Source: Amphiscolops sp. MND2022 | Lineage: Eukaryota | Assembly (NCBI GenBank): GCA_964187785.1 | Contig: OZ076411.1 | Coordinates: forward strand, 57,102,001-57,166,000 | Direction of reading: 5' to 3' | Length of the DNA stretch: 64,000 bases | In this document: piece by piece, positions 1 through 64,000 of the stretch | Layout: every line of letters starts with the position of its first letter | Numbering within the stretch: position 1 is the first letter of the stretch | Program-made: the position numbers and the translations under genes | Notes under the pieces: model-generated | What the model was told of the DNA's origin: nothing | Databases searched by the model: none | Seen by the model: the letters and a program-made list of their open reading frames with translations, nothing else

Positions 1-508
1 TTTTTTTGGTTTAAACCGTTCAGAGCGAACAACGCATAAAAGAAAGGGCTGTTTTTGCTCGCGGAAACCAGCAAACTTGCTAACAGTCTACGAAAGTGAC
101 TACTTGTATGTTCCCTCCTCTTGCTGGAGTGATAGGTTTTAAGTTCGAAATGACGACTCCAAAGATGTCATGGAAAAAATTCCACCGACACGGCAGCGGC
201 AATCAACTGATTGGACAACACAATGCGACATACAAAGAAACAGCCTTTGGAATAGATGCCTTGAATCCCACAACACCCCCAAAACGCTACAATTTGTTGG
301 GGTACACTCCAGGGCACAAAAACGATAAAAATTCTGCACTTTTGATCAGTTCAACCTTAAAAACTTCCACTAAAACTGTTTTTTGGAGCCCATTTTAGGG
401 TGTACCATTTTCAGTTACTACATAAAATTTAACAATTTACGTGAAAACGGCGTCAAAAATTTCTTCTTCAGTGTTGAAAAACCTCAGAAAACGCAATGAA
501 AATACATA

Positions 509-774
509 AAACGAAAATAAACCAGACAGTCTACAAAACCAGATAGGGTCGTCTTCTTAGCAACAAAATCTTAAAAACGGTGATTTACCTCAATTGTCAT
601 CAAAATAAACGTCCAACCAGAAAGTTTGGTTTGCGTATCGTAAACGAAAATAAACCAGACAGTCTACAAAACCAGATAGGGTCGTCTTCTTAGCAACAAA
701 ATCTTAAAAACGGTGATTTACCTCAATTGTCATCAAAATAAACGTCCAACCAGAAAGTTTGGTTTGCGTATCGT
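509..774. repeat. Perfect 133-bp tandem duplication (509-641, 642-774)
   Basis: Both units read aaacgaaaataaaccagacagtct...tttgcgtatcgt and are identical by eye. Confidence 0.95.
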
Positions 775-2553
775 CCACCAAGCCAAAGGAAAATCCTTTG
801 ACATTTTAACCTTGTATTTTGAAATTTCTGAAGGTGCTTCCGGTGCTCTTTCAAAAATCTAGAGAGGTTTCCTAGGTTCTTCTAAAACCTTGAGTTAGCC
901 TTGTGGGTGCCTACTGATGTTGAGGACCACGTTTTTTAACCAATAATATGACAATTGCCTAAAATTTAAACAAAAAGAACTCTTAGAATTTTGTTTTGAG
1001 CATACCTCAAAGGATAATTCTTAATTGAAACATTGAAAACTTGTTCAGTGATCCTAGAAGTTCACTCTACTCCCCTTTTTCTTCACCTCGCAAGCCCAAT
1101 CGCCCGTCATTTTGACGATGAAACGAGCTTGCGAGCTCTACGGTGTGTAAAAATTTTTATAAAAAATTCCGTGTGACAATTTATATAGGGTGTACGACTG
1201 TACCGAACGTCCATTCTGCAACGAAACCAAGAGTAGCTCTCACGAGGTACATTTTATTGTTCCGTAGAATCGCGCACATAGTGAGCGATCGTGTGACCAA
1301 ATTTCGAACGCTTCCCACTTCTCAACGTTGAGAACGATTCACTTAGGCGTTTTGCAAAAAAAATGGAATCGCAAAAAAATCCTGCAAAAGCCCTCCTACG
1401 CGTGACTCATTAACCCTGCTAACCCTGAACAACCATTTTTCAACCCCACGCATCCGCACCAACACGCTGTGCAAGTTTCGTTACGCTACGAGCACTAGAT
1501 CAAAATTTGGTCCGCTTTTTCCGAGACGTACTGAAACAAGCGTGAACATTGACACTTTAACTAGCATGTGGAAATCCATAACAAAAAAATTAGCAAGCAT
1601 ACCTGGCTGCGCTCCACTGAATCTCAAAAGGGGAAGGGGACAACAGCAAAGTATCCCAGCAAGCCAACGAAGCCTGATTCCACCAGACCTGATGTCAGTA
1701 TATCTTCCGATTATATCTCTGATCCAAGAGAAGAGGACTGATGACAGCTTTAAAATAGCTCTCGATTTTTCAGACCCGATGTCGGACAACATATCCAAAA
1801 AATATCAATCAAATGAAGTCACGAGGGCTACCAGGATGGTTGAGGAATCATCCGAGGCAGAAGGAAGCTAAACTCATACCTCGAAATGGTTACAAGAACT
1901 ACCGACATATAACTCCTTCCGATACTGATGATAATAGGCTGTGGCTTAATTTCAATTGAACTAAAACGAAGTCGATGATCCAGAGGGAGCAGGCTGCTCA
2001 AACACGATCAATGCAAGGGAGGCAACAAGCATGACCAGTGACACCACGGCTAACATATTGCAAAAAAGAGGTATGTGGGTTCATGAACTATGCTAGAACA
2101 CGTCCATTGGAAGTTACGGGTCCTAAAGCTTACGGAAAAGGAAGAAAAGTGAGGCCCTCAACCCTACTGGCCCAAACCGCAACAACGGAACAACACGGTA
2201 CATCACGCTCCACATCCCAATCATCAGAGGCATCAGGACGATCTTCTGCATATAAAGCAGTACATGAAGCAGCTGTAGCCCACAAAGCTCTACTGGAAGC
2301 ACAATTAGAAACAGAACGAACTGTTGCTTGCTTGTCCGAGGACAAGGTATAGTGTAATCGTGAGCATAAAACTACTGCAAAAACAAATTGAAACTGTGCA
2401 AAAGCAAAATGAACTGCGGTTATCTGCTGACAGACATGCCAGAGGACGAGAAATGCCAGCCGCTTAAATGAACGCTATGGGTCATCGCATCATTGAGATG
2501 AAAGATCTGCTAATAGAGCGCGAACTACGCATGGAGTCACAACTGCAAAAAAT

Positions 2554-4196
2554 ATGTTCGCAGATCCAAACAATGGGACCTGTAGTAAAAATTTAAAAAA
2601 AAACATACAACCTCAGACCGAAAACATCGTCCCAACGAACTCAATCCAAGTCCCACCACCCAAATCTTCCACCAAAAACGTAACTCTGATATCGAAAGAG
2701 AAACTCACAAGCTTAATAGATTCCTCAACGTCAAAGCTTATTCTACCCAAGCACCAACAGTACCCTTCGAGTGGATTTCATACTTCTGTAATGGCAAAAG
2801 CGGACCCATCCCCGAGCGCTACATGCAAAAAAGGTTCTGCGACTGATCCAATTTCCATTGAAACTCTTAGCATGGAAATTACTGACTTGAGGACACCACT
2901 CTGCACCAATCGTACATCCCAGATGGCTACTACATTTCAATCTGCCAGCGCGACGTTTGGATAATTAACTGAAGAATTCCAAACTGCGAACGATGAATTG
3001 CTCCGGGGCAATCCATGCGCTAGCAGTACCAGACGAAGAGAAGTTTTAACCAATGGAGCCTCTGATGATTCCATTAAACCTATGAGAAGCAGCAGCCTCA
3101 CTCGACCCGCTGCAACCGAAGATGCACCAGTTTCCCCCGAACAACTAAACTCACCGAAGAGATATCTAAAGCAATGTCCAAGGAACTAGTGCCATTGATA
3201 GCCGGGAGGGATCAGACCAGAACTTGACTTACGGTATACGAGGGTACGAAGGACGGGAATGTTGACGGATGGTTTCTTCTAATGAGACAATTCCTTGAGC
3301 GCGTGCATGCTAAATCCACAGAGATCGACAAAGCATGGGCCATAATTGACCACGCCCACTTGGAATGTGAAGCGAGAAACTAGCGAGAAAAGTGTAGGAT
3401 CATCAATAAATCTGAACCAGAATGGAACGATACTGAGAAAGTCTTAACCCTCTTAGCTAGCAGCTTTGGAACCTGCAGCAACAAGATACACATCAGGCAA
3501 ACCTTCATATCACGTATCCAGCAGGAGAAAGAAGATAGGATGCAATACTTGGATGCTCTCGAAGGACTCAAGGATACCCATCACTACCAAACTCAATGAG
3601 ATACTGCAGCGTTTCACCGATGGTGTTCGTAATCCGGTACTACGTCAAGAACTAGCTGTGGTATATGCAGCTGAGAGCTACTTCGCATCGATGCGCTGTC
3701 GAATCTTAACGATTCACCACAGGGCAACTACAAAGGGATAGACCTTCAACAACCAAGACTTATGATCCTCGGTTAAGGATGAGGTGAGGCTGCGACCTCG
3801 CCCCTATGTTCCGGGAAAACTGCTCAATCCGGCACCTGGAATACCACAAAATGTGCTACCTCCTCCCCCGATCCAGCAAAACATGAAGCCAGTTATACCC
3901 AACCCAGTACACCTTCCGTGAAACAAATGCCGTTACAACCGATGCAACCCCCCCCCCGAAGTACCTGTTTCAACTGTGGCCAACCTGGTCATTTCGCCCG
4001 AGAATGTCTGGCTAAAGATCAAGCCAGGAAACCACAAACCCCTGCGACACAGGATGATCAGATGAACTTTTGCGAGGATGCAGTAGCTTCCAAATGTACA
4101 GGTCCAGTATTCTGTGTAAATTGTGGCTTGACTGAGCACTCCGGTTCCAAATGTCAAAATACAGCGGTACAAGACGACTTGATCTACAACATATGA
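2554..4196 (+). pseudogene. gag: Gag remnant of element A with CCHC zinc knuckles
   Basis: Fragmented ORFs ending in a Cx2Cx4Hx4C motif (~3964-4005) and a second knuckle. Confidence 0.75.
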
Positions 4197-4553
4197 AGAC
4201 GACTTGATCTACAACTGAACTGCCACAAACCCCTTAAAACACAAAGACAACGAAATGGTCTTGAAGCACACCTTTAACCATCACACATTTGCAACACCTG
4301 TAACCATTTATTGTGGAAAAATTCAGATCCAAATCAGTCCTGAACCTACCACCTACCAAACATCCGGGTGAACGATATAGTCGATTCGTCTGCTACTGGC
4401 AAAAGAACGCGAACAACGCCCTGATTTGACTATTGATGCACTGATCGATGAGAAAGCTGAGAACCCACAATATCGACAATCGACGCTACCCAACCTGAGG
4501 AATGGCAAGTAAAAGGAGTCTTCTCCACCTACCATGCGTATTCTCCTGTCCCG

Positions 4554-7179
4554 GTGAAAATAAACATGGATGGGGTGGACATGCGCTTCGAAGCTACCAT
4601 AACTACCGATGCGTTTCACCATGGAATTTGTCTTGGTCAACTAGAATTGAGATGCTACAACATCGACCAACAAGAACCAAAGGAAGAAGCGAGAATCGAT
4701 GAGCGTGCGTCGCTCGTAGTCTCATTCATCATTCCCGACGCAGCACCTTTACCGTTACGTGGGCTCATCGATACTGGTTCAGGTGTATCAATACAAAGCT
4801 GTTCTCACTGGTGCTCTAATGCGACCATATGGTGTGGATCTGTACGCAGCCAACGGGAAAACCGCCAAGACCTCTGGTCTGGCTGATTGCGTGAAATTCC
4901 AACTGGGTGGCAATGAACTCGAGATCAACTTTGTTATTGTTGACGATGCGATGGGTGTTGAGGATTTTCTGTTGGAACGAAAGTTCCTGCGAACTTACCA
5001 AGGCCTAGTAGACTTGACAGCAATGAAGGTGATTGTCGTGCCCACTCCCGACTAGTATCACGCGCACGCAGAGGTAAGCAAGGAATCACTTTCGGTTTCT
5101 GTAGCACTTGCACAAGACGCTGTTTTACAACCATTCGAGCGCACTATTCTGCCTGCGAAACTTCTACTTGACAATTTCGAACCTTATATATTCCGTAATG
5201 TCCTAATCAATTTTCACGCGCCAACTCGTGTTCTAAATTATGCAATATTTTTAGAAGACACCATGACCATAGTTAGAGAGACAGGTTTCTTTTATGTCAG
5301 TCTAGGTAACCTAAAAAGCAACGTCCAACGAATCAAAGGGGACACCCTTTTGGGGACAGCAGCACCCGTGGTTTTAGTCCACAAAGCAATCCCTCAGGTT
5401 GCTCTCGAGCATCAAACTGAAACTAAAAAACTGCTGCAAATTGTGTTTATAAAATTCATGAAGAAATGAACAAAGACACTAGTTCTGAATATAGTTTTTC
5501 GTCTGAATTTGAGTTTTTGTCTTTAACCGATCCGTCCGAACCCGGCTTATCGGAACGCGAGGTCATAAAACGTACCAATATGGCACTCTTGGCACAGATT
5601 CCCTGCCCCGCAGCGCAACGTGAAGAAGTCCGAATCTTCTGGGGTTCTACCGCAAGCAACACGCTCGATAAATTTCCCACCGAGTTTGACGACTTTTTCA
5701 TGAAGTAGAAGGCTGATTTTGGTAGTGGTCGCTGATTGGTAGCTGATTTTACGCGGTGGAAGTAGAGCCAGGGGCTATACCCCATCGCGAAGGTGCACGT
5801 CGAATGTCCCCAGAATATGCGTAACAAGCCAACCAAGAAGATCGTGACTTCTTGGCACTTGGCATGATTCAGCCTTCGCTTTCCCCATGGGCAAGTGGCA
5901 TTGTCATGGTCAAGAAGAAATCTTGTGAACTACGTTTCTGATGTGACTTTCGTCCCTGAAATGAACTCACAATTAAAGATGCCTACCCACTACCACGCAT
6001 TGATGAAAGCCTTCTACGATTGGGCAAAGCGAAAATCTACACTATTATTGATATTGCCTGGGCGTTCCGGCAAATTCCGGAACGAAAAGCCCACTGACAA
6101 AAAAACTGCAATTGCATGTGAACTTGGGCTATTCGAATGGCACCGCATGTCCTTTGGCATGTGAAATGCTTCAGTAACTTTTCAACGAGCGATAGTCCGA
6201 GCGCTACAAATGATAGTAAATCGTGGAGGAAGCATGGTCATGGCCAACATTGATGACATTGTTATTGCTACCGAAAAAACGAAGACCACATGGAGCGACT
6301 ACACGAAGTATTTCAGTGGTTACGTGAGGCAGCCTTAAAATGCGCGTCTCCAATTGCGACTTCTTGAAATCCGAAATCAAATATCTTGGCCCAATAGTAT
6401 CCGCTGAGGGCATCAAACCAGACCCCAAAACTGTGTGCCAACTACGCGACTAGGACGTCCCTCGCACCAAGACAGAGTTGCAGAGTTTTCTGGGCTTTGC
6501 AAACTACTATCGTGTTTTTATTCCCTGGAACGCAAAAATGGTTCCCCATTGCATGCAATTACTGGCACAGGCCTTTCCTTTTTATGGGGGGAGGAGCAAC
6601 AACAAGCCTTCAAAGAAATCAAAGTGGCACTGAGTGAAGACTCAGCCCTGGCTCAACCGGACTCTGAAGGGGAATTTGTTCTCGACACAGATGCCAAAGT
6701 GTGGCAATATCAGGTAATATTCACCAATGGCAAGGACCCCCTGAAAACAGAAAATTGCGACCGATAGTATTTGACAGTAAAAAGCTGACACCAACCCAAG
6801 CCAAATACGGGGCTCTGAAACTGGAACTCTATTCCGCCTATTTCATCCTCAAGAATCATAGCTACATGTGTCCCCAAAAGTTCGCCTTGAGTGTTCGATC
6901 ATTGCCTTGAAAAAATATCACTTTGTTATCCAGCATCGTCTAAGAACACAGCGTCGAAATGCAGATGGACTTAGCAAACGAACGATCGACGACAAAAAAT
7001 ATGAGCAACAGCTAGAATTGCCTCCAAATGCAGAGAAGTGGATCTTTCTGTCCCAAGAAGAATATGACAAACTCCCTCTTGTACCATGTTTCGATATTCA
7101 GGGACGAGTAATCCCAAATCACCAGAAGTGCCTAAACATATTAAAGGCGGTGCCGGTAAACATTCACAAGCAGCTATAA
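4554..7179 (+). pseudogene. pol: Pol remnant of element A (protease, RT, RNase H)
   Basis: DTG protease motif and RT/RNase H motifs spread over several frames. Confidence 0.85.
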
Positions 7180-7424
7180 AAGTGGCACGTGTTCGCAATC
7201 GCGCTCGAGGCCTCATATCCCGTGAGAATGCATTGCAAGCACCATTGCCTACACTGCCACGTGTGGATGAATCGATCCCAATCGAAGACTATCCTGAGTA
7301 CCCAGAGGGTTGTATTGAACTGACCAAAGAATGTAGGCAAGAATATCTATTGCCAATGCACATCGCCAACGTGCCCTCCAGAACCACGTACTCCTAGAAG
7401 GGCACGGAAAGACAAGCTCTGTGA

Positions 7425-7859
7425 TTTGAGTGAAAAAAACTCGGAAAGTCAGTTGACTGAACCCAGTCAGTTCAGCAATGAAATTCAAGTATGGTCACAA
7501 ATTATGGAAGAAAAGAATGATGACAAAATTGAAAAAATGAGAGAAGAATTGGGCAATAAACTAGAGGCTACCTTGAGAGAAGTTAAGTCTAACATAAACT
7601 ACATCAACAGTAACAAACCCAAGATCAGAAAACAACGAAATACAAGATTCACAACCGTCGGGATCCAAAACAAATAGATCTATTGGAGTTCGCACATCTA
7701 ATATTGAAAACTCAGGTTCAGAAAACGACGATTATCCTCTAAGAGCTTCAGAAATGAAAGACTTGAAACATCCGGCAAAACCAATTTTTCAAAACGAATC
7801 CAATATAGACAAAACGATACATTCAAACAAAAAATCCGACGCAGAAGAGGATTATCACA
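7425..7859 (+). repeat. G1 5' LTR, 3' part only, ending ...TATCACA
   Basis: Homologous to the end of the 3' LTR; CA terminus is immediately followed by TGG. Confidence 0.8.
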
Positions 7860-7873
7860 TGGTGACAGGAGCC
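7860..7873 (+). promoter_or_regulatory. G1 primer-binding site TGGTGACAGGAGCC
   Basis: Directly follows the LTR CA end; 13/14 identical to the G2 PBS. The cognate tRNA is not identified. Confidence 0.85.
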
Positions 7874-8948
7874 AACAGACAACTCAAAAGACAAAGTTCT
7901 CAAAAATTAAACGATAAAGTAGGATCCCACGCAGACCACAACTTGTCAAATTCGACAGTAAAACCACTTGACGCATTTAATCAAATTCCTTTGGCAATAG
8001 AAAAACTGGCGAAAAAAAAACTCCTCACAATCACTTTTTCGCCCAAAAAACATTAACATTTTATGAAAAAAAACAAGAAAAAGGAGAAATTTGAATACTT
8101 TGAAGACATATTTCACAGGACACTTCGAATGCACCAAACCTAACACAGGACATGAAAATTACCCATTTTCCTGCCCATCTCGGGGGTTTGGCGCTCAAGC
8201 CATTCAAGAACAAACAACGAAACCCAAACACGACTTCAGAAGAAATACTCAAAGTCTTTAGACGCCAATATGTGAAACCTGAGTCCAGTGCATCAGCAAA
8301 GCACAAATTCAACAGACGCTCATTTGACCCAGAAAATCAGAAACTTCCAGATTTTCTGGAAGAACTTCAAGAAAGTGCTGAAAAGCATTCGGGGATAACG
8401 CCCACCAAATGATAGAGAATTTGCTATACGCGAAAATGCCTCCTCGCCTTAAAAAGTCAATCGATCAAGCCTACCTCGAAAATGGCACATTTGATCGAGT
8501 AGTCAAACATCTTGAAAGAGAGATGGAACTTAACCGTCTTGAGGCAGACGAACTCCTCGTTAAAACCCAAATAACCGTTACCAAAGAGGATTAAAACACT
8601 GAAAAACCCAACAAAAAACAAAATCACAAAGCCAAAAAACAAACCAAAAACAGTACCTGATAAAACACTCGAAAATGACCAATGCCGTTATTGCAAGGAT
8701 GCCAACCACATGATGACTGACTGCCCCAAATCAGCAAAATGGCGCAAACTTGAAAAAAACCCGGATGCACCCAAATGCCCCAACTGCAAAACCCCGGTCC
8801 ATGATGAAAAAGATCCATGCTATTTTGGTGCCAATATGGATAATCAACCACCAAAACGGAATTTGACAGAAGCACAAAAGAAAGTTATAAAACTGTACAA
8901 GCAAGCTATAAAGCCAATGGAACGACATCAACAGTCCTCGTCAAATGA

Positions 8949-8955
8949 TTTAAAC
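8949..8955 (+). promoter_or_regulatory. Predicted -1 ribosomal frameshift slippery site U UUA AAC before the gag UAG
   Basis: X XXY YYZ heptamer in the gag frame. The -1 frame reads KLETPRLY, versus KLDSPRLC in G2. Confidence 0.65.
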
Positions 8956-9263
8956 TAGAAACGCCACGCCTTTACACAAAATCACCACAAACACCAAACC
9001 CAGCACCAGTTGAGCCCCAAACCCACAAAAACATCAGTTTGTGAAACTGACTTAAAAACAGAAAACTCAAAACAGTTAACTCTGGAAACTCAACCCGAAA
9101 ACTTATACGAACTCTTATATGACGCACCAGACAACTACTTTCCACAAGAATCAACCCACCCCGAAATCGACCCAACCTCAGTTATCCAACACACAACAAA
9201 ACACCACGTAACAATAAAAACTTCATGCAATGATGCAAAGCAACCCCTTTTAGATGAACATTA

Positions 9264-10291
9264 CAGTGCAGAGGCAAGCTATTTGGAATACGGGACACGA
9301 AAATTGAGAAATGTCGGAATCCAGGACAAAACTTCCCTTTGATGTTAAGCGTGTCTTAGATTCTTGTCCTGGATTCCACGACAATACTGCTGCTATAATG
9401 ACGCTTTTGCCGCTGCTCTCTGATTGGACCGCTGAATCTGGTAAGTTAAAATTTCAACATTGACGTACTAACCCCTTTGGTAGCTGGTTTCCTACAATTT
9501 AACATATGTATTCGGTTTTCCACAACACATGTATAGAAATATGGTCTTACTTTCCATAATAATTTTGAGACCAATTTCGTTTTATCAAAAGTCAGAGAGG
9601 CAAAGTGAGTCCATAATATCTTTCGTGCGAACAAAATGCTGGCCTATTAGTATTTTAATATGAAAAAATGTTTTGTGATATTTTGGTCCCAACCGTGAGT
9701 AAAAAAAGTACTCATGATTGGAAACAAAATTGCTCATTATCAATTTCACATTTGAATTACTTTTTTAACCAATTTTCGTTGCTATTACAAATCAGCGAGA
9801 TAAAATATGCAGCAAGTCATCAAATAATGGCAGATTATCATGATGTGGCAGTTTGTTCACAACTGGTAATAAACATTGAAAACACGAAAATTTGTGTAAT
9901 ATCGGCGTGTTAGTTTGAGTCATTTTGAAATAATATACAAGAAAAGTGCATAAAATTACATTTGTTCAGTCTTCCACTTGAATTTAACTCAAGAAGAGAT
10001 GCCGCGTATCGCGTCAAGCATAAAGTCGTGGAATCCAGGAATTTTATAATTTCTGAAATCTGATTTGTTCGTTATGCGAAAATTTACGTTTTTGTGGAAT
10101 CCGGGACAAAACGGCATGCCGACAGTGCGTACAGGTAAGCATTTGTTACTGGAATCCACGACAAAATCCGTGGAATTCGGGACTTATGACGTAATTTGCC
10201 AATTTTGCACAGTTAAAGGCATGATCGTGGAATGCGAGGTATTGAAAGCACGAAAGCGTGCTTCGAGCAAGTTTAGCTTGCCTATGTACTC
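9264..10291. mobile_element. Non-autonomous TIR element (Tc1/mariner-type MITE), copy A
   Basis: TIRs CAGTGCAGAGGCAAGCT ... AGCTTGCCTATGTACTC; TA on the left flank, CA on the right; reverse-complement match to copy B. Confidence 0.8.
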
Positions 10292-12730
10292 CAAAGAAGA
10301 TCTCACTGACTATATACAACTTGACAAGGAATGAAACTTGTCATACCTCCAAATCTCAACCTCTTTAACATGAAAGCGAAAGCGCCACATGTATTACATA
10401 CCGATGGACTTCAAAAACTCACACTTGATGGTCTCATTGATACAGGAGCCTTACAAGTGCAATCTCTGAACAAGACCTCAATAAAATCAAGCTGTTGGCA
10501 AACGAAGTCATTAACAAAACCGGTCCTCTGTCAAACTTTCAAATTATGGTGGCCAACGGACAACTAGAAGTCCCTATTGGTACAGTATTACTAGAATTTG
10601 AAGTAGCTGATTCCAAGTTAAAGGGAAATTTCATCATCATGAAAACTCTACCAAACCTGCTAATAGGATTGTCTTTCCTCCCGAGGAATAACTCAATTTT
10701 TGATGTCACTCAAGGCATCGTAACCTTCCCCTATTTTTCAATGCAGCTCAAGCCTGACACCCAAACATCGATACGGCAAGCAGCGCCATTGTTTGCTGAA
10801 AATACCTATACTTTACAATCAGGCGAACCTCTCGCCATTGCAAGCAGAATACTCCATCTTATGGACCATAACGCAACTGGAATAGTCATCCCATCACAAC
10901 AGTATGGAAACCATGATAGCATTTTCATCACTGCATCACTCACTATTGTTAACAACAATGCGGGTATCAAATTATCAATTTTTCGGAACTACCATACACA
11001 ATCACGATGGACACCCATTTATCGGATTTCAAGATATTTACCACAGAACAAATCAAACATATACATCCAGTAGACCCAGCATTGCTATGCTTCACGATAC
11101 AGCATGAGGATACAACAGAAGTCTACATAAATGAACTTCTCAAAGTACCACAACAAAATTCAGAGCAGGAAACATACTGGTTCCTTACCCATGAAGAACA
11201 AGGCAATCCCGCAACATATACTCCAATTCAGCAACGTATCTACAATGAGCTTCTCGAACAAAAAGAACTCGAGAAATTGAACCCAAACGATAACGACACA
11301 TCCAGTAAAGCATTACTTTCGAACTTCGACTGGTCCGACATAACAACGAGTGCCTCAGACTTTTAGTAGACCTCAGGAAGATTAACAACCTCATCGCTGA
11401 AGATTACACCAATAACAATCACCCGGTAAGCACTTTAACGGATGCAGCCTAACACAAGGCAGGGAAAAACTTTTCTGCAAATTGGATTGCTCACAGGCCT
11501 TCAGATGACAGATTACCAATTCATTCAAATGCTCGCTTTCAATTTTGCAAGTAGAACATTTGCTTATCGTCGCCTTGCTCAGGGTCTCAGCAGATCACTT
11601 TCTGCATTTTCAAGCGTTATGGGAGAGTACCTGGACAGAGCAATTAAAGCAGACCAATGTGCCCAATATGTCGATGACATTGGCATAGCAGCAAAGGACA
11701 CAAAACAATTTTGTACAAACATCAAAACTGTATTTGAATGCATACGCAATGCAGGATTAAAACTCTCAATGTCAAAAAACTACTTTAAAATCAAACAAGT
11801 CGACTTTTGGGGACGTACAATCACACCAAATGGAGTTGCCCATCAAGCCGACAAAGTGAAAAATTTCCTCTCAAAACTTCGCTTTCCCAAATCAAAAAAG
11901 GCTTTACAGAGGTATATCGGATTTTTAAACTATTACCGAAACTACATACCACGCCTTTCGGAACGGCTCTCTCCGTTTTTCAAACTCCTCATAGAAACCT
12001 CCAAATTGTACATACCAACAAATTTGGTGGAAGGCTTCACAAACCTCAACAAACTCCTAGAAAAGTCCTGCCAGTTAGCTTTAAAACAACCAATGAAAAA
12101 CAAGCATCTTATAGTCATGTCCGATGCAAGTTTCACAGCAGCAGGATATGCTATCATGATAGAAGACGACCCGAACCAAAAATTCCAATCCTAACGCAAA
12201 ACATATGCACCCTTAGCATTTGGTTCAAAAACTTTCAATCCAACAAAGACAAAATTGTCAATTTACGCAAAGGAATTTTTTCCATATACTTTGCATTTGT
12301 TGAATTTGGACACCTCATGTGGGGTAGTACCTTCCCAGTAATCGTTTTCACAGACAATCGTTCCGTAACCCGTTTTTCCAAACAAAAATGATCCTTCCAG
12401 CACTCTGGAATGCATGCGATTATGTCCTACAATACAATTTCGTCATCGCCCATGTTGCTGGATCAATGAACATTGCTGCCGACTTCTTATCTAGAACGGA
12501 AGTCGATTCAACCGAAAAACTGGAAATGTCCAATCGCAATGATATTCACACAAAAGCGATTGAAGTGAATATTCAATCATCCGGCATCGTCGAAGAAGAA
12601 AAAATTTATGTTCTCCCCGATTACGAAATTGATGAAAACAAATCATACGGAATCAAGCACAAACCGAACCACACAAGGACCTAGAAAACGCTGTTTCTGA
12701 GCTACAACAATTTCACAAACATACACATTA

Positions 12731-13448
12731 GAGCGCATAGGCAAGCTTAATTTGCTCAAACCATAATTTTGTGCTTTCAATACCTCGGATTCCACGACCA
12801 TACCTTTAACCATGCAAAATTGGCAAATACGTCATAAGTCCCGGATTCCACGGATTTTGTCATGGATTCCAGTAACAAATGCTTAGCTGTACGCACTGTC
12901 GGCATGCCGCTGTGTCCCGGATTCCACAAAAACATAAGTTTTTCAAAACGAACCAATCAGATTGCAGAAATCATAAATTTCCTGGATTCCACTTTGTGCT
13001 TGACGCGATACGCGGCATCTCTTCTTCAATTAAGTTCAAGTGGAAGACTGAACAAACAGAATTCTATGCACTATTTTTCGTAAATAAATTCAAAATGATT
13101 CAGACTAACACACCAATATTACACAAATATTCGTATTTTTCGAAGTTTAGAACCAGTTTTGAACAAACTGCCAGATCGTCACAATCTGCCATTATTTGAT
13201 GACATGCTGCAATTTTGGTACCAGTCATGACTATCGCTCTTCGTATTTTGGGTTTTTTTGTGTCAAAACAATTTCCATTGATATAAAATTGATTTAATTT
13301 AAATTCTTCTGCCTTTCCAATACCGATCACTCAAAATCAGCGGACCAATCAGAGAGCAGCGGCGAAAGCGTCAATAGAGCAGCAGCATTGGCGTGGAATC
13401 CAGTCCCGGATTCCACGAAAAGCAGCAAAATAGCTTGCCTGTGCACTG
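12731..13448. mobile_element. Same MITE family, copy B, inverted relative to copy A and shorter
   Basis: TA|GAGCGCATAGGCAAGCT ... AGCTTGCCTGTGCACTG|TA, giving a TA target duplication. Confidence 0.85.
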
Positions 13449-15082
13449 TAATGCATCAGGACTGACCTCCTGCTCCTCAGGATACTTCAAAGGCAAGGCA
13501 AGAATCTGCCTTGAGCAGAGTAATGACATAGTCCTTAGAAACCTGAGAAAAAATCGAAGAAAACCCTTTTGACGAAAATGAACTGGCATCAGACTATAGA
13601 TATCAGCACTACTTACAAAACATAACGCGAAAAGAGATGAAACAGAAAGTTCTCACTACCAAATCTGTCTACCAATCCAACTCCTAGAAGAATTTCATCA
13701 GGCTCTCCATGGTCATAATTCAAACCATCCCGGAATCATCAAGATGATTCAAGGAGCACGGCAAAAATATTACTACCCATGTATGGTAAAAGACATCAAA
13801 AAATGGTAAAATGGTTAGTAATTGCCAAATCTGCATCCAAACAAAACCAATCATAAACGATCTCCTCCGGAGAGAAATTTCCCATGGGATCTCGAACCGG
13901 AGGACATTTTGCAAATGGGAGTTTTACCAAACCTTCCCCCTAGTGGAGGCTACGACCATATCATCACAGCAATAGATTCTTCTCAAGATACTTGTTGGCC
14001 CCATGCATCACTCGGTTGTGAACCTTCACGAGTCTTCCATGGTAGAATACCACACAATATCCTAGAATACATAATCGGATATAACCCTAATCCACGATAA
14101 CCAACCGCAAGAAGATGTAGCAGAAAAATTTAAAAACGCATGAAAATCCTTCTAGTTCAAACTAAGAAGAACATCATGCAATCTTTTCTTGAATACAAAG
14201 CTTACTATGACTGCAAAGCGAAAGCAGCTCCGCTTTAAACGACCAATTATTGCTACATTCTTAACCCAAAGGCTGATACACAAGCGACAAAAATAGCATT
14301 TCGAGAATTCAGATGGTGCGGACCATATAAAACAGAAAAAGAACTCCCTAACAATAATTACAATGTCCGGAGACTTGGGACTAACAGAACGCAATTATTA
14401 TATGGGATTCGTCTGCGGAAATTCACTCCGCATGCGCCCTTAGCAGACATTTTTGTTCGTGAAACCGATGGGCAAAAAGATGACCAAATGCTTATAGCAA
14501 ACGATGATCTATATGCCCAATTATGGAACACAAATTTTGGGTCCAACACGTTCGACGATGGTCCTTCAGAATCTTCACAAAAGACAAAAGAAGCTGAAAA
14601 GATTCCGATTCAAATACCTGATGATAACCGCCCTCCCTCCCCAGGATCTTCAAAAAATAGTGAGGGCAGTCCAGTGGAACAGACCACTGAACCAGATCAA
14701 AATCATGAAACTCATGCAGATGGAAGTCAACAACAAATCAGTGAAGATGATCAAAATACTCAGAAAATCTCAGAAAGATACCAATGATTCATCAGAAGAT
14801 GACATTCAAAAATCCCCAAAAAACTACTAAAACACCCCGTTGCAAGAAGAACCAATGAATATCCGTGGCGAAAAATTCAACTTACGTCCTAATCCCAACC
14901 CAAACTACTCTGACTCTTACCGATACTAAGAAAAACTTGCAGGGGAAAAATTTCATCAACTTCCTTTTTTTCGTCGCCTTTTTACTAAACGTCCGCTTTT
15001 GATATGAATAAAAACAGTGATACAGCGGAAAACATCACAAACAAAATAAAAGTATTTAATAGTAAAAGTTATGGAAGGACAG

Positions 15083-18000
15083 TCAACAACTAGCTCTTTT
15101 GTTTTTGAACATCTTGGTGCTCAATTTTTTCGAGACAGGTTCTGTAACTCCGCTCGAACATCGATTCAGTGAAATGTTTGCCCGACTCAACGAAGGATCT
15201 GGAAAAGGACTGCTACCCACGCTGCTGGTCCTGCTCACGCGCGGGCTAGTAAAAATTAAACGACACGGGAGGCTTCTCATGGCGCAAAACGGCTTTCCTA
15301 TAACAGGTCTCCAGTTTCCCCAAGGCTGACCTTCGGTAACTACTCCCCTTTGAAAAGTTTAACACAGAAAACTTCTTGTCATAAATCAGGTCAGTTTCCC
15401 TCCCTAGCAAACGGAAAACTCTTCCAACGGCTTTCGGGTCTCTAAATAAACTTGAGACGTGAGGCACTGTCTGGTAGGAAATCTGAAGACTTCTTATACC
15501 AGACTGAAATAGATCTTTGACAGGAACCAAAATAGGGATAGGCACTATGAAAGAAGACGGCAGCTCCACAATTTGAGCCAGACACAGACACGAATGTTTG
15601 CATAACCGAAACAACTCCGGCCGGCATTGAATTTCATAGTGGGAAGCCGTAAAATGTATCCAATCGCTGTACTCGGGAACAGAACTGTCACGCAACTTTG
15701 ACAAAAACGAACGGTATTGGCTAACAGCCTTCACTTTGTCTTTCGGGGAGAGTAATCCAACAGACACGAAATGGGATGTCAATTTCTCAATAGCAGTATT
15801 GTAGAGTTCTTCAGGATTTTCAAGAATAACAGCAGGATCGGAAGCTGATAACCCTCTAATCAGGTCAGATTGAACAAAATTATGAGCCAGTAATTGCTTG
15901 CAGAAAATTTTGCAGAAACTAATTGATTGTTCCACAAAATTACTCGACCTGGGTAGTTGCTCGCAAGGACCAGCCTGTGAAAGTCCTCGTTCAGTACAAA
16001 CGCATCTGTTGACTTATACTGCAGTGTTGCTGAATCCAAATCTAACCTAAGGAAACAGTCCCAATTTGAAATGTTACCGAAAACACTATCGGGCAAAATG
16101 CTTTGCAATTGACTATAGGCGAAAACTGTAAACTGGTTAAATAGCCGGAAACCACCATCCATTTGCTTTTGCAATTCAGAGAATGCTGAATTATCTGAAA
16201 TATAACAAGCAGCTCTGAGTAACTGACAGCAAAACACCAGTCAATAGAAACCAAACATCAATTCTTACGCCGAAAAAGCTTGAATAATATAGCACGTGTG
16301 CATATACGTTAGCTATGACCATTGCTAGCACAATGGTGGAATGGAATTATACGTCACTATGCGGAATGAGGTGTGACGACTATACGTCAGTATGCGGTTT
16401 GAGCTGTGTTCAATACTCGTCACTATGCGGAACCAGTATGGTGTGACGACTATACGTCACTATACGATTTGAGCTGTGTCGACTACTCGTGACTATGCAG
16501 AAACAGTATAGTATGTCAACTACACGTCACTATGCGGTTCGAAATGTACTAACTACTCACCACTATGCGGAAGCATCAGAGTATAATGCAATACAATTTC
16601 GTTGCGCGGGAATAGTGAAGAGGACTAAACATTATTATGCAAAACGAGGTGATATGTTTGTTTACCACTATACAAAACAGACTAAGACGCTTATATAACA
16701 GAATGTGGAAAACGAACTAATAGGTATATATCATCAAGCGAATTAACGGATATACGATAAAATCTGAGCTCATTGGATGGACTAAAGTAGAAAACATTCA
16801 ATTAACTGTGGTCGAGGACGCATTTGATGATGAATAACCTGGCCAAGTACGCCGTATCCAGGCGGAAACATTCATTCAAAGTATTCAGCTGAAAGAAAGT
16901 TGGGAAATTAGGTGGTGAACATCAACTGTAACTAAATGAAGGAAAATAAAAATAACCTCTCTCATTTGAAAGCGGTAAACTGGGAGTCAAGCCATCTGAT
17001 TCAAATGTTCACGGACGTGGTTCCAGTTGCTGGACAGGACCTCAATCAAAACTGATGCCTCGGCAAGATAATATTCCAATTGGGTTACACTCTACAACAA
17101 AAATTAAAGTTGACAAAGAAAGAATCTATTATACGGAAGCGAAATGATTGGAAAATAAGGCCTTACCTTATGCAGCATTGGTAATTGCTGTAACCAGTCA
17201 CAATCGAGGGCAGGTCTGAGTTTCATTAACAGGAAATCCAGAATAGTTCTGTAACCATGCCGCTCGATTATTTGGACTGTCAGGGTGTCCAAGTTGCGTT
17301 CAAATTCGCTGGGTCCATTTGTGTAGATCACTGTAGGCCGGTTTGCCCCAGGCAAAGAGGTAGACAGACAATCACTAAGTTTGTCCTCAATGTTGATGAT
17401 GGATACACATGTCGGGTACGACTCGAAAAGACTGAGGAAAGATGAAATCAAGGTAAGGACGTTATTTGGAAGTAGCATTCCTCGAGGTGCTCCGCCGAGA
17501 CAAACCCGCTGGCAAACGTTACCGGCCCAGAAACAAAGCATAACATAAAACACCGTGCTGGTATGTTACATTGCAAGAGAATAATAACCAGAAGAAGTAA
17601 TCATCGAGACACAGTAGCCCATCAATTCTCGGAAGATGTAGGTCAGGATACCCTGCAACACAAACAACTTTAGTGTACTAAATAATCTGGGAGTGTACAA
17701 GAAGTACATGTAACCAAAATGGTACTTGAAACACTTAACTGAAGAAAAGTTACAGCAAAAGGTTGTCAGGATATAAGGAAGAGATGAAACTTACAAAAAG
17801 ACGTTCACGACTCCAATTCTGTATTGACAACCGGTCGCTGGATGTCAGACGCACAAGTTCGTCATACGTTCCTGATGGACTAGAAATGATCCCTCCGTGT
17901 TTCAAACCAAACTCAAGGATACTGATTTGAGAAAACACTTTGTCGGTGGGGCTACTTGCAACGCTGAAATCAGGGACTGACTCTTGTCCCACAAGAGGCC

Positions 18001-18964
18001 GGCAGGATAAATGTCCTTGGCTTTTTTCTTCGCCTCTTGTAGCGCGACTCCCAACATGTCAGTCTGATCTTTATCATAAGGGGCATCCCGGGCACTTCCA
18101 TACGTATACGGTGCTCCTTGATTAATTGAGCCTCCGAACGATATTGTGAAATTAGCTCAAGACTTCCGTGGATCATGAGGGACAGCTGCACTCTGCAAAC
18201 CCTGCACCGCCATTTATAAGGAGATTTTTCTTTATCCAAAGGTCCAGTGGCAGAGAACTTCAAAACTGGATGTTTCTTAAGCATGCTTCCAGTTAAAGAA
18301 TATTTTGCTCGACGTCGTTTCATACGGGATAACGAAGTAATTTGTCCCGTTTCCTGTAGAATTGCCCTAGAGTCAGTGTGCGTTGATACTTCTTCTTGAC
18401 TAGAAGTGGCCAGCATGGTTGTTGGCGCTAGGTCATCCACAATTGCTAATCCCATGGGCTGATGTAGATCGATTTCCTCTCCAGTGAGGAAAGCTGGTGG
18501 GATTCTATCTAACACGTTTGACAAGACGAGAATCTCCTGTCTGGTTAAGCTAAGAGTAGGAAGCCCCGCATCCGCGTGACCAGGATCTTCCGGAGCATGT
18601 TGAATGTCTTTTTGTAAACGTATGTTTTCCGAACCCAGTGTAACATCTAGCCCAACCTTAGGTGAAGTTGAGGAGTTGAGGGAACATCATCATTGTCTTC
18701 AGTCTGGTGTAGAACTTGACTAAATGGAAGCGAAGGTGTCTGCGAACAGCATTGGGGAATCAAATCTTTAAACATACCTTGGGTAGAATTATCAAGCGTA
18801 TTGTCCACTGTTCTCAAAGGAGTTGTGGCTGTTGGAGAACCTGAAGTGGATTCTGCAGATGGATCTTTACCCTGGCGTTGATTTACGGTAGAGGTTGGAT
18901 CAGGGTCTTCGCCTAGAGGAAGATTAGGGGAAGTCTCAACTGCTATTCCTTCGACAATCTGCAA
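15083..18964 (-). pseudogene. G1 antisense accessory gene (zinc finger plus hAT-like body), spliced and decayed
   Basis: Exon 1 ends at 17795 (RERLF|GTAAGT). Exon 2 is 17652-17167, exon 3 is 17091-16957, exon 4 is 16888-16807. The last exon (~16260-15083) contains YRSFLSKLR and RPELFRLCKHSCLCL. In-frame stops and frameshifts are present; the 5' end and last acceptor are uncertain. Confidence 0.85.
16348..16572. repeat. Minisatellite of TACGTCACTATGCGG / GTGACG-N6-CGTCA units in intron 4 of the antisense gene
   Basis: About 7 degenerate units; inverted TGACG half-sites at 16373-16390 and 16443-16460. Confidence 0.85.
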
Positions 18965-19907
18965 AGGAGGAAGATTTGGTGTCCCTGAACCACTTCACCG
19001 ACCCTGGGATCCAGGTGTCGCAACTTCCAATGGAGTGTAAAGCTTTTAAGGGGAGTTGGAAGGAGTAACTTGAGCCGTATCTTGTTCAACTAAAACAAGT
19101 GATCTACTTCTAATGAATTAAGGGGAGTAGATTACGCAAGTGACTTCCGTTAAACATCAACTAAAACCGGACGCGCGGACAATGAAAAAATAACGAAAAT
19201 CACTTAGAAGTAAGAAACGGAAACGTTTCGAAAAAATTCTGAATCTGATCTAGAAGTTATTCTAATCATTTTCGGTTTGCAAGCCTGGCCAGCTTTACAA
19301 AAACCACAAAATCTCTGAACTGAACTAAAAATCAATTTAAAGTGAACTGAAACTTGTTAGACTTACGACGTGTCGGCTCAGGTGGCAAATCGCAACTCCA
19401 GAAATCATCCATGTGGTGTAAAGGGTGACCTTTTCGAGATCTCCGTGTTCCAGGTAAACTTGTTACTTGGTGAGGGTCCATATGCCAAAGACAAACAGAG
19501 AAGGAATGAAATTTGCGAGTGAAGAGTAAAGTTAGTGAGACACAAATACTGAAATTATGTGTGACAGTAGATGGAATGCTGATGAAGAAAAACAATTGGT
19601 TGAGGAAGGCAAAAGAAAATTGAAACTTTAGAAGTTGGAACTTTAGTTTTTTGAATGGAAACTTTACTTTGACAAAGTATTGCTGTATTAGGAACGAAAC
19701 AAGAAGGCGTGGCGTATAAATACGAAGCAAAAAAGCAACTGAAACAAGTTTCCGCAAATGTGCAAAGCAAATACTGGAATTTGATTGGCTAAATAAATGT
19801 CAATCACGTCTGCCAGCGTGATTAATTTACTCACTATAGACTTTGGATGAAAGAATACACGTGGAAATTTTACTGCAAAGCAAATTGGAACGATTTGATA
19901 TGCGAGA

Positions 19908-20072
19908 GTATGCGGCAGTATGCGGATCGACTAATGACGAGTATGCGGCAGTATGCGGAATTGCAGTGAAGACTATGCGGTATTATGCGGAATTGCAGTA
20001 TAGACTATCTGGCAGTATGCGGAATTGCAGTCGAAGACTATGCGGAAATACGCTGATCGAGTAGTGACGCAA
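19908..20072. repeat. TATGCGG array in the gap between the divergent antisense gene and ORF3 of G1
   Basis: About 8 TATGCGG copies, ending in GAGTAGTGACGC, which is also present in the LTR. Confidence 0.8.
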
Positions 20073-20289
20073 ACTCGGCATCCTACAGTTTTCGCTGTAT
20101 GCTTTCAAAGAGATGGAATTTTACTGCTAGTGGTTGGAATTGAATGAATAAGGCAGTATCACGTAATGTGATCAAGAAAGTACACACTTTCAATGACAAA
20201 CATGTGCGATAATGTTGATGTTTGATATACAAAGCCAGTGCTCTTTTGAACTTAATATGTTTGCAGAAGTTCAGACTGGTGGCAGCTCA

Positions 20290-21187
20290 TATGCTATGTC
20301 GGCGTTTGTGGGGGCAGCTGCGGTAACCCTTTTTCCACCCATTCCCCTCTTCTTCAACCCCAAAACGCCACTAACTTGTCTGGATCTCAGATTGAAGGGC
20401 AGTTAATAGAGTTAATTGACGAGCACCAAAGTCACCGGTCACGCCCCAACATCGTTTATCGACACTGAGTTTGAGGAGTCCCCTGAATTGTCTGATGACC
20501 AGGAAATGGAGGATAACCACTCATTAAATAGCTATAGTAGACCCTCCGCTACAATCTTACCAACCCCAAGAGGAAGAGGCCGAGGTAGAGGTCTGGTCTT
20601 ACGCCCAATATGAACCTATCCAACGGGGTTTTCAACAGAATCAGGGCAATTTCACTGTGATAGGAGAGAATACACAAGAAATACGAGCGAATAGTTTCAA
20701 CAATGAGTACACCAGCACACAAATTGGACTACAGATTACTAACCCAATCATGCCAACGGTCAATATTAGTAACCCCGCGACGATGATGATACAGATCCCA
20801 CCAATTATGCCCAGCTTCGCAGCAGTCCAAAGTGGTCATCCAGTTCAACCAATGCCACAGCCACAGCAAGTGACTTCAATGCAGACTAGCACCAATGACC
20901 AATGTGCTCTTGTTACCCTCAAACGAAAGGGACCTATACAAGTTGTCACCCACCGTCATGCCGACATCGCGGGATTTTGCAATTGGTGCGGTCGTACTGA
21001 CGACCAAATTGGCCGGAGAGTCTAGGAGAATATCTTCTGGGAACGGCGTACGATGCTGAGACAGTTAGGGACCGAAATATTCGGTCCCGGGCGTTCATCG
21101 ATGGGTTTGAGGTTGCCCTGTTTCGACTTCAAGTATGCAGGACTGTCGCAACCCAGGAGTTGCGTGATAGCCGTGGCCCATCAGTAA
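20290..21187 (+). pseudogene. G1 ORF3 (CxxCG-domain protein), frameshifted, ending inside the 3' LTR
   Basis: After correcting one 1-bp frameshift at ~21022, it reads CNWCGRTDDQIGRRVLGEYLLGTAYDAETVRDRNIRSRAFIDG, which aligns without gaps to G2 ORF3. The start is uncertain. Confidence 0.8.
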
Positions 21188-22687
21188 TCAACGCCAAACA
21201 AGATGGCAGCCAAAACCAACTCCCAAAGCTAGGAAGAATCAAAACTTTAAACCAGCGAACTACATTTTGTTTTGTTTATCCTGTTGGTTTTTGTCAGGAA
21301 GTCATGTAAATATAATATTTCAAAAATGTTTGCCTTGAAAGAAACCCTTCCTCATGCTGCTAATGAACATTAAAACTTCATTGACAGCCCTTATTTACAC
21401 ACACAATGAGTCACCCCTATCTCAAATGATATTGGACTTGGAAGCTTCAATACATTAGAAATCGTCCCCATATAGTAAATTGCATCTTAACATGGTACCA
21501 CTTTGCGGTATCATGCGGATCAAGGAGTGACGTATACTCGTCACCATGCGGACTTGTCGATATCATTATGCGGCATTATACGTTTCGAAGTGTGACGCAT
21601 ACTTGTCACTATGCGCTTTTTGCAGAGACACTATGCGGCATACTGCGGAACGAGTAGTGACGCATACTCGTCACTATGCGTTTCCAGCAGGACCAATTAT
21701 ATAACGTGAATACGTGTACTAGTGCTATTTGGAAAGCATCCCAAATACATTTGTTATGTTATCTTAAGCAATTTCCAGGGTTTCTTTAGTCCATTTCTCA
21801 ATGATATTTCGAAAGTCATGTAATCAAGTTGATGTTATAAGTAGTATGACGATATCTTGACGTAATCCTGTTTTTGTCTTTTTGCAACAATGACTTTGGT
21901 AAAAAAGGAGTGTCATGGTATTTTCGGAGTTATTTCATTGTGAACTGAGAGAGAGGATCATTCAAATCTCAACCGTCAACTAGTGCAGTTGTTCTCTTCA
22001 TACATCTGTAAACCTTATGGTAACATTGTGATACTCACAGATGTTGTTCTTTTGAATAGACAAGATAATTCAAATTCTTCCTCAAAAGCCAGAAACTATT
22101 TTTCACTCAAAGCAATATGGGAAACAGACGTAATAGACGTTCTAGAAAATTGGAAACCCCTTCTCCAGAGAGGGAATTAGAGAAAACGCAAGTGGAAACG
22201 TCTGTTACAGGCAAGGAGATTTCAACTAAATTGAATACGTTTGTTCAGGGAAATTCGAGTGAAAACATTTAGGAAAATCAGTTGACTGAACCCAGTCAAT
22301 TCAGCAATGAAATCCAAGTATGGACACAACTTATGGAACAAAAGAATGATGACAAAATTGAAAGAATGAGAGAAGAATTGGACAATAAACTAGAGGCTAT
22401 CTTGAGATAATTTAAGTCTAACAAAGCTACATCAACAGTAACAAACATAAGATCAGAAATCAACGAAATACAAGATTCACAACCGTGGGGATCCAAAACA
22501 ATAAGGTCAATTGGAGTTTGCATATCTAATATTGAAAACTCAGGTTCAGAAAACGACGATTATCCTCTCAGAGCTTCAAAAATGAAAGACTTGAAACATG
22601 CTGCAAATCCATTATTTCAAAACGAATCCGATGTAGACATAACGATACATTCAAACGAAGAATCCGACGCAGAAGAGGATTATCACA
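21144..22687 (+). repeat. G1 3' LTR (1544 bp), TGTCGCA...TATCACA; contains the gag start ATGGGAAAC at 22117
   Basis: Starts with the same TGTCGCA as the G2 LTR, 47 nt after the RAF motif (46 nt in G2). The end is fixed by the PBS junction at 7859. Confidence 0.75.
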
Positions 22688-22873
22688 AGTCATTTTCCGC
22701 AAATAGTGTCCGTGTCTGCTCACTAAGATGTCCCAAGAATGGCATAAACGGAATGTTCGACTATTTGAGATCCTCCCCCTCGGAAATTGAAGTACTGAGC
22801 GAGTCTGGGGGAGAATTCATAGTGGAACCGGGAAATGTACAAGAACTGGGTGAAAGATTCCGCATTGGAGGCC

Positions 22874-25334
22874 CAGCTCATATGCTATGTCGGCGTTTGT
22901 GGGGGCAGCTGCGGTAACCCTTTTCCCACCCATTCCCCTCTTCTTCAACCCCAAAACGCCACTAACTTGTCTGGATCTCAGATTGAAGGGCAGTTAATAG
23001 AGTTAATTGACGAGCACCAAAGTCACCGGTCACGCCCCAACATCGTTTATCGACACTGAGTTTGAGGAGTCCCCTGAATTGTCTGATGACCAGGAAATGG
23101 AGGATAACCACTCATTAAATAGCTATAGTAGACCCTCCGCTACAATCTTACAAACCCCAAGAGGAAGAGGCCGAGGTAGAGGTCTGGTCTTACGCCCAAT
23201 ATGAACCTATCCAACGGGGTTTTCAACAGAATCAGGGCAATTTCACTGTGATAGGAGAGAATACACAAGAAATACGAGCGAATAGTTTCAACAATGAGTA
23301 CACCAGCACACAAATTGGACTACAAATTACTAACCCAATCATGCCAACGGTCAATATTAGTAACCCCGCGACGATGATGATACAGATCCCACCAATTATG
23401 CCCAGCTTCGCCGCAGTCCAAAGTGGTCATCCAGTTCAACCAATGCCACAGCCACAGCAAGTGACTTCAATGCAGACTAGCACCAATGACCAATGTGCTC
23501 TTGTTACCCTCAAACGAAAGGGACCTATACAAGTTGTCACCCACCGTCATGCCGACATCGCGGGATTTTGCAATTGGTGCGGTCGTACTGACGACCAAAT
23601 TGGCCGGAGACTCTAGGAGAATATCTTCTGGGAACGGCGTACGATGCTGAGACAGTTAGGGACCGAAATATTCGGTCCCGGGCGTTCATCGATGGGTTTG
23701 AGGTTGCCCTGTTTGGACTTCAAGTATGCAGGACTGTCGCAACCCAGGAGTTGCGTGATAGCCGTGGCCCATCAGTAATCAACGCCAAACAAGATGGCAG
23801 CCAAAACCAACTCCCAAAGCTAGGAAGAATCAAAACTTTAAACCAGCGAACTACATTTTGTTTTGTTTATCCTGTTGGTTTTTGTCAGGAAGTCATGTAA
23901 ATATAATATTTCAAAAATGTTTGCCTTGAAAGAAACCTTCCTCATGCTGCTAATGAACATTAAAACTTCATTGACAGCCCTTATTTACACACACAATGAG
24001 TCACCCCTGTCTCAAATGATATTGGACTTGGAAGCTTCAATACATTAGAAATCGTCCCCATATAGTAAATTGCATCTTAACATGGTACCACTTTGCGGTA
24101 TCATGCGGATCAAGGAGTGACGTATACTCGTCACCATGCGGACTTGTCGATATCATTATGCGGCATTATACGTTTCGAAGTGTGACGCATACTTGTCACT
24201 ATGCGCTTTTTGCAGAGACACTATGCGGCATACTGAGGAACGAGTAGTGACGCATACTCGTCACTATGCGTTTCCAGCAGGACCAATTATATAACGTGAA
24301 TACGTGTACTAGTGCTATTTGGAAAGCATCCCAAATACATTTGTTACGTTATCTTAAGCAATTTCCAGGGTTTCTTTAGTCCATTTCTCAATGATATTTC
24401 GAAAGTCATGTAATCAAGTTGATGTTATAAATAGTATGACGATATCTTGACGTAATCCTGTTTTTGTCTTTTTGCAACAATGACTTTGGTAAAAAAGGAG
24501 TGTCATGGTATTTTCGGAGTTATTTCATTGTGAACTGAGATAGAGGATCATTCAAATCTCAACCGTCAACTAGTGCAGTTGTTCTCTTCATACATCTGTA
24601 AACCTTATGGTAACATTGTGATACTCACAGATGTTGTTCTTTTGAATAGACAAGATAATTCAAATTCTTCCCCAAAAGTCAGAAACTATTTTTCACTCAA
24701 AGCAATATGGGAAACAGACGTAATAGACGTTCTAGAAAAATGGAAACCCCTTCTCCAGAGAGGGAATTAGAGAAAACGCAAGTGGAAACGTCTGTTACAG
24801 GCAAGGAGATTTCAACTAAATTGAATACGTTTGTTCAAGGAAATTCGAGTGAAAATATTTCGGAAAATCAGTTGACTGAACCCAGTCAATTCTGCAATGA
24901 AATCCAAGTATGGACACAAATTATGGAACAAAAGAATGATGAGAAAATTGAAAGAATGAGAGAAGAATTGGACAATAAACTAGAGGCTATCTTGAGATAA
25001 TTTAAGTCTAACAAAGCTACATCAACAGTAACAAACATAAGATCAGAAATCAACGAAATACAAGATTCACAACCGTGGGGATCCAAAACAATAAGGTCTA
25101 TTGGAGTTTGCATATCTAATATTGAAAACTCAGGTTCAGAAAACGACGATTATCCTCTCAGAGCTTCAAAAATGAAAGACTTGAAACATGCTGCAAATCC
25201 ATTATTTCAAAACGAATCCGATGTAGACATAACGATACATTCAAACGAAGAATCCGACGCAGAAGAGGATTATCACAAGTCATTTTCCGCAAATAGTGTC
25301 CGTGTCTGCTCACTAAGATGTCCCGAGAATGGCA
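22874..25334 (+). repeat. Tandem copy of 20283-22744 (ORF3 + LTR 23735-25277 + 57 bp of flank)
   Basis: Offset 2590-2591 bp, about 99% identical by eye; 129-bp unique spacer at 22745-22873. Confidence 0.95.
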
Positions 25335-26901
25335 AAGAACGAAATCACAATTGCAGTTGCGGAGAACCTAAAAGCAGACCGAAAGCAAACCGGAACAGCC
25401 CAAGTCGGCGCCCCGCTCACGTTTCAAAAATATTCAGTTTTTAAATATGCAAAATGGCACTTTTGTTAAAGTTTCATCAAATTTACAGTTCCAAAAAAGA
25501 CGCAGAGGATATGCATATGACTCAAAAACCACTTTTTCCCCAAATGGAAATGGCAAAAAAACCTTTACCGAAAAAAACTATATCTTGCTCAACCGAAAAC
25601 TTCTCAAAAAACGAATAATTGAAACAATCACAAAAAAATGTCGGACAGTATTGATTTCAAAAAAAAAGGGTTTTTCAAAATCCATCCTGTTGCAAAATAT
25701 CAAAAAAAATGTATGGGGACTTTTCGAGACAATAAAAAGTTTTTGAAAAAGTCTTCCAAAGCCGAAAGGGAAAGAAAGCCGGGTGGAAGTCTTGCAGTGC
25801 CAAAAGAGTGGAAAGGGGACCCCTTTTGCTTTGGAATGGTTGCGTATTTCATGTTAGAGGCTTTGAATGCTTTCAAAATCAAGTACACGTTTGGTAAAAG
25901 TGCACATTGCACAAAAAGTGGACCGAATATTTGAAATAACGAAAAACAACTAGCCACTGTAAGAGTCGTGCTTTTTCTTCGAAAACGCGGACTAAAAATT
26001 ACATCAAACCATAATGCTGAATCACAGGGAATAGATTTTACATTTGCCAATTTTACATCGGATATTTTCTCTGTGGGCGTCTGTACACACTCTGTCATGT
26101 TACCTTTCTACATATTATCCTTGTGGCACGATGGTCTTACTTTTCATAAAAACACTTGAGTTCATCGAACTACACAAATTACCAGACAATACTGAATATA
26201 GCAAGGAAATAGATGCGGAAACTTTTTGTAATGCAAGCTGCGGTTAGAACCGTTATCCAGCTTTTCCATATTTGGGAATCATGCGAAGCCATGTCTATGA
26301 ATTTGTTACTTATAGCTATGAGCGTTGTATTATTGGATTAGCCATCGAAGGTACATATATTTGAAATTATTTGCAAACAGGTTAACCAGTTGAGTTCAAC
26401 CGTAACTGGGTTAAATCGGTATAATTTTCATGCTTCAAAAATGTCCTTCAGCAAAAGATACACATTTATATATTGTGGAAATGAAATAATTGTATTCGAA
26501 ATTGTGATACATACGTGCCATTGAGAAAAATTCCCCTTTTCAGATTAGGAGTTTATGTGTACTTACGTCAATAATTTACAAAACTAATTTGATGCATGAG
26601 AAAATATACATGGGACAGGACTGAGATTTCTAATTAAAGTCTCAAACAGAGGCCACCAAGTAAGAATCAAAATTGGCTGAACACCTATCAAATCAAGGTG
26701 TTGTCAGCTCTTTTTCGCACAAATGCATTATTTGAAGTTTTGAAATGCTTTCTTCAAAGTTTTTGAATATGTTCATCAACATGGGATTTGAAAACACACT
26801 TCCTCGAAAACACACTTTTGGAAATTTGCGTGTGTGAATTTTGGAATTCGGCTGTATTTCAGGTGAGGTTGACGATGGGATTTTAGGCAGCATTTACTTA
26901 C

Positions 26902-27098
26902 GTGAGAAATATGTAAATAGTTAAGATGTTTCCATGGACGCCTACGTAGGTGAGCAAAATTAGAATGACCCCCACAGTGTAGTTGACCCAATCGGGAATG
27001 GGGGCGTAGTAGGTGTCAATCCAGGAGTCATCGTCTGTACCAGGAATGTTCCCCGGAAATGTTCCAGTTGTCGTGTTGAATATCTCGCTGATGTTCAT
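26902..27098 (-). CDS. First coding exon of an opsin-like class A GPCR (r-opsin/melanopsin-like N-terminus and TM1)
   Basis: IPDWVNYTVGVILILLTYVGVHGNILTIYIF resembles melanopsin TM1 (PD..YT.G...G..GN...IY.F). N-glycosylation sequons NIS and NTT. GTAAGT donor (phase 2) at 26901; polypyrimidine-CAG acceptor upstream at 27133. Downstream exons not found. Confidence 0.75.
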
Positions 27099-27199
27099 CT
27101 CAGGTGATTAGTCACTTTCACACCCAAAAAACCTGCATGAAAAAAGGAAAAAACTGTCAATTGAAGTTGATGATTTGTAACGGCACCCTCTGGTACGAA

Positions 27200-27289
27200 A
27201 AATTCAGTCGATATTGGAATTTAGACTTTGGACATGTCCAGAAAATTTTTGAAAAATTCTAATTCGATCTTTGACGTGGCACTGAGCAT
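27200..27289 (+). repeat. ~90-bp dispersed repeat, second copy at ~31224-31313
   Basis: aaattcagtcgatattggaatttagactt...tctttgacgtg(g/a)cactgagcat occurs at both sites. Confidence 0.85.
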
Positions 27290-30200
27290 ATGATTGCTCT
27301 TTTCGCTGTTTCTACGAAATTGGCAGGTAATTCGACAACAAAGAGCAAGAACAAGCAAAAACATAGCGGCAGCCGACAGAACAAACGCCAGAGACTGCAA
27401 AAACCTCGGAAAATAAACTCCTACTGGTGCTAACCTTGATTTCGACAGTATGCTACTTCAAGTAGCGAAAACCGTAAAGATTGAGTCTTTCCATCTAATT
27501 CGCGAATCTGTGCACGTGGTGCCCCAGCTTGCGAGCTGAATGAGGACATTGCCAAATAAATGTTATCGACAAGATTGTTGCATTTTGTTGTGAACTTATG
27601 GCTACTAAACAATATTAGAAATTATTCCCCAAGTCACCCTGAATGGCTAAATTTACATTTATACTTCCTTTTGGAACGTTTTTAAAGGCTGTCTAAGCGG
27701 TAGTTTCAAAGACAAAGCGTAATTCACGTTATTGACAGCAATTAAAGACTAATAGAAGCTGGCGAGGGCTCCATAAGAGACGGCTATGCCCCCTCCTGAC
27801 GGGAAAACGGGACTATGGCTATGGGCGCTTTTACCGGGCAAACACCCATGTCATAGGTTTTATGGCGAAAAGACGACTTGGTGAGAGCTTGTCAATGCAT
27901 GGAGACCACAATTTTTGGCAACCACAGAGGGATGGGTGTCGTCTTGGAGCGTTCCCTTAATGATTTAAAAAAACTGGCTCTCTGTTGATTGACGCCGAGT
28001 ACAATATGGCTCTAGTTGGAGATGTCTACGCAGAGTATTTCCTTCATTTTTACACTTTGATGTTTTGACCGGTATCCTGTGCCAGTAATTCTGTTCCCTT
28101 TTTTCCGGGAACTTTTCCGAATACCGATGGTTTATTAGTAAAAGGTATTTGTTGACAGATATACAAATATTTGTCGACATACAAAATCGCAATGTTCTCA
28201 TCAGTGGGTCCTCTTTTTAGGAGCGTAGTGGACATTAGCACGTCGCTACTGGTGTTTAACAGTTTTTTCGAGCTGTTTTCAGTGATTTGCGCTTATGTAC
28301 GATAGGTGGAAGTGAGTAATGGATGGGTCATACTCCATCTGACCGATTGATAAGCTGAAACGAGTGTTCCCGACTCTCCTTTCCCATTTCCCGTGCAGAC
28401 GGGCTAGAAGTATGGTTTTAATGGAAAACTAGAACAAGCACTGACGTTGCCGACGGTACAAAGTATTTCTCTCTGGCTAATCTGGGTGTTGAGAAAATAG
28501 ACGGCGAAGGTACCACCCCTCATTTCGGAAGAATCGGTTTTTCGGAGTATGGTATGGAAACAGTTTTTCGATTGCGTATTTTTCATTTGGTTATGCTAGC
28601 TTGTCCTTGCGGCAACTCAATGTGTGCTTTTGCAGCTGTTTTCAGTGAAAAAAGTGCGATTTTCAAGGCAAAAGTTGCCAGAACGTCATTTTTGGGCTTT
28701 TTCGACACCTTTCTTGGTACGAGCGCGAGCTCTCTGGGTATTAGCCACAGCAGTTAAAAACGAACTAAAAGTAGCCCAAGACCTCGAGAAGTTTGATAAA
28801 TAATGCAGGGAAAACCAGAAAAACCGTTGGAGTGTTTCATCAGACGCATTTTGTATGAAAAAACCCGTCTTTTTGTGATTTTGGAAAAAAACACTAGAAA
28901 CTGCAACTAGGAGATTGTTGTAGAGTAATGTAATCGCCTCCCCCGCGCTGCTAAAAGTTTGGGGCACACTCTATGTCACACAAAACAACGTTTGAGCAGG
29001 TTTTTAACGTTTCATAGCAAGAAAAAATTACAAATCCTTGATTTTTGGCTAGTTTCGGGAGTGTTCACGTACACCATTAAAACGTCTGGGGCACTCAGTC
29101 TTTTTGTTAACTAGGAGATCAAGAGCTATCATATCCTGTTTCTATAGTACAAACTACGTGTGACGGAGAAAACCGCGTCAGAAAATTCCTTTTCACTGCT
29201 GAGAAAAGTTGGAAAACGCTCTGAAATACCCCATTTTCTCATCAATCCGGACTGTCCCAAAAGTAGGACCCTACCTCAAACGCGATTGCATGTTTGCAAC
29301 CGCCATCGAAATTAACGTTTGGCCCAGAAAGTTTGTTGAGCTTAGCATTTATCAAAATTGAGAAAAGCTCTCTCAGGTTTTGACCTCAGAAAGAGTAAAA
29401 ACTGCCGAAATTTCCCAAAACTACAGGATGACGGTGAACCATACCTAACGGGCACAGCTAATTGAGGCCTAATTTCAGTGCTACGGCTAATGGGGCAAAG
29501 CATTAGTTCTATTTTGCCTGTTGTAACATTCCTTGGTGTGACCCTCGTAGCCAATTTCAGAAAAAATGGTCAAAAAACACAGTTTTATATCTAAGTAGTA
29601 TCTGTACCTTGTCAGAACCTCCACGAAGCATCCGAGCTTCTGTATGACCATTCCACTAGCATTGTGGGTGCCTAGTGGCAATTGCTAATAATTTTTGTGT
29701 CGATTGGTGCAGTATTTGTTGAGATAATAACGAAAGCGTACTGCACAAAAAAATGGTGCAAACATGTAAGTTTTTCGAAATTTTTTGAAGAAGCTACCTG
29801 AACACCTTAGCCAAAAAATGAAGCCGAATTGCTGCCCATCATTGTAACTAGTGCTATTTGTTGTATCGTTGCCAAAAAACGAGCTTGAGAAGTACTCACT
29901 GTGGACCGGGATCTTGGTTGACACGTGAAAAACAGTGCATAATGGAACATGGTGATTTGAACGTCTGTACCCAGTTGAAACTTCCCATGGTCACTCTAGC
30001 CCAAATTGGCGCTTATTCTCGTGTACCTCAGCCGACGTGAGATTGTGTGGCAGATTTTGAGGTTGACCCTACGTTTGCAGCGTGAGCCCTAGCCACTTAC
30101 GTTTTTTCAAGTGAATCCGAAAACCCAAAAAATACGAAGAAAACCTCTGACTGGTGACTGGTACCTACTATCCCAATTCTGGACTCACATTTTAGGTCAG

Positions 30201-31992
30201 TGCATCAGTCCTGAAGTGTTGTATACTTTTCAGCACGCTAAAACCCTTGGAAGCAGTTTCGACACACCTTGGACGTGCATATCCATTGTTTCCGTTTAAG
30301 TTTTCACCAATACGAAAATTGGGTTATATTGGGGTAAAAGTCACCTTCACGTGCTGTTGGACTGTATCGCGTGGACTCACTTACTTGCATTTTGTTACTT
30401 ACAGTTTTGATATCCCATGTATTGTAACGAGTTGGACCATTTTTGGCAGCTATCGGCGCACCTTATTGCAATGTTGGGACTACATTGCTCTGGATCAATA
30501 TTATCAATGTCATTTAGTGCACCGTTATTAACAAAGTTACCTCGCAAGCTCAACACTGCGAATAAGAGTCTTTGATTGCACGTGGCAAATCGTGTCAATT
30601 GAGAACCGGTGATACTGAACGCCTGTTACAGATGCAGATCTCGCCCAATTGCCCAAGCCCTAATTGGTGCTTATTGCAATGTACCTGGCTCCACGTGGGA
30701 TTGTGTGATCAATTTTGAGTACAATCCCACGCTTACAGCGTGTGTACAAGCCACTGAGTGTTTTTCAAAAAAATCCGAAACCTCGAAAAAGCCTTGAAAA
30801 AGACTCTCTCAATCCTGGAAGAACTATTCACTTCGGGAGGTTAATTTTTTATCCTGTGTGTCTGACAGAACGTGCTGGCAAGCTACAACAGCTAGAATGA
30901 ATTTGAACTAAACTCAGACACGCGCTTCAACAAAATCCCTAAAAACTGTCAAAATATGAACACTGTAAAACCCGAATACTTTCGCTGCACAGGAAGCACG
31001 AAGGAAAAGCGTTCAAATTCCAACAGTAAGGACCTAGTAGGCCTCCCTTGGTGCAAACGAGGCGAAACCTACGGTTCAAAAAAATGCCGGCATCGGTCAA
31101 AAATTTTCGACAACCCTGAAGCATCGAACTTGAAATTTGATTTTTGCAAAGCTCAAATCGGAAGTTTGTAAGTGTCTGAGAATACTCCGGTCTTAAATTT
31201 GCAAACAACCTACTTGTACAGTAAAATTCAGTCGATATTGGAATTTAGACTTTAGACATGTTCAGAAATTTTTTGAAAACTTCTAAGTCGATCTTTGACG
31301 TGACACTGAGCATTAAAAATTCACTGATTGGATTTAATTTTACCAAGCTGCTTTCAAGTTGCATCCTAAATTTGGCGGCAGTTTTGCGCCGCAACGTTTT
31401 ACAGGTTTCATTAAGACAGACGCCGTTCTAATTTAGAAAACAGCTGGGAACTTCATCGATTTTACCGCGATTTCAATGCAAATAAACTTCAGTCAGATTA
31501 AGTTTTTGTTTCGAAGTAGCGTCATAACCAGCGTGCTATTTGACTAACGATGATTACATAAGGTATTTAAATCAGAAACTTATGCGTGAAAACAAAGTGA
31601 TTGCGGTGGTGAAGAACTGAAATTGTATTCAGGTTTAATTCAAACAGTGGAGGCTGCATTGTAATCCTACAAAATTTCCATGCAAGCTCCCGGAATTTTC
31701 CATGTTTCGTAAAAAAAAATAGCCTGCTTGTTTCCATGCAACATATAAAAAGTTCAAGCCATCTCGACTAGGGTAAGCACATGTAAAATCCACACGTTCA
31801 TTTTGGAAACAAGTATCAGAAACAGTACTACAAATGTTTGTGGTTTCGTTGCCTGTTGAAACTTCAATTGACAGTGAAAGAAACTAGTGCTGAAAACAAT
31901 AGTATACCCTTTTTTGTGAAGTTTTCAATTAAGTAAGCCTTCAAGTTCAAAACTCATTGTAGAATCAGTAATATCAACAGGCTATACAGAAT

Positions 31993-32694
31993 TTACTTTA
32001 ACATGTATGAAAGAACACCATAAGCTCCAAAAAGGATGACGATCAATAAATGGTGGATGCCGTAACCGTCGTCTTCATCACTATGATAAGAATCTACTGA
32101 ATTCTCTCTCTGACGATTTATATGGTTACTATTCGTCCCTACTGTCCTAGGGAAGTCTTTCTTGACGTCCAGGGACGTTTTCCCAGCGATTTGTTGATGC
32201 GGTCCATCTGACCTTAGGTCCCTATGTGGACGTACTTGTTCAAAAATTTTCGGATGCGGTCCATCTGACCTTAAGTCCAAATGAGTATTTTGGCTTTCTA
32301 ACACGTTCCTGATGCTAGGAATCACTTTCCCTTCAATTGCTGAGTCTATTGCATTTAAAATATGCGAATTAAGATCAGATCTCATTTCTTCTAATTTCCT
32401 GGACATTTGCGAAGAAATTTCTGAATTTATTGCTCTACTAGTTTCAACTGTAATTTCACTATTTTTACTTGCATTAGTATTCAATAAAGTCCTAAAATTC
32501 CCACTAATTGAGTTTACTTCCTTGTTGGATTTCCTTGAGTCTAAATTTAGACCAGTATCGCTAAGGTTTTCATCTCTAACTTGATCACTCTCTTGGTAAT
32601 TTCCCAACATTATATCTAAATTCTCAATATCTGACATAACGTCTGATTGTCTGGAACGCTTCTCTCTAGCTTTCTGCTTTCTAGTCGAAGGCAT
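31993..32694 (-). CDS. LTR-encoded Gag N-terminus (212 codons) reading out of the 3' LTR into flanking DNA
   Basis: Near-identical to the first 212 aa of gag up to DEDDGY, then continues GIHHLLIVILFGAYGVLSYMLK* in the flank. Expression is unknown. Confidence 0.6.
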   Translation of the reverse strand: MPSTRKQKAREKRSRQSDVMSDIENLDIMLGNYQESDQVRDENLSDTGLNLDSRKSNKEVNSISGNFRTLLNTNASKNSEITVETSRAINSEISSQMSRKLEEMRSDLNSHILNAIDSAIEGKVIPSIRNVLESQNTHLDLRSDGPHPKIFEQVRPHRDLRSDGPHQQIAGKTSLDVKKDFPRTVGTNSNHINRQRENSVDSYHSDEDDGYGIHHLLIVILFGAYGVLSYMLK

Positions 32695-33436
32695 AACAAT
32701 GGATTTGATGTTTCAACAGTGAATTCACTAATATCAATGTCAAATCAAAGTAGTCGTGTATCGTATATCAGTAATATCAATAATGATCCTTTCAACAACG
32801 GGTTCCTGGTATATATAGTTGCAGGACCATGACAATCATTATTTGGGACGTCAAGGTCCGAAAATATACGTGACGTCATGTTTACTATAAGTAGCTGAAG
32901 ATACACTACACGTCATATTACGTCAGCAGCTATAAATAGAATTAGAACAAGTTTAACTAGCTAACAGGCAACTTTGGTGACTACATGTGCATGACACTAC
33001 GTCATGTCAAACTAAACTAATCAACGGTTGAAATGCATGAAGAGGCATGGTGACCTAACGTCAGAGTGACTGCACTAAAGCACTGTGATTATAGGTAGCA
33101 CCGTATATATATGAACACTGTATGACAACGCGTCAACTAGACTGCAACGGCGAGTAGTTGACGCATTTTATTTAACATTATGGCAAACAAAAAATATTGC
33201 AAGTACTTTCATGGGGTCAACGTGACCTTAGGTCAAAACAGTAAGATAACTGGTTTCATGACTAAATGATTGCTAAATTGGATTAATATTGACAATTTCT
33301 TGTAAAACAATCTACATCAATCGTAGTTTGAGTTGTTTTAGTTTCTACAGTGGGAGCACTCCGGGTGCGGGACCAATTTGGAAGTCTTCGGGCATGACTT
33401 GATATAGCAAACCGTCACAGGCGGCAGCCTGCGACT
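32058..33436 (-). repeat. G2 3' LTR (1379 bp)
   Basis: Matches 46009-47344. The first base is T>A mutated; a short purine run (GGGGAA) lies upstream as a weak PPT. Confidence 0.95.
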
Positions 33437-34160
33437 TTCCCCGGGGGACTAAGATAAATGAGCCTGCCCGCATTCCCGCCTGGAAAGCTCGTCTTCTTGC
33501 CATTCTTTGATCATACGATTCTCCACTGACGTGCGATCCTTCAAGATACCCCAAGGTAATTTCTTCCTTGATCTCAGGGTATGATTTACCACATACAATG
33601 CATCCAGAATGGCTAGTATCGTTCGGTTGCCCGCAGTAGCTGCTTACGGAAATTGCCAATCCTGTAATATGCCGATTCTGTACCCACTGATCGGTTCTTT
33701 GGTCATGGTGTTGTTGATGTTCATAATGGTAGTAGGGCATTTGATCAGCAAGTGGCGGTGACGCCGGGGACTGTATTACTGGATCAAGCTGACTACATTC
33801 CGCAATTGGATGATGTGCGGAATCTTGGGCACAATATGTGGCTGGTGGGTGTCCTACGGCCCAATTGATTAGATCGTCAGAAGGTTCCGTGAAGGTATCA
33901 ATCGTTTCTAACAGAGAATCAGCAGGCAAGTTGAAGTCATTGAGACTTTGGGTCAGACTTGTAGTCATTGCTCGACCAGCAACTAGTTGGGGGAGAAATG
34001 GGGGCTTTTCATAGTAACAAGCTAATACCTGTATTTCGTCATCTTCTTCTTCTTTGTCCAAATGATCTTGCACTGACGTCACTGAATCCACTTCCATGTC
34101 CTCATCGGAGGACGCATATGACAGACTTGGGCGACCTTCTATGGGAAATTGTAGTGCCAT
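33345..34160 (-). CDS. G2 ORF3: intact ~271-aa protein (acidic N-terminus, Pro/Gln/His-rich middle, CxxCG domain), C-terminus encoded in U3
   Basis: Open frame 34289-33345. Probable ATG at 34160, downstream of an acceptor-like TTCTTCTCAG. Homologous to G1 ORF3. Confidence 0.8.
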   Translation of the reverse strand: MALQFPIEGRPSLSYASSDEDMEVDSVTSVQDHLDKEEEDDEIQVLACYYEKPPFLPQLVAGRAMTTSLTQSLNDFNLPADSLLETIDTFTEPSDDLINWAVGHPPATYCAQDSAHHPIAECSQLDPVIQSPASPPLADQMPYYHYEHQQHHDQRTDQWVQNRHITGLAISVSSYCGQPNDTSHSGCIVCGKSYPEIKEEITLGYLEGSHVSGESYDQRMARRRAFQAGMRAGSFILVPRGKSQAAACDGLLYQVMPEDFQIGPAPGVLPL

Positions 34161-35976
34161 CTGCTCACTATATCGGCTGAGAAGAATTTTCTTAGCAATT
34201 TTGATTTCAGAGGAAGTAGGACTGATTTTAAGGTATGTTTCGATGAGAATGGTGTATTGGGGTTGTTTTGACTTAAGGTCTAACCTCAAGATTTGCGGGA
34301 AAATGGAAAGGAAAGCCCCGCGAAGCGTCTCCTTAAATCTTCCTATTTAGGGTAGAACTGAATGAATAAGTCATCAACAATTTAGTGGTCGTGTCACTTA
34401 ACGAGGTGTGAAGCATCACTTAAGATTATTTGCCTTCCTTCTTCAAAGGCTCATAAAGCGGTGTTGGCCAGTAGCAGAAGTCTTGACTGCTATTAGCGTT
34501 TGTCAACAACGCAGTTCAAAGACTGATGGTCGGTCTGACTACCTCGTTTGTGGTAACCAATCAGGTGAATTTGGAGTAAAATACGATTAGTCGGAGATAA
34601 TTGAAGATTCGCTATGATTTAACCAATTTTCTGGAGGCAAAGCCCTAGTGAAAGTGTACCTATAATATAAAAGAATAAATGTACAAATGGATCATGTGAT
34701 AGATTTTAGACAGTAATTCGTGGTTAAAATGGTAGTACTCCGCTGGCAGGTCGGGTACCCATGTTCAGTGTAAAACATTTCAACAGTAATGTGTTTAAGG
34801 TACTGGCGTAATGGTAGATTATAGCCACGACTCTCTATTTAAGGTTATATACAGTGCCAATTTTAGATTGTACGTGAAGGGATACTAATAAGTGTGATGG
34901 CGGATGAGAGGTATTTAGGGTAATTGGCCGTGGTATTTGGTGCAGTCAATTATACCAAAGGTCCAGTAGTGGAAATAAGGTCTGATAATTTGATGGTTGC
35001 AGTCCCAATTAAGATGAGTCTTATTTCATGTAAAACGTACATGCATGCATTATGGTGCAGTCCTTTTGACCATTGGTCATTTATAGTGAAGCTGATCCAC
35101 CTCTTCTGGGAATTGAATACATGTATTCGTTTACAGTCAAGGAGAAGTATTGTCTGATTACGTAAGCAATGCTAGGTAAATAATAGGCAGCGTTCAACTG
35201 CGAGTACATTGTGACTAAACAAATATACCATATTATTGACAAGCAGCAACAGAAATTACGTCATTTGAAAGCTGTACCGTAGGTAACGCAATTGTCTATA
35301 TGTTTGTTCTGCTATTAGTACAGTTTCAATTCCAAGTGACTTGTGGTAATAAATCGCAGTTTCCAAGTAGCATCACTTAAGCTGTATCAATTTCTTCTGG
35401 AATTTGATATTGTCTTTCTGACCTTGGGACAGCCTTTTATCCTCATTTTCCTTATGATCTTTCGGAGTCACCGACATTCATAACACTGCTGTCAGTTTGA
35501 CCTAACGTCATTTGAACGTAGTTTCGTTTCAACTCCGTCTAATTGAATAATTCAATTGTCCCTATTTTACGTCTCTGGGATTGAACTACTGCGTTGTTGT
35601 TGATTCGACTGAGGACAACCGTGTTTCTCCAAACTATTTTAATTCTGCTTCTTTTGAATTGTAAATACAAATTAGCCTTGCGTTTATCCTCTCTGGGATT
35701 ATCTCTGGTTCTGGATTGTCAACCGGACTGAAGGTCACATCACGTATCTTCGCTGGAAGGAGCTATCACGACCATTTGATACGACAAATTACTGCCACAA
35801 TAGAGCGGAATTCAGACCTCCCGTCATCGAAGTATCTTCAGGTTGGTTCTTTTTAAGTGTTAAAATCTAGCTTGATCAGGGCTTTCATTTAACTAAGTTT
35901 CTTCCTCCATCGTGAAAACGTACTTAGATGTGTGAAATTTTAAATCTACTTCCGGAAGTTGTTTGAATGCGGTAAG

Positions 35977-38900
35977 ATGGATACTTTTGCAGGAAGCGAA
36001 CCGCGATTATTCATTTCCTTTCATTTAGAAAACGAAGCAAATGGCCAACCAGCTCAGGAAGCAGAAGAAATCATGGACACTAGCTCTCCCAATTTAGCAC
36101 GTAGAGAAAGAGGTGACAGTACATCAAGTGATGAAATCGAAGTGATCGAGATCACTTTATCCAGTCCCGAATGTACAAACGTTGAGTTAACTCGTCCGCC
36201 TGTTGTGTCAGTAAAAATTGAGCCGGAGATCACGGAGTCACAATTAGTCGCTGAAATCCGAAGGAGAAGTGGATTTTCAAGTAACAGCAGTACTGGCTCT
36301 GACGAAAGTTGCGGAGCATACCTGACAAGAAAACTAGGCGAGTTGGAAAAAGCAGCACAGCCAGAAGTTTCAAACGAGACCACTAGTGAAGTCAAGCAGA
36401 GTGAAAGTGAGCCAATTATTCTTCGTCCCGGCCGTAGCCCGACAGCTGGGGTAACTGTTGAACCTCCCAGGAATCAGGCTCCCTCTGGACTGACACAGAC
36501 TCTTTCCCTGGCCAAATTTATTGGCACAACCTCTAGCCCTGGTGATAAGGGTAATAAGCCAGGTGAATCGGCTGACTTCTACGAGTTCACATTTGCTCCA
36601 GCACCAAAACACAAATCCGTCCGCAGTGAGGGAGAATGCCGTCCAAATGACCCTACGTCCTCGGGCCAGATCAGGCACTTCGTAACTGAGACCCAATCAG
36701 TAAGTGGAACTGAAGTCCCAATGTTGAGTGATCATGACTCTACCCGATACGCGCGGTCAACATTGGCAGAAGCACTGGCACCTCCCGAGGTTTAGAACAT
36801 TCCTTATGATAGTGGTGAATCTGACTATGAGTCGACTGTGCGGATACCTACAGCAGCAATTAGGGAGGCTCCTATTTCCATTAGTAGCAAGGAAACACTC
36901 CGCAAATGCTTCAGTGAGACAAATCCCATAAGTCTTGCACAAGGGCACCCGACCGTGGCGTTTAACCAGGAACAGATGTGCCAAATATTGAAAGTGTTTG
37001 CTGACGAGACGGCTAAATCAACCTTTAGGATGATGAATAGTCTCATCGAGAAAGCTAGTCGACTTAATTTGAACCAGGGCCCCTACGCTTCCAATAGCAT
37101 GCATCGACCCAAATCTTTTCAATCGACGTGTACTGATTCAGAAACTGACCGTTATAAACTGCGTCACAGGACCCCGACTAAACAAAGTGACTTTTAGGAC
37201 ACTGATTACTCATGCGAGCAAACTCCCAGTCGAACGTCAGAGGTCAACATCCCAAGTCCTCCAGTACCTGGTTGCAGTCGAGATGACCCTCGGTCTCCTG
37301 AGTTAGGGCAAACCATAGACAGTCCAGGAGCTCAGACTTTAGCCGAGTTAAAGCGAGAAGCGGCAATGAGTAAAAATAAAGGAAAAAGGAATTCTAAGCG
37401 CCCAAACAGTTCAAAGACAAAGAAAGCAAAGAAGTCCGTGTGGAGGTCTAACAAGGTGATGCGCGAGGAATTATTTGAAGGCATGGGTTGAGCAAGAACA
37501 TTCGTTTCTGGACCAATGGACCCCAAATGGAACCCCTACAAGTTTTACTGCCAAATTTGTAAGGGAAATGTATCTATCTACGGCAGAGGTGCTAAGGAAA
37601 TACTCAGACATCACGCAACAGAGCGACACCTGCGCAGGGACCAACGATGGCGTTACGAACACCTGTCAGTAGAAGATCCAGCCACAAAAACATTTCGTCA
37701 CTACGTCAGTGATAAGAATGGTAAACTTTTGACACCTTACGAATTGGAACTAGAGTATCCGAAGTTCAAAGACAAAGCTCTTGTCGACATTGGTGAAAAG
37801 CTACCATTTTACGACGAGGCCATGGCAGGCAATACCCACATGACGTCTTCGTCTGAAAGCAGAGTACGAGTACAGATTTCGATTTTGGGACACTTCCTAC
37901 CTAACTTCGGTGACCTCAGGTCAATGCGCAGCTTGTGGCAGGACATAGGAATCGTCGTCAACCATCAAGCCTTGTTCTCTGACTTCAACTGGGGAAAAGA
38001 ACGCCTCTCAGTAAGTCCTCATGAAACAACTTGATCTTTTGATATGTTGGTACTTTCCACAAATCATGTATCACTTTACGGTACTGCTGTTCTGAGCTAA
38101 GGTTACTACTCGAATCCCCTCATTAGCATTCCGTATTTGTGTTTTCAGGTCCTGTTTCATCACATATTCGTGCGGATGCTGGATGACCTAGGACACTACA
38201 TCGTGGCTGAAGGGCAATTTGCTGTAGAATTTGAATTGAAAGGTCTGTTCCTCTTCTTGCACTTGCGATTCTGGCGCGACAATCAGCTATGCCGTGTCGT
38301 CTTGAAAAGGACAGGGCGAACTGTCGGAAAATTCCAAGCTGAAAAACACCTTTTCTTCAGCCTCTTGGGAGCCATTTCAGCACGACCCAATCCAGTTTGT
38401 GCCAGTGGATGTTCACTTGAGTTCGTTCAAGAACTGGACGAGGGTCCCTTGTTCACATTTGGGGTGCAAAGCTTCAAACGCTTTGACGAGGTGTCACTGG
38501 CCAAGATGATGCACAAGGACAGTTATTCCGTTTTTGGGCGAATTGACTTCTTTTCCGTACTGAAATATCTCGTCGTCTCGCTCGGAGGCAGCCTGGACAT
38601 GGAGTGCGTCTTGCTAGCCCCCGAGTTATCCAAGGTTAGGATCTTCCATTGTTTTGGGTTTTCATGCCTGACTTTGGGTCTCAATGCTTGGGTTGTTTAT
38701 AGGCTATCAGAACATGCCAACTAGACGTTTCCAAACTCCATGTACTCTGTCAGGAATTGTTGAAGCACTGGAAGTCGATCGTGGAGTTCCTCACTGCGCA
38801 TTCGCCAAAGCAGCAGATGCAGGGAGTACACAACCAGGTTGGGATTAAGTCAAATAGACCTTTGGTCAAACATTCAAATTCCTTCACAGCGATCAAATGT

Positions 38901-40144
38901 CTCTTGTTTCCAGCCCCAGAATTTGGAGGGGTCGATTATTGGAGATGAGCTCTTCACCAGCCGACTAGGGCTTTTCCAACGATTGACACGGGATTGTTAG
39001 TTTTCTCCTTTCATTTCATGCGCATTTTATCTCATCGAACTGACCTTTGGTTTGTTTAGATGCTAACGCCTTTTCACTCAGTCTGTCGGGCCGGAGGGAT
39101 AGATCCTTTTATACGTATCGTCAACTCTGCCAATTTCTTTACAAACTTGCGCGACGATGTTCCACGCCACAAGATTTGCCTCCCGAGGAAAATTGGCCCG
39201 AAATTCTCAATTTGGAGTTGAGTACCACAACTGCGCTCAGTTTCACAATTTTTCTTTCCCGAGCCAAGTTTGGTTCCAAGTTGGATGCCTGCAAAATCAA
39301 AGCTGGACTTGACAGATTAGATAATTCCAACGCAGGGCTGTCCATCGGCACACTGTCCAATAGAAATAAAGAGGAGTTTGGAAGGGCAGCACGCAGTTAC
39401 GTCACCTTTTTATTTATTTCATTTCAGGAACTGAAGGGGCTAACTAATGACCTCGTTAAAAACTTGGGTTGCTTTGATTTGGAGATCCTTTTGCTTGGAC
39501 CCATTGCACACGCAACTTACTGTCATGCTCAATTATTTACCAGTTTCCGATTACGAGGCTACTTTACTACAGATCAGGAGACTGCAAGTGGTGAAGAATA
39601 TTTGTCTTTCCTGGATGATCTGAGACGTACTTATTCAGAATTGGCGCAGCCTACTTTACTGATTCCTGACACTGTTAAATTTCATGTTGAATTGCCTTCC
39701 CTGCATAGTCGTCCTTTGCTCTACAAACTTTTTCGTTTGGCGTGTTTGTGCCTAGATGAGCCGTTTCCTGTTCTGCCCAGTGTGAAATTTGGATCAGTGA
39801 GTTCTGACGATCCTACTAGCAGTCTTATTGACGAGATTTTACCCGTCCAGTCTTATTTTGCCAATGTACCTCACAGTATTGATGCTGTTACGACCGACCA
39901 ATCCGTATCTGATTTCCTTCGTCTAGAACCTGATTTCGCTGATGGCGGACTGAGTGATACATATTGTCCCTGGCACAGTGTTAACGTCTTTGGACGTTCC
40001 AAAATCCTTGAACAGCTATCTTCCGATCGTAGTAGGCCACAAACTTCTGTCAGTTTTGCTGTCAATAAAGTTGTTGAGAGCAGTAAGTCTCACGGGACGT
40101 CCAAGTCATCTCCCAAGAAGAGCAGTAAGCGTCCTAGTCAATAG
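35977..40144 (+). pseudogene. G2 antisense accessory gene, 5 exons (35977-38010, 38149-38634, 38703-38837, 38914-38995, 39060-40144), ~1270 codons, with three premature stops in exon 1
   Basis: All introns are GT-AG (138, 68, 76, 64 bp) and the frame is continuous after splicing. Zinc finger Cx2Cx16Hx5H at 37549-37629. In-frame stops at 36793, 37195 and 37489. The start codon is uncertain and the original stop may be at 40210. Confidence 0.88.
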
Positions 40145-40406
40145 TCCCCTAATAAAGAAGTGGTTCCATCCGCGAAGGCCTTGTTGACTCCTAGTAGCTC
40201 TAAAGTCTAATTGTACATAATGTACAATTGTGTGCTATATTTTGTATATTTGTTGGTTTATTTCTCATATTTATGTTCTTGTATTATCTGTTTGCTGTTT
40301 GGTTGAGTTTTGTCATTAATTTCGTTCAGCTGTGAGTCAGATCAGGCCCCATAAAAATACAAGTTGTTGAAAGAAGAACCACGGGGCAGTAAATTCAGTT
40401 TTCCTT

Positions 40407-43400
40407 CTAGTATCTGTGTTCATCAGTAAAGTTTGGAGTAGGGTTAGGACGTAGATTATATTTTCCTCCCCTGGGACTTTCATTTTCTACAACCATTTCA
40501 TCACTTTCATTGCTTTGCGGTCATAGTATTCTTTGTACTTTAAGTACGACTGCATGATGTTTTTCTTCGTTTTATCGATCAGAATTTGTGTACGTCGTTG
40601 TAATTCTTCGGCAAAATCCGTTGTTGGGAGAATTTTCGGGTTGGGATTTAAGCCCAACCGGTGGTCTAGAATGTTATACGGTACTCTTCCATGGAAAATT
40701 CTGGAAGGTTCGCATCCTAGACTTGAATGATAGGTCGTATTGTAGTTGAGGACAGCCAATGGTAGATACTTGTGCCATTGGCGACGGTATTCACCGGAAG
40801 CCATTTTTAGGTTGCCCTTAAGACTGGCATGAGTTCTCTCTAATTTACCTATCGTCTGAGGATGCTTCGTCGTTGCACATTTGATCTGAATACCCAGAAT
40901 TTTTGCGACCTCGTCGACTAGACGTGAAGTAAAGGCTGTTCCTTTGTCAGTAATCAGAGTTGTTGGTAAATATGCATGCCTTGTCATAATATCAATAAGT
41001 ACTCTTGCGGTACTAGAGGCTGAAGCGTCAACTACAGGATAGGCGAAGAGGTATCTTGAGAAGACATCCAGAGCAGTAATGACATTTTCATATCCCCCAC
41101 TCGGTGGGAGGTTAGGTAAAAGGTCAATTTGTAAGGCGTCTTCAGGACCAAGATCCCATTCAGGTAAATTAAGTAGTTCAGGCGTGATTGATGGGTTTTT
41201 GATTCTTTTGTCTTTTATGCAGATTTCACATCCTTGGACCTACTTTTGACGCTTTTTGCTATTCCAGGGTAGTAATATTTTTGACGAATTTCATAAAGCA
41301 TCTTGGAGATTCCTGGATGTTTATTCGTCATTCCATGTAGTGAGTGGAGTAGCTCCGACACAAGGTGTTTAGGTAAGAGCGCCTGTCTGTATAGGACTCT
41401 TCCTGTTTCGTCATAGTAGTCTCTAGTGACAACGTCATCCTGAACGGACAGACGGTCAATTTGACTGCAGTAATGTCAGAAGCGCGAATCTTGATGTAGA
41501 ATTGTTTCAGAAGATTCTTCTTTCTGCAGTTTGAGGCGTAACTGGTGTAAAACCACGTCGTTTTGTTGCTCAATAGCCATGGTGGTAGAAGTTGACAGCA
41601 TCTGCAAACTTGTCATTTGTGAAGAAGCACCCCTGTGGGCACTGAGTTTCTCTAGGGAGATATCAGGTAATTGATTTGTTGGATGAGACCTGGCGTCCTT
41701 TTTACGTTGCCAGATTTGTTCCTCAGTTTCCTCATCCTCTTCAGTGTAGAAAATTTGGTCTTCTTCTGTCACTCCGGCCGATTGGACGTTGAGTTCAATG
41801 GGAGTGGTTGATATATCTTCGCGTATACGGAGTACAAGTTTTTCTTTAGGACAAAGCTCCAAACGAGACAAATAGTCTGCTGCGGTGTTATTTTTGCCTG
41901 GTATGTGGGCAATTGTGAAACTGAACTGAATAACGTAGTCACACGCGTTCCACAGGGTTGGTGGAATGATTTTAGTTTGGAAAAAGCGAGTGACCGACTT
42001 GTTGTCTGTTAGGATTATCACCGGTTTCAGGGTCCCCCAAAAGATATGCCCAAATTCCTTGAATGCGAAGAATATCGCTAAGAACTCTTTCGCTTAGATA
42101 GACATTTTCAGTTCGGTGGGACTAAAGGTCTTGGATCCATATGCTACGGGTGCGAAAGACTTTCGCGTTGAAGTATACTTCTCACTTGGATCGTCCTCGA
42201 TGAGAACTGCGTAACCTGTCGCCAAGAAGCTAGCATCAGTCATTAATGCTATCTGCTTATTAGGCAGAGGTTGTTTGAGTGCAAGTTCACAACATCGGTC
42301 AAGAGCTTTGTTGATCTCGGTGAATTGTTCTAACAGATCGGGTGTCACTATGACTTTGGCATCGTTTTTCAGTAGTTTGAAGAATGGTGTAAGTTTCTCT
42401 GACAGCCTTGGGATATAATTGCGATAATAATTGAGGAATCCCAAGTATCGCTCGAGAGCCGTTTTGGTTTTGGGAAATTTGGTCTTCTCTAGGAAGTTTT
42501 GGACTCTGGGTCGTTGTGGCCGCACTCCTTCAGGAGTGATGGTACGTCCCAGAAAGTCGATTTCCTTGGCGCCAAAGTGGCATTTGTGCATCGTGAGTTT
42601 GAGACCTGCAGTCCGGGTGCACTGAAACGTAGCTGTAAGGTTTCGAATCAGCTGCTCAGCAGTGTTTGCCGCGATTCCGATATCATCGACGTCCTGTGCG
42701 CATTGGTCAGCTTTGATCACCTTGTCTAAATAGCTCGAAAAAGCAGAAAGAGCTCTGCTGAGACCTTGCGCCAATCTGCGGTATGCGAATGTCCTGCTAG
42801 CAAAATTGAATGCAAGCATCTCGATGGACCTCTGGTCCGCCATTTGTAGACAATGATATGCCTGCGAACAATCTAATTTACAGAACAGGCGTTTGCCTGC
42901 CATGTGCTGTGCGGCGTCCGTTAAAGTACTCAAAGGATGATTGTTGTTGATATAATCATCAGAGATCAAATATTTGATCTTGCGAAGATCGACCAAGAGT
43001 CGTAATTTGCAATTTGGTTTTTTCTGGGCAAAGATTGGACTTGCATATTTAGAGAATGGAAGTGTGGTTATGATTCCATATCGATGTAGGAGGGCTATTT
43101 CGACGAGAATATCTTCTTTGAGATTAATTGGCGTTAGAAGGCTTTGACTATAAGCTGGGGATTCGTCTTTAGGTGTGAGCTTGACCTTGAATTCCTCGTT
43201 CATGCCTATATCAAATCGGTGTCTCGCAAATATGTCATGAAATTCGCCGAGTAACTCTTCAATTTGGGTGATTTCAGCTGGTTGCAACGTAGAGTCTGTC
43301 CAGTCAAAATTGGCAAGGAATTGGTTTCTAGACTCAGGGTCATCCTGAGGGTTGAGTTTTTCCAGTTCCTGGAGGTTTTGTAGTTCCTTCAGGATTCGTT

Positions 43401-44860
43401 GCTGAATCGGGGTATGGAGCTGAGGGTCTCCAGGTTCTTCTGGTGTAGGAAACTAGTAGTTTTCTTGGTCTTCCCCAGTCCCTGTAGATTGAATCAAACT
43501 GCTTGCGTAATAGGCAGCATTTTCTGGATTATCTTGCAGGAGGTGCCATGTGGTAACCGCGTCAATGGGTTTGACGTACTTCATTTGCTCTGGCGTCATG
43601 ACAGAAAAAGTGGCAATGTCCGAACCCCGTTTGAGGGTATATGGCTGATCAGTGAAATTATTCACGTGGATCGAAACCTGACCTTGGGTCAGTGTGACTA
43701 GAGCGGCGCAAAAGGCTATATCACCGTCCTCAGTGAGGGCGTTGCTCAGTTGGAGGATTCCGGTGACATTAGTGTCAGCATATATATTGGAGTACATGGA
43801 GACCACGTGTCTGTCATTGGGCGGGATAATATTGTCCTCGCGTATAGTGACAGGTTCCATGACGTTAGTGTACTTGTGGTCCGCTGTCTTCAACTGCATA
43901 GAAAAGAATTGGAATATTAAAACTCCCTGCCTCATGTCCAATATAGTATTATTCCTTTGAGGAATGAAAGACCAATTAGCGGACTTGTGAGCCTTTCCAT
44001 GACTATGAATATCTCGTGGAATTCGATGTCCCCGACTTCAAATTTGAGTTCAACAGTGCTCTTTGGGGTTTCCAGTTGTCCATTGGCAACCATTATCTGG
44101 AAGTTGGGTGCTGGTCCCTCTTTGACTATCGACTGGGGGGCTAATAATCGGATTTTACGTAGATCAGCTTCTGGGATCGCACTAGATAGAGCTCCCGTGT
44201 CTACTAGGCCATCTAATGTTAGTTCGCCAAAATCCATGGGAAAATAAAGCATACGTCTCTTATACTTTAGTCCAAGATTTGATGTCAACGGAACATAATC
44301 GGGTTCACCGTCTCGTGAGATTAGGATGTTCACAAATCGTTCCTCTACGGTTGCAGTCAATGTGACCACAGGTCCATTTTGAGAGAACTCTTTCGGTGGG
44401 TCTTCCTGAGTGACCAAATTGGTGGCAGCCCATTCCTCTTGCCAAGGGTCTACGAGAGCCTTGGTCAGAGCTGGGTTGAGATTTTTGTCGATTTCGTTGG
44501 AATCTAGTTCTGTTTCCAAAGGGTTTTTGTGGAAATTGGTATAGAAATGGAGGTGATGTTGGTTGTAGATCTGAGCGTCCCAACAAGGATCGAAACCGAG
44601 ATCTTTATCGCGGTAGTATAGGTTATAGTCATCTATAGGAGGTAGAGGTCGGATAGTAGTAGTATTACCTTGCAGTCTGTCGGACTGATGGTCCAAGTCA
44701 ATTAAATTGGTGGGAGTATTTTTCACCTGCTGCTGCCAGTCAGCTGATGAGTTTGCTTTAAGGGATGAGTAGTATTCGATGTAATATATAGTAGAAGGGT
44801 CAGAAATTATGTACTGTCTGACGCGTAGTTTACCATTAAAGCAGAGTCGTGGCGAATCTA
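40407..44860 (-). pseudogene. pol: G2 pol (protease, RT, RNase H, integrase with C-terminal deletion)
   Basis: LVDTGA; RLLVDLRK, FAYRRLAQGL, DVDDIG (YVDD mutated); MTDASF; HPGISKM; TDKGTAF...KLERTH; ends KYNLRPNPTPNFTDEHRY*. Confidence 0.95.
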
Positions 44861-44867
44861 GTTTTTT
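44861..44867 (-). promoter_or_regulatory. Predicted -1 frameshift slippery site A AAA AAC before the gag UAG
   Basis: The -1 frame is open from this site through the protease ORF to 43932. Confidence 0.75.
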
Positions 44868-45994
44868 GGGTTTTTGAGGATAGACGTGGTGGGTTTGTTA
44901 TTGTTGGAGTCATCTTGACTCATAGTAGTTTCTCCTGGTTTGGAATTTTCCAAATTGAGGTTTTTGGGCTTGAGGTGAGCTCCAGCGCCTTTCCAACATC
45001 GTTCCGCCGGGTGATTTGTTTTGTCGCAAGTCGGACATTTTGGATATTCTTTCTTGGTGTCCTGCCCTTCAATGCGGCGTTGTTCCTCCTTTCTTTTGAG
45101 TTTGCGGCAGTCGTCTTTGACATGCCCGGGTTTTTTGCAGTAATTGCAAGTAATTTTTGGGTCAATGCCAGATGAGAGGAGGCCAGTACCCGGTCGTGTT
45201 GTTGTCGGGGCTGTGGACATTGTGGGGACGTGGATGTCGTCGCTTTCCTCAAGTCCATTCAACTCCAATTCACGTTCGAGGTGTGTGACAATCTCTGCGT
45301 AGGTCGCATTTTCAAGTCGCGCCATATTGACTGAGCGTTTCAGTTTGGGCGGCAGTTTAGCATAAAGCAGACTGTCAATCATTGCTTGAGCATGTTCCCT
45401 AAAGGCTTTTTCAGCTCCTTGGTTAAGTTCTTCAAGGAAATCGGGCAATTTCATAGTATTCGGGTCAAATACTAGTTTATGCCACTTGTGTTTGGCAGTT
45501 GCCTGAGACTCAGCTTTGACATATTTCCTACGGAAGACCGCTAGTATATCTTCCAAGGTTTGTCAATTGGTTGAATTGATGTTACGGAATGTCTGTAGAG
45601 CGTTTTTGCGTAGCAATGAGTGAAAATGGTTGATTTTCATTGTTTCCGTGATGTCTGGTTGCATTTTTATCATCGTATGAAAAAGATCTTCAAACAGTTC
45701 AAATTTTTCAGATTTGCCATCAAATGTCAGTGTTGTCGTACTAAATGGTCGTACCATCAGTGTCTGTGCTGATGGTTTGTTGTTCATACCCATAATCACG
45801 TCAGCAAGTCGATTAATGGGGTCTATTGTTGGTTCGGAAGGTACATCTCGGTTATTGGTGGGGACTGTTGGGAATTGCGCCGGGATGGTTGTGTCAAGCG
45901 TATCGTCGGTGACACACTGTTGGTGTGAACTTTTATTTCGAAATTGCATGGGCCGTCCGGTCAGGAACTCAGGGACCATTTGAGGGGTAAGGTT

Positions 45995-46008
45995 GGCTCC
46001 TGTTACCA
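45995..46008 (-). promoter_or_regulatory. G2 primer-binding site TGGTAACAGGAGCC, translated within gag as MVTGA
   Basis: Immediately follows the LTR end ...TTACGACA. Confidence 0.9.
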
Positions 46009-47344
46009 TGTCGTAACCGTCGTCTTCATCACTATGATAAGAATCTACTGAATTCTCTCTCTGACGATTTATATGGTTACTATTCGTCCCTACTGTCCTA
46101 GGGAAGTCTTTCTTGACGTCCAGGGACGTTTTACCAGCGATTTGCTGATGCGGTCCATCTGACCTTAGGTCCCTATGTGGACGTACTTGTTCAAAAGTAT
46201 TCGGATGCGGTCCATCTGACCTTAGGTCCAAATGAGTATTTTGGCTTTTTAACACGTTCCTGATGCTAGGAATCACTTTTTTTTCAATTGCTGAGTCTAT
46301 TGCATTTAAAATATGCGAAGTAAGATCAGATCTCATTTCTTCTATTTTCCTGGACATTTGCGAAGAAATTTCTGAATTTATTGCTCTACTAGTTTCAACT
46401 GTAATTTCACTATTTTCACTTGCATTAGTATTCAATAAAGTCCAAAAATTCCCACTAATTGAGTTAACTTCCTTGTTGGATTTCCTTGAGTCTAAATTTA
46501 GACCAGTATCGCTAAGGTTTTCATCTCTAACTTGATCACTCTCTTGGTAATTTCCCAACATTATATCTAAATTCTCAATATCTGACATAACGTCTGCATG
46601 TCTGGAACGCTTCTCTCTAGCTTTCTGCTTTCTAGTCGAAGGCATAACAGTGGATTTGATGTTTCAACAGTGAATTCACTAATATCAATGTCAAATCAAA
46701 GTAGTCGTGTATCGTATATCAGTAATATCAATAATGATCCTTTCAACAACGGGTTCCTGGTATATATAGTTGCAGGGCCAAGACAATCATTATTTAGGAC
46801 GTCAAGGTCCGAAAATATACGTGACGTCATGTTTACTATAAATAGCTGAAGATAGACTAAACGTCATTTTACGTCAGCAGCTATAAATAGAATTAGAACA
46901 AGTTTAACTAGCTAACAGGCAACTTTGGTGACTACATGTGCATGACACTACGTCTTGTCAAACTAAACTAATCAACGGTTGAAATGCATGAAGAGGCATG
47001 GTGACCTAACGTCAGAGTGACTGCACTAAAGCACTGTGATTATAGGTAGCACCGTATATATATGAACACTGTATGACAACGCGTCAACTAGACTGCAACG
47101 GCGAGTAGTTGACGCATTTTATTTAACATTATGGCAAACAAAAAATATTGCAAGTACTTTCATGGGGTCAACGTGACCTTAGGTCAAAACAGTAAGATAA
47201 CTACTTTCATGACTAAATGATTGCTAAATTGGATTAATATTGACAATTTCATGTAAAACAATCTACATCAATCGTAGTTTGAGTTGTTTTAGTCTTCGGG
47301 CATGACTTGATATAGCAAACTGTCACAGGCGGCAGCCTGCGACA
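46009..47344 (-). repeat. G2 5' LTR (1336 bp; ~42-bp deletion relative to the 3' LTR near 47293)
   Basis: TGTCGCAGG...GACA; the deletion is flanked by AGT microhomology. Confidence 0.95.
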
Positions 47345-47375
47345 GTGGATGATGAATGTCATTGTAATTCCGAAA

Positions 47376-47432
47376 CTTGAAGGAATGAATATCCTTGTCT
47401 GAACTTCAGACAAGGATATTCCTTCCTTCAAG
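47376..47432. repeat. 57-bp near-perfect palindrome (28-bp arms, 1-nt spacer, 1 mismatch)
   Basis: CTTGAAGGAATGAATATCCTTGTCTGAA-C-TTCAGACAAGGATATTCCTTCCTTCAAG. Confidence 0.95.
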
Positions 47433-50400
47433 AAACCAATCCCACAGAAAAATATTTATATAAGGTTTTATACTATACATACTTATTTACTAATTGACTC
47501 TTGCGGACACAAATTCATCGCTCTGAAATTTTTCCATCAGGCCAGGCGTTCAAAAACATGTACAAGAGGCGCAGTGTGTACTGAAATGTCCAAAAAGATC
47601 TTTCAGTATAAATAGACATTTTCTGAACTAAAAATATGTTTTTTTTCAGTTTAATTTTTGTTTGAAAGTGACAAAATCATGAACGTAGCAAAGTGATTAA
47701 AATCACAAAGTGCCAAAACTGCACAAAAGTGTGACACATTAGGCACGAGAAACGCGTTTTCTAAACTGGAAGCAACAAAAACGAAGCAACTAACGTCCAT
47801 TGGGAAGAAGAAATTGTGAATGTTGCGCAGTGTCGAAAAACCTTAATTTAACGTCCACCAACTTGGTGGACCGGTCGGAAAATTTGAAAAATTGAAAGAA
47901 AGCATGCTCAACCTAGCAGGTATCTAAAAATCAGTCGAGAAGTTGGTAAAAGAAGCAAAAACACCATCATTACACGGCAGCCACCCCGACAAACCCAGAG
48001 ACACCCCGTAAAGCTGAGAAGTCACCCGTGATACTGTGTGCCATAGGAGCACGTTCCGTTAGAAGAATTCCACCAAAAGAATGCAAAAAACCCGAAAAAC
48101 AGACCTTAGACTTTTAAACAGAATATGCCCGAAACACGAAATTCGATGAATTTCGATCCACGGTGCTTTATTTGTAGCTATTCCGAGTTGCCAGTGCAGA
48201 TTTTCATATATTTCAGGTCTTTTATCATGCACCTAATACTAGATTAATTAATGTATGTTTGCTCATCTTTTTCAAGCCATTTTCAATTTCCTAATTCGTG
48301 TTTACACTACCTACGTGTTTACACACTATCGTAAATTAAAAAACTTATCGGAGGGTCCTAGATTGTTTTATTGCTTGTATAAAGCCTTGCAGGCTTCCCT
48401 CTAGTATAATACCTGCGTTCCCTGCGTATTTCCGAGGTTTGCAAAAAAATGAATGATTGGCTTCAAAGTACCACTTTTTGCTTTTTTCGTATTGAGATTG
48501 ACTATCTGACTTAACCGGCTTTTAATTTGAAGGGTTCTGAAACCTTTGTCAGCCAATTGTTAATGTACTGGAATTGTGAGAACGGTTGCTGAAAGCACCC
48601 GTTGCCTTGGACGAATTTGCGAGCAGGGTGCAGACACTACCCCTTTTTCGACGCTCTGACTGGTTACGACAACCCCAGATTCAGCATTTTTGTATAGTAG
48701 CCCCTAAGGCTTTTCACAGGCGTAACCTAACAAGTAGTAAAAGACAAAACTCAGTGGGTATTCTAATCGTTTGCTGAAAAATAATAGCGAGCTAGCTATA
48801 ACGCACAATGTTTAAGGCTTTCAATTTATTTCCAATTATATTTCAAAACCAAAAACGTTCAGAAGAGAGTACTGCCAATGGGAAAACAAAAATAAACGTT
48901 CCATTGGACCTATTAAAAAAACATACCTGGCTAAAATGTGAAAACACCAAGAAACGTTTTGTTGAGAACGCCAAGTTTGGCAATTTGACCAAATTTAGTG
49001 AAGGCGAAACCTTGGGTGTTTTTGCCTAGAGATTTTGGAAAAGTCCAAACGAAATTTTCCCGAGCTTGGTAGTACAAAACACTAGTGCCAAGATATTTTC
49101 CAGTGTTCCCCATCATCAATTAAACTTTTTTCTTTGCTTTTCGTTTTGTTTATTCAGACTTGAATTGAGGACACCATAGACCTGAGTGGAGTAGACTAAA
49201 AATCAAAAGTATTAATTGAAACAACCCCCAGTCCCCTGAACAAGTTGTTGCACCGTCCTACGTTACTGTTGAACAAACCAGAACGTCTGAGAATAGAGAA
49301 ATAACAATTTCGTGGTGAAAAACAGCGTAATTTATGTACTGTTCTTGGAGTGTAAAAAGGTGCTACTTGAATCTTTTTGAGAGACTTTCTTTGGAACCTA
49401 CTAGGTTTCATTGGCCTAATTACTCTTAATTTAGTAGTTGTCGAGAAATAGCGAACAACGTGTTACTTTAGCGATCTCCAGGATATCCCAGCACTAAACT
49501 TTTGGCATTCTCACATACACAGTACTGATTTCCGACATTTTGTGCAGTGTGAGCACCTGCTACTACCCAACTCGAAGAAACTGACTTTTTAAGAAGTTAG
49601 ACCAATACAAGTGACACCAACCAAAAGTACATCATAGTTTTTTTCATTTCCGATCACTGAATATTGGCCCGGGTACCCAAGTACTTTGTTTTTTCGTTAC
49701 GTGGGCAAATTTAACGCTCATATAGAACTTTCACATAGCTAGCAAGCATAGAAAGTGATTTGATAGAAACGAGCGAATTTAACGACATGCTTGGTATTTC
49801 GATAAGCATTGTTGATCAACTGAATTTCAAATTCCCACGATTCAGCTAGTGTAGTACACGATGTGAAATTTTCAGGTCGCTAGAATCACTAGAAGTGATT
49901 TTAACTTCTTTCAGGCGTGCGTTTTGACAAAAAAACAGATAATTTTGGCAAGTTTTGCACAAAAATTGCCGGGATGTTGCTGTCTGAATACTACAAAACC
50001 GACGTGTTACGGTTCGTTAAAGCGGTTTAGGCAGTAGCTGGACCATTTTAATTTTCCTGTTCTGCCAAGCAACAGTCTACGAGACGTAGTATTGAAAAAC
50101 GCGAGAACGTTTTCACTCAACTGCCATCAAAGTCACCCGAGTGCGAACTTTTGGCCAAGATCACACCTACTAGACATTAGGCGTGCTGTGCGAAAGCTAG
50201 TACACATTCATATCATTTGTAGAGGTTTCTACTTTCTACGCAGTGCGTCTGTACCACAGTTAAAAAAAAACATTTATTCGATCAAACAACAATCGTACTT
50301 AAAAAACTCATTAAACCTCAAGGTCTTCTATTCTGCTAGCCACTAAAGTCTATTCCCAACCAACGCATTTCACTTGCAACCCCACTTGTGCTCTCTAACT

Positions 50401-53400
50401 GAGTAATCAAAGTAAACTAAGCAGTACGAGTAATCAAAGTATATTTAGGGCGTGAAACGTCGTGATTACTCGTTCCATCATCAAAAATCTTTAAAGCGCC
50501 AAAATAATCATGTTTCAATCAGCTGAAAGCTCTGTAGTTAACCAAAGTGTAATCTAGCATATACTATAGTTTGTAGTTTCTTAGAGTTACCCTTTCCAGT
50601 TGAGTACTAGAAAAACACAAAAAAACCTTCAAGAACTTCTTCTACTAGCAGAGGAAAATTTTTTGTTATGAGCAAGTTCCTGCTGTTCTACGCTAGTCAT
50701 AATCCTCCGAGAGTAAAGACTTAAAAATCAATTACCAATCACCGCCAATAGTATAATTCTGAGTTGAACTGACAGACCCTAGAACACGGATGAGTCTTTG
50801 CGAGAGACTAGAAGCGTTGAGAGAACATATCGCCTAACACCTCTCCGCATTGTCCGATTTCATAAGAAGAGGAGTCAGTGAGTGCAGCGGTTGGCAATAT
50901 ATCGTTAGTCCCTTCAGAGTAAGGACCGAAGTCGTAGTAGATTTCGTGAGAAACCATTCAATTCATAGACGAGCCAACACTGGTGCCAAACGGCTTTCAA
51001 GCCACCAATCAGTTCGCCAACGACATGGAGCAATTGTCCAGGCTGAGTGTGTGCGCTGAAAACGGTACGGACAGCATAATACTCCATTTGTGAGCCATGT
51101 ATGACGCATGTAAGCCAGCCCTAACCGTGGCCAGCTTCTGCCGACAGTTCCAATTCAATGGATGACGCCGAGGAACGTCGAGAAATACCTGGTCTCCACT
51201 GGATGCCACAAAAGATGGTCTCGAAAACGGGCCTAATTCCAACAAGAGACTAGGAACTGAGCAACACATATACAAGTGGATCAGGGAAGTATGTGCAAAT
51301 GTGACTCCTAGGGACTCCCAGACTAGAAGCAAGCGTGGACCCACTGGGTTCTGAGGTGCCTGTATTCAGCGCCAATAAGATTCCGTTCACAAACGCGATG
51401 TCTTGGATCACTGCAGCAACTCCGCTGAGAACTCCGACTGGAAAGGGTAGAACGAGGAGAGGAACTAACCCCTAACTACAGGCGCCCGTGTTGACCAGTT
51501 AGAGATATCCGCAGTCACACCGAACTCTCAACTGACTCGACAACTACGAGAGCAATTAAAGAACCAGAAGCAATCAGAAAAGAATTCACACAAAGTCGAG
51601 TCAAATTACCGCAATACCAGACGAGACAAAAATAAGAAATAATGAGCATGCTGAAAAGATAGTGATAGCGATGGACGATATGAAAAAGAGGTTGACTGAG
51701 ACAGGAATGGAAGGGAGGATTAGTCAAGGCAAACTAGAATCCTCGATGGCATCGATTAATGATCTAATACGGCATCGAGAAACACTAGCTAGCACTCGAT
51801 TGACAGAGATGACTACGCATCATTAGGGAACGAGATCATTGTCGTCTGAAATCAACGTCAGAATTGATGCAACACAGAGACTCGGAACGCAAAAATTGCA
51901 TGATGGAACTCACTCATGGCAACTATACAGGCCCTCATCCTTGGGTTGAGGGATGTAGTGGCAAAGTCGGCCAGAGGCTCGAGTCACACTCCAGCAATAC
52001 CAACGGCCTTTGGCAATACCCTACAAGAATCGATACCATTATATTGTATTATCGATGTTTCAGTTCTCTCCTTGAGCGCGTACCAAAAGATCGCCCTGAG
52101 CCTATTGCTTAATGCTGATTTTCTATTAAACGCAGCCATCGGCAAAAGTATCATTACAATTGGCATTGCAGAAGATGTTAGTTTTCAGCTAGGATGACAC
52201 TCTTTGTGGGACGAACTTTTTTTACGAAAATACAACGTCTTAGTGGAACTCACAGCAATGTGGGTGATCATAAGAGACCAAAAGACACCCAGGATCTTCA
52301 AGGCAATACATGAGGTGAGTGAAAACGAAACATCGTTCATGGGAACACCTGAAGAGGTAACTTTAGGACCTTTTGAACGTAGATTAGTGTGAGAGCAAAT
52401 CATAATGCTCCAATCCAAAGAGTTCACTTTTGAAATGTAACAGTGCACCCTTACACCCTACGAACTATCACACCGGCTGTTTCAGAAGTCACACTACATT
52501 CAGTGGCGGAAGATGGTGTTGTGTATCAGAGCCTCCAAATCATAACTGCATATGAGGATACTATAAGCATTAGGTTTCAATTGAACATTATTTGGAAACA
52601 AGTTCGGAATTTAGATCATTCCCACAAAATTTAAATCATCCCACAGTCAAACATAGGACTATCCGAACAAGCTATTCGCAAATAACGAATCAATAACAAT
52701 ATTCAATGGCTAGGGAAAACTAGTTGACATCCTGAGTGAATACCAAGATTTGTTTATGAAAAACAAAGCATATATCCGACGATGTTAAAGAGCAAAACAC
52801 AGCATAGAACTAGTTCCGGAGGCTATGCCGCACCACGAGGGAGGTACAGGAATGGCCTCTGACAAAGCAGCGAAAGCCAACCAAGAAGTGCAAAACCTTT
52901 TGTCTTTTAAGGATTATTTAGAGAACCATTTATAAAGAACCATTATAAAGAACCATTTTGTCTTTTAAGGATCTTTAAGGATTATGCAACCCGCCTTCTC
53001 ACTGTAGGCAAGTGACATTGTCATGGTAAAGAAAAATACAGGCGAACGTTGCTTTTGATGTGACAGTGAAGGATGCTTTTCCGTTTCCAAGGATAGACAA
53101 GAGTCTGTCTAGAATAGAACATGCGAAAATTTTTATTAGCATTGACTTGCATGAGTCTTCTGACAGACACCGCTGAAGAATCGAGAGAGGAGAAAAACAG
53201 CATTCGCGTGTGAGCTAGGCCTGTTTGAATGGCGTCGCATGCCCTTCGGGCGTTGTTATGCATCGGTCACTTTCCAAAGATCGTCTACCAGAGCGCTTCA
53301 AAAGATCCAACAACGGCACTGTAGTGTCGTGACCTACTTAGACAATACATTTATCGCAACAGGAACCATTGAGGGTCACTTAGAAAGACTTAGAGAAGAG

Positions 53401-56400
53401 TTTGAATGTCTCAGAGAGGCCGATTTCAAAATGCGCTCCGAGAAATGCAATTTCATGCACACAGAAACCAAATACCTAAGACGGATTGTTTCAGCAGAAG
53501 ACATCTAGCCGGACCCAGAATCAGTTAGCATTTGCAGACAACTACGGAGACTTCATTCCTTTTCTCGCCGCTAAGGTACAACCTATGCAGTGGCTGCTGA
53601 GAAAAAATCAACACATCTACTGGAAGGAGAAACTCTATAAGAAGCGTTGGACTCAGTGAAACAGGCGCTATCTGACGCCACAGCTTTTGCTGCACCAAAC
53701 GAACAAGGACAATTTGTGTCAGATCCCGACGCAAGTGCAGTTGCTATTGCCGAAATCCTGCACCAAAAACAAGAACACGGTTGAACAACCATTTTACAGC
53801 CATCTTTCAGGGAGACAAGTTGTTAACACGGACACAGTTCAATTACGGAGCACCTAAATTGGAAATGTAGGCAGTCTTATACTTTATCGAGAATTTTTAT
53901 CACTCTTACATTGCTGGTCGAGAAATCAGGCTTCGCGAGGACAAGCAAACTCTCTCATGGTGAAGATTTTGTCCATGAATCAGACCACGATTAGACGCTT
54001 GACTCTACGCCTCAACCAATACCACTTCAAGACGATTAACACGTGCATTGGAAAAAAAATCTATGAGACCTTACCTGGAATGAGCAGGGGTTTCAGTTTC
54101 ATCTCACATAAAGATTATGGAGACCTCTCATTCTACGACAAACATGGATGGATTATACCAGTTGATACGAGCCTACGGCGGAAGCCAGAGCTCAACTCCT
54201 TGTGTTGTACAGTTTCTAAAAAAACGATCAAAAGGAGAACAAACGAGAGATCAGTCTCCCAACACCATACTTTGGTCCCAGCGGTACAGTGGGAAACGAC
54301 AACCACGTCAACCAAGAATGAAAGAGACCAAACTGCATCCTTAGCAGCACAACCAAAGTTCCACGTCTAGACGATACTGAACGCGACTGAACGCGACCCA
54401 GCGTTGGACAGATTCCCTCCGGCGTATCAAGAACAGGAAGACGTTCTCAGGCTGGTAGGAACTGAGCTACACAAGCATCAGTGGACCAACCATGCGTGGT
54501 CTGAGGGACCTACACTTAGCTCAAAATAAGGACGTACATCTTTGAGAGTTATAAAATTCATGAACAACGAACCGTTGAGCGAGGCCCTGTTCCCAGAGGA
54601 CGTCCAGGATTTGGCAAAACGATACTATCACAAAACGAAAGATTTTCTGTTCATGAATCCCGATTACATATTCTGTGTCAATTACGGTGGCAATGCACGT
54701 ATGACCATAAGCCACAGCTGTATCATCATGAAATTTTATAGAGAGCGCTCAATGAGTCAGATCACCAGGGCGTACGGAAGGTGCAAGCAACGATACAAAA
54801 GAGACACACGAAACCAGGCATCAAGTTAGATGTGGTCATTCAAAATAGACATTGCCTAACGTCTCAATCAACAAAATATCCCGCTGGGAACCCCAGCTAT
54901 CCGCTGCAGAGCATCGATAGCAGCAACTTCAATGACCTAGTTCACATTGACCACTTGAAACTATATAAAACGACGTCAGAAAACACAGGACTCAAGGTCA
55001 TTAAAGATCACTTCACTGTGAGTTTTGCGGAGTCAATCCCATGTATTCACGACGAGAACGACTAACAAACAACAGCGTAAAGAATTCTAAACAAATGATC
55101 AGCCAGGCACGGCCCCGGCGGCCAGAATGCAATCAGACAACGCAACAAACTTCAAGCAGAAAAACATCACAAGAAACAGCAGAAAAAGCACAAGAACTCA
55201 TGAAAACCTCGCTGAGGTAGTTGTCTGGTGGAAAGACAAAACAGGACATTACTCATCTTGCTGAGAGTCTACACGTCTCGCAGAATGCCAGATTGGGACG
55301 GGCACATAAATGGAGTCTGGGGAGCATAAAATTCCACAAGACACGCAACGACAAGATTCTTGCCATACATGATCTTGCATGGAGCTGAAAAATCAATCCT
55401 GTTCTCAATCATATATCCTAAAATTGCAGCGCAAAGAATTGGGTCTGAAGCAAAATGTGTATGACTCCTCTCAGGTAGACAGCAGGAAATTCATGAGCTT
55501 GTTTGCAGGAACACACATCCAGCACACTTGAGACATAAACAGAAATTTGACAAACACTCGAAAGCGCAATCACACGTCGTTTGTCACAAAATCCCAAAGG
55601 GTGGTACCCGCAAATTAATTAGCTCTGGGCGTAGACCTCATAACTTTAATGATGTCTTGCAAGTCGGTAGGTTGAAGGTACTAGACACAAGGCAAAAGGT
55701 CCATTTTGAGCATTTGAAGAAAATTGTGAATTGGGCAGCGCGTTATTGGGCTGCGCATCAACCCTTCGGCTTGTACCAGAACGAAGCCATTGTTGTAGAC
55801 CCATTTGTTGAAGAAAGCAATGAGAAGATAACATCGGTTATATCCAAAGACTCCTTCTTGTCGGAACAACTACCGGAGGCATCGATCGAAGTAGAACCAA
55901 CAAGGCCAATCCCACCCCACATGACTCAAACGCGCACCCAGACAGCTTTATAACAAGGGATCTTACGTAGACGACTCAGTCATTTCGGATACCCGTTTGA
56001 ATCTGAGTCAGATCACGAGATGATTGAACAACCGATAGAAGAAACACAACAACCAGTGGTTTTCCCTGAACTGGATGATCTCAAGCCATTGCATTCAGAT
56101 CAAGATGAAATCTTTCTTGAACCCGCGTGCAACATCTGACCTTCCTTGAACATCGACCCCCACTATCGAACCCGTAACTCACTGATATACTCAGCAGCTT
56201 CCCACTCTTAAGTTCCCAAGCTGAAGACTCAGCACAACCAGAACCGTTAGTGGCGAGCAAGCACTCGAATATGAGTGAAGAAGAAAGTGAACCTCTCCAC
56301 CAGAGCACCACAGTCCCCTCATTCCAGTGGGTCAACAAGTCATAGAAGAAGTAGGAGACGAAGTACTACTTCATGGATCATTGTAACAGCAGGATCGATC

Positions 56401-56831
56401 AGACCAATTACTTGGTCAAGAAGAACACTCAGAGGTATAAAAAGTACTTCTGCGGCATCCAAAGCCCTAGAGCGCGAACTGACATTGCCAAACATTCCTG
56501 AAACTACATCACAGGATCAACATGACCAATTGAGACGTAGTAGAGCACGACGATAAAGATGCGGAACAATTGCGGAACAACAGTCCTGCAATTGTAGTTG
56601 CGTTAACCTAAATCGATGAGAAAGTACCGGACCAGAGTTCGACCTGGAAGCGGATGCTCTTGCCAGAGATTTACCGTATGCAGACACACCAGACCATCCA
56701 GAACGCAGAATTTTTTCAATTAGAGCCAAGAAACACGAGTTTTTACAGTGCACCACAGATAACAGTAAAGAAAACACTACTCAAGCACTGAAGCCGGAGT
56801 AGTTCCTCCTCTAGAAAAGACTCTGAAATCA

Positions 56832-57993
56832 ATGCATAACACCTCACCCTCTGATTGCCCCAATTATTGCTTTAGTGAATGGACATATCACGAAAAGAGT
56901 GGACTGGATTATTTCTCTCTAGCTGCAATGATCCCACCACTTCCGACATTGACGGTATTTGGGGAGATAGATCCCAGGAATGAAAAAGTAGAAATGATAC
57001 GCTGTATTGTGGACCAATCGTGGACCATCGTCTACAACAGTTTGGACACAATATGGTATGACGTCCCCTCACGGAGATGCATATCATCCAACTGACAGTT
57101 GGTGGCTGCTAGTCACCTCCTTAGACGAAACGTCGTCGCTGTCGCCAGGAACGTTGCTAATTTGCCTAGAAAATGTACGCACACTCGTAGAATTGAACAA
57201 CACATTGTGTTTGGGTCTTGCGGATGCTTTTCGCGGAAAGTCAGCATTGGTTGATATTGATAGCTCTTAATGTTCTGTACACAAGCAAAGGTACGCATTC
57301 GTTTTCTACAACAATCACACCTATTCCATCGGAACACCATTAACGGTGGTTCAAGCGCTCTCCATGGTCCACGAGTGGGCAAGTACGAACATGGTAGAAC
57401 GCCCGCTGCGCCTCATAGTATTGCTAGACCGCAACAACATGAATGAAGCCTTCCATCACCTTGTCCCCGATTGGGCAAGTACTACGAACATAGTAGAACC
57501 CTCGCTGCGCCGCACGGTATGGCAGGACCGCAAAGCCATAACTGAAGCCTTTCATCACCTAGTGACAATCACAGGACCCTGATATGGGAACACTGACATG
57601 GGAACACCGACATGGGAACACCGACATGGGAACACCGACATTTTGCAAGCACGTGGTACCGTGGCGATATGCTGTCCGGCGGACTTGATCTCCTACTCAG
57701 GAAAGGCCTGTTACGTGATCAGAAAATTTGGCCCAGAGAAAAGTTTCAGGCTACTCGCAGCCGTAGAAAAGGCAGTACACCTAGCCAATTCACCGGACTC
57801 TTCGTTGAATAACAATATCTTTGTCCTTTTCACTCGAGCATCCGGCCAACAACCACTCCTGCATGACTTAATACACCAATGTGTTGCAGATATAGTCATG
57901 AAACTCACACTAAAACAAATAAAACAGGTACGATTTTCCATAAAAGATCTGGAAGGTCGACCATTATCTTACCAATGTAGTATACGATGCTGA
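56832..57993 (+). pseudogene. Extra ORF downstream of the element D integrase, ending in a macrodomain-like (TARG1/OARD1-type) region at ~57640-57960
   Basis: AICCPAD..SG.A....KFG ... IFVLFTR...QP...L..QC aligns by eye to the TARG1 pattern AHCISED.MG.GIA..FKKKFG...IYYLITK...KPTYENL..SL. Frameshifted upstream. Confidence 0.55.
57584..57639 (+). repeat. 14-bp tandem repeat x4 (ATGGGAACACCGAC)
   Basis: Directly visible in the sequence. Confidence 0.95.
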
Positions 57994-58149
57994 GAGGTCA
58001 ATTAATTGAATCTTACATTGACATAGTCCTACATGACCGAGTTGTTCAACTTCTTTCAGTATTTTAAACTCGGACTGAAAACATTTCGACTGACTTTAGT
58101 ATCTTCAGTGTTTGTTCATCTTTCTTTCTGAGAAAATACATTGATTCTT

Positions 58150-61100
58150 GTTATGTTTGGAAGAATTTTACGTTTCGAAGAAGTTCAGAATAAAATTAGG
58201 AAAGATTATTTCGAAAAACTAAAACTTCCCTAAAAGAAACACTTTTTTCTAAAACATGGCGCTCAAAATGGAAAATAAAACGTCAGCTGAGAACAAAAAA
58301 ACGCAAAAAAAAACAAAAATTAAGAGTCTGGAAAAAAACTTACGAAAAAGAAACAATCCGCCGAAAGAGGAAAACGCAAGCAGCTTGGTCTCATGAATGT
58401 GATAGCAAAAGTGGTCAAAAAAGTAGAAACACCAAAATCTGACAGGAACGACATTACTGAAAAAATTTCGTGTGAGAGCGGCGAGCGAAACAGTTGGTAG
58501 ATTCAAGGGTAGCAATAGAAAAAATAGATTTGGAAATGGATGAGGCCTTAGCGGAAGAAGGAGACATAGAAGATGACGCGGTTACAGAAAACGTAGAGCG
58601 GTGTCCGAAAGTACTAATGTTTTTGGAAGAGTCCTTGTTCAACATCGAGGAATTTCAGGAAGAAATTGAGAGAAGAAAGGATACGGAAGTTTTGAAGGAA
58701 CAACAGGGAGCGGCGATGAACGTGGTATCGGACACAGGCGATCAGGAGCAACGGGGTGTAGCACTAGTAGAACGGGTAAATGTTTCAGAGGAAAACTTCA
58801 TATCGTACAGATTGGGTGGTACAGAGCGAGCTTTCACGGACGATTCGGTTGACGCAGCGGTAGCGGAAGGTCAATCAGGCGGAAGAAGAATTGTGTTTAG
58901 TGTAGATGAGGAGCAACGGGATAGAAGTCTTGGCTTGGAATCAGACGAGGGTAAAGATGTCATGGCATCCGTTTTGGCTCAGTTTGATTCCTTGGGGAGT
59001 AGCGCAAACACTTTTCAAGGACTTCACAGCCAACCGAGCGGACTGGAACAGCAAATTTGAATCCATTGGAGCTTCAAAGTGTAGCGCAGTCACGATTGTC
59101 ACGAAGAGTTGGAGATGTCGGCGATGCTGGTGCAGACGGAGATAGAATCGACGCGGTTCGAGGAGAGGCAAGGAGATTAACCCCCACTGACCCATCGCAA
59201 GACAAACGCGGCAAAAGGTAACCCAGCAAAACTGCTGTCCTGATCTCAAACGACAAAAAAGACAGTTTTACAACTTCTCCCAATTCAAGTACAGAAGTGA
59301 CGAAGCGCAAAACAACAATCAGAAAGCGAAATATGAAGACAAAAAAGTTGACGACGGCAGCGAAACAGGAGCAGATGAAAACGAAGCAGCAGCAGGAGAA
59401 GAAGAAGAAAAAGAAGAAAAAGGAGAAGAATGACAACAACAACGAAAATCACAAAGAAAAAGAATGACAAAGAAACCTAGCGAGACACTTAGGAAAGTGC
59501 AGGCAAGGTAAAACTAACCAAAATCCCGGGCGCAGACGAATTGAGACAAGAACTCAACGTCAGAACCTACACGTATGGAAACGCAAGAAATGTGACATAT
59601 GTTGGTCCTGGCTGCTGGCAACGAACATGTCAAGATACAAAAATAGAGTCCATGGTCTTCCTGGGCATGCCTCCTAAAGGCCGAGAAGCGTTTTTCAAAA
59701 CGTTTTTCAAAGCACGTCGATGTAAAATTTCCAAAAGAGGAAATGCCAAAATTTGTCGGAACAATCACGGGGTGGATAAGTTTCCGAAAGTTTTCGGAAA
59801 TGCAGTTCACCGAATCACATCAGTGTCAAAAACTGACAGGTTTACCTACTTGAAGGCAAGCTTGACAGGCAAGGCAGCAAAAAAATTGCTGGTTTGCCCC
59901 TCACTAAAGGAGGCGTTTGGAAATTTGAAAAAAATTGAGTTTAATAGCAAATTTCAGCAACTAAGTTCGCCAATATTTCCAGTATAACAGAAAGCAGAGA
60001 CGTTGTGAGACTAAAGGGATTTTTAGGACAAGTTGAGATCATCTTTTGCGGTATGCAGTCTTTGTCAAATGACGAAAGTACATTTGGTTCTTTCCTCATT
60101 CCAATCTTGTTGGAGAAGTTACCTTAGGATATCAAATTGCAAGTAGGGCGTTTGATTTCTTCAGAGATTTGGGATTTGAAGGACCTCGTGAAGGTTCTGA
60201 GCAAAGAGATTGGAAACAAGGTAGAAGTATGCTTTCTAAACAAACAGAGACAAAGTATTGGAACAGTCAGGAAACCATTTGCAGGTGATTACACTACTTC
60301 ATTTGTCGTTAGTAAGACACATGAAAAAGGATATGCTTTATGTTAAGGTCAACACAGTAGTCACAAGTCTTCGTAGTACAGTCACCACAGGAAATAAGAA
60401 AAAACTGATGCAGTATGGACGGTGTTTTAGGTGGTTGTCTTCTGAGCATCTATCACAGGTTTGGCAGATGGAACGAAATTTGTTTAACTGAGGCAGAAGC
60501 ATCATGAAGCTATTTGTTTCAAGAACATGTCAAAAACAAGAGCAGAGGGGAACACTTCAGGCAATGGCCACAACTGGGAAAATAGTTCTCTTCCAGCGAG
60601 CGCCGAGGACACATTTCAAACATACAAGGTTTCGATGGGCGGCGATTGTGAGCGGACATCTTCTCTTTTTTCTAGCTCGAAACGGCAGTTACCGGTACTA
60701 CTCGAAACGGCAGTTATCGGAGTTTCTAATGGCAAGGATGAAGCATATCGAGGAATATATTTCTTCATAAGTTTTCGCAACAATCTCACATTATGGGCGA
60801 GTTTGCAGGTAGTCGTAGAATAAAGGTCGTTGGTCAAAAAGTTTTTGAGGTGAACGCATTTGGTTCTAATGAGGTTCAGCAGGTTGAGCAGAAAGTATAC
60901 GAGGCTTCAATTTAGACTGGAAAAATGGTTGATCATTTGGTGGGGATGGACACTATCTGTTCCCCATTGCTGAGTACATACAACATTCATGATGTCAAGC
61001 GACAGCATCGTTACTTGAGAAACCTTCAATTAGCGGATGACCTCAAAGATTACGTCATTAGGGTGCTGTCTGTCAATGCTCTGATTGGTTCATATCTCTA

Positions 61101-64000
61101 TTACAATTTCGTGACATCGCAAGTCATTGTCGGTTTCCAAGGTACTAAACTTTGCGCGGTCAGCAGTAAGTGTGGTTGGGTTTTGTTGGGGGTTTTTGCA
61201 GTGTGGGGCTGAGAAATCTGAAAGTTCGGTGGTGCCTTTCTTGAGTTCTGTACGGGTGCAGATACTCTGTTGGAAATTGTCGAACGTTTCTAGAACACTT
61301 GAAAGCTTGGGAATTAAAACACAAGAAGACACTCTACTGGCGGATTTCGAAAAAAAATCAATTACTTTCAACGGGAAAAATTTTGTAATTAAGCTTCCGT
61401 GGAACGGGAACGAAGGGTTTTTACAAGATCACAAGAAGCTAGCAACAGTTTGAGGGAACAAGTGGAGGCTGGTATCCTGGAGGAGGTGCCAGAACAGGAC
61501 ATTAACACGAGCAAAAGGTGTCATTACACACCTCATCATGCAATCATCAGAGAAGAAAAGGCAACATCGAAGCTACGGGTGGTGGGGGATGGCGCAGCAA
61601 GGTAATCAAAGTTTGATTTTTTTTAAATTTTTGGCTGTTTTTCTGAAAAGCAAACTTTTTGGTGCCTTTGTTAGTTATCTTACTGAGTTTTAGGTTGTTT
61701 CAGGTCACAATTCTTGCCGATATTGAAAGGGCGTTTCTTCAGGTTTGTGTACCTCAAGACGACATTGATGCGTTGTTGACATTGAGCATTTGTTCTAATA
61801 ATTCGTTCAATCACAACATGGTGGCCGTATTTAGGTATTTGATGGTTTTTTGGCTTTGCTTGTAGTCCAGTTATTCTGAACGCAACAATCAGGTTTCACC
61901 TAAAATGTTTCTAGAAAAGGCACAGAGTAAAGAAGATTGAGTCATGTTGAAATCGTTGATCGTCAACTTTTATGTTGACGATTTGACCCTCAGTATTCCT
62001 TCAGCGGAAAAAGCGGATGGGCTGATTTCACTCTCCAAAAAAGTGATAGGTGAGACTGCTATGAGACTGAGGAAATGGGTGACGAACAAAATGAAAGTTT
62101 CCAATTTCTTGGAAAAGAAGAAGATTGTGGAAAGCTTTTCTGAAGAGCAAGTATGCTTGAAAATGTTGGGGGTTTTCGTATCAAACCAAAAAAGATGAAA
62201 TTCATTTTGGTTTCTCCAGTTTCCTGATTAGTTTAGCGGAAAAAAACAAGGTGACAAAACGAATATTGCTCGGAGTTTTTCTAGCATCGCCTATATTTTT
62301 GGGGTTAGTTTCATCAGTGGTGGTGGAACTCACATTAGCAATTCAGGATCTTTGAAAACGTTGGGACGATGTTTTGTCAGAAGAATTTGGTCGGAAATTC
62401 GAGGAGGTCTTCAGGGAGTGAAGAAAAGAAAAGTTGGTAATTCCAGGGCAGTATGTTGAAGTACAAGGTACGTACAAAATTGAGCTTCATAGTTTTGCAG
62501 ATGCGTCTCAGCGGTTTCTTCGTTAGCGTGTTATGGTCATGCGATTCTCGCAGGAAAAATCAAAACGTTTCTGGTTGCGTCGAAAAATACGTTGAGTACC
62601 TTGAAATTGGGAGCCATTGCAAGGTTGGAGCTGGTTGTTACATTTTTAGCTTCAAGACTCAGTAAACACGTGGAGGGTGCTTTAGGTGAGGTGGTTCAAG
62701 GGAAACACTTTTGTCGGGTTCAGGATTCAATTTGTCATGGATTCATTCGCACACGGCAGAACAACGGGGCGTTCATCCAACGTAGCCTACCTGAGGTTGC
62801 TTGAGATTAGAGAACTATCTGATGTCACTCATGATACTTTGTAACTTCAGAAGAAAATCCAACGGACATGTCGTCTAGAGGTTTGCGAATAGATTATCTC
62901 AGGGAATGTCAGCTCTGGTGGCAAGGGCCAGATTTCTTGAAACTCGAGGAGGGCAATTGGTTATCGAATGAGGTCAGAAAGGAAAACATTTGTACAACAG
63001 TTGCAGTTATAATGTGTTCACCGGATGTTAAGTTACCAAGTGTTACTAAGGTTACTATGCTTACAGCAAAGACTCCAGGTTTGTTAAGGTATCAGAACAA
63101 TTTTTGAGAGCATTCGAGCGATTACAGAAGATGATGTTTAGAAGGAAGACAGACGGAGAACATGATTTTCCTTGCAGTACAAAAGGAGGTTCGCAGGAGG
63201 AGTTGCGATTTCTTGCGAAGAAGGAAGGCTTTCAGCCTTCAAGGGTCAAAGAGCTGCGGCTTTTTCTTCCAACGGACGGGTTAATAAGGTGTCAAACAAG
63301 GTTAGCGGAGGCTAAGTTTTTGTCGTTCTGTGCTAAAAATCTAATTCATATACCTGCATGGGAGTATGTAAGAGACCTAATTATCATGCACTTTCATGAG
63401 GGGATCAATCATAGGTCGGTCCAGCTTTCACTAACATCGGGTAGACTTTGCGGGACCCCACTACCTGAAGTATTTTGATCCTGAAGCTGGAAGCAATCAG
63501 GCGTACATCTGTCGTTTCACATGTGCGTTGTCAATTGAGAAGTCCATTTGGAGGTCACACAGAGTCTCACAGTGGCAGCTTTTTGCGGGCTTTTAAAAGA
63601 TTCGTGGCAAGAAGGGGCACTGAGTGACGTTTTATTCCGACAACGGAAAGACTTTTACGGAGCGAGCGAAGATGTCAAGGCCTTTGTGTCTTTTCTTCGC
63701 CTGAGATTTTCCCATCCAGGAGTTGACTGGAAGTTCGAACTGGACTTAGCACCATGGTGGGGGGTTTCTGGGAAAGACTAGTGTGATCTGTCGAGGAACT
63801 ACTCCGAAAGGCGTTAGGTCGTAATGTTATTGAGTACGATGAATTGGTCACAGTAGTCACCGAAGTTGAAACAGTGGTCAACAGTCGACCACTAGGATAC
63901 CTCTATTTGGACGACCCTTCAGAGTGTCTTCCTTTAACGCCTTCTCATCTGGTCAACGGCAGAAGTCTTTTTGGTTCAGCCATCACAATACCTTAAAGCA
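58150..64000 (+). mobile_element. Decayed BEL/Pao LTR retrotransposon, running to the window edge
   Basis: PBS-like TGGCGCTCAA at 58257 after AACA; gag FTYLKASLTGKA; RT DIERAFLQV and FYVDDL; Pao RNase H LHSFADAS, IARLEL, NPTDMSSRG, LWWQGPDFL; integrase APWWG.FWERLV, EVETVVNSRPL, LTPSHL. Confidence 0.92.

Follow-up and report, generated by a model that had tools for sequence, protein, structure and literature searches.

The window, i.e., the whole stretch of 64,000 nucleotides of contig OZ076411.1 from Amphiscolops sp. MND2022 that was analysed, contains two dead copies, G1 and G2, that, judged by sequence, belong to a large clade of Ty3/Gypsy LTR retrotransposons, about 15-16 kb in length and active until recently. 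Very probably, this clade is characterised by a heritable anatomy in which a four-exon gene antisense to gag-pol and a sense gene, ORF3, follow pol.

The better-preserved element, G2, occupies positions 32058-47344 on the minus strand and is flanked by a 5-bp target-site duplication, TCCAC (5' copy at 47345-47349, the same pentamer at 32053-32057). Its 5' LTR (46009-47344, minus strand, 1336 bp) begins with TGTCGCA and terminates with CA, the 3' LTR (32058-33436, minus strand, 1379 bp) exceeds it by 43 nt, and the pair is 97.7% identical in a self-BLAST. The polypurine tract (PPT) GGGGAAA (33436-33442, minus strand) adjoins the 3' LTR, and the PBS TGGTAACAGGAGCCAAC (45992-46008, minus strand), which is common to G1, G2, and the related copy L001, lies within the sequence translated as Gag. 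The gag ATG of G2, at 46645, is situated inside the 5' LTR, about 120 nt downstream of a TATA-like stretch, TATATATAC (46760-46768), which is also seen in L001 and L004 (alignment A4). These two relatives are young copies in which every gene is open, with LTRs 98.9% (L001) and 99.9% (L004) identical. Yeast Ty1 resembles G2 in that its 5' LTR contains the start of the gag frame and its PBS is part of coding sequence; it belongs to Ty1/copia, however, orders its pol domains differently, and has no accessory genes.

Gag of G2 (44858-46645, minus strand) comprises a DUF1759-like capsid region and a CCHC zinc knuckle (Pfam), contains one in-frame stop, and is 73% identical over its full length to the intact Gag of L001. 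Pol follows in the -1 frame relative to gag, with the heptamer AAAAAAC immediately 5' of the gag stop. In G2, pol (40410-44849, minus strand) encodes PR, a weak dUTPase, RT, RNase H, and IN (Pfam), but contains four in-frame stops and three frame changes and has lost about 240 residues at its C-terminus; its identity to the intact L001 pol is 77-87%. The L001 protein has the domain order PR (residues 207-301), dUTPase (336-417), RT (612-777), RNase H (848-981), and IN (1166-1337), and the order PR-RT-RNase H-IN is the same in G2 (Pfam). The dUTPase of L001, placed between PR and RT, matches PF00692 with 24.9 bits at a cut-off of 22, whereas the G2 match stays below that cut-off with 17.2 bits. 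With similarity to solved structures taken as a proxy in place of a tree, the best match of pol is Ty3 Gag-Pol (154 bits), followed by foamy-virus PR-RT (104 bits), and the Pfam families found, RT_RNaseH_2 and Integrase_H2C2, are typical of Ty3/gypsy. The interval from pol to the LTR contains no env-like ORF, and none of the ORFs located there has a transmembrane segment (maximum 19-residue hydropathy 1.45).

On the opposite strand of G2, and converging on pol, lies an accessory gene of 1229 codons (35977-40144, plus strand) with four exons (35977-38010, 38149-38634, 38914-38995, and 39060-40144) separated by introns of 138, 279, and 64 nt. It carries three in-frame stops and zero frameshifts. 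We infer the splice sites from conservation: three canonical GT-AG introns are placed at the exact ends of protein homology in 5-7 copies, with GTAAGT, GTACGT, GTAAGG, GTTAGT, and similar donors and polypyrimidine-YAG acceptors. Exon 2 measures 486 nt and exon 3 82 nt in each of L001, L004, and G2, the same acceptors are found in L007, which stems from another sample, and intron 3 is precisely missing in the lineage of L003 and L006. Joining the exons yields uninterrupted frames with no internal stop in L001 (1224 codons) and L004 (1287 codons); the exon-1 proteins of these two copies are merely 44% identical, yet both genes are open. For the largest antisense exons, 108 and 44 homologues were identified, and 25 of the 44 exon-1 homologues are at least 640 aa long at 40-68% identity; all homologues of antisense exons and of pol come from ENA assemblies. 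A canonical AATAAA is missing after the antisense stop in four of five copies. Neither the splicing of this gene nor the start of gag inside the LTR had been mentioned in a sequence-only reading of this DNA.

The predicted antisense protein of about 1,225-1,290 aa is acidic and disordered in its N-terminal third, is helical in its C-terminal part, and includes a basic segment. Within the basic segment, one weak C2H2-like zinc-finger signal (Pfam zf-C2H2_ZN292) occurs at the same place in three copies. The structural model of the large exon has a beta-beta-alpha unit at this place, but adds little to the case for a zinc finger because of its very low confidence (mean pLDDT 38.5, about 40-45 in that stretch); the model of the last exon displays a helical core with a pLDDT of about 80. 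Save for the weak C2H2-like signal, Pfam and PDB searches did not reveal a known domain or fold in the antisense protein, and a Foldseek comparison with the PDB gave zero matches at E ≤ 0.001. Transposase_28 (PF04195) is absent from all antisense exons of G2, L001, L004, and L007 (Pfam, E up to 1), and Pfam detects no transposase, RT, or other TE domain in the antisense region.

ORF3 of G2 (33345-34160, minus strand) is intact with 271 codons and runs across the PPT into U3, so that its final 89 nt lie within the 3' LTR. Its product, 59% identical to that of L001 and about 175-275 aa long among relatives, is acidic, contains the cysteine motif C-x11-C-x2-C, and has in its C-terminal part a conserved domain of about 110 aa (alignment of six copies); it has no Pfam or PDB match. 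The cassette had earlier been called regulatory, a designation that finds no backing in domain or structure matches for either protein apart from the weak C2H2-like signal. A polypyrimidine-AG is conserved 15-20 nt upstream of the ORF3 ATG in three lineages; when the sense strand of five copies was scanned between -200 and +2300 relative to the gag ATG, no strong GTRAGT donor came up.

ORF3 and the antisense gene are arranged head to head around a gap of 1.8 kb in G2 (34161-35976). Seven copies share a conserved non-coding block of about 170-190 nt immediately before the antisense ATG (alignment A3), and it is the only segment of the gap common to all lineages. In G2, this candidate internal promoter and 5' UTR (35800-35976, plus strand) abuts the ATG and contains the palindrome ACTTCCGGAAGT (35948-35959), while the rest of the gap (34161-35799) has no conserved ORF and is poorly conserved across lineages. 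An internal antisense promoter had been suggested before; the conserved block fits this idea, and on the grounds of its conservation and position we consider it somewhat probable that it acts as such.

The second element, G1 (7424-22687, plus strand), is an older and badly decayed relative of G2. The repeated portion of its 5' LTR (7424-7859, plus strand) comprises only 436 bp, which are 91% identical to 22253-22687 and 24843-25277 and align with the gag-coding part of a G2-type LTR; from this alignment, the 436 bp probably represent the 3' part of a longer LTR, of which about 1.1 kb appears to be missing at the 5' end. The 3' LTR in the long-LTR reading would extend over 21144-22687 (plus strand), and only its segment 22253-22687 is repeated at the 5' end. 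G1 has an incomplete 5' LTR and no target-site duplication; the PBS TGGTGACAGGAGCCAAC is located at 7860-7876 (plus strand). A fragmentary gag remnant (7754-8865, plus strand) with two frame changes in the matched part and a pol remnant from PR to IN (10341-14598, plus strand) that, where matched, has eight frame changes as well as nine in-frame stops are homologous to those of G2 (RT 63% identical over 255 aa). Two copies of a 485-bp repeat are nested in G1 in inverted orientation (9802-10286 and 12736-13216), tandem-repeat arrays are found at 16348-16572, 19905-20045, and 21499-21680, and a tandem duplication with a unit of 2.59 kb has affected the 3' end, where 22874-25345 (plus strand) is a 99% copy of 20283-22754 and includes a third LTR copy. 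The sequence-only reading included neither the shortfall of the 5' LTR nor the nested insertions and the 3'-end duplication.

Its claim that two related Gypsy elements share one layout is borne out by the LTRs, target-site duplication, PBS, PPT, and gag-pol of G2 and the homologous gag-pol of G1, and both elements carry, in the same order, a gene on the opposite strand that converges on pol. In G1, this gene is a remnant (15573-19757, minus strand) recognised by protein homology and by splice sites at homologous points: homology to the last exon lies at 15573-15941, to exon 2 at 17155-17598, and to the zinc-finger part of exon 1 at 18096-18335, and the intron 1 donor (GTAAGT), the intron 1 acceptor, and the intron 2 donor (AAG|GTAAGG) are retained. 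Profiles of G2-type antisense proteins match G1 with E-values of 1.6e-13 (last exon) and 7.8e-7 (zinc-finger part), and a direct BLASTP between the G1 and G2 proteins gives 24% identity over 163 aa (E 3e-7). The accessory identity of about 20-25% estimated earlier holds for the alignable parts of the antisense protein; pairwise BLASTP finds no match for the G1 ORF3. A sense ORF3 ending inside the 3' LTR is likewise evident in G2 and marginal in G1, where a weak remnant (21028-21150, plus strand) is matched by the profile over 21028-21147 with an E-value of 0.09, the match stopping exactly at the TGTCGCA at 21144 that marks its end. Of the head-to-head gap, put at about 1.3-1.8 kb, the G2 value is confirmed and the gap of G1 is less well bounded.

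The layout of antisense gene plus ORF3 was encountered in all ten related loci fetched, which come from four ENA assemblies, with identical position and orientation at every locus, and it co-occurs with pol across lineages in which pol identity falls to about 40-55%. It is therefore a heritable feature of a clade and not a nested insertion, in agreement with the lineage carrying a two-gene cassette that had been proposed. A search with the last-exon profile returned 758 clusters at 50% identity, and pol clusters have up to 1,547 members. For both accessory genes, dN/dS is 0.26-0.29 (G2 versus L002). Between L004 and L005, nucleotide identity is 65-68% in the accessory half and 85.6% in gag-pol. 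The faster change of the accessory proteins than of gag-pol is in keeping with interactions with host factors, although, going by these sequences, it could reflect weak constraint or recombination instead of host conflict.

Similar arrangements exist in other retroelements. The hbz gene of HTLV-1 is a protein-coding gene on the minus strand that starts in the 3' LTR, has one intron, and is spliced in one isoform, and the lentiviral nef ORF overlaps the PPT and U3. In the G1/G2 family, too, the minus strand of the provirus carries a protein-coding gene, and ORF3 overlaps the PPT and U3 as nef does. Unlike hbz, the antisense gene of the family starts in an internal region and contains three introns, and in contrast to complex retroviruses in general, the family lacks env and possesses a Ty3-type pol. 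Pfam searches and PDB sequence searches with the family's own proteins revealed no homology to retroviral accessory proteins (tas/bet, hbz, nef, and others), and pol, going by solved-structure matches, is closer to Ty3 than to Retroviridae. Studies on plant elements that also mention such retroviral antisense genes (PMC7264820; PMC11963269) describe antisense extra ORFs in Ty3/gypsy elements of the Tat type, i.e., maize Grande (gene23), rice RIRE2, Silene Retand, and PvRetro13, and also in Boty of Botrytis. The Grande antisense gene has its own promoter, and no introns are reported for plant antisense ORFs (PMC7264820; PMC11963269); Transposase_28 (PF04195) is encoded by the antisense ORF in 97% of Retand clusters (PMC11963269). 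[quoted passage not shown] The family differs from them by lacking Transposase_28, by the size of about 1,230 aa and the four exons of its antisense gene, by a second, sense gene over the PPT and U3, by a DUF1759-like gag that begins in the LTR, and by the presence of a dUTPase-like domain. A spliced accessory gene is known from Cer1 of C. elegans, whose rapidly diverging CERV protein has a Rev-like role, acts in trans on Cer1 RNA, and is translated from a spliced mRNA with several exons (PMC10309623), and the novelty earlier attributed to the cassette was to this extent overstated. CERV, however, is encoded on the sense strand with its first exons in the gag frame, whereas the multi-exon gene of the G1/G2 family is antisense. 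A dUTPase between PR and RT, rare in retrotransposons, is found in the bdelloid rotifer elements Juno, Vesta, and TelKA and in basidiomycete elements (PMC5408684); these elements share this position and variable extra ORFs downstream of pol with the G1/G2 family, but their ORF3 lies on the sense strand and encodes recognisable domains, the types being env-like, DEDDy, and GDSL. No antisense ORF is reported for them, 'antisense' there referring to small-RNA reads (PMC5408684). Antisense extra genes are thus known from plants, but no description of one that has introns and reaches this size was found; a repeat library may already list the family.

To the best explanation as a whole, which joins the anatomy described above with the expression and role proposed below, we assign a probability of roughly 0.7. 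The antisense gene would be transcribed from an internal promoter formed by the conserved block before its ATG, and the transcript would be spliced and end in the convergent gap of roughly 200 nt before pol. The antisense introns lie opposite the genomic RNA and would therefore not be spliced from it but copied in each cycle, so that the antisense placement would let a retroelement retain an intron-bearing gene through reverse transcription. ORF3 might be expressed from the gap or from a subgenomic spliced RNA, with 3'-end formation by the 3' LTR. We propose, only tentatively, that the element is served in trans by both accessory proteins. The antisense protein might be a nuclear nucleic-acid-binding or adaptor factor that tunes expression of the element or counters host silencing, a role analogous in logic, not in sequence, to those of complex-retrovirus accessory proteins, plant antisense ORFs, and CERV of Cer1.

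That the cassette is instead a separate mobile element, inserted in an ancestor or repeatedly in individual copies, seems very unlikely. The window is rich in nested repeats, G1 itself harbours two short nested insertions, and the L006 cassette adjoins an RT only 21-29% identical to L001 pol; however, the cassette has the same place and direction at all loci, is free of TE domains, has ORF3 welded to the PPT and LTR terminus, and in L001, where terminal inverted repeats of its own were looked for, none bound the region. An endogenous complex retrovirus (Retroviridae) that has lost env is hardly to be considered either: the positions of the antisense gene and of the ORF across PPT and U3, the -1 frameshift heptamer, the dUTPase-like domain, and foamy-virus PR-RT and IN as next best solved matches would suit it, but Ty3 Gag-Pol is the top match, the Pfam families of pol are those of Ty3/gypsy, both an env-like ORF and a transmembrane segment are absent, and the Pfam and PDB searches match no retroviral accessory protein family.

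The antisense gene could also be a passenger, i.e., a host gene with introns that was captured once in antisense and is carried along without use to the element. Its introns, its own upstream block, and the lack of similarity to TE proteins are host-like traits, and it evolves far faster than gag-pol. We regard this as improbable, as some 1,230 codons are open in young copies of lineages whose exon-1 proteins are just 40-45% identical, dN/dS is about 0.27, the gene is present at pol identities of about 40-55% in four assemblies, and no homologue outside the element context was seen among the fetched loci. Little credence is likewise given to a role at the RNA level, in which the antisense transcript would form dsRNA with the genomic RNA and thereby feed small-RNA silencing or self-limitation, the ORF being secondary. 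Such a transcript would be complementary throughout its length to the 3' part of the genomic RNA, and a dsRNA possibility is discussed for plant antisense ORFs (PMC7264820), but the upkeep of a 3.7-kb spliced ORF, the exact exon lengths and phases, and a dN/dS below 1 would be left unexplained.

The preferred reading of a retroelement with its own spliced antisense gene can be carried further to a form that we consider doubtful, namely an undescribed Ty3/Gypsy clade with a complex-retrovirus-like gene programme built from non-retroviral parts. One part would be an antisense gene for a zinc-finger protein of 1,230 aa, with three introns and an internal promoter, which passes intact through reverse transcription because the genomic RNA does not show its introns; the other would be a nef-positioned ORF fused to the PPT and U3, and the targets of both in trans would be the element or host defences. 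If true, no clearer case would be known of a retroelement stably inheriting a multi-exon gene, and the intron loss in one sublineage would be a trace of the element's own spliced mRNA.

Self-comparison of the window reveals two LTR pairs, which delimit two copies of Ty3/Gypsy LTR retrotransposons, G1 on the plus strand (7424-22687) and G2 on the minus strand (32058-47344). G2 comprises 15,287 bp, and its LTRs of 1336 and 1379 bp are 97.7% identical, start with TGTCGCA, end with CA and are flanked on both sides by the 5-bp duplication TCCAC. The PBS TGGTAACAGGAGCCAAC follows directly after the 5' LTR and GGGGAAA directly precedes the 3' LTR. Pfam searches identify a DUF1759-like gag with a CCHC knuckle and a pol in the order protease, weak dUTPase, RT, RNase H, and integrase; in L001, one of ten related loci (L001-L010) fetched from ENA assemblies, the dUTPase match lies above the Pfam cut-off (24.9 vs 22 bits). 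Among solved structures, pol is most similar to Ty3 Gag-Pol (154 bits), followed by foamy-virus PR-RT (104 bits) and then by a caulimovirus polyprotein. G1 has the same PBS as G2 and a homologous gag-pol, with an RT 63% identical over 255 aa, and it is far more decayed, its repeated ends comprising only 436 bp at 91% identity. G1 can be read in two ways, either with a long 3' LTR (21144-22687) and a 5' LTR shortened by about 1.1 kb, or as a member of a short-LTR lineage. The 3' copy of the repeat starts right after the PPT-like AGGGAAA, and no target duplication was found around G1.

All sequences were aligned and compared as they stand, and exons were joined only at introns common to relatives in order to test splicing. 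Read in this way, G2 has one stop in gag; its pol contains four stops as well as three frame changes and has lost about 240 residues at the C terminus; the antisense gene has three stops and no frameshift, and ORF3 is intact. The matched parts of G1 pol contain eight frame changes and nine stops, and the other G1 genes are fragments. In G2 and in the young intact copies L001 and L004, the start of gag lies within the LTR, with a TATA-like stretch about 120 nt upstream, so that about 215 gag codons and the PBS are translated LTR/leader sequence. pol is in the -1 frame, and AAAAAAC is located immediately 5' of the gag stop in three intact copies (L001 16485-16510 and the equivalent place in L004 and L005), which makes it a candidate for a conserved slippery site for frameshifting. 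Searches with Rfam (gathering thresholds) and ARAGORN gave no match in the window or in L001-L008.

The window is rich in other repeats. A 2.59-kb tandem duplication (20283-22754 and 22874-25345, 99% identical) spans the end of the G1 internal region, the 3' LTR and 67 bp or more of flanking sequence, and is younger than G1, whose LTR remnants are 91% identical. A 485-bp inverted repeat within G1 (9802-10286 and 12736-13216, 87% identical) occupies two places where G1 exceeds G2 by 0.7-0.8 kb and has the look of a short element nested twice, once in each orientation. The two copies of a 108-bp direct repeat (90% identical) in the spacer between G1 and G2 (27184-27289 and 31206-31313) are separated by 4 kb and may be the termini of a further small element, and at 509-774 a 133-bp unit forms a perfect tandem duplication. 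ORFs flanking the elements are debris of other retroelements; three such remnants, all on the plus strand (6328-6546, 53164-53511, and 59493-59984), include two RT-like pieces, one 37% identical to L001 pol and the other matching RVT_1 (E 9e-15), and a DUF1759-like gag piece.

The sequence-only reading had proposed that both elements carry a gene on the strand opposite to pol. Direct BLASTP between the G1 and G2 products (24% identity over 163 aa, E 3e-7) confirms this. The largest plus-strand ORF of G2 (39047-40144) has 108 homologues, ranging from 91% down to 34% identity, and the 719-aa ORF of L001 has 44, 25 of which are at least 640 aa long and 40-68% identical. Profiles built from both homologue sets match the G1 minus strand with the order kept (last exon, E 1.6e-13; zinc-finger part, E 7.8e-7), and a middle segment is shared with G1 as well (tblastn, 28%, E 1.4e-8).

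In intact relatives the antisense region presents itself as three ORFs of about 715, 150, and 365 aa. A reading as three separate ORFs was rejected, as exons 2-4 have no conserved start codons and their relative frames vary between copies. Homology of the first-ORF protein ends exactly at GTAAGT or GTACGT, and the second segment is bounded by a polypyrimidine-YAG directly before its start and by AAG|GTRNNN at its end. A direct splice from exon 2 to exon 4 was likewise rejected, since it is out of phase, and this led to the finding of a conserved 82-nt exon 3 with its own acceptor and a GTTAGT or GTAAGT donor; the last exon begins after TTTAG or TTCAG. When the four exons are joined, a single open frame of 1224 codons results in L001 and of 1287 codons in L004, although the exon-1 proteins of these two young copies are only 44% identical. 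Exons 2 and 3 measure 486 and 82 nt, respectively, in L001, L004, and G2. The corresponding exons of G2 (35977-38010, 38149-38634, 38914-38995, and 39060-40144, plus strand) join in phase to 1229 codons, interrupted by three stops. Splice sites are also kept in other copies, with L007, from another assembly, retaining the acceptors of introns 1 and 2, and G1 retaining both sites of intron 1 plus the intron 2 donor. As judged from these comparisons, the opposite-strand gene is real, is one spliced gene and is common to G1 and G2, and the original two-element observation is thereby sharpened to a four-exon structure.

Introns that lie opposite to the genomic RNA strand cannot be spliced out of that RNA, and this would explain how the antisense introns persist through retrotransposition. 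In the lineage of L003 and L006, intron 3 is precisely missing (L003 10274-10400; L006 9082-9200) and the frame continues through, as would be expected after recombination with a copy of the spliced mRNA.

The second accessory gene, ORF3, lies on the sense strand and is open in G2 (33345-34160, 271 codons). Six copies can be aligned across a C-terminal domain, about 110 aa long, that contains a C-x11-C-x2-C motif. The frame extends across the PPT and 45-90 nt into the LTR, so that the conserved LTR terminus of the family is also coding. ORF3 is acidic (pI 4.3-5.1) and, having no hydrophobic segment, is not env-like. In G1, BLASTP for ORF3 was negative and a profile gave a marginal match (E 0.09) that ends at the TGTCGCA at 21144. 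A polypyrimidine-AG is located 15-20 nt upstream of the ORF3 ATG in three lineages, and no strong sense-strand splice donor for ORF3 was found near the gag start. The hexamer GTRAGT does not occur on the sense strand from -200 to +2300 around the gag ATG in any of five copies (G2, L001, L002, L004, and L005), perhaps because strong donors are avoided in the genomic RNA.

The head-to-head gap between ORF3 and the antisense gene varies from 0.5 to 1.8 kb depending on the lineage. Within it, a single block is conserved throughout the seven copies compared, namely the roughly 170-190 nt that immediately precede the antisense ATG (about 35800-35976 in G2). This block is better conserved than the adjoining coding sequence and contains in G2 the palindrome ACTTCCGGAAGT (35948-35959). 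Position and conservation fit a putative internal promoter together with a 5' UTR. The motifs of this block were not found in G1, and four of five copies have no AATAAA downstream of the antisense stop. G1 contains three arrays of an approximately 32-bp unit sharing ACTATGCGG, in antisense intron 2 (16348-16572), in the gap (19905-20045) and in the stretch that precedes the repeated part of the LTR (21499-21680); the motif recurs at three regulatory-looking places.

The sequence-only reading further held that this cassette of two genes belongs to a heritable lineage, and this part stands, with ten loci from four assemblies; the regulatory role that it gave the cassette counts only as a possibility. 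Six of them (L001-L006) come from ERZ25074608, L007 and L008 from ERZ1742291 (pol 63% identical to L001), L009 from ERZ26696514, and L010 from ERZ26859043 (pol about 40-55% identical). Wherever the flanks are covered, the antisense gene converges on pol in all ten, and ORF3 lies beyond it in those loci that extend that far. As no TIRs bound the cassette in L001, its origin as a nested transposable element was rejected. The last-exon profile finds 758 clusters at 50% identity, and pol clusters at 90% identity contain up to 1,547 sequences each. In L004 the LTRs are 99.9% identical and all genes are open, indicating that the family was recently active. Every homologue located is an ENA entry, and scans of IMG/VR and JGI metagenomes with both accessory-protein alignments found no relatives. 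In L006 (5325-8021 and 10369-12097), antisense exon 1 contains a threefold repeat of an 899-bp unit, and the cassette adjoins an RT/RNase H that is only 21-29% identical to L001 pol and is not accompanied by an integrase; this arrangement may be nested or chimeric.

Both accessory genes seem to be under constraint. Between G2 and L002, the dN/dS values of exon 4, exon 1, ORF3, and one piece of pol are 0.29, 0.26, 0.27, and 0.45, respectively; since both copies are decayed, these are upper bounds for the active lineage. Amino acid identity between G2 and L001 amounts to 85% for pol, 73% for gag, 59% for ORF3, and 53, 41, and 38% for antisense exons 2, 4, and 1, respectively. Similarly, L004 and L005 share 85.6% nucleotide identity in gag-pol but only 65-68% in the accessory half. 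Such divergence might be due either to much faster evolution of the accessory genes or to recombination of modules between lineages.

Pfam searches with all accessory exons and ORF3 from several copies found nothing beyond a weak C2H2 zinc-finger match, which occurs at the same place in three copies, within a basic stretch. The N-terminal third of the antisense protein is acidic and of low complexity. AlphaFold2 models exon 1 as mostly disordered (pLDDT 38.5) and draws a beta-beta-alpha unit at the zinc-finger site with very low confidence; the zinc-finger call rests on the Pfam matches, and the model is a low-confidence hint only. For the last exon, a helical core is predicted with moderate confidence and has no fold neighbour in the PDB, and PDB sequence searches with exon 1, exon 4, and ORF3 gave no match. 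We propose that the antisense protein might act in trans for the element, probably in the nucleus, either by binding nucleic acid or as an adaptor, and that the ORF3 product might be another small factor.

The usual textbook picture of LTR retrotransposons is limited to gag and pol; extra genes, antisense ones especially, are known but functionally opaque. Retand elements possess pol-to-LTR regions of 2.9-6.6 kb with tandem arrays and antisense ORFs encoding a Transposase_28 domain (PMC11963269). In contrast, the family of G1 and G2 lacks Transposase_28 and by that criterion is not a member of Retand. Cer1 of C. elegans produces CERV from a five-exon sense mRNA, and CERV is needed for nuclear export of genomic RNA (PMC10309623). 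A dUTPase between PR and RT is reported to be rare and has been described in bdelloid and basidiomycete elements (PMC5408684). The novelty first claimed for the layout was overstated. Our searches, which covered full-text papers and not Repbase or Dfam, turned up neither this family nor any LTR retrotransposon described as having a multi-exon antisense gene.

The family seems to be an unusually clean case, combining many young copies, two constrained accessory genes, a putative internal promoter and a multi-exon antisense gene, and should be of solid interest to transposon biologists. It also exposes an annotation problem, in that automated gene prediction reports the antisense gene as three "hypothetical proteins", and all copies located lie in metagenome-style assemblies. 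Its antisense introns illustrate how orientation shields introns from loss in retrotransposition, and the family offers a natural system for studying how retrovirus-like regulatory complexity arises in retroelements independently of retroviruses.

Follow-up and report, generated by a model that had tools for sequence, protein, structure and literature searches.

What does a retrotransposon gain from a gene that runs through its PPT and ends inside its own 3' LTR? The question is raised by ORF3, an accessory gene found in a window of 64,000 nucleotides (the whole stretch of DNA analysed) from Amphiscolops sp. MND2022, which a preliminary description had presented as a small zinc-binding regulatory protein in a Nef-like position. 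We have examined the element that carries ORF3, its relatives, and the sequences with which the gene shares the 3' end of the element.

The element and its ORF3 gene

The G2 element, which carries ORF3, is 15.3 kb long, lies on the minus strand (Table 1) and is a Ty3/gypsy-type LTR retrotransposon, with two LTRs, a 5 bp target duplication (TCCAC) flanking both ends, a primer-binding site, a PPT, gag and a gypsy-type pol. The order following gag is PR-RT-RH-IN, the gypsy-type RNase H and H2C2 integrase models of Pfam are matched, and gag gives a weak DUF1759 score in Pfam too; a dUTPase-like domain between protease and RT (43456-44037, minus) is a weak match, with a best E of 0.00046 in L078. 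Gag coding sequence fills about 630 nt of each LTR family-wide (31993-32712 and 45563-46663 of the window, minus). The G2 3' LTR starts with AGT at 33436, where its relatives have TGT, and 43 nt of it at about 33340-33385 are absent from the 5' LTR.

A related element in the window, G1, has a tandem duplication of ORF3 and the 3' LTR at 20283-25345 (99% identity, 2,590-nt period), and the G1 peptide quoted in the preliminary description occurs twice within it, near 20978 and 23569. Inverted repeat arms (9349-10294 and 12728-13423; 82-91%) break the G1 pol and are perhaps an inserted or rearranged element. Tandem units of 65-70 nt, rich in ATGCGG and TGACG, are present in G1 both internally and in U3 (16337-16579, 21496-21690 and 24086-24280), and ATGCGG arrays also occur in the spacers of G1-type elements. 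Pieces of other, more distant LTR elements, including zinc knuckle and RT-like sequences, are found at 3783-6585 and 52981-53511.

Table 1. Features of the G2 and G1 elements, in window coordinates
Feature	Position	Strand	Remarks
G2 5' LTR	46009-47344	-	TG...CA; 94.7% identity to 3' LTR
G2 primer-binding site	45996-46008	-	
G2 gag	44861-46645	-	One stop; begins within 5' LTR, frame passes through primer-binding site
G2 pol	40410-44873	-	Protease, dUTPase-like, RT, RNase H, integrase (Pfam); broken in G2 copy
G2 antisense spliced gene	35977-40144	+	Four or more exons; C2H2-type zinc finger; in-frame stops in G2 copy
G2 antisense gene exons	Exon 1 to 38010; exon 2 38149-38634; last exon from 39060	+	
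Conserved spacer module	34744-34829	-	CGTGGC ... CTGCCA; candidate internal two-way promoter
ORF3, accessory gene	33345-34160	-	271 aa; acidic disordered N-terminus and conserved C-terminal core
SIM-like N-terminal region of ORF3	34000-34160 (approximate)	-	Two hydrophobic cores flanked by Ser/Asp/Glu
ORF3 62-aa core	33417-33602	-	CxxC knuckle, two helices, third Cys within U3
PPT-like stretch	33437-33447	-	Within ORF3 coding sequence; adjoins LTR start
G2 3' LTR	32058-33436	-	1379 nt; ends CA; contains last ORF3 codons and copy of gag 5' end
Spaced inverted repeat	32828-32853		TGA[CT]-N16-GTCATG; directly upstream of TATA box 32810-32817
G1 antisense gene exons	15273-18626	-	Same cassette
G1 ORF3 homologue	20287-21184	+	Frameshifted; second copy 22807-23775
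G1 3' LTR starts	21144 and 23735		

The ORF3 frame is open as first described and contains the quoted G2 peptide; relative to L075 the G2 copy lacks four codons near the N-terminus, absent from its first hydrophobic core. Openness had been taken as telling given the stops in neighbouring genes, but these hold 15 breaks in 10,242 nt, so that an intact 813 nt (P about 0.30) is unremarkable and carries no signal. The gapless alignment claimed for G1 and G2 holds between the G2 core and unbroken G1-type relatives, but G1 itself needs a frameshift after the CxxC part. Similarly, the frame does continue into U3, which contains the third Cys, but G1 reaches the GLSQ residues only via a second frameshift. 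The C-terminal core with the CxxCG consensus is conserved, and its invariant residues across both branches of the family are only three cysteines and one Glu. The two branches have no fourth zinc ligand in common and Pfam scores are marginal; a zinc-binding domain (C4 finger, treble clef or Rad50 hook) is at most a candidate.

The position of the gene relative to the LTR is highly constant. The distance from the AF codons to the start of the LTR is 46 nt in G2 and 47 nt in the broken G1 copies, as had been noted, and TGT is found at exactly 46 nt in 70 of 74 loci, the exceptions being the G2 copy (AGT), two G1 copies and one locus misparsed owing to a stop. At least 200 nt of LTR sequence lies downstream of ORF3 in 70 of 71 parsed search loci. 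Among 31 elements viewed at 20 kb (30 picked for long open ORF3 frames, and G2), an upstream LTR-like repeat and an RT are each present in 30, and in this sample ORF3 does not appear apart from LTR elements.

The family is large. A 77-aa core query yielded 4,973 candidates in the 1.07-Gb genome, and all 150 of those scored were matches (68-100% identity); three further queries yielded 1,222, 4,547 and 3,182 candidates, which overlap. Protein searches gave 81 G2-type and 98 G1-type clusters, nameless and lacking Pfam domains, and searching with a profile retrieved 617 representatives (E ≤0.001), the more divergent of the best 150 all resembling family members. There are two deep branches and four sub-branches, with cores 22-34% identical between branches and N-termini that do not align by eye. 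The family probably extends to other species, since some clusters occur only on ENA/JGI contigs of 1-5 kb, one of these has a best own-genome match of 72%, and two JGI contigs (two loci, from a second metagenome scan) carry ORF3 with the same LTR junction; no ORF3 locus was found in a first metagenome scan, nor any ORF3 in viral contigs. Matches spaced by 15.16 kb (G000:C13:16092604, 16107765 and 16122926) are probably tandem elements with common LTRs.

ORF3 is selected as a protein and is fixed across the PPT/U3 junction. In unsaturated pairs from three groups dN/dS is 0.04-0.10 for the core and 0.15-0.18 for the N-terminus; pairs compared over the whole of ORF3 have 0.06-0.20 between subfamilies, with synonymous positions almost saturated, and the two closest pairs have 0.29-0.40.

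The core is predicted by AlphaFold to form a knuckle and two helices in a helix-loop-helix arrangement (helices at pLDDT 86-97), while the full-length model (pLDDT 37.7 overall, too low for use as a whole, and below 50 for residues 1-193) has an unstructured N-terminus. The family was rightly called unrecognised: no homologue of known function was found in Pfam, PDB, Atlas or fold searches. Specifically, there was no Pfam match at E 0.01, with marginal and scattered scores only among 49 members, and none in PHROGs; PDB sequence profiles gave a best E of only 0.13-0.29, and the ESM Atlas no usable match for the core. Foldseek with the domain model returned nothing at E ≤0.001 in PDB or BFVD, which does not in itself make the fold new, and VIA-align gave generic two-helix matches (best Z 4.8, rmsd 3.0, 45 aligned). 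No fused form was seen among proteins of 581-2000 aa, a weak indicator. The view that ORF3 is not an Env protein stands, as a TM segment (hydropathy >1.6 over 19 residues) is suggested in only one of 54 full-length proteins, and there marginally (1.61).

The antisense gene, the spacer and U3

Two features escaped the preliminary description: the SIM-like N-terminus of ORF3 discussed below, and an antisense gene with a promoter-like spacer. The antisense gene sits between integrase and ORF3, and with ORF3 forms a head-to-head two-gene cassette; 29 of 31 elements contain its last exon. It comprises roughly 1,200 codons in both the G1 and G2 elements, with no family match. A GT donor follows exon 1 in 14 of 16 copies (the other two unparsed), a YAG acceptor is present at the last exon in all 16, at least one extra small exon exists, and dN/dS is 0.09-0.12 where measurable. 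A suspected origin from hAT transposases found no support in HHalign comparison with host hAT ORFs, where few and shallow templates gave a best probability of 3.4%, and the last exon has no usable match in the ESM Atlas. Variant copies also occur (L115/L116 and L127/L128): one retains ORF3 and some of the antisense gene without an RT match; in the L127 variant, RT and ORF3 are present and a match to the antisense gene is absent.

The spacer between the two genes contains CGTGGC in 27 of 27 elements, followed 64-111 nt on by CTGCCA in 26, with CCAAT boxes in most G1-type copies and, by eye, an Inr-like TCAG[TC] some 60-90 nt 5' of the ORF3 ATG in many copies. From these motifs we read the module as a candidate two-way internal promoter. 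The motif AAAATTGC.AA.AAA is kept about 30-40 nt 5' of the ORF3 ATG (near 34190-34205; also L133) in G2-type elements and a metagenome contig. The earlier comparison with Nef thus captures the overlap with PPT and U3, but not the promoter-like module upstream of ORF3 or its place as half of a divergent pair; moreover, none of 49 members matches the Nef Pfam family, and Nef is absent from the fold-search matches listed, although this latter absence does not exclude it.

Within U3, TGACG ranks first of 512 five-mers for enrichment (71 versus 17.9 in 20 LTRs with U3 ends set by eye). The spaced inverted repeat listed in Table 1, is a motif chosen post hoc and by eye; 22 of 26 LTRs carry it, and internal regions have none.

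While RT is 72-99% identical family-wide, the accessory genes have diverged far more, and in a tree of family members only, the G1-G2 branch measures 0.21 for RT and 3.2 for the antisense exon. By pairwise identities between subfamilies, L093 and L099 are 97% identical in U3 and 58% in ORF3, whereas L117 and L119 are 95% identical in ORF3 and 74% in U3; the pairings of the antisense gene differ again from those of ORF3, and all three components have been shuffled among subfamilies. Because ORF3 is not tied to a particular U3, any effect it has on the LTR cannot be subfamily-specific, and it more likely targets a conserved host factor than the DNA of its own subfamily.

A SIM-like N-terminus and the possible role of ORF3

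The SIM-like motif is the one N-terminal feature common to both branches and all four sub-branches. Of 54 non-redundant ORF3 proteins, 46 have a SIM-type pattern within their first 70 aa, compared with a mean of 10.4 and a maximum of 20 in 500 composition shuffles; the regular expression was composed after the motif was seen, and the test overstates the case because the 54 proteins are related. With a hydrophobic core and an adjacent Ser/acidic run in a disordered region (low pLDDT), the N-terminus resembles a phospho-regulated SUMO-interacting motif and is a likely SUMO-binding site. Against a SUMO reading counts the shortness of such strings, which occur frequently in disordered tails of acidic composition. 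By eye, G2-branch ORF3 has no clear nuclear-localisation signal. SUMO is central to piRNA-guided silencing, and the host genome contains L164, which we take to be a SUMO-like exon. In Drosophila, SUMO connects piRNA targeting with heterochromatin (10.1101/2021.07.27.453956), and in cytomegalovirus IE2, phosphorylation by CK2 of serines adjacent to a SIM tightens SUMO binding 8-fold and supports transactivation (10.1101/655282). The likeness to IE2 as described there is that an N-terminal SIM lies next to CK2 serines, within a region that is acidic and disordered; this is a short-motif analogy, as IE2 has its own DNA-binding domain and we found no homology to ORF3.

Selection on the protein, a SIM-like motif in every sub-branch, the IE2 analogy, the part of SUMO in piRNA silencing and the SUMO-like host exon, the divergence of the accessory genes far beyond that of RT, the lack of a TM segment, the TGACG-rich U3 and the spacer module lead us to favour, although at somewhat less than even chances, the interpretation that ORF3 is a SUMO-binding regulator of the nucleus, through which transcription of the element persists in the face of host silencing. 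ORF3 would be made from a putative short internal mRNA that runs from the spacer to an end within the 3' LTR. Presumably in the nucleus, its N-terminal motif, with serines probably phosphorylated by CK2, would dock onto SUMOylated chromatin proteins, while the CxxC/helix-hairpin core would bind a conserved host protein or a partner; SUMO-dependent corepressors might then be displaced, or coactivators recruited, at the LTR, with an effect that we presume to be activating. ORF3 itself is probably not a DNA reader, a role more likely to fall to the antisense zinc-finger protein or to host factors at the TGACG-rich U3. The regulatory protein postulated earlier gains in this way a definite lead in its SIM-like N-terminus, while a transactivator or silencing suppressor is something we still only infer. 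A bolder version, which is possible but about which we have considerable doubt, is that of a two-gene anti-silencing cassette expressed from one internal two-way promoter. In it ORF3, as a SUMO reader whose Cys/helix-hairpin domain would be new, and the zinc-finger protein of the spliced antisense gene would jointly counter heterochromatin that depends on SUMO and piRNA, so that the family could spread through a 1-Gb genome.

The predicted SUMO binding could equally serve repression, integration or RNA export. The Daxx corepressor SIM and Ty1 p22 are models for a SUMO-dependent repressor or a copy-number brake acting on the element itself, and the same SIM evidence would fit; ORF3 is also interchangeable among subfamilies, a property that a brake working in trans might have. 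Corepressor function is indeed known for SIM proteins (PMC12295420), but the thousands of candidate copies, together with LTR pairs at least 98% identical in 21 of the 31 elements picked for open ORF3, indicate that the family has been expanding recently, and we regard a brake as quite unlikely. Still unlikely, if a little less so, is an adaptor at the particle or integration stage, in the manner of Vpr/Vpx, that brings the incoming cDNA complex to nuclear sites rich in SUMO or eliminates a restriction factor; a small folded core with a SUMO-type docking motif, retained family-wide, would suit it, and the dUTPase-like domain hints at host pressure on cDNA, but ORF3 would appear to be a separate transcription unit, and Pfam shows no RING-like or other ligase domain in it.

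The helix-loop-helix core, with conserved arginines in the second helix of the predicted structure, invites comparison with Rev-like proteins that bind element RNA for export or processing, all the more so as CERV is a cysteine-loop export factor of an invertebrate gypsy element (PMC10309623). However, the core is charge-neutral (mean D+E 7.3, K+R 6.8), and the sense splice acceptor 5' of the ORF3 ATG in the G2 copy is not conserved in relatives, so that the need for such export is not evident and the proposal is improbable. We consider it more improbable still that ORF3 is a zinc-hook-like homodimer scaffolding the antisense zinc-finger protein on the U3 inverted repeat as a sequence-specific two-component transactivator: a CxxC followed by a long helix, the frequency of that repeat and the divergence of both genes around a single spacer agree with it, yet the Rad50 zinc-hook score in Pfam is marginal and found in just two of 49 members (best E 0.0069), and ORF3 and the antisense gene have been shuffled between subfamilies. 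Finally, as the last 30 codons overlap PPT and U3, conservation might reflect constraint on the DNA of the PPT and LTR end, with no protein involved. This is scarcely credible, and is refuted by at least 200 codons upstream of the PPT that keep the protein despite saturated synonymous sites; the third Cys, moreover, uses both TGC (41) and TGT (30) in 74 loci.

Comparison with known systems

We know of few counter-silencing proteins from animal retrotransposons, and ORF3 would likely help its element to resist host gene silencing. Neither an element-encoded SUMO reader nor the ORF3 domain or two-gene cassette was described among the literature matches listed, a scope that leaves aside most subscription journals and the repeat databases. 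Extra ORFs in LTR elements are already familiar. Acoel genomes are rich in LTR elements (PMC9911081), which may be relevant here. The ORF3 family could explain how LTR elements rose to dominance in genomes of this kind; recently expanding, it offers hundreds of natural variants, a short motif and a small domain without a fold match.

In the plant Ty3/gypsy elements Retand, Grande and RIRE2, 2.9-6.6 kb separate pol from the 3' LTR, and this region carries conserved antisense ORFs, including the TRP28 antisense ORFs, to which a regulatory role has been ascribed (PMC11963269; PMC7264820). The likeness to Retand, Grande and RIRE2 lies in this long region and its conserved antisense ORF, but here the genome is an animal one, the antisense gene has at least four exons and a C2H2 finger, the sense gene crosses the PPT into U3, and no Pfam family is common to the two. 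CERV of the C. elegans element Cer1 is a non-Env nuclear accessory protein with a cysteine loop and phospho-regulation (PMC10309623), and is similar to ORF3 as a non-Env accessory protein of an invertebrate gypsy element; it differs in being 517 aa long, spliced from gag-region exons and equipped with a G-protein-like domain, whereas ORF3 lies at the 3' end and has a 62-aa core. The bdelloid rotifer elements Vesta, Juno and TelKA, also from invertebrates, combine a pol dUTPase with third ORFs of various kinds, the shortest about 220 aa long (PMC5408684). These are Env-like, TM, GDSL, DEDDy or coiled-coil proteins, and ORF3 has no TM segment or such Pfam matches.

VANC is associated with short motifs arrayed in non-coding regions, as the ATGCGG arrays of G1-type spacers and U3 recall. 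The VANC proteins of VANDAL transposons are fast-evolving element-encoded accessory factors (PMC13547354), a further likeness to ORF3, although they belong to plant DNA transposons and are MAIN-derived, and we found no similarity to ORF3. Odin retrotransposons have gag and pol only, with a dual RNase H (tether) (PMC9040795). In comparison, the elements described here have two extra genes and, by Pfam, one RNase H region.

In HTLV-1, Tax and HBZ are sense and antisense regulators encoded between pol and the 3' LTR, with CRE-type motifs in U3, and lentiviral Nef overlaps PPT and U3. The ORF3 elements differ from both: env is absent, pol is of the gypsy type, no match in sequence or fold was seen, and ORF3 apparently has a promoter of its own. 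They illustrate that gypsy elements, too, can evolve sense and antisense regulatory regions of the type found in complex retroviruses. If the bolder version of our interpretation is correct, the cassette would be a complex-retrovirus-like regulatory region that evolved outside the retroviruses.

Follow-up and report, generated by a model that had tools for sequence, protein, structure and literature searches.

A conserved gene with predicted introns and a likely hAT transposase origin on the antisense strand of Ty3/Gypsy retrotransposons in Amphiscolops

We found that a lineage of Ty3/Gypsy elements in the Amphiscolops sp. MND2022 genome carries, judging from the comparison of its copies, a conserved, intron-containing accessory gene that is under selection and lies on the antisense strand. 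The protein encoded by this cargo gene is likely a catalytically dead descendant of a hAT-type cut-and-paste transposase. Overall we favor, with somewhat better than even confidence, a gene that is exchanged as a cassette and whose likely hAT-derived protein, without a conserved DDE triad, is probably a nuclear DNA-binding regulator of its own element.

The window, the whole 64,000-nucleotide stretch of DNA that was analyzed, contains two copies of the gene, in elements G1 and G2. Both carriers are Ty3/Gypsy LTR retrotransposons, and a Pfam scan of the window gave the order gag zinc knuckle, protease, RT, RNase H and rve in each. G2 lies on the minus strand with its cargo gene on the plus strand, antisense to gag-pol, and G1, a more decayed relative of G2, lies on the plus strand; the original prediction of a gene antisense within a retrotransposon thus holds for both. 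The carrier LTRs have TG...CA ends, and the two LTRs of G2 are 94.7% identical. The features are as follows.

32058..33436, minus strand: 3' LTR of G2, with the target-site duplication GTGGA at 32053-32057
33345..34346, minus strand: second accessory ORF of G2, in gag-pol sense and arranged head to head with the cargo gene
35842..36028, plus strand: conserved block that begins upstream of the start codon and reaches over it, kept in clade A while its flanks diverge (conserved non-coding blocks lie at 35820-36030)
35977..38010, plus strand: exon 1 of the G2 cargo gene (long low-complexity N-terminal part, basic patch, zinc finger, conserved linker)
37549..37629, plus strand: zinc finger C-x2-C-x16-H-x5-H within exon 1
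38011..38148, plus strand: predicted intron 1 of G2, 138 nt, phase 0, GT-AG
38149..38634, plus strand: exon 2 of G2, 486 nt, predicted RNase H-like core
38635..38702, plus strand: predicted intron 2 of G2, 68 nt, phase 0
38703..38837, plus strand: exon 3 of G2, 135 nt
38838..38913, plus strand: predicted intron 3 of G2, 76 nt, phase 0
38914..38995, plus strand: exon 4 of G2, 82 nt
38996..39059, plus strand: predicted intron 4 of G2, 64 nt, phase 1
39060..40207, plus strand: exon 5 of G2 (predicted helical domain, then basic low-complexity tail), with a premature stop at 40142
40487..46663, minus strand: broken gag and pol of G2 (zinc knuckle, protease, RT, RNase H, integrase)
about 45991-46008: primer-binding site of G2
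46009..47344, minus strand: 5' LTR of G2; GTGGA follows on the plus strand at 47345-47349
15095..19123, minus strand: cargo copy of G1; exon 1 ends at 17795, internal exons at 17652-17167, 17091-16957 and 16888-16807, exon 5 from 16194

All six internal exons, 486, 135 and 82 nt long in both elements, are located as predicted, and an AG before and a GT after each of them agree with the proposed GT-AG introns in phases 0/0/0/1. The gapless alignment claimed for G1 and G2 also holds up: exons 2-4 are 13-17% identical, and their ungapped BLOSUM62 score of 43 was reached by 0 of 20,000 shuffles (-222 +/- 31). Exon 1 of G2 is 73% identical to the open exon 1 of a relative without a frame break, and intron 4 of G1 is 612 nt long with a repeat array at 16337-16579. 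The gene end placed at 40144, on the other hand, had to be revised, because it is a premature stop and the similarity to a relative extends to about 40207. Both copies are indeed interrupted, G2 by stops at 36793, 37195 and 37489 (all in exon 1) and 40142, and G1 by stops at 17568 and 16989 and by frame breaks in exons 1 and 5. Two broken copies are what one might expect if the splice-like signals and the similarity were accidental, or if a nested transposon were decaying neutrally, but the shuffles argue against such an explanation, and the family data given below make it scarcely credible.

Searches of the 1.07-Gb genome with exon 2 of G2, of G1 and of an outside protein returned 5237, 3427 and 3862 candidates, respectively, with 150 scored for each query. 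We took 72 loci of 10 kb, 20 each from clades A, B and C and 12 from clade D (by a separate search), which were found via the cargo gene itself rather than via pol; the choice spans the identity range with a mostly stop-free exon 2 and is biased toward intact copies. Integrase is found downstream on the opposite strand in 68 of the 72, and the other four are truncated copies collinear with their relatives. The cargo gene thus occupies the interval from pol to the 3' LTR in antisense orientation to gag-pol, with an LTR upstream in 19/20. Among the 20 elements with both flanks taken, 19 have LTR pairs of 96.5-100% identity (four at 100%), most with 5-bp duplications, and the carrier lineage is recently active. 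Intact copies, whose existence elsewhere in the genome bears on the original prediction, are present: of the 60 clade A-C loci, 17 have an uninterrupted reading frame and GT/GC-AG ends at each of the four introns. The cargo protein is 950-1290 aa long.

The copies are under strong constraint. For exons 2-4 of 57 copies (three further ones were dropped for frame breaks), the median dN/dS is 0.056-0.154 in every bin over pS 0.1-0.7 (48 pairs), and the differences at the three codon positions are about 0.3, 0.15-0.2 and 0.58. Exon 2 contains one stop in the gene frame versus 319-516 in each of the other frames, which is partly due to locus picking; in the parts outside the picking, namely exon 3, exon 4 and the final 30 codons of exon 1, median dN/dS values are 0.055, 0.107 and 0.097 (19, 11 and 16 pairs). 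Values of about 0.06-0.15 fit the expectation of a ratio below 1, and together with the open copies and with introns at background level beside exons of fixed length, they bear out the claim of functional cargo under long purifying selection. Neutral decay is refuted by a dN/dS of about 0.1.

Splice signals were compared in 60 loci (58 fetched loci plus G1 and G2, two truncated loci being dropped). GT-AG ends are present at introns 1-4 in 53, 53, 58 and 57 of them, and the others have GC-AG (intron 2 of L041, L045, L046 and L049; intron 1 of L055) or damaged ends. The commonest donor hexamer is GTTAGT (61/240), followed by GTAAGT (44). Exon lengths are fixed while the introns range over 62-1582 nt and show no more than background similarity in alignments (about 0.4-0.65 for short introns), which again speaks against chance or a passenger. 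One intron is long in clade B (intron 4, 445-744 nt) and one in clade C (intron 2, 730-1582 nt) because of tandem repeat arrays, the core motif of which is found again in the LTR and the 5' region but hardly at all in exons and pol (11 clade B/C elements). None of eight clade A elements contains arrays.

Clade D (L161-L172) has no intron 2; instead, 11 of its 12 loci have a 621-nt exon, which equals 486 + 135. As the best internal control available, this confirms the predicted junctions, a further point against chance, and shows that the exon structure is not invariant. The "exactly conserved" structure of the original prediction therefore stands for G1 versus G2 and for three clades, and is rejected for the whole family. 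Two clade D copies examined (L165 and L167) read straight across the intron-4 position, and the clade has extra intron-like stretches within the N-terminal part.

At the 5' end, clade A retains the start ATG and the peptide MDxFxGSxPRxFISFxL. Its upstream block has a donor-like CAG/GTTGGTTC and an acceptor TTTAG, and may represent an extra 5' intron with a short first exon, or promoter elements. A hairpin over the clade A start codon was rejected, being no better than shuffles in 4/4 sequences.

For 26 copies that retain enough RT and IN, the trees of RT, IN and the cargo gene agree on clades A, D and B+C, and cargo and RT distances correlate with a Spearman coefficient of 0.88, so that the vertical inheritance claimed earlier is supported between deep clades. 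Within clades it fails. In four pairs (L052/L057, L056/L067, L083/L088 and L039/L041), pS is 0.00-0.09 in IN and RT versus 0.62-0.97 in the cargo gene; L083 and L088 are 98.9% identical in the LTR and second ORF and 99.3% on the gag side versus 66-78% in the cargo region. In topology tests with 14 clade B and C copies, where the groups tested came from the other gene's tree, cargo data reject pol-sister pairs (p-AU 1.4e-4 and 7.6e-10) and four cargo clades are incompatible with the RT data (p-AU 6e-6, 7e-5, 9e-4 and 5e-7), which excludes strict vertical inheritance within clades. These conflicts indicate that old alleles move among near-identical pol/LTR backbones of the same clade, the cargo gene being, by this phylogenetic evidence, a cassette that close relatives exchange; template switching would be the simplest mechanism. 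Pol itself has recombined: IN and RT of L062 group with different relatives (L056/L067 versus L065).

The likely hAT origin is suggested by two separate parts of the protein, each of which points to hAT families, with two methods used and the parts in the right order. Exon 2 is predicted to fold as a helix, three antiparallel strands, a helix, a strand and a helix, i.e. an RNase H-like core, for which Hermes ties with Cas9 RuvC and actin-like folds, and the predicted helical domain of exon 5 appears to resemble the C-terminal half of hAT transposases. The ligands of the zinc finger are kept in 33, 34, 34 and 33 of 34 open copies from four clades; the finger gives a weak, below cut-off match to Pfam zf-C2H2_ZN292 and no zf-BED match. 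Basic patches lie ahead of the finger and at the C-terminus. With a zinc finger, a predicted RNase H-like core and a putative helical C-terminal half in the same order, the protein would resemble hAT transposases (Hermes, PDB 8edg; Buster/FAM200-ZBED5 and DUF4371 types) and their dead domesticated forms, but it differs from the transposases in lacking a conserved DDE or CxxH and a significant sequence-profile match. With positions equated through motifs and fold ranges, D or E reaches 85% in no column where strand 1 or strand 4 ends, nor in any column that follows the R-x-x-L...C-L motif, and no CxxH is conserved across the aligned cargo copies. While the dead hAT forms were domesticated by the host, this one would have been domesticated by a retrotransposon.

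If the gene is real and selected but owes its fold to a different DDE family or to a host gene that was captured, the hAT matches would be convergent. In favor of this reading are the ties for exon 2 and the fact that every sequence-profile test was negative: Pfam scans of the cargo exons and 72 outside homologs gave no relevant family, including PF04195 (Transposase_28, the Retand TRP28 family); local profiles matched 30 host hAT loci only as well as reversed sequences did; and comparisons with Tip/ZMYM1-like and Ac-like hATs by hhalign and hmmsearch were negative. However, the agreement of two parts and two methods in the right order, and a zinc finger that sits where hAT fingers sit, make convergence quite unlikely. 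Sequence searches of the PDB gave nothing, PF14291 matched nowhere in the genome, controls included, and Foldseek gave nothing clear for exon 5, also on a second look. The hAT transposase ORFs of the host genome (L173-L180) are single open frames of 419-697 aa with catalytic motifs, and none is detectably close to the cargo protein.

Outside this genome, a profile search with exon 5 yielded 801 clusters at 50% identity, ten of which were inspected and are ENA records without a protein name. The outside homologs P0076 and P0096 match the host genome at no more than 42% and 29%, respectively, and read through the exon boundaries, so the cargo family is likely present in other genomes with fewer introns. 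A search for longer, spliced or named homologs gave three unnamed proteins and then none among proteins of 777-2215 aa, which is weak evidence, and a metagenome scan with one outside homolog as the query gave no match.

Introns that are antisense on the genomic RNA evade the spliceosome and hence pass through reverse transcription, whereas sense introns are lost. We propose that an ancestral element acquired, in reverse orientation and in the interval from pol to its 3' LTR, a hAT transposon or a host gene that itself stemmed from such a transposon. The protein would then have lost its cutting activity but retained the zinc finger and the scaffold. A promoter between the cargo gene and the head-to-head second ORF would drive the predicted spliced mRNA; the two diverge across about 1.6 kb, and this gap is likely the promoter region. 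The protein would bind the short repeated motifs, found in clades B and C in the long-intron arrays, the 5' region and the LTR, and keep the element expressed against host silencing, and template switching between co-packaged relatives would move old alleles among backbones. That the protein is a DNA-binding regulator keeping its element expressed, as analogy suggests, falls just short of an even chance in our view.

Its main rival, which we consider rather unlikely, keeps the gene and the likely hAT origin and lets the protein act later, either in the export or packaging of RNA (Rev- or CERV-like) or by tethering the integration complex and bringing it into the nucleus or to selected chromatin. 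C2H2 fingers of the Matrin/U1-like type are able to bind RNA, CERV offers a precedent, the basic patches would fit, and conservation is strong in clade A, whose elements have no arrays. hAT fingers, however, bind DNA, and cargo alleles 30-40% apart on almost identical IN and gag are a poor fit to a tight IN partner. The deeply diverged alleles on one backbone would also agree with a dead transposase that acts as a competition or self-limiting factor, repressing either rival elements or the copies of its own; frequency-dependent selection would then maintain the many old alleles, and antisense transcription itself could damp the element, according to the available text of PMC7264820. This alternative seems highly improbable to us, since every sampled clade has kept the gene, the youngest insertions included, which is what a factor of benefit to its carrier would lead one to expect.

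Returning to the DNA-binding regulator, its broadest form can be offered only tentatively: a class II transposase domesticated by a class I element as a spliced, antisense, sequence-specific counter-silencing factor, with introns gained and lost while mobile and an ancient allele pool shuffled as an arms-race cassette, would be the animal retrotransposon counterpart of plant VANC/TnpA. In the available texts, VANC of VANDAL (PMC5735166) and Spm TnpA (10.64898/2026.08.24.746577), the latter derived from a transposase, are described as TE-encoded anti-silencing regulators of plant DNA transposons whose action was shown. The cargo protein would resemble them as a TE-borne accessory protein, with non-coding tandem motif arrays that differ between related families and as a non-catalytic, transposase-derived regulator; in contrast, its carrier is an LTR retrotransposon, its binding is proposed, and clade A is without arrays.

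The HBZ transcript is spliced, and planarian Burro elements reportedly have an antisense transcript. The retroviral antisense proteins HBZ (HTLV-1) and APH-2 are nuclear regulators encoded near the 3' end, according to the available text of PMC11963269; the cargo gene is likewise an antisense accessory gene near the 3' end with a proposed nuclear regulator role, but while these are small bZIP-type proteins with a 3' LTR promoter, it is multi-exon, encodes 950-1290 aa of an unrelated fold and has a putative internal promoter region. Antisense additional ORFs located downstream of pol and before the 3' LTR (aORF-3R), the same position as that of the cargo gene, are described in the available texts for plant and fungal Gypsy elements, including maize Grande gene23, rice RIRE2, Retand TRP28/PF04195 and Boty (PMC7264820, PMC11963269). 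Their origin is given there as mostly unknown and not traceable to other TEs, and their function as an open question (PMC7264820). The cargo gene differs in its 3-4 or more predicted spliceosomal introns, a word that the main text of PMC11963269 never uses, and in that it does not match TRP28, probably stems from a hAT element, occurs in an animal and is exchanged as a cassette. Compared with known aORFs, the predicted spliced structure, the likely hAT origin, the animal host and the allele exchange would be new. Within the largely non-subscription literature that we searched, we found no paper on an antisense gene with several introns and a hAT origin in an LTR retrotransposon of an animal.

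The cargo family offers a likely origin for an aORF, namely the enzyme of another transposon, and a case in which spliceosomal introns persist, appear or vanish inside a reverse-transcribed genome. Because the candidate copies number in the thousands and include young insertions as well as backbones that stay the same while their alleles are naturally swapped, such contrasts in nature can reveal what the gene does. Should the protein bind the element that encodes it, an animal retrotransposon would be carrying its own counter-defence or activator.

The second accessory ORF encodes ~300-370 aa, with a G1 counterpart at 20528-21025 (plus strand); its C-terminal C-x2-C...AF...CD block is kept in clades A-C, and a Pfam scan gave no match. 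The gag frame of G2 (46663-45991, minus strand) opens ~220 codons within the 5' LTR and continues in frame across the primer-binding site; this gag-start ORF has a second copy at 32712-31993 and is also present in the LTRs of relatives. In G1, the pol region contains an inverted duplication (9349-10294 / 12728-13423, ~87% identity), and the 3' end, including the second ORF and the LTR, is tandemly duplicated at 20283-22754 and 22874-25345 (99%).

Follow-up and report, generated by a model that had tools for sequence, protein, structure and literature searches.

What kind of gene is carried by a large retrotransposon of Amphiscolops sp. MND2022 on the strand opposite to gag and pol, from what does it descend, and what might it do for its carrier? 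The question arises from a window, by which we mean the whole 64,000-nt stretch of DNA that was analysed (GCA_964187785.1, a eukaryotic assembly of 1.07 Gb; contig OZ076411.1, forward strand, 57,102,001-57,166,000); positions below are those of this window. An earlier note on this DNA had suggested that a hAT transposase, catalytically dead, was captured there by a class I element, and the motifs that it quoted between 37549 and 39900 are all present where it placed them. In the window copy, these motifs lie in different frames, and four GT-AG introns join them into a reading of 1273 codons, hereafter the antisense gene (35977-40144, +); in its carrier, the Gypsy element G2, it is found between pol and the 3' LTR. 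The features are as follows:

32058-47344 (-): Gypsy (Ty3-type) LTR retrotransposon G2, 15.3 kb, recognized from its LTRs, target duplication and order of Pfam domains
46009-47344 (-): 5' LTR of G2, holding the first third of gag and followed by a primer-binding-site-like sequence
40410-46663 (-): gag and pol of G2 (protease, weak dUTPase, RT, RNase H, integrase)
33345-34346 (-): ORF3, a second accessory ORF in pol sense, acidic, with a late CxxC, divergent to the antisense gene
32058-33436 (-): 3' LTR of G2
35977-38010 (+): exon 1, with a presumed start codon; Ser/Thr/Pro/Glu-rich region of about 510 residues, basic cluster, zinc finger, helical segment
37549-37629 (+): zinc finger Cx2Cx16Hx5H, CQICKGNVSIYGRGAKEILRHHATERH, spaced as in one hAT clade
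38149-38634 (+): exon 2, predicted RNase H-like core
38218-38235 (+): FAVEFE motif of exon 2
38233 (+): position of the first Asp, Glu in the window copy
38398-38409 (+): CASG motif of exon 2
near 38410 (+): position of the second Asp, Cys in the window copy
38703-38837 (+): exon 3, helix with a conserved Trp and beginning of a likely insertion domain
38757-38792 (+): LLKHWKSIVEFL, the conserved-Trp helix of exon 3
38914-38995 (+): exon 4, with a phase-1 donor
39060-40144 (+): exon 5, helical region followed by a basic tail, without the catalytic-Glu motif
39710-39754 (+): RPLLYKLFRLACLCL, which terminates the helical region of exon 5
about 7424-22687 (pol on +): a diverged element, G1, in the orientation opposite to G2
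15399-18296 (-): decayed antisense gene of G1, with the five-exon layout of G2

G2 displays what characterizes Ty3/Gypsy elements, namely a pair of LTRs (1.3-1.4 kb each, with 94.7% identity), a target duplication of 5 bp at 32053-32057 and 47345-47349, and gag followed by PR-RT-RH-IN, Pfam recognizing zinc knuckle, protease, RT, RNase H and integrase in Gypsy order; in the window copy, gag and pol are interrupted by stops and frameshifts. LTRs measure 1.3-1.9 kb and, since they contain the first third of gag, a gag fragment is found in every 3' LTR. A weak dUTPase-like segment (Pfam E 0.007; 43456-44037, -) lies between protease and RT. ORF3, which is 286-357 codons long in ten full-length copies representing all four subfamilies (G1-G4, see below), has no Pfam match and is separated from the antisense gene by a spacer of about 1.5 kb. 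As for the antisense gene, the window copy carries three stops (36793, 37195 and 37489), all in exon 1 and 5' of the finger, and exon-1 frames are open over 700-765 codons in many other copies; the product comprises some 500 disordered residues, acidic and Ser/Thr/Pro-rich, and a basic cluster of 13-15 Lys/Arg. The G1 copy of the window reads YSLAM* and has a finger with CRVC and Gln at both His positions, as the earlier note reported, yet each of these sites is a His in 15 of 16 other G1 copies, so that the Gln pair reflects the decay of one copy. The same G1 element bears a 2.5-kb tandem duplication at its 3' end (20283-25345, 98.9% identical), and its pol is broken at 9349-10294 and 12728-13423 by long inverted repeats (82-91%) that are probably insertions of another repeat.

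The antisense gene is a real gene under purifying selection. Searches of the own genome with three G2/G1 exons returned at least 150 scored matches each, from 7873, 6821 and 2314 candidates, and we fetched 80 loci, which fall into four subfamilies (G1-G4) and, having been picked partly for open frames, do not represent the family at random. Counting the window copy as well, pol lies on the opposite strand and downstream of the antisense gene at 79 of 81 loci, and copies are spread across all large contigs. Of 37 G1/G2 copies (the disrupted loci L006, L013, L025 and L040 being left out), 34 have GT-AG boundaries at every one of the four introns, and the intron positions of G1 and G2 recur in G3 and G4, that is, in four subfamilies whose antisense genes are as little as 20% identical. 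Database homologs without intron 1 exist (P0143, P0158, P0163, P0160, P0206), and four such homologs align gap-free over the predicted exon 1/2 junction. Among 19 pairs of copies analyzed for dN/dS, 11 are saturated at silent sites; seven of the eight others give values of 0.05-0.12, and the remaining one, a near-identical pair, gives 0.49.

The gene has also descended together with pol. In trees of 26 rows each, inferred with a quick method, antisense gene and pol both separate (G1,G3) from (G2,G4) with a support of 100, although, of 30 pol splits with good support, just 15 are found again in the antisense-gene tree; across the main split, identity is 19-21% for the antisense gene versus 57-58% for pol. 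The LTRs of ten full-length copies from all four subfamilies are 99.6-100% identical, which indicates recent activity of the elements. Beyond this genome, a profile search yielded 1068 clusters at E<=0.001, and the family probably extends outside its own assembly, since for homolog P0158 even the best own-genome matches reach only 28-37% identity; no longer, spliced database protein was found with exon 5, and a scan of JGI metagenomes gave 259 pattern matches, none of them confirmed.

From what does this gene descend? Very probably from a hAT transposase, as judged from sequence comparison and a structural model. Three signals, each weak taken singly, support the hAT scaffold proposed in the earlier note: the finger, the fold, and an ordered similarity in the C-terminal half. 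The finger, whose Cys and His are near-invariant among element copies, is kept in 61 of 64 spliced copies and in 19 of 22 hAT controls, these controls being full-length relatives of a hAT family of the host genome and matching Hermes at E 4e-7. Comparison of the finger with this hAT clade by hhalign gives a probability of 87.5% (E 3.6e-6), and 34% with a shallower alignment; the match is not blind, the host family of matching clade having been located by a search for the hAT finger motif. This host family (L105-L108; G000:C1:19964086 and ten other sites) is low-copy, internally deleted in the loci read, and has the finger spacing of the antisense gene. In Pfam, zf-BED did not match the finger, PF05699 (hATC) did not match the element, and no hAT or BED family was hit by the window exons, the alignment members or the homologs.

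Regarding the fold, an AlphaFold model of a G1 copy predicts that the exon-2 region is RNase H-like, and a Foldseek search of 350,542 chains gave Hermes as its sole match at E<=0.001 (8edg_A, E 2.1e-4, 330 columns), with four further Hermes entries in the list. In VIA-align, other RNase H-like folds score above Hermes, which is absent from the 50 matches listed in a second run, and the low-confidence model of exon 5 matched no fold. In the C-terminal half, four non-overlapping segments fall in order at hAT positions 323, 345, 444 and 517, and their scores add up to 76.7; none of 116 nulls, two of them ordered, exceeded 68.6, and neither the pol alignment nor two shallow alignments of other hAT groups yielded an ordered match. 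Taken whole, the region beyond the finger compares weakly by hhalign (1.9%, with 1 of 40 shuffles as high), and segments covering residues 51-300 map incorrectly on the hAT clade. We did not count an hhalign probability of 51-55% for the C-terminal half, because removal of the finger drops the score to 27.5. Searches of the PDB with element profiles gave no sequence match, and the element profile had no score against the host hAT frames found by PF05699. In the Atlas, exon 2 of the window had no usable match, and the best cluster for an intron-less homolog was DUF659 (0.76), which we take to be linked to hAT and treat as a lead only. Two hAT features are recognized, an N-terminal BED-like zinc finger and, in the model, an RNase H-like core. 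The gene is fixed within LTR elements (79 of 81 loci) and not bounded like a hAT transposon, for which terminal inverted repeats and an 8-bp target duplication would be expected; no convincing inverted pair was found when terminal inverted repeats were sought around it.

As far as its aligned sequence tells, no conserved DDE site is left in the product of the antisense gene, which sets it apart from active hAT transposases. CxxH and RW are motifs of active hAT transposases, and 21-22 of the 22 hAT control sequences retain each of the residues D, D, C, H, R, W and E; in Hermes, the catalytic residues are given as D180, D248 and E572 in the accessible part of PMC2533014. We mapped these positions by alignment, with a possible offset of one or two residues, onto 64 element copies, leaving out those with more than two stops and three with mis-called exons (L094, L119, L128). 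An intact DDE triad was looked for in these good copies and not encountered, in agreement with the catalytic death proposed earlier. The column of the first Asp holds Q, E, V or N: Gln in G1 (16/16), Glu or Val in G2 (with, in the window copy, the Glu that had been reported), a mixture in G3, and Glu in G4. The column of the second Asp is Phe, Cys or Ser in the 64 copies, so that its reported absence stands, but the G1 "TNG" cited for it aligns after strand 5, in the CxxH region. There is no conserved Glu at the third site, CxxH occurs in no subfamily, and within the strand region of the RNase H core no column reaches 75% acidic residues among the 64 copies; at the TRW site as placed by hhalign, the element shows D/E and then mostly W (7 of 9 rows). 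The SxA..ER.FS motif is absent from the element alignment, as the earlier note had it.

What, then, could such a protein do for a retrotransposon? The account that we lean towards, with some reserve, is that of a captured hAT gene, kept by selection as an antisense accessory gene, whose DDE-less product is predicted to bind DNA and to regulate the element's own transcription or protect it from silencing. In an ancestor of this Gypsy clade, a nearly complete gene for a hAT transposase would likely have been taken up in antisense, and the descendants of that ancestor would have retained it through purifying selection; genomic context, selection and co-descent with pol all support capture by a class I element. 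The introns would have survived reverse transcription because the packaged RNA corresponds to the other strand, the genomic RNA never being spliced there, and transcription may start within the element, at a promoter inside the 1.5-kb spacer common with ORF3. The finger would recognize a sequence, the dead RNase H and insertion domains would serve as an oligomer scaffold, and the acidic disordered region of 500 residues as an effector domain; the product would thereby likely act on transcription of the element or shield it from silencing. According to the part of PMC10368747 available, the BED finger of Hermes binds short subterminal repeats within an oligomer. Candidate targets exist in one branch of the family: CCGCATA occurs 23 times per G1 element, against about 2 expected, and G3 has a related CAGCATA array. 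In both subfamilies, the arrays cluster in the LTR, in the spacer that precedes the antisense gene and in the one long intron of this gene, which is intron 4 in G1 and intron 2 in G3. No 7-mer is repeated above shuffles in G2 or G4, so that the LTR repeats invoked by the earlier note hold for the G1/G3 branch and not for the G2 element. Such arrays lie at 16358-16564, 19909-20039, 21567-21632 and 24157-24222 of the window and at loci L029, L033, L078 and L080. A bolder version, which we regard as less likely than not, has a class I element domesticating a complete class II transposase, turned into an essential factor that activates the element or counters its silencing in a sequence-specific manner. 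The finger would co-evolve with the element's repeats (CCGCATA-type, G1/G3), and the accessory gene would have helped the clade to multiply to thousands of copies and would occur outside this genome as well.

We rank a DNA-binding regulator ahead of the other readings. An unlikely one is that the dead hAT-derived scaffold tethers integration, its finger binding host sites and the protein recruiting the integrase complex. By their nature, hAT transposases interact with both transposon ends and target DNA, finger and scaffold are conserved, and where pol is open over about 1700 codons the integrase has a long C-terminal tail; against this, seven target duplications all differ from one another, the copies are scattered over all large contigs, and the protein would come from a separate antisense transcript, hence uncoupled from Gag-Pol. 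Somewhat less probable still is a selected accessory factor of non-hAT origin, in which a C2H2 finger was joined to an RNase H-like domain of another DDE superfamily or of a host gene: RNase H-like folds are common and outscore Hermes in VIA-align, the exon-5 fold and the Pfam and PDB sequence searches are without match, and the profile comparison covered hAT rather than the other DDE superfamilies, but the spacing and profile of the finger, the top Foldseek match and the ordered C-terminal similarity all indicate hAT, and pol and the two shallow alignments of other hAT groups produce no such order.

That the metal site was remodeled, leaving an active nuclease or transposase-like enzyme in the element's cycle, seems to us quite improbable. 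A Glu stands at the position of the first Asp, or two residues before it, in G2 and G4, and every subfamily has an acidic residue 1-3 positions past the second site (G3 15/15, G1 16/16, G2 17/19, G4 12/14), which is probably a helix cap, with a small chance of a remodeled site; however, the first site is Gln in all 16 G1 copies, the acidic residues occupy different columns at a helix start, CxxH and the third-Glu motif are missing from every subfamily, and no terminal inverted repeats flank the gene. As for a hAT transposon nested in one retrotransposon as a neutral passenger, which the three stops of the window copy and the matching hAT elements of the host genome might suggest, it is refuted by the selection data, namely a dN/dS of 0.05-0.12 and conserved splice sites, together with a position that is constant across subfamilies with 57% identical pol, and retains only a negligible probability.

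If the antisense gene is indeed a captured regulator, how does it compare with known systems? Its place between pol and the 3' LTR and its conservation in most copies are those of an antisense accessory ORF. The origin of antisense accessory genes of LTR elements is described as mostly unknown, with no similarity to other transposons that would support an origin by nested insertion (PMC7264820, accessible part); the present gene can likely be traced back to a DNA transposase and would be a rare case of one transposon class domesticating the enzyme of another. In the plant Gypsy elements Retand, Grande and RIRE2, antisense ORFs with TRP28/PF04195 likewise lie between pol and the 3' LTR in most copies and are proposed to be nuclear or DNA-binding regulators, and the available parts of the two sources report no resemblance of these ORFs to host genes or to other transposons (PMC7264820, PMC11963269). 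TRP28 is there a short domain of unknown role, whereas the present gene seems to encode a hAT scaffold of several domains and to have spliceosomal introns, and PF04195 had no match in our Pfam searches of element exons and alignment members. A cautionary point follows for large retrotransposon families, in which spliced genes missed by Pfam may hide.

Other captures offer partial parallels. The plant mobile domain (PMD; MAIL1/MAIN) is common to Gypsy and MULE elements (PMC5418596), and VANC, which probably came from a host, counteracts silencing (PMC13547354); as far as these sources could be consulted, they resemble our case through a domain common to Gypsy and DNA transposons or through a proposed or shown control of silencing, and differ in that they are not transposases and that capture went from host genes to MULE elements. 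Bdelloid LTR elements include dUTPase-bearing lineages and ORF3 captures (DEDDy exonuclease, GDSL esterase), which recalls the dUTPase and extra captured genes seen here; these captures are shared between retroelements, and the consulted portion of PMC5408684 mentions no class II transposase. Within the literature that we covered, which left out Repbase, most subscription journals and supplements, we found no LTR element keeping a hAT-derived gene.

The closest likeness is to hAT proteins themselves. With the hAT clade defined by C..C...FS(I/V)..GG and PTRWLS (L106, L108, P0121-P0142), the antisense gene has in common the finger spacing Cx2Cx16Hx5H, and with this clade and Hermes, its solved member, an apparent succession of a finger, a helical segment, an RNase H-like core, a putative helical region and a putative hATC-like helix; unlike hAT transposases, it lacks the conserved D, D, E, CxxH and Arg and has about 500 extra disordered N-terminal residues and four introns, and unlike hAT transposons it has no terminal inverted repeats and moves only within an LTR element. 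It is thus built like a domesticated hAT DNA-binding protein and is not a hAT transposon. In the ZBED genes, the hAT scaffold was reused by the host as a DNA-binding regulator. DAYSLEEPER is described as a host-domesticated hAT transposase with the same kind of role (PMC3499209). Here, by contrast, the new owner is not a host locus but a transposon with thousands of candidate copies, whose zinc finger and internal repeat form a testable pair.

Follow-up and report, generated by a model that had tools for sequence, protein, structure and literature searches.

A Ty3/gypsy-type retrotransposon lineage in which gag appears to start inside the long terminal repeat

Long terminal repeats (LTRs) of retrotransposons are usually regarded as sequences that encode no protein, and solo LTRs as nothing more than promoters. 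In yeast Ty1, the LTR share of GAG amounts to approximately 40 nt. The primer-binding site (PBS) of Ty1 lies within the GAG ORF, is 10 nt long, and occupies RNA nucleotides 94-104 (PMC4974528), and the disordered N-terminus of Ty1 Gag is described as needed for transposition (PMC10002725). A deeper start is reported for Tca5 of Candida albicans, a Ty5-like copia element whose ORF is open from nucleotide 382 of a 685-bp LTR, corresponding to approximately 100 codons or 44% of the LTR, and which is known as a low-copy single family with very few solo LTRs (PMC4139406). Ty3 resembles the elements described here in its gypsy domain order, but its PBS lies outside GAG (PMC4974528). In zebrafish Bhikhari and foamy-virus Gag, a helical N-terminal module precedes the capsid, as a predicted helix does here; the available text of PMC12067270 does not place that module in the LTR.

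One acoel genome is described as LTR-rich, with no detail on families (PMC9911081). A search of mainly open-access papers found no description of the present lineage or layout. The layout differs from Ty1, which has few LTR codons, tRNA-iMet, and copia order, in having 115-220 LTR codons, tRNA-Leu, and gypsy order. Tca5 is a copia element with a single ORF, whereas the present lineage has several families, with cassette ORFs in the thousands, gag and pol in different frames, and additional ORFs. What exceeds the precedents is the gypsy context, a coding stretch of 115-220 codons in several families, the cassette ORF count, and coding over both LTR ends and both primer sites; the depth of the start, which the earlier note had set against the few tens of bases of Ty1, is not unprecedented in view of Tca5 (PMC4139406).

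Two decayed elements in the window

The window, a 64,000-nt stretch from Amphiscolops sp. MND2022 (OZ076411.1, positions 57,102,001 to 57,166,000), contains two related LTR elements, G1 on the plus strand and G2 on the minus strand. G2 is a 15.3-kb Ty3/gypsy-type element (47344-32058) with a 5-bp target-site duplication, and its direct terminal repeats together with the duplication TCCAC identify it as an LTR retrotransposon. It also has a 5-bp terminal inverted repeat and a PBS directly after the terminal CA. Its features are as follows:

47345-47349, minus strand: left copy of the target-site duplication TCCAC, flanking G2
46009-47344, minus strand: 5' LTR, 1336 bp, TGTCG...CGACA; the 3' LTR is longer by 43 bp
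46761-46768, minus strand: candidate TATA box TATATATA, recognised by motif only, 123 nt upstream of the gag ATG with no ATG between
44858-46645, minus strand: gag, with DUF1759 capsid region and zinc knuckle, a stop at 45565-45563, and an AAAAAAC slippery-type heptamer at its end, before the pol frame
46010-46645, minus strand: LTR-encoded Gag N-terminus, 212 codons, with basic tip, predicted helix (approximately residues 83-136), low-confidence linkers, and acidic end
45997-46008, minus strand: PBS, 12 nt, tRNA-Leu type
40487-44897, minus strand: pol, in pieces, with protease region, weak dUTPase-like match, RT, RNase H, and integrase, whose C-terminal part is missing relative to metagenome contig L002
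35944-40144, plus strand: fragments of antisense ORFs between pol and the LTR; the one at 37492-38034 contains a zinc-finger-like segment with homology to G1 and L002
33345-34160, minus strand: ORF3, 271 aa, without Pfam match, crossing the purine tract and running approximately 30 codons into U3
32058-33436, minus strand: 3' LTR, 1379 bp, with 31 substitutions relative to the 5' LTR
31993-32694, minus strand: 3'-LTR cassette ORF, 233 aa, composed of 212 LTR codons and 21 flank codons
32053-32057, minus strand: right copy of the target-site duplication TCCAC, flanking G2

The gag ATG (46645) is nucleotide 700 of the 1336-bp LTR, leaving 212 codons plus one base within the repeat. The earlier note had correctly put this ATG inside the 5' LTR, but its figure of 637 bp is the distance to the 3' end of the LTR, and its estimate that nearly half of the LTR is coding agrees with 637 of 1336 nt (48%). 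As it had also read, the frame is open across the CA end and the PBS as DEDDGYD|MVTGAN, and it continues until the stop at 45565-45563; the last LTR base and the PBS together encode M-V-T-G. The open LTR-coded frame of G2 is not due to chance, since none of 20,000 shuffles of its 636 LTR-coded nucleotides was stop-free. The peptide DLRSDGPH occurs twice in this part (window 46120-46230, minus strand). Between the two G2 LTRs there are, besides the 43-bp gap, 14 differences in the 699 non-coding positions and 17 in the 637 coding ones, and the 3' LTR begins with AG, not TG. With a stop in gag (45565-45563) and a fragmented pol, the copy is dead.

The G1 element is more fragmentary, with the following features:

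7424-7859, plus strand: 5' LTR fragment, only the 3' 436 bp, without the ATG and with a 1-nt indel relative to the 3' copy
7860-7871, plus strand: PBS, matching the tRNA-Leu(TAA) genes L003/L004 plus CCA at 12 of 12 nt
7860-14930, plus strand: decayed gag-pol with inserted repeats
17970-18455, minus strand: antisense zinc-finger-like ORF piece
21144-22687, plus strand: 3' LTR, 1544 bp, ATG at 22117, 190 LTR codons, 2 in-frame stops
23735-25277, plus strand: second 3' LTR, in a tandem duplication, ATG at 24707, 1 in-frame stop, TATAAATA 280 nt upstream

The tandem duplication (20283-22754 and 22874-25345) is 98.9% identical and takes in part of ORF3, the G1 3' LTR, and 67 bp of adjoining sequence. 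Both ATGs (22117 and 24707) lie 571 nt from the LTR end, as had been claimed, but they belong to 3' LTR copies that are followed by flank and not, as a 5' LTR would be, by the PBS. A continuous G1 frame from ATG to PBS is likewise absent from the window: the copies with the ATG carry two stops and one stop, and the EEDYH|MVTGAN junction (7859/7860) lies in the 5' LTR fragment without the ATG. Such continuity is present in database relatives (79 of 80). The G1 pair shows 7 synonymous and 30 replacement changes (pS 0.084, pN 0.087), a neutral decay.

Two related insertions in opposite orientation interrupt G1 pol (9259-10294 and 12728-13453; 87-96% identity) and probably represent a short DNA element of the non-autonomous type. 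Other elements have left RT/RNase H remnants at 6328-7420, adjoining the truncated G1 5' LTR, and at 53224-53511, and short tandem and dispersed repeats lie at 509-774, 16352-16584, 57367-57563, and 27190-27289 with 31213-31313.

Relatives, boundary, and primer site

The G2 search matched 316 proteins among 553 candidates. Among the best 120 of these 316 homologs, 84 begin with MPSTRK, and 60 run on into MVTG, mostly at residue 210-217, while 60 do not. The G1 search was restricted to longer proteins and yielded 80, of which 79 cross into MVTG with the junction near residue 190 and 61 begin with MGNKRN, MGNKRS, or MGNRRN. The upstream frame, whose lack of conservation across copies the earlier note had named as counter-evidence, is conserved across copies and families.

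A third family, G3, was seen at the DNA level. A metagenome scan confirmed two of 511 stretches, and only the contig L002 extends to the LTR. It carries a purine tract, an LTR at 7955-9746 (1792 bp), a PBS, and an open gag of 541 aa whose ATG (9359) lies 388 nt before the LTR end, corresponding to 129 LTR codons. Before the LTR, one unit contributes its integrase, its antisense ORFs, and its ORF3, and after the LTR comes the gag of the next; a single LTR in this position is the arrangement of tandem elements with a common LTR. Across G1, G2, and G3, the coding share of the LTR is 22-48%. A scan of viral contigs found no relative: of 19 pattern matches, none was confirmed.

The LTR-coded part of G3 was found in 7,449 clusters (70-226 aa) among 7,480 candidates, which are database clusters from assemblies and not copy numbers of one genome. 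Among the best 120 of the 7,449, 15 run on into MVTG, and the other 105 carry unrelated tails. Since the final base of the LTR (A) is the first of a codon, a tail entered from the LTR must begin with a residue that an ANN codon can encode. This holds for 55 of 56 G2 tails (background 174/438), after four of the 60 without a recognisable end were dropped, and for 105 of 105 G3 tails (background 417/988). Because the tails begin in this way, the end of the coding block coincides exactly with that of the LTR. The G2 tails are short and unrelated to one another (median 13.5 residues, range 1-130), also within G2 cassette clusters of up to 37 members.

A wider profile search returned 2,515 matches, of which the best 150 representatives were examined. 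These show more families with the junction in the same phase. Among the 150, 24 have at least 40 residues before an MVTG-like motif, and in 22 of the 24 the motif is preceded by H, D, N, or Y, as an LTR ending in ACA forces. Several further families with basic starts and 114-223 residues before the MVTG junction were found. In nine of the 150, the protein begins at the PBS methionine or close to it; these could be damaged copies or come from families that lack the extension.

The PBS matches tRNA-Leu(TAA) at 12 of 12 nt in G1, 11 of 12 in G2, and 13 nt in G3, the tRNA genes compared being stand-ins from viral contigs and not those of the host. Two homologs, P0097 (G2) and P0303 (G1), continue past the junction with GVGFEPTHPKI-like residues, which is best explained by copying of the tRNA beyond the PBS. 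A search motif based on this continuation located the two viral-contig genes, which were called tRNA-Leu(TAA) by ARAGORN and whose antisense reads TGVGFEPT; no tRNA gene was found in the window.

TATA motifs lie 123 nt (G2), 280 nt (G1), and 197 nt (G3) upstream of the gag ATG. Between the position 30 nt past the motif and the gag ATG there are no ATGs in G2 and G3 and four in G1. AATAAA sites have no common place in the three LTRs. All three families have a GGATCATT/GCATCATT motif 70-160 nt before the gag ATG (near 46740, minus strand; near 21955, plus strand; near 9287 in L002), preceded in L002 by a pyrimidine run and AG; it is a candidate initiator or splice acceptor. The purine tract before the 3' LTR is short, being GGGGGAG in L002 and GGGGAA in G2, with none clear in G1. 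At its other end, gag terminates in AAAAAAC or TTTAAAC heptamers, which we take to be -1 slippery sites.

G1 and G2 belong, as decayed copies, to a large lineage of Ty3/gypsy type. Their pol order is RT, RNase H, and then rve along the strand, with the protease seen as a DTG/DSG motif region without Pfam match. The Gags of P0003, P0047, and L002 match DUF1759 above cutoff, and Retrotrans_gag and zf-CCHC weakly. DUF1759 is associated with Bel/Pao; a Bel/Pao assignment was rejected since gag and pol are in separate frames and the RT matches RVT_1/RT_RNaseH and Ty3. The ranked RT matches, foamy RT (E 9e-21) and Ty3 RT (E 7e-20), do not discriminate. Ty1/copia was rejected since the integrase follows RT/RNase H, so the likeness to Ty1 and Tca5 is one of layout only.

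A weak dUTPase-like match lies between protease and RT (43456-43935, minus strand; E 0.004), the same place as the dUTPase of planarian Burro and bdelloid rotifer elements; the available text of PMC6431247 and PMC5408684 makes no mention of an LTR-encoded Gag in these. Antisense ORFs between pol and ORF3 are found in all three families (2533-6906, minus strand, in L002), have a common zinc-finger-like segment (E 1e-10 to 1e-18), and are probably pieces of a spliced gene. An atlas search with the antisense ORF gave no more than leads at 0.90 or below, including zf-BED/zf-C2H2_12-type sets at 0.86-0.87. Plant Retand (Tat) similarly has a long interval between pol and 3' LTR with antisense ORFs, but those carry TRP28, for which the ORFs here, with their zinc-finger-like segment, have no Pfam match (PMC11963269).

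In G2 and G3, ORF3 extends over the purine tract into U3, stopping 92 nt into the 3' LTR in G2, which bears out the claimed overlap of its tail with U3; in G1 it is broken. Neither the 271-aa ORF3 of G2 nor the 244-aa ORF3 of L002 has a Pfam match, and both are acidic and proline-rich; an envelope glycoprotein, as in an errantivirus or env-bearing element, was rejected on these properties. Homology of ORF3 between families was rejected, the comparison giving E 0.08 for G2 with G1 and no match for G2 with L002.

Conservation of the LTR-encoded segment

The LTR-coded part is composed of conserved blocks, a basic tip and a predicted helix, set between variable linkers, as judged from sequence comparison. 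In 26 full-length G2 Gags, the mean pairwise identity is 0.90 (residues 1-32), 0.37 (33-60), 0.71 (61-130), and 0.52 (131-205), and 0.92 in the capsid; for 51 G1 Gags the values are 0.85, 0.56, 0.74, 0.67-0.69, and 0.93. Of the 14 other N-termini compared, four are matched by a profile of G2 residues 1-146 (tip and helix), with E values from 1e-21 to 1e-9. When neutral evolution to 55% identity was simulated, the frame stayed stop-free in 13 of 2000 runs, a comparison to be read with the fact that protein searches return open frames only, so that broken copies are uncounted and the simulation understates that bias. The coding part of the G2 LTR pair shows five synonymous and 12 replacement changes (pS 0.039, pN 0.024), too few for a codon-level test. 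The conservation of the blocks could be partly due to RNA constraints.

The AlphaFold model is poor overall (mean pLDDT 46), and in the LTR-coded part its only confident feature is a helix of 54 residues (83-136; pLDDT 76-88). The homodimer prediction for residues 62-140 scored 0.02 against a mark of 0.32. The cassette had been described as basic and coiled-coil; it is basic only in its first approximately 15 residues and net acidic as a whole (-6 in G2, -10 in G1). Homology between the G1 and G2 N-termini, plausible by eye, was rejected with an hhalign probability of 0.2%, like five shuffles, and G3 gives only a borderline result (14%), the pairwise comparison of G2 with G3 having E 0.82. For the LTR-coded part, Pfam returned no families and the atlas search no usable match.

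Proposed mechanism, alternatives, and significance

It is highly probable, from the evidence of the sequences, that a gag start inside the LTR is the normal design of this lineage and that the LTR-coded part is translated within Gag. Transcription would begin approximately 30 nt past the TATA motif, upstream of the gag ATG, so that R/U5 would be mostly coding. Translation would initiate at the LTR ATG and yield an N-terminal, matrix-like module with a basic tip, a long helix, and flexible acidic linkers, followed by M-V-T-G from the last LTR base and the PBS and then by the capsid and zinc knuckles, with Pol produced via a -1 frameshift. A tRNA-Leu would prime on the 12-13-nt PBS, and the minus-strand strong-stop DNA, which the layout implies to be unusually long (approximately 550-820 nt if the starts are right), would move the coding block to the 3' end, whereby both LTRs and solo LTRs would inherit the ATG and the frame. 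Without a PBS next door, the frame would read into host DNA to the first stop, giving a capsid-less ORF, and such cassettes would be by-products that decay after insertion. The G2 3' LTR carries the ATG and open cassette as the earlier note had claimed, reading into flank over 233 aa; the extension to every such LTR fails at both G1 LTRs, which are broken.

The cassettes could be more than by-products, although we regard this as unlikely. Capsid-less Gag N-termini from 3' or solo LTRs would then bind Gag, RNA, or membranes and limit the spread of the family, or they would seed new host genes. The abundance of cassette ORFs (60 of the best 120 in G2, 105 of the best 120 in G3) is in line with such a role, as are the restriction of Ty1 by truncated Gag (p22/p18, Drt2; PMC13709905) and the N-terminal coiled coil of zebrafish Bik-1 Gag that targets membranes (PMC12067270). 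However, Ty1 restriction is described as acting through the C-terminal domain of the capsid (PMC13709905), a domain absent from the cassette, both G1 cassettes have stops and decayed neutrally, and the G2 tails are short and unrelated. It is equally doubtful that thousands of 3' and solo LTRs are expressed mini-genes, joining a conserved Gag N-terminal module to a locus-specific tail and acting as a dose-dependent brake or as a promoter-plus-domain starter for host genes. In the same reading, the two ends of the LTR and the two primer sites serve as coding sequence as well, and four Gag residues would be re-templated from host tRNA-Leu in each cycle.

A start of Gag at the PBS methionine (M-V-T-G), with the upstream frame being untranslated R/U5 kept open by composition or RNA structure, is very improbable. 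An in-frame methionine is present at the junction in every family, nine of the best 150 representatives are called from it, and the choice of start codon in Tca5 is reported as equally ambiguous (PMC4139406), but that methionine is forced by CA plus TGG and needs no selection. The shuffles and neutral runs (0/20000 and 13/2000 open), the fixed start motifs at a fixed distance, the tip and helix protein matches between distant families, and the confident helix also count against it. A misplaced LTR boundary, the repeat being a duplication that includes internal gag, would suit the tandem duplication at G1 and the AG start of the G2 3' LTR but can be practically dismissed, given the target-site duplication at both G2 ends, the 5-bp inverted repeat, the PBS right after CA, the L002 purine tract right before TG, and the divergence into unrelated tails at the same base in 55 of 56 G2 copies and all 105 G3 copies.

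Under the preferred reading, with Gag starting at the LTR ATG, excision leaves ATG-started ORFs of 130-260 codons. Gene callers already annotate such cassettes as proteins (7,449 clusters in one family), and tools that seek gag solely between the LTRs truncate it. The layout permits a direct test of whether solo-LTR products may regulate the family or seed new genes.
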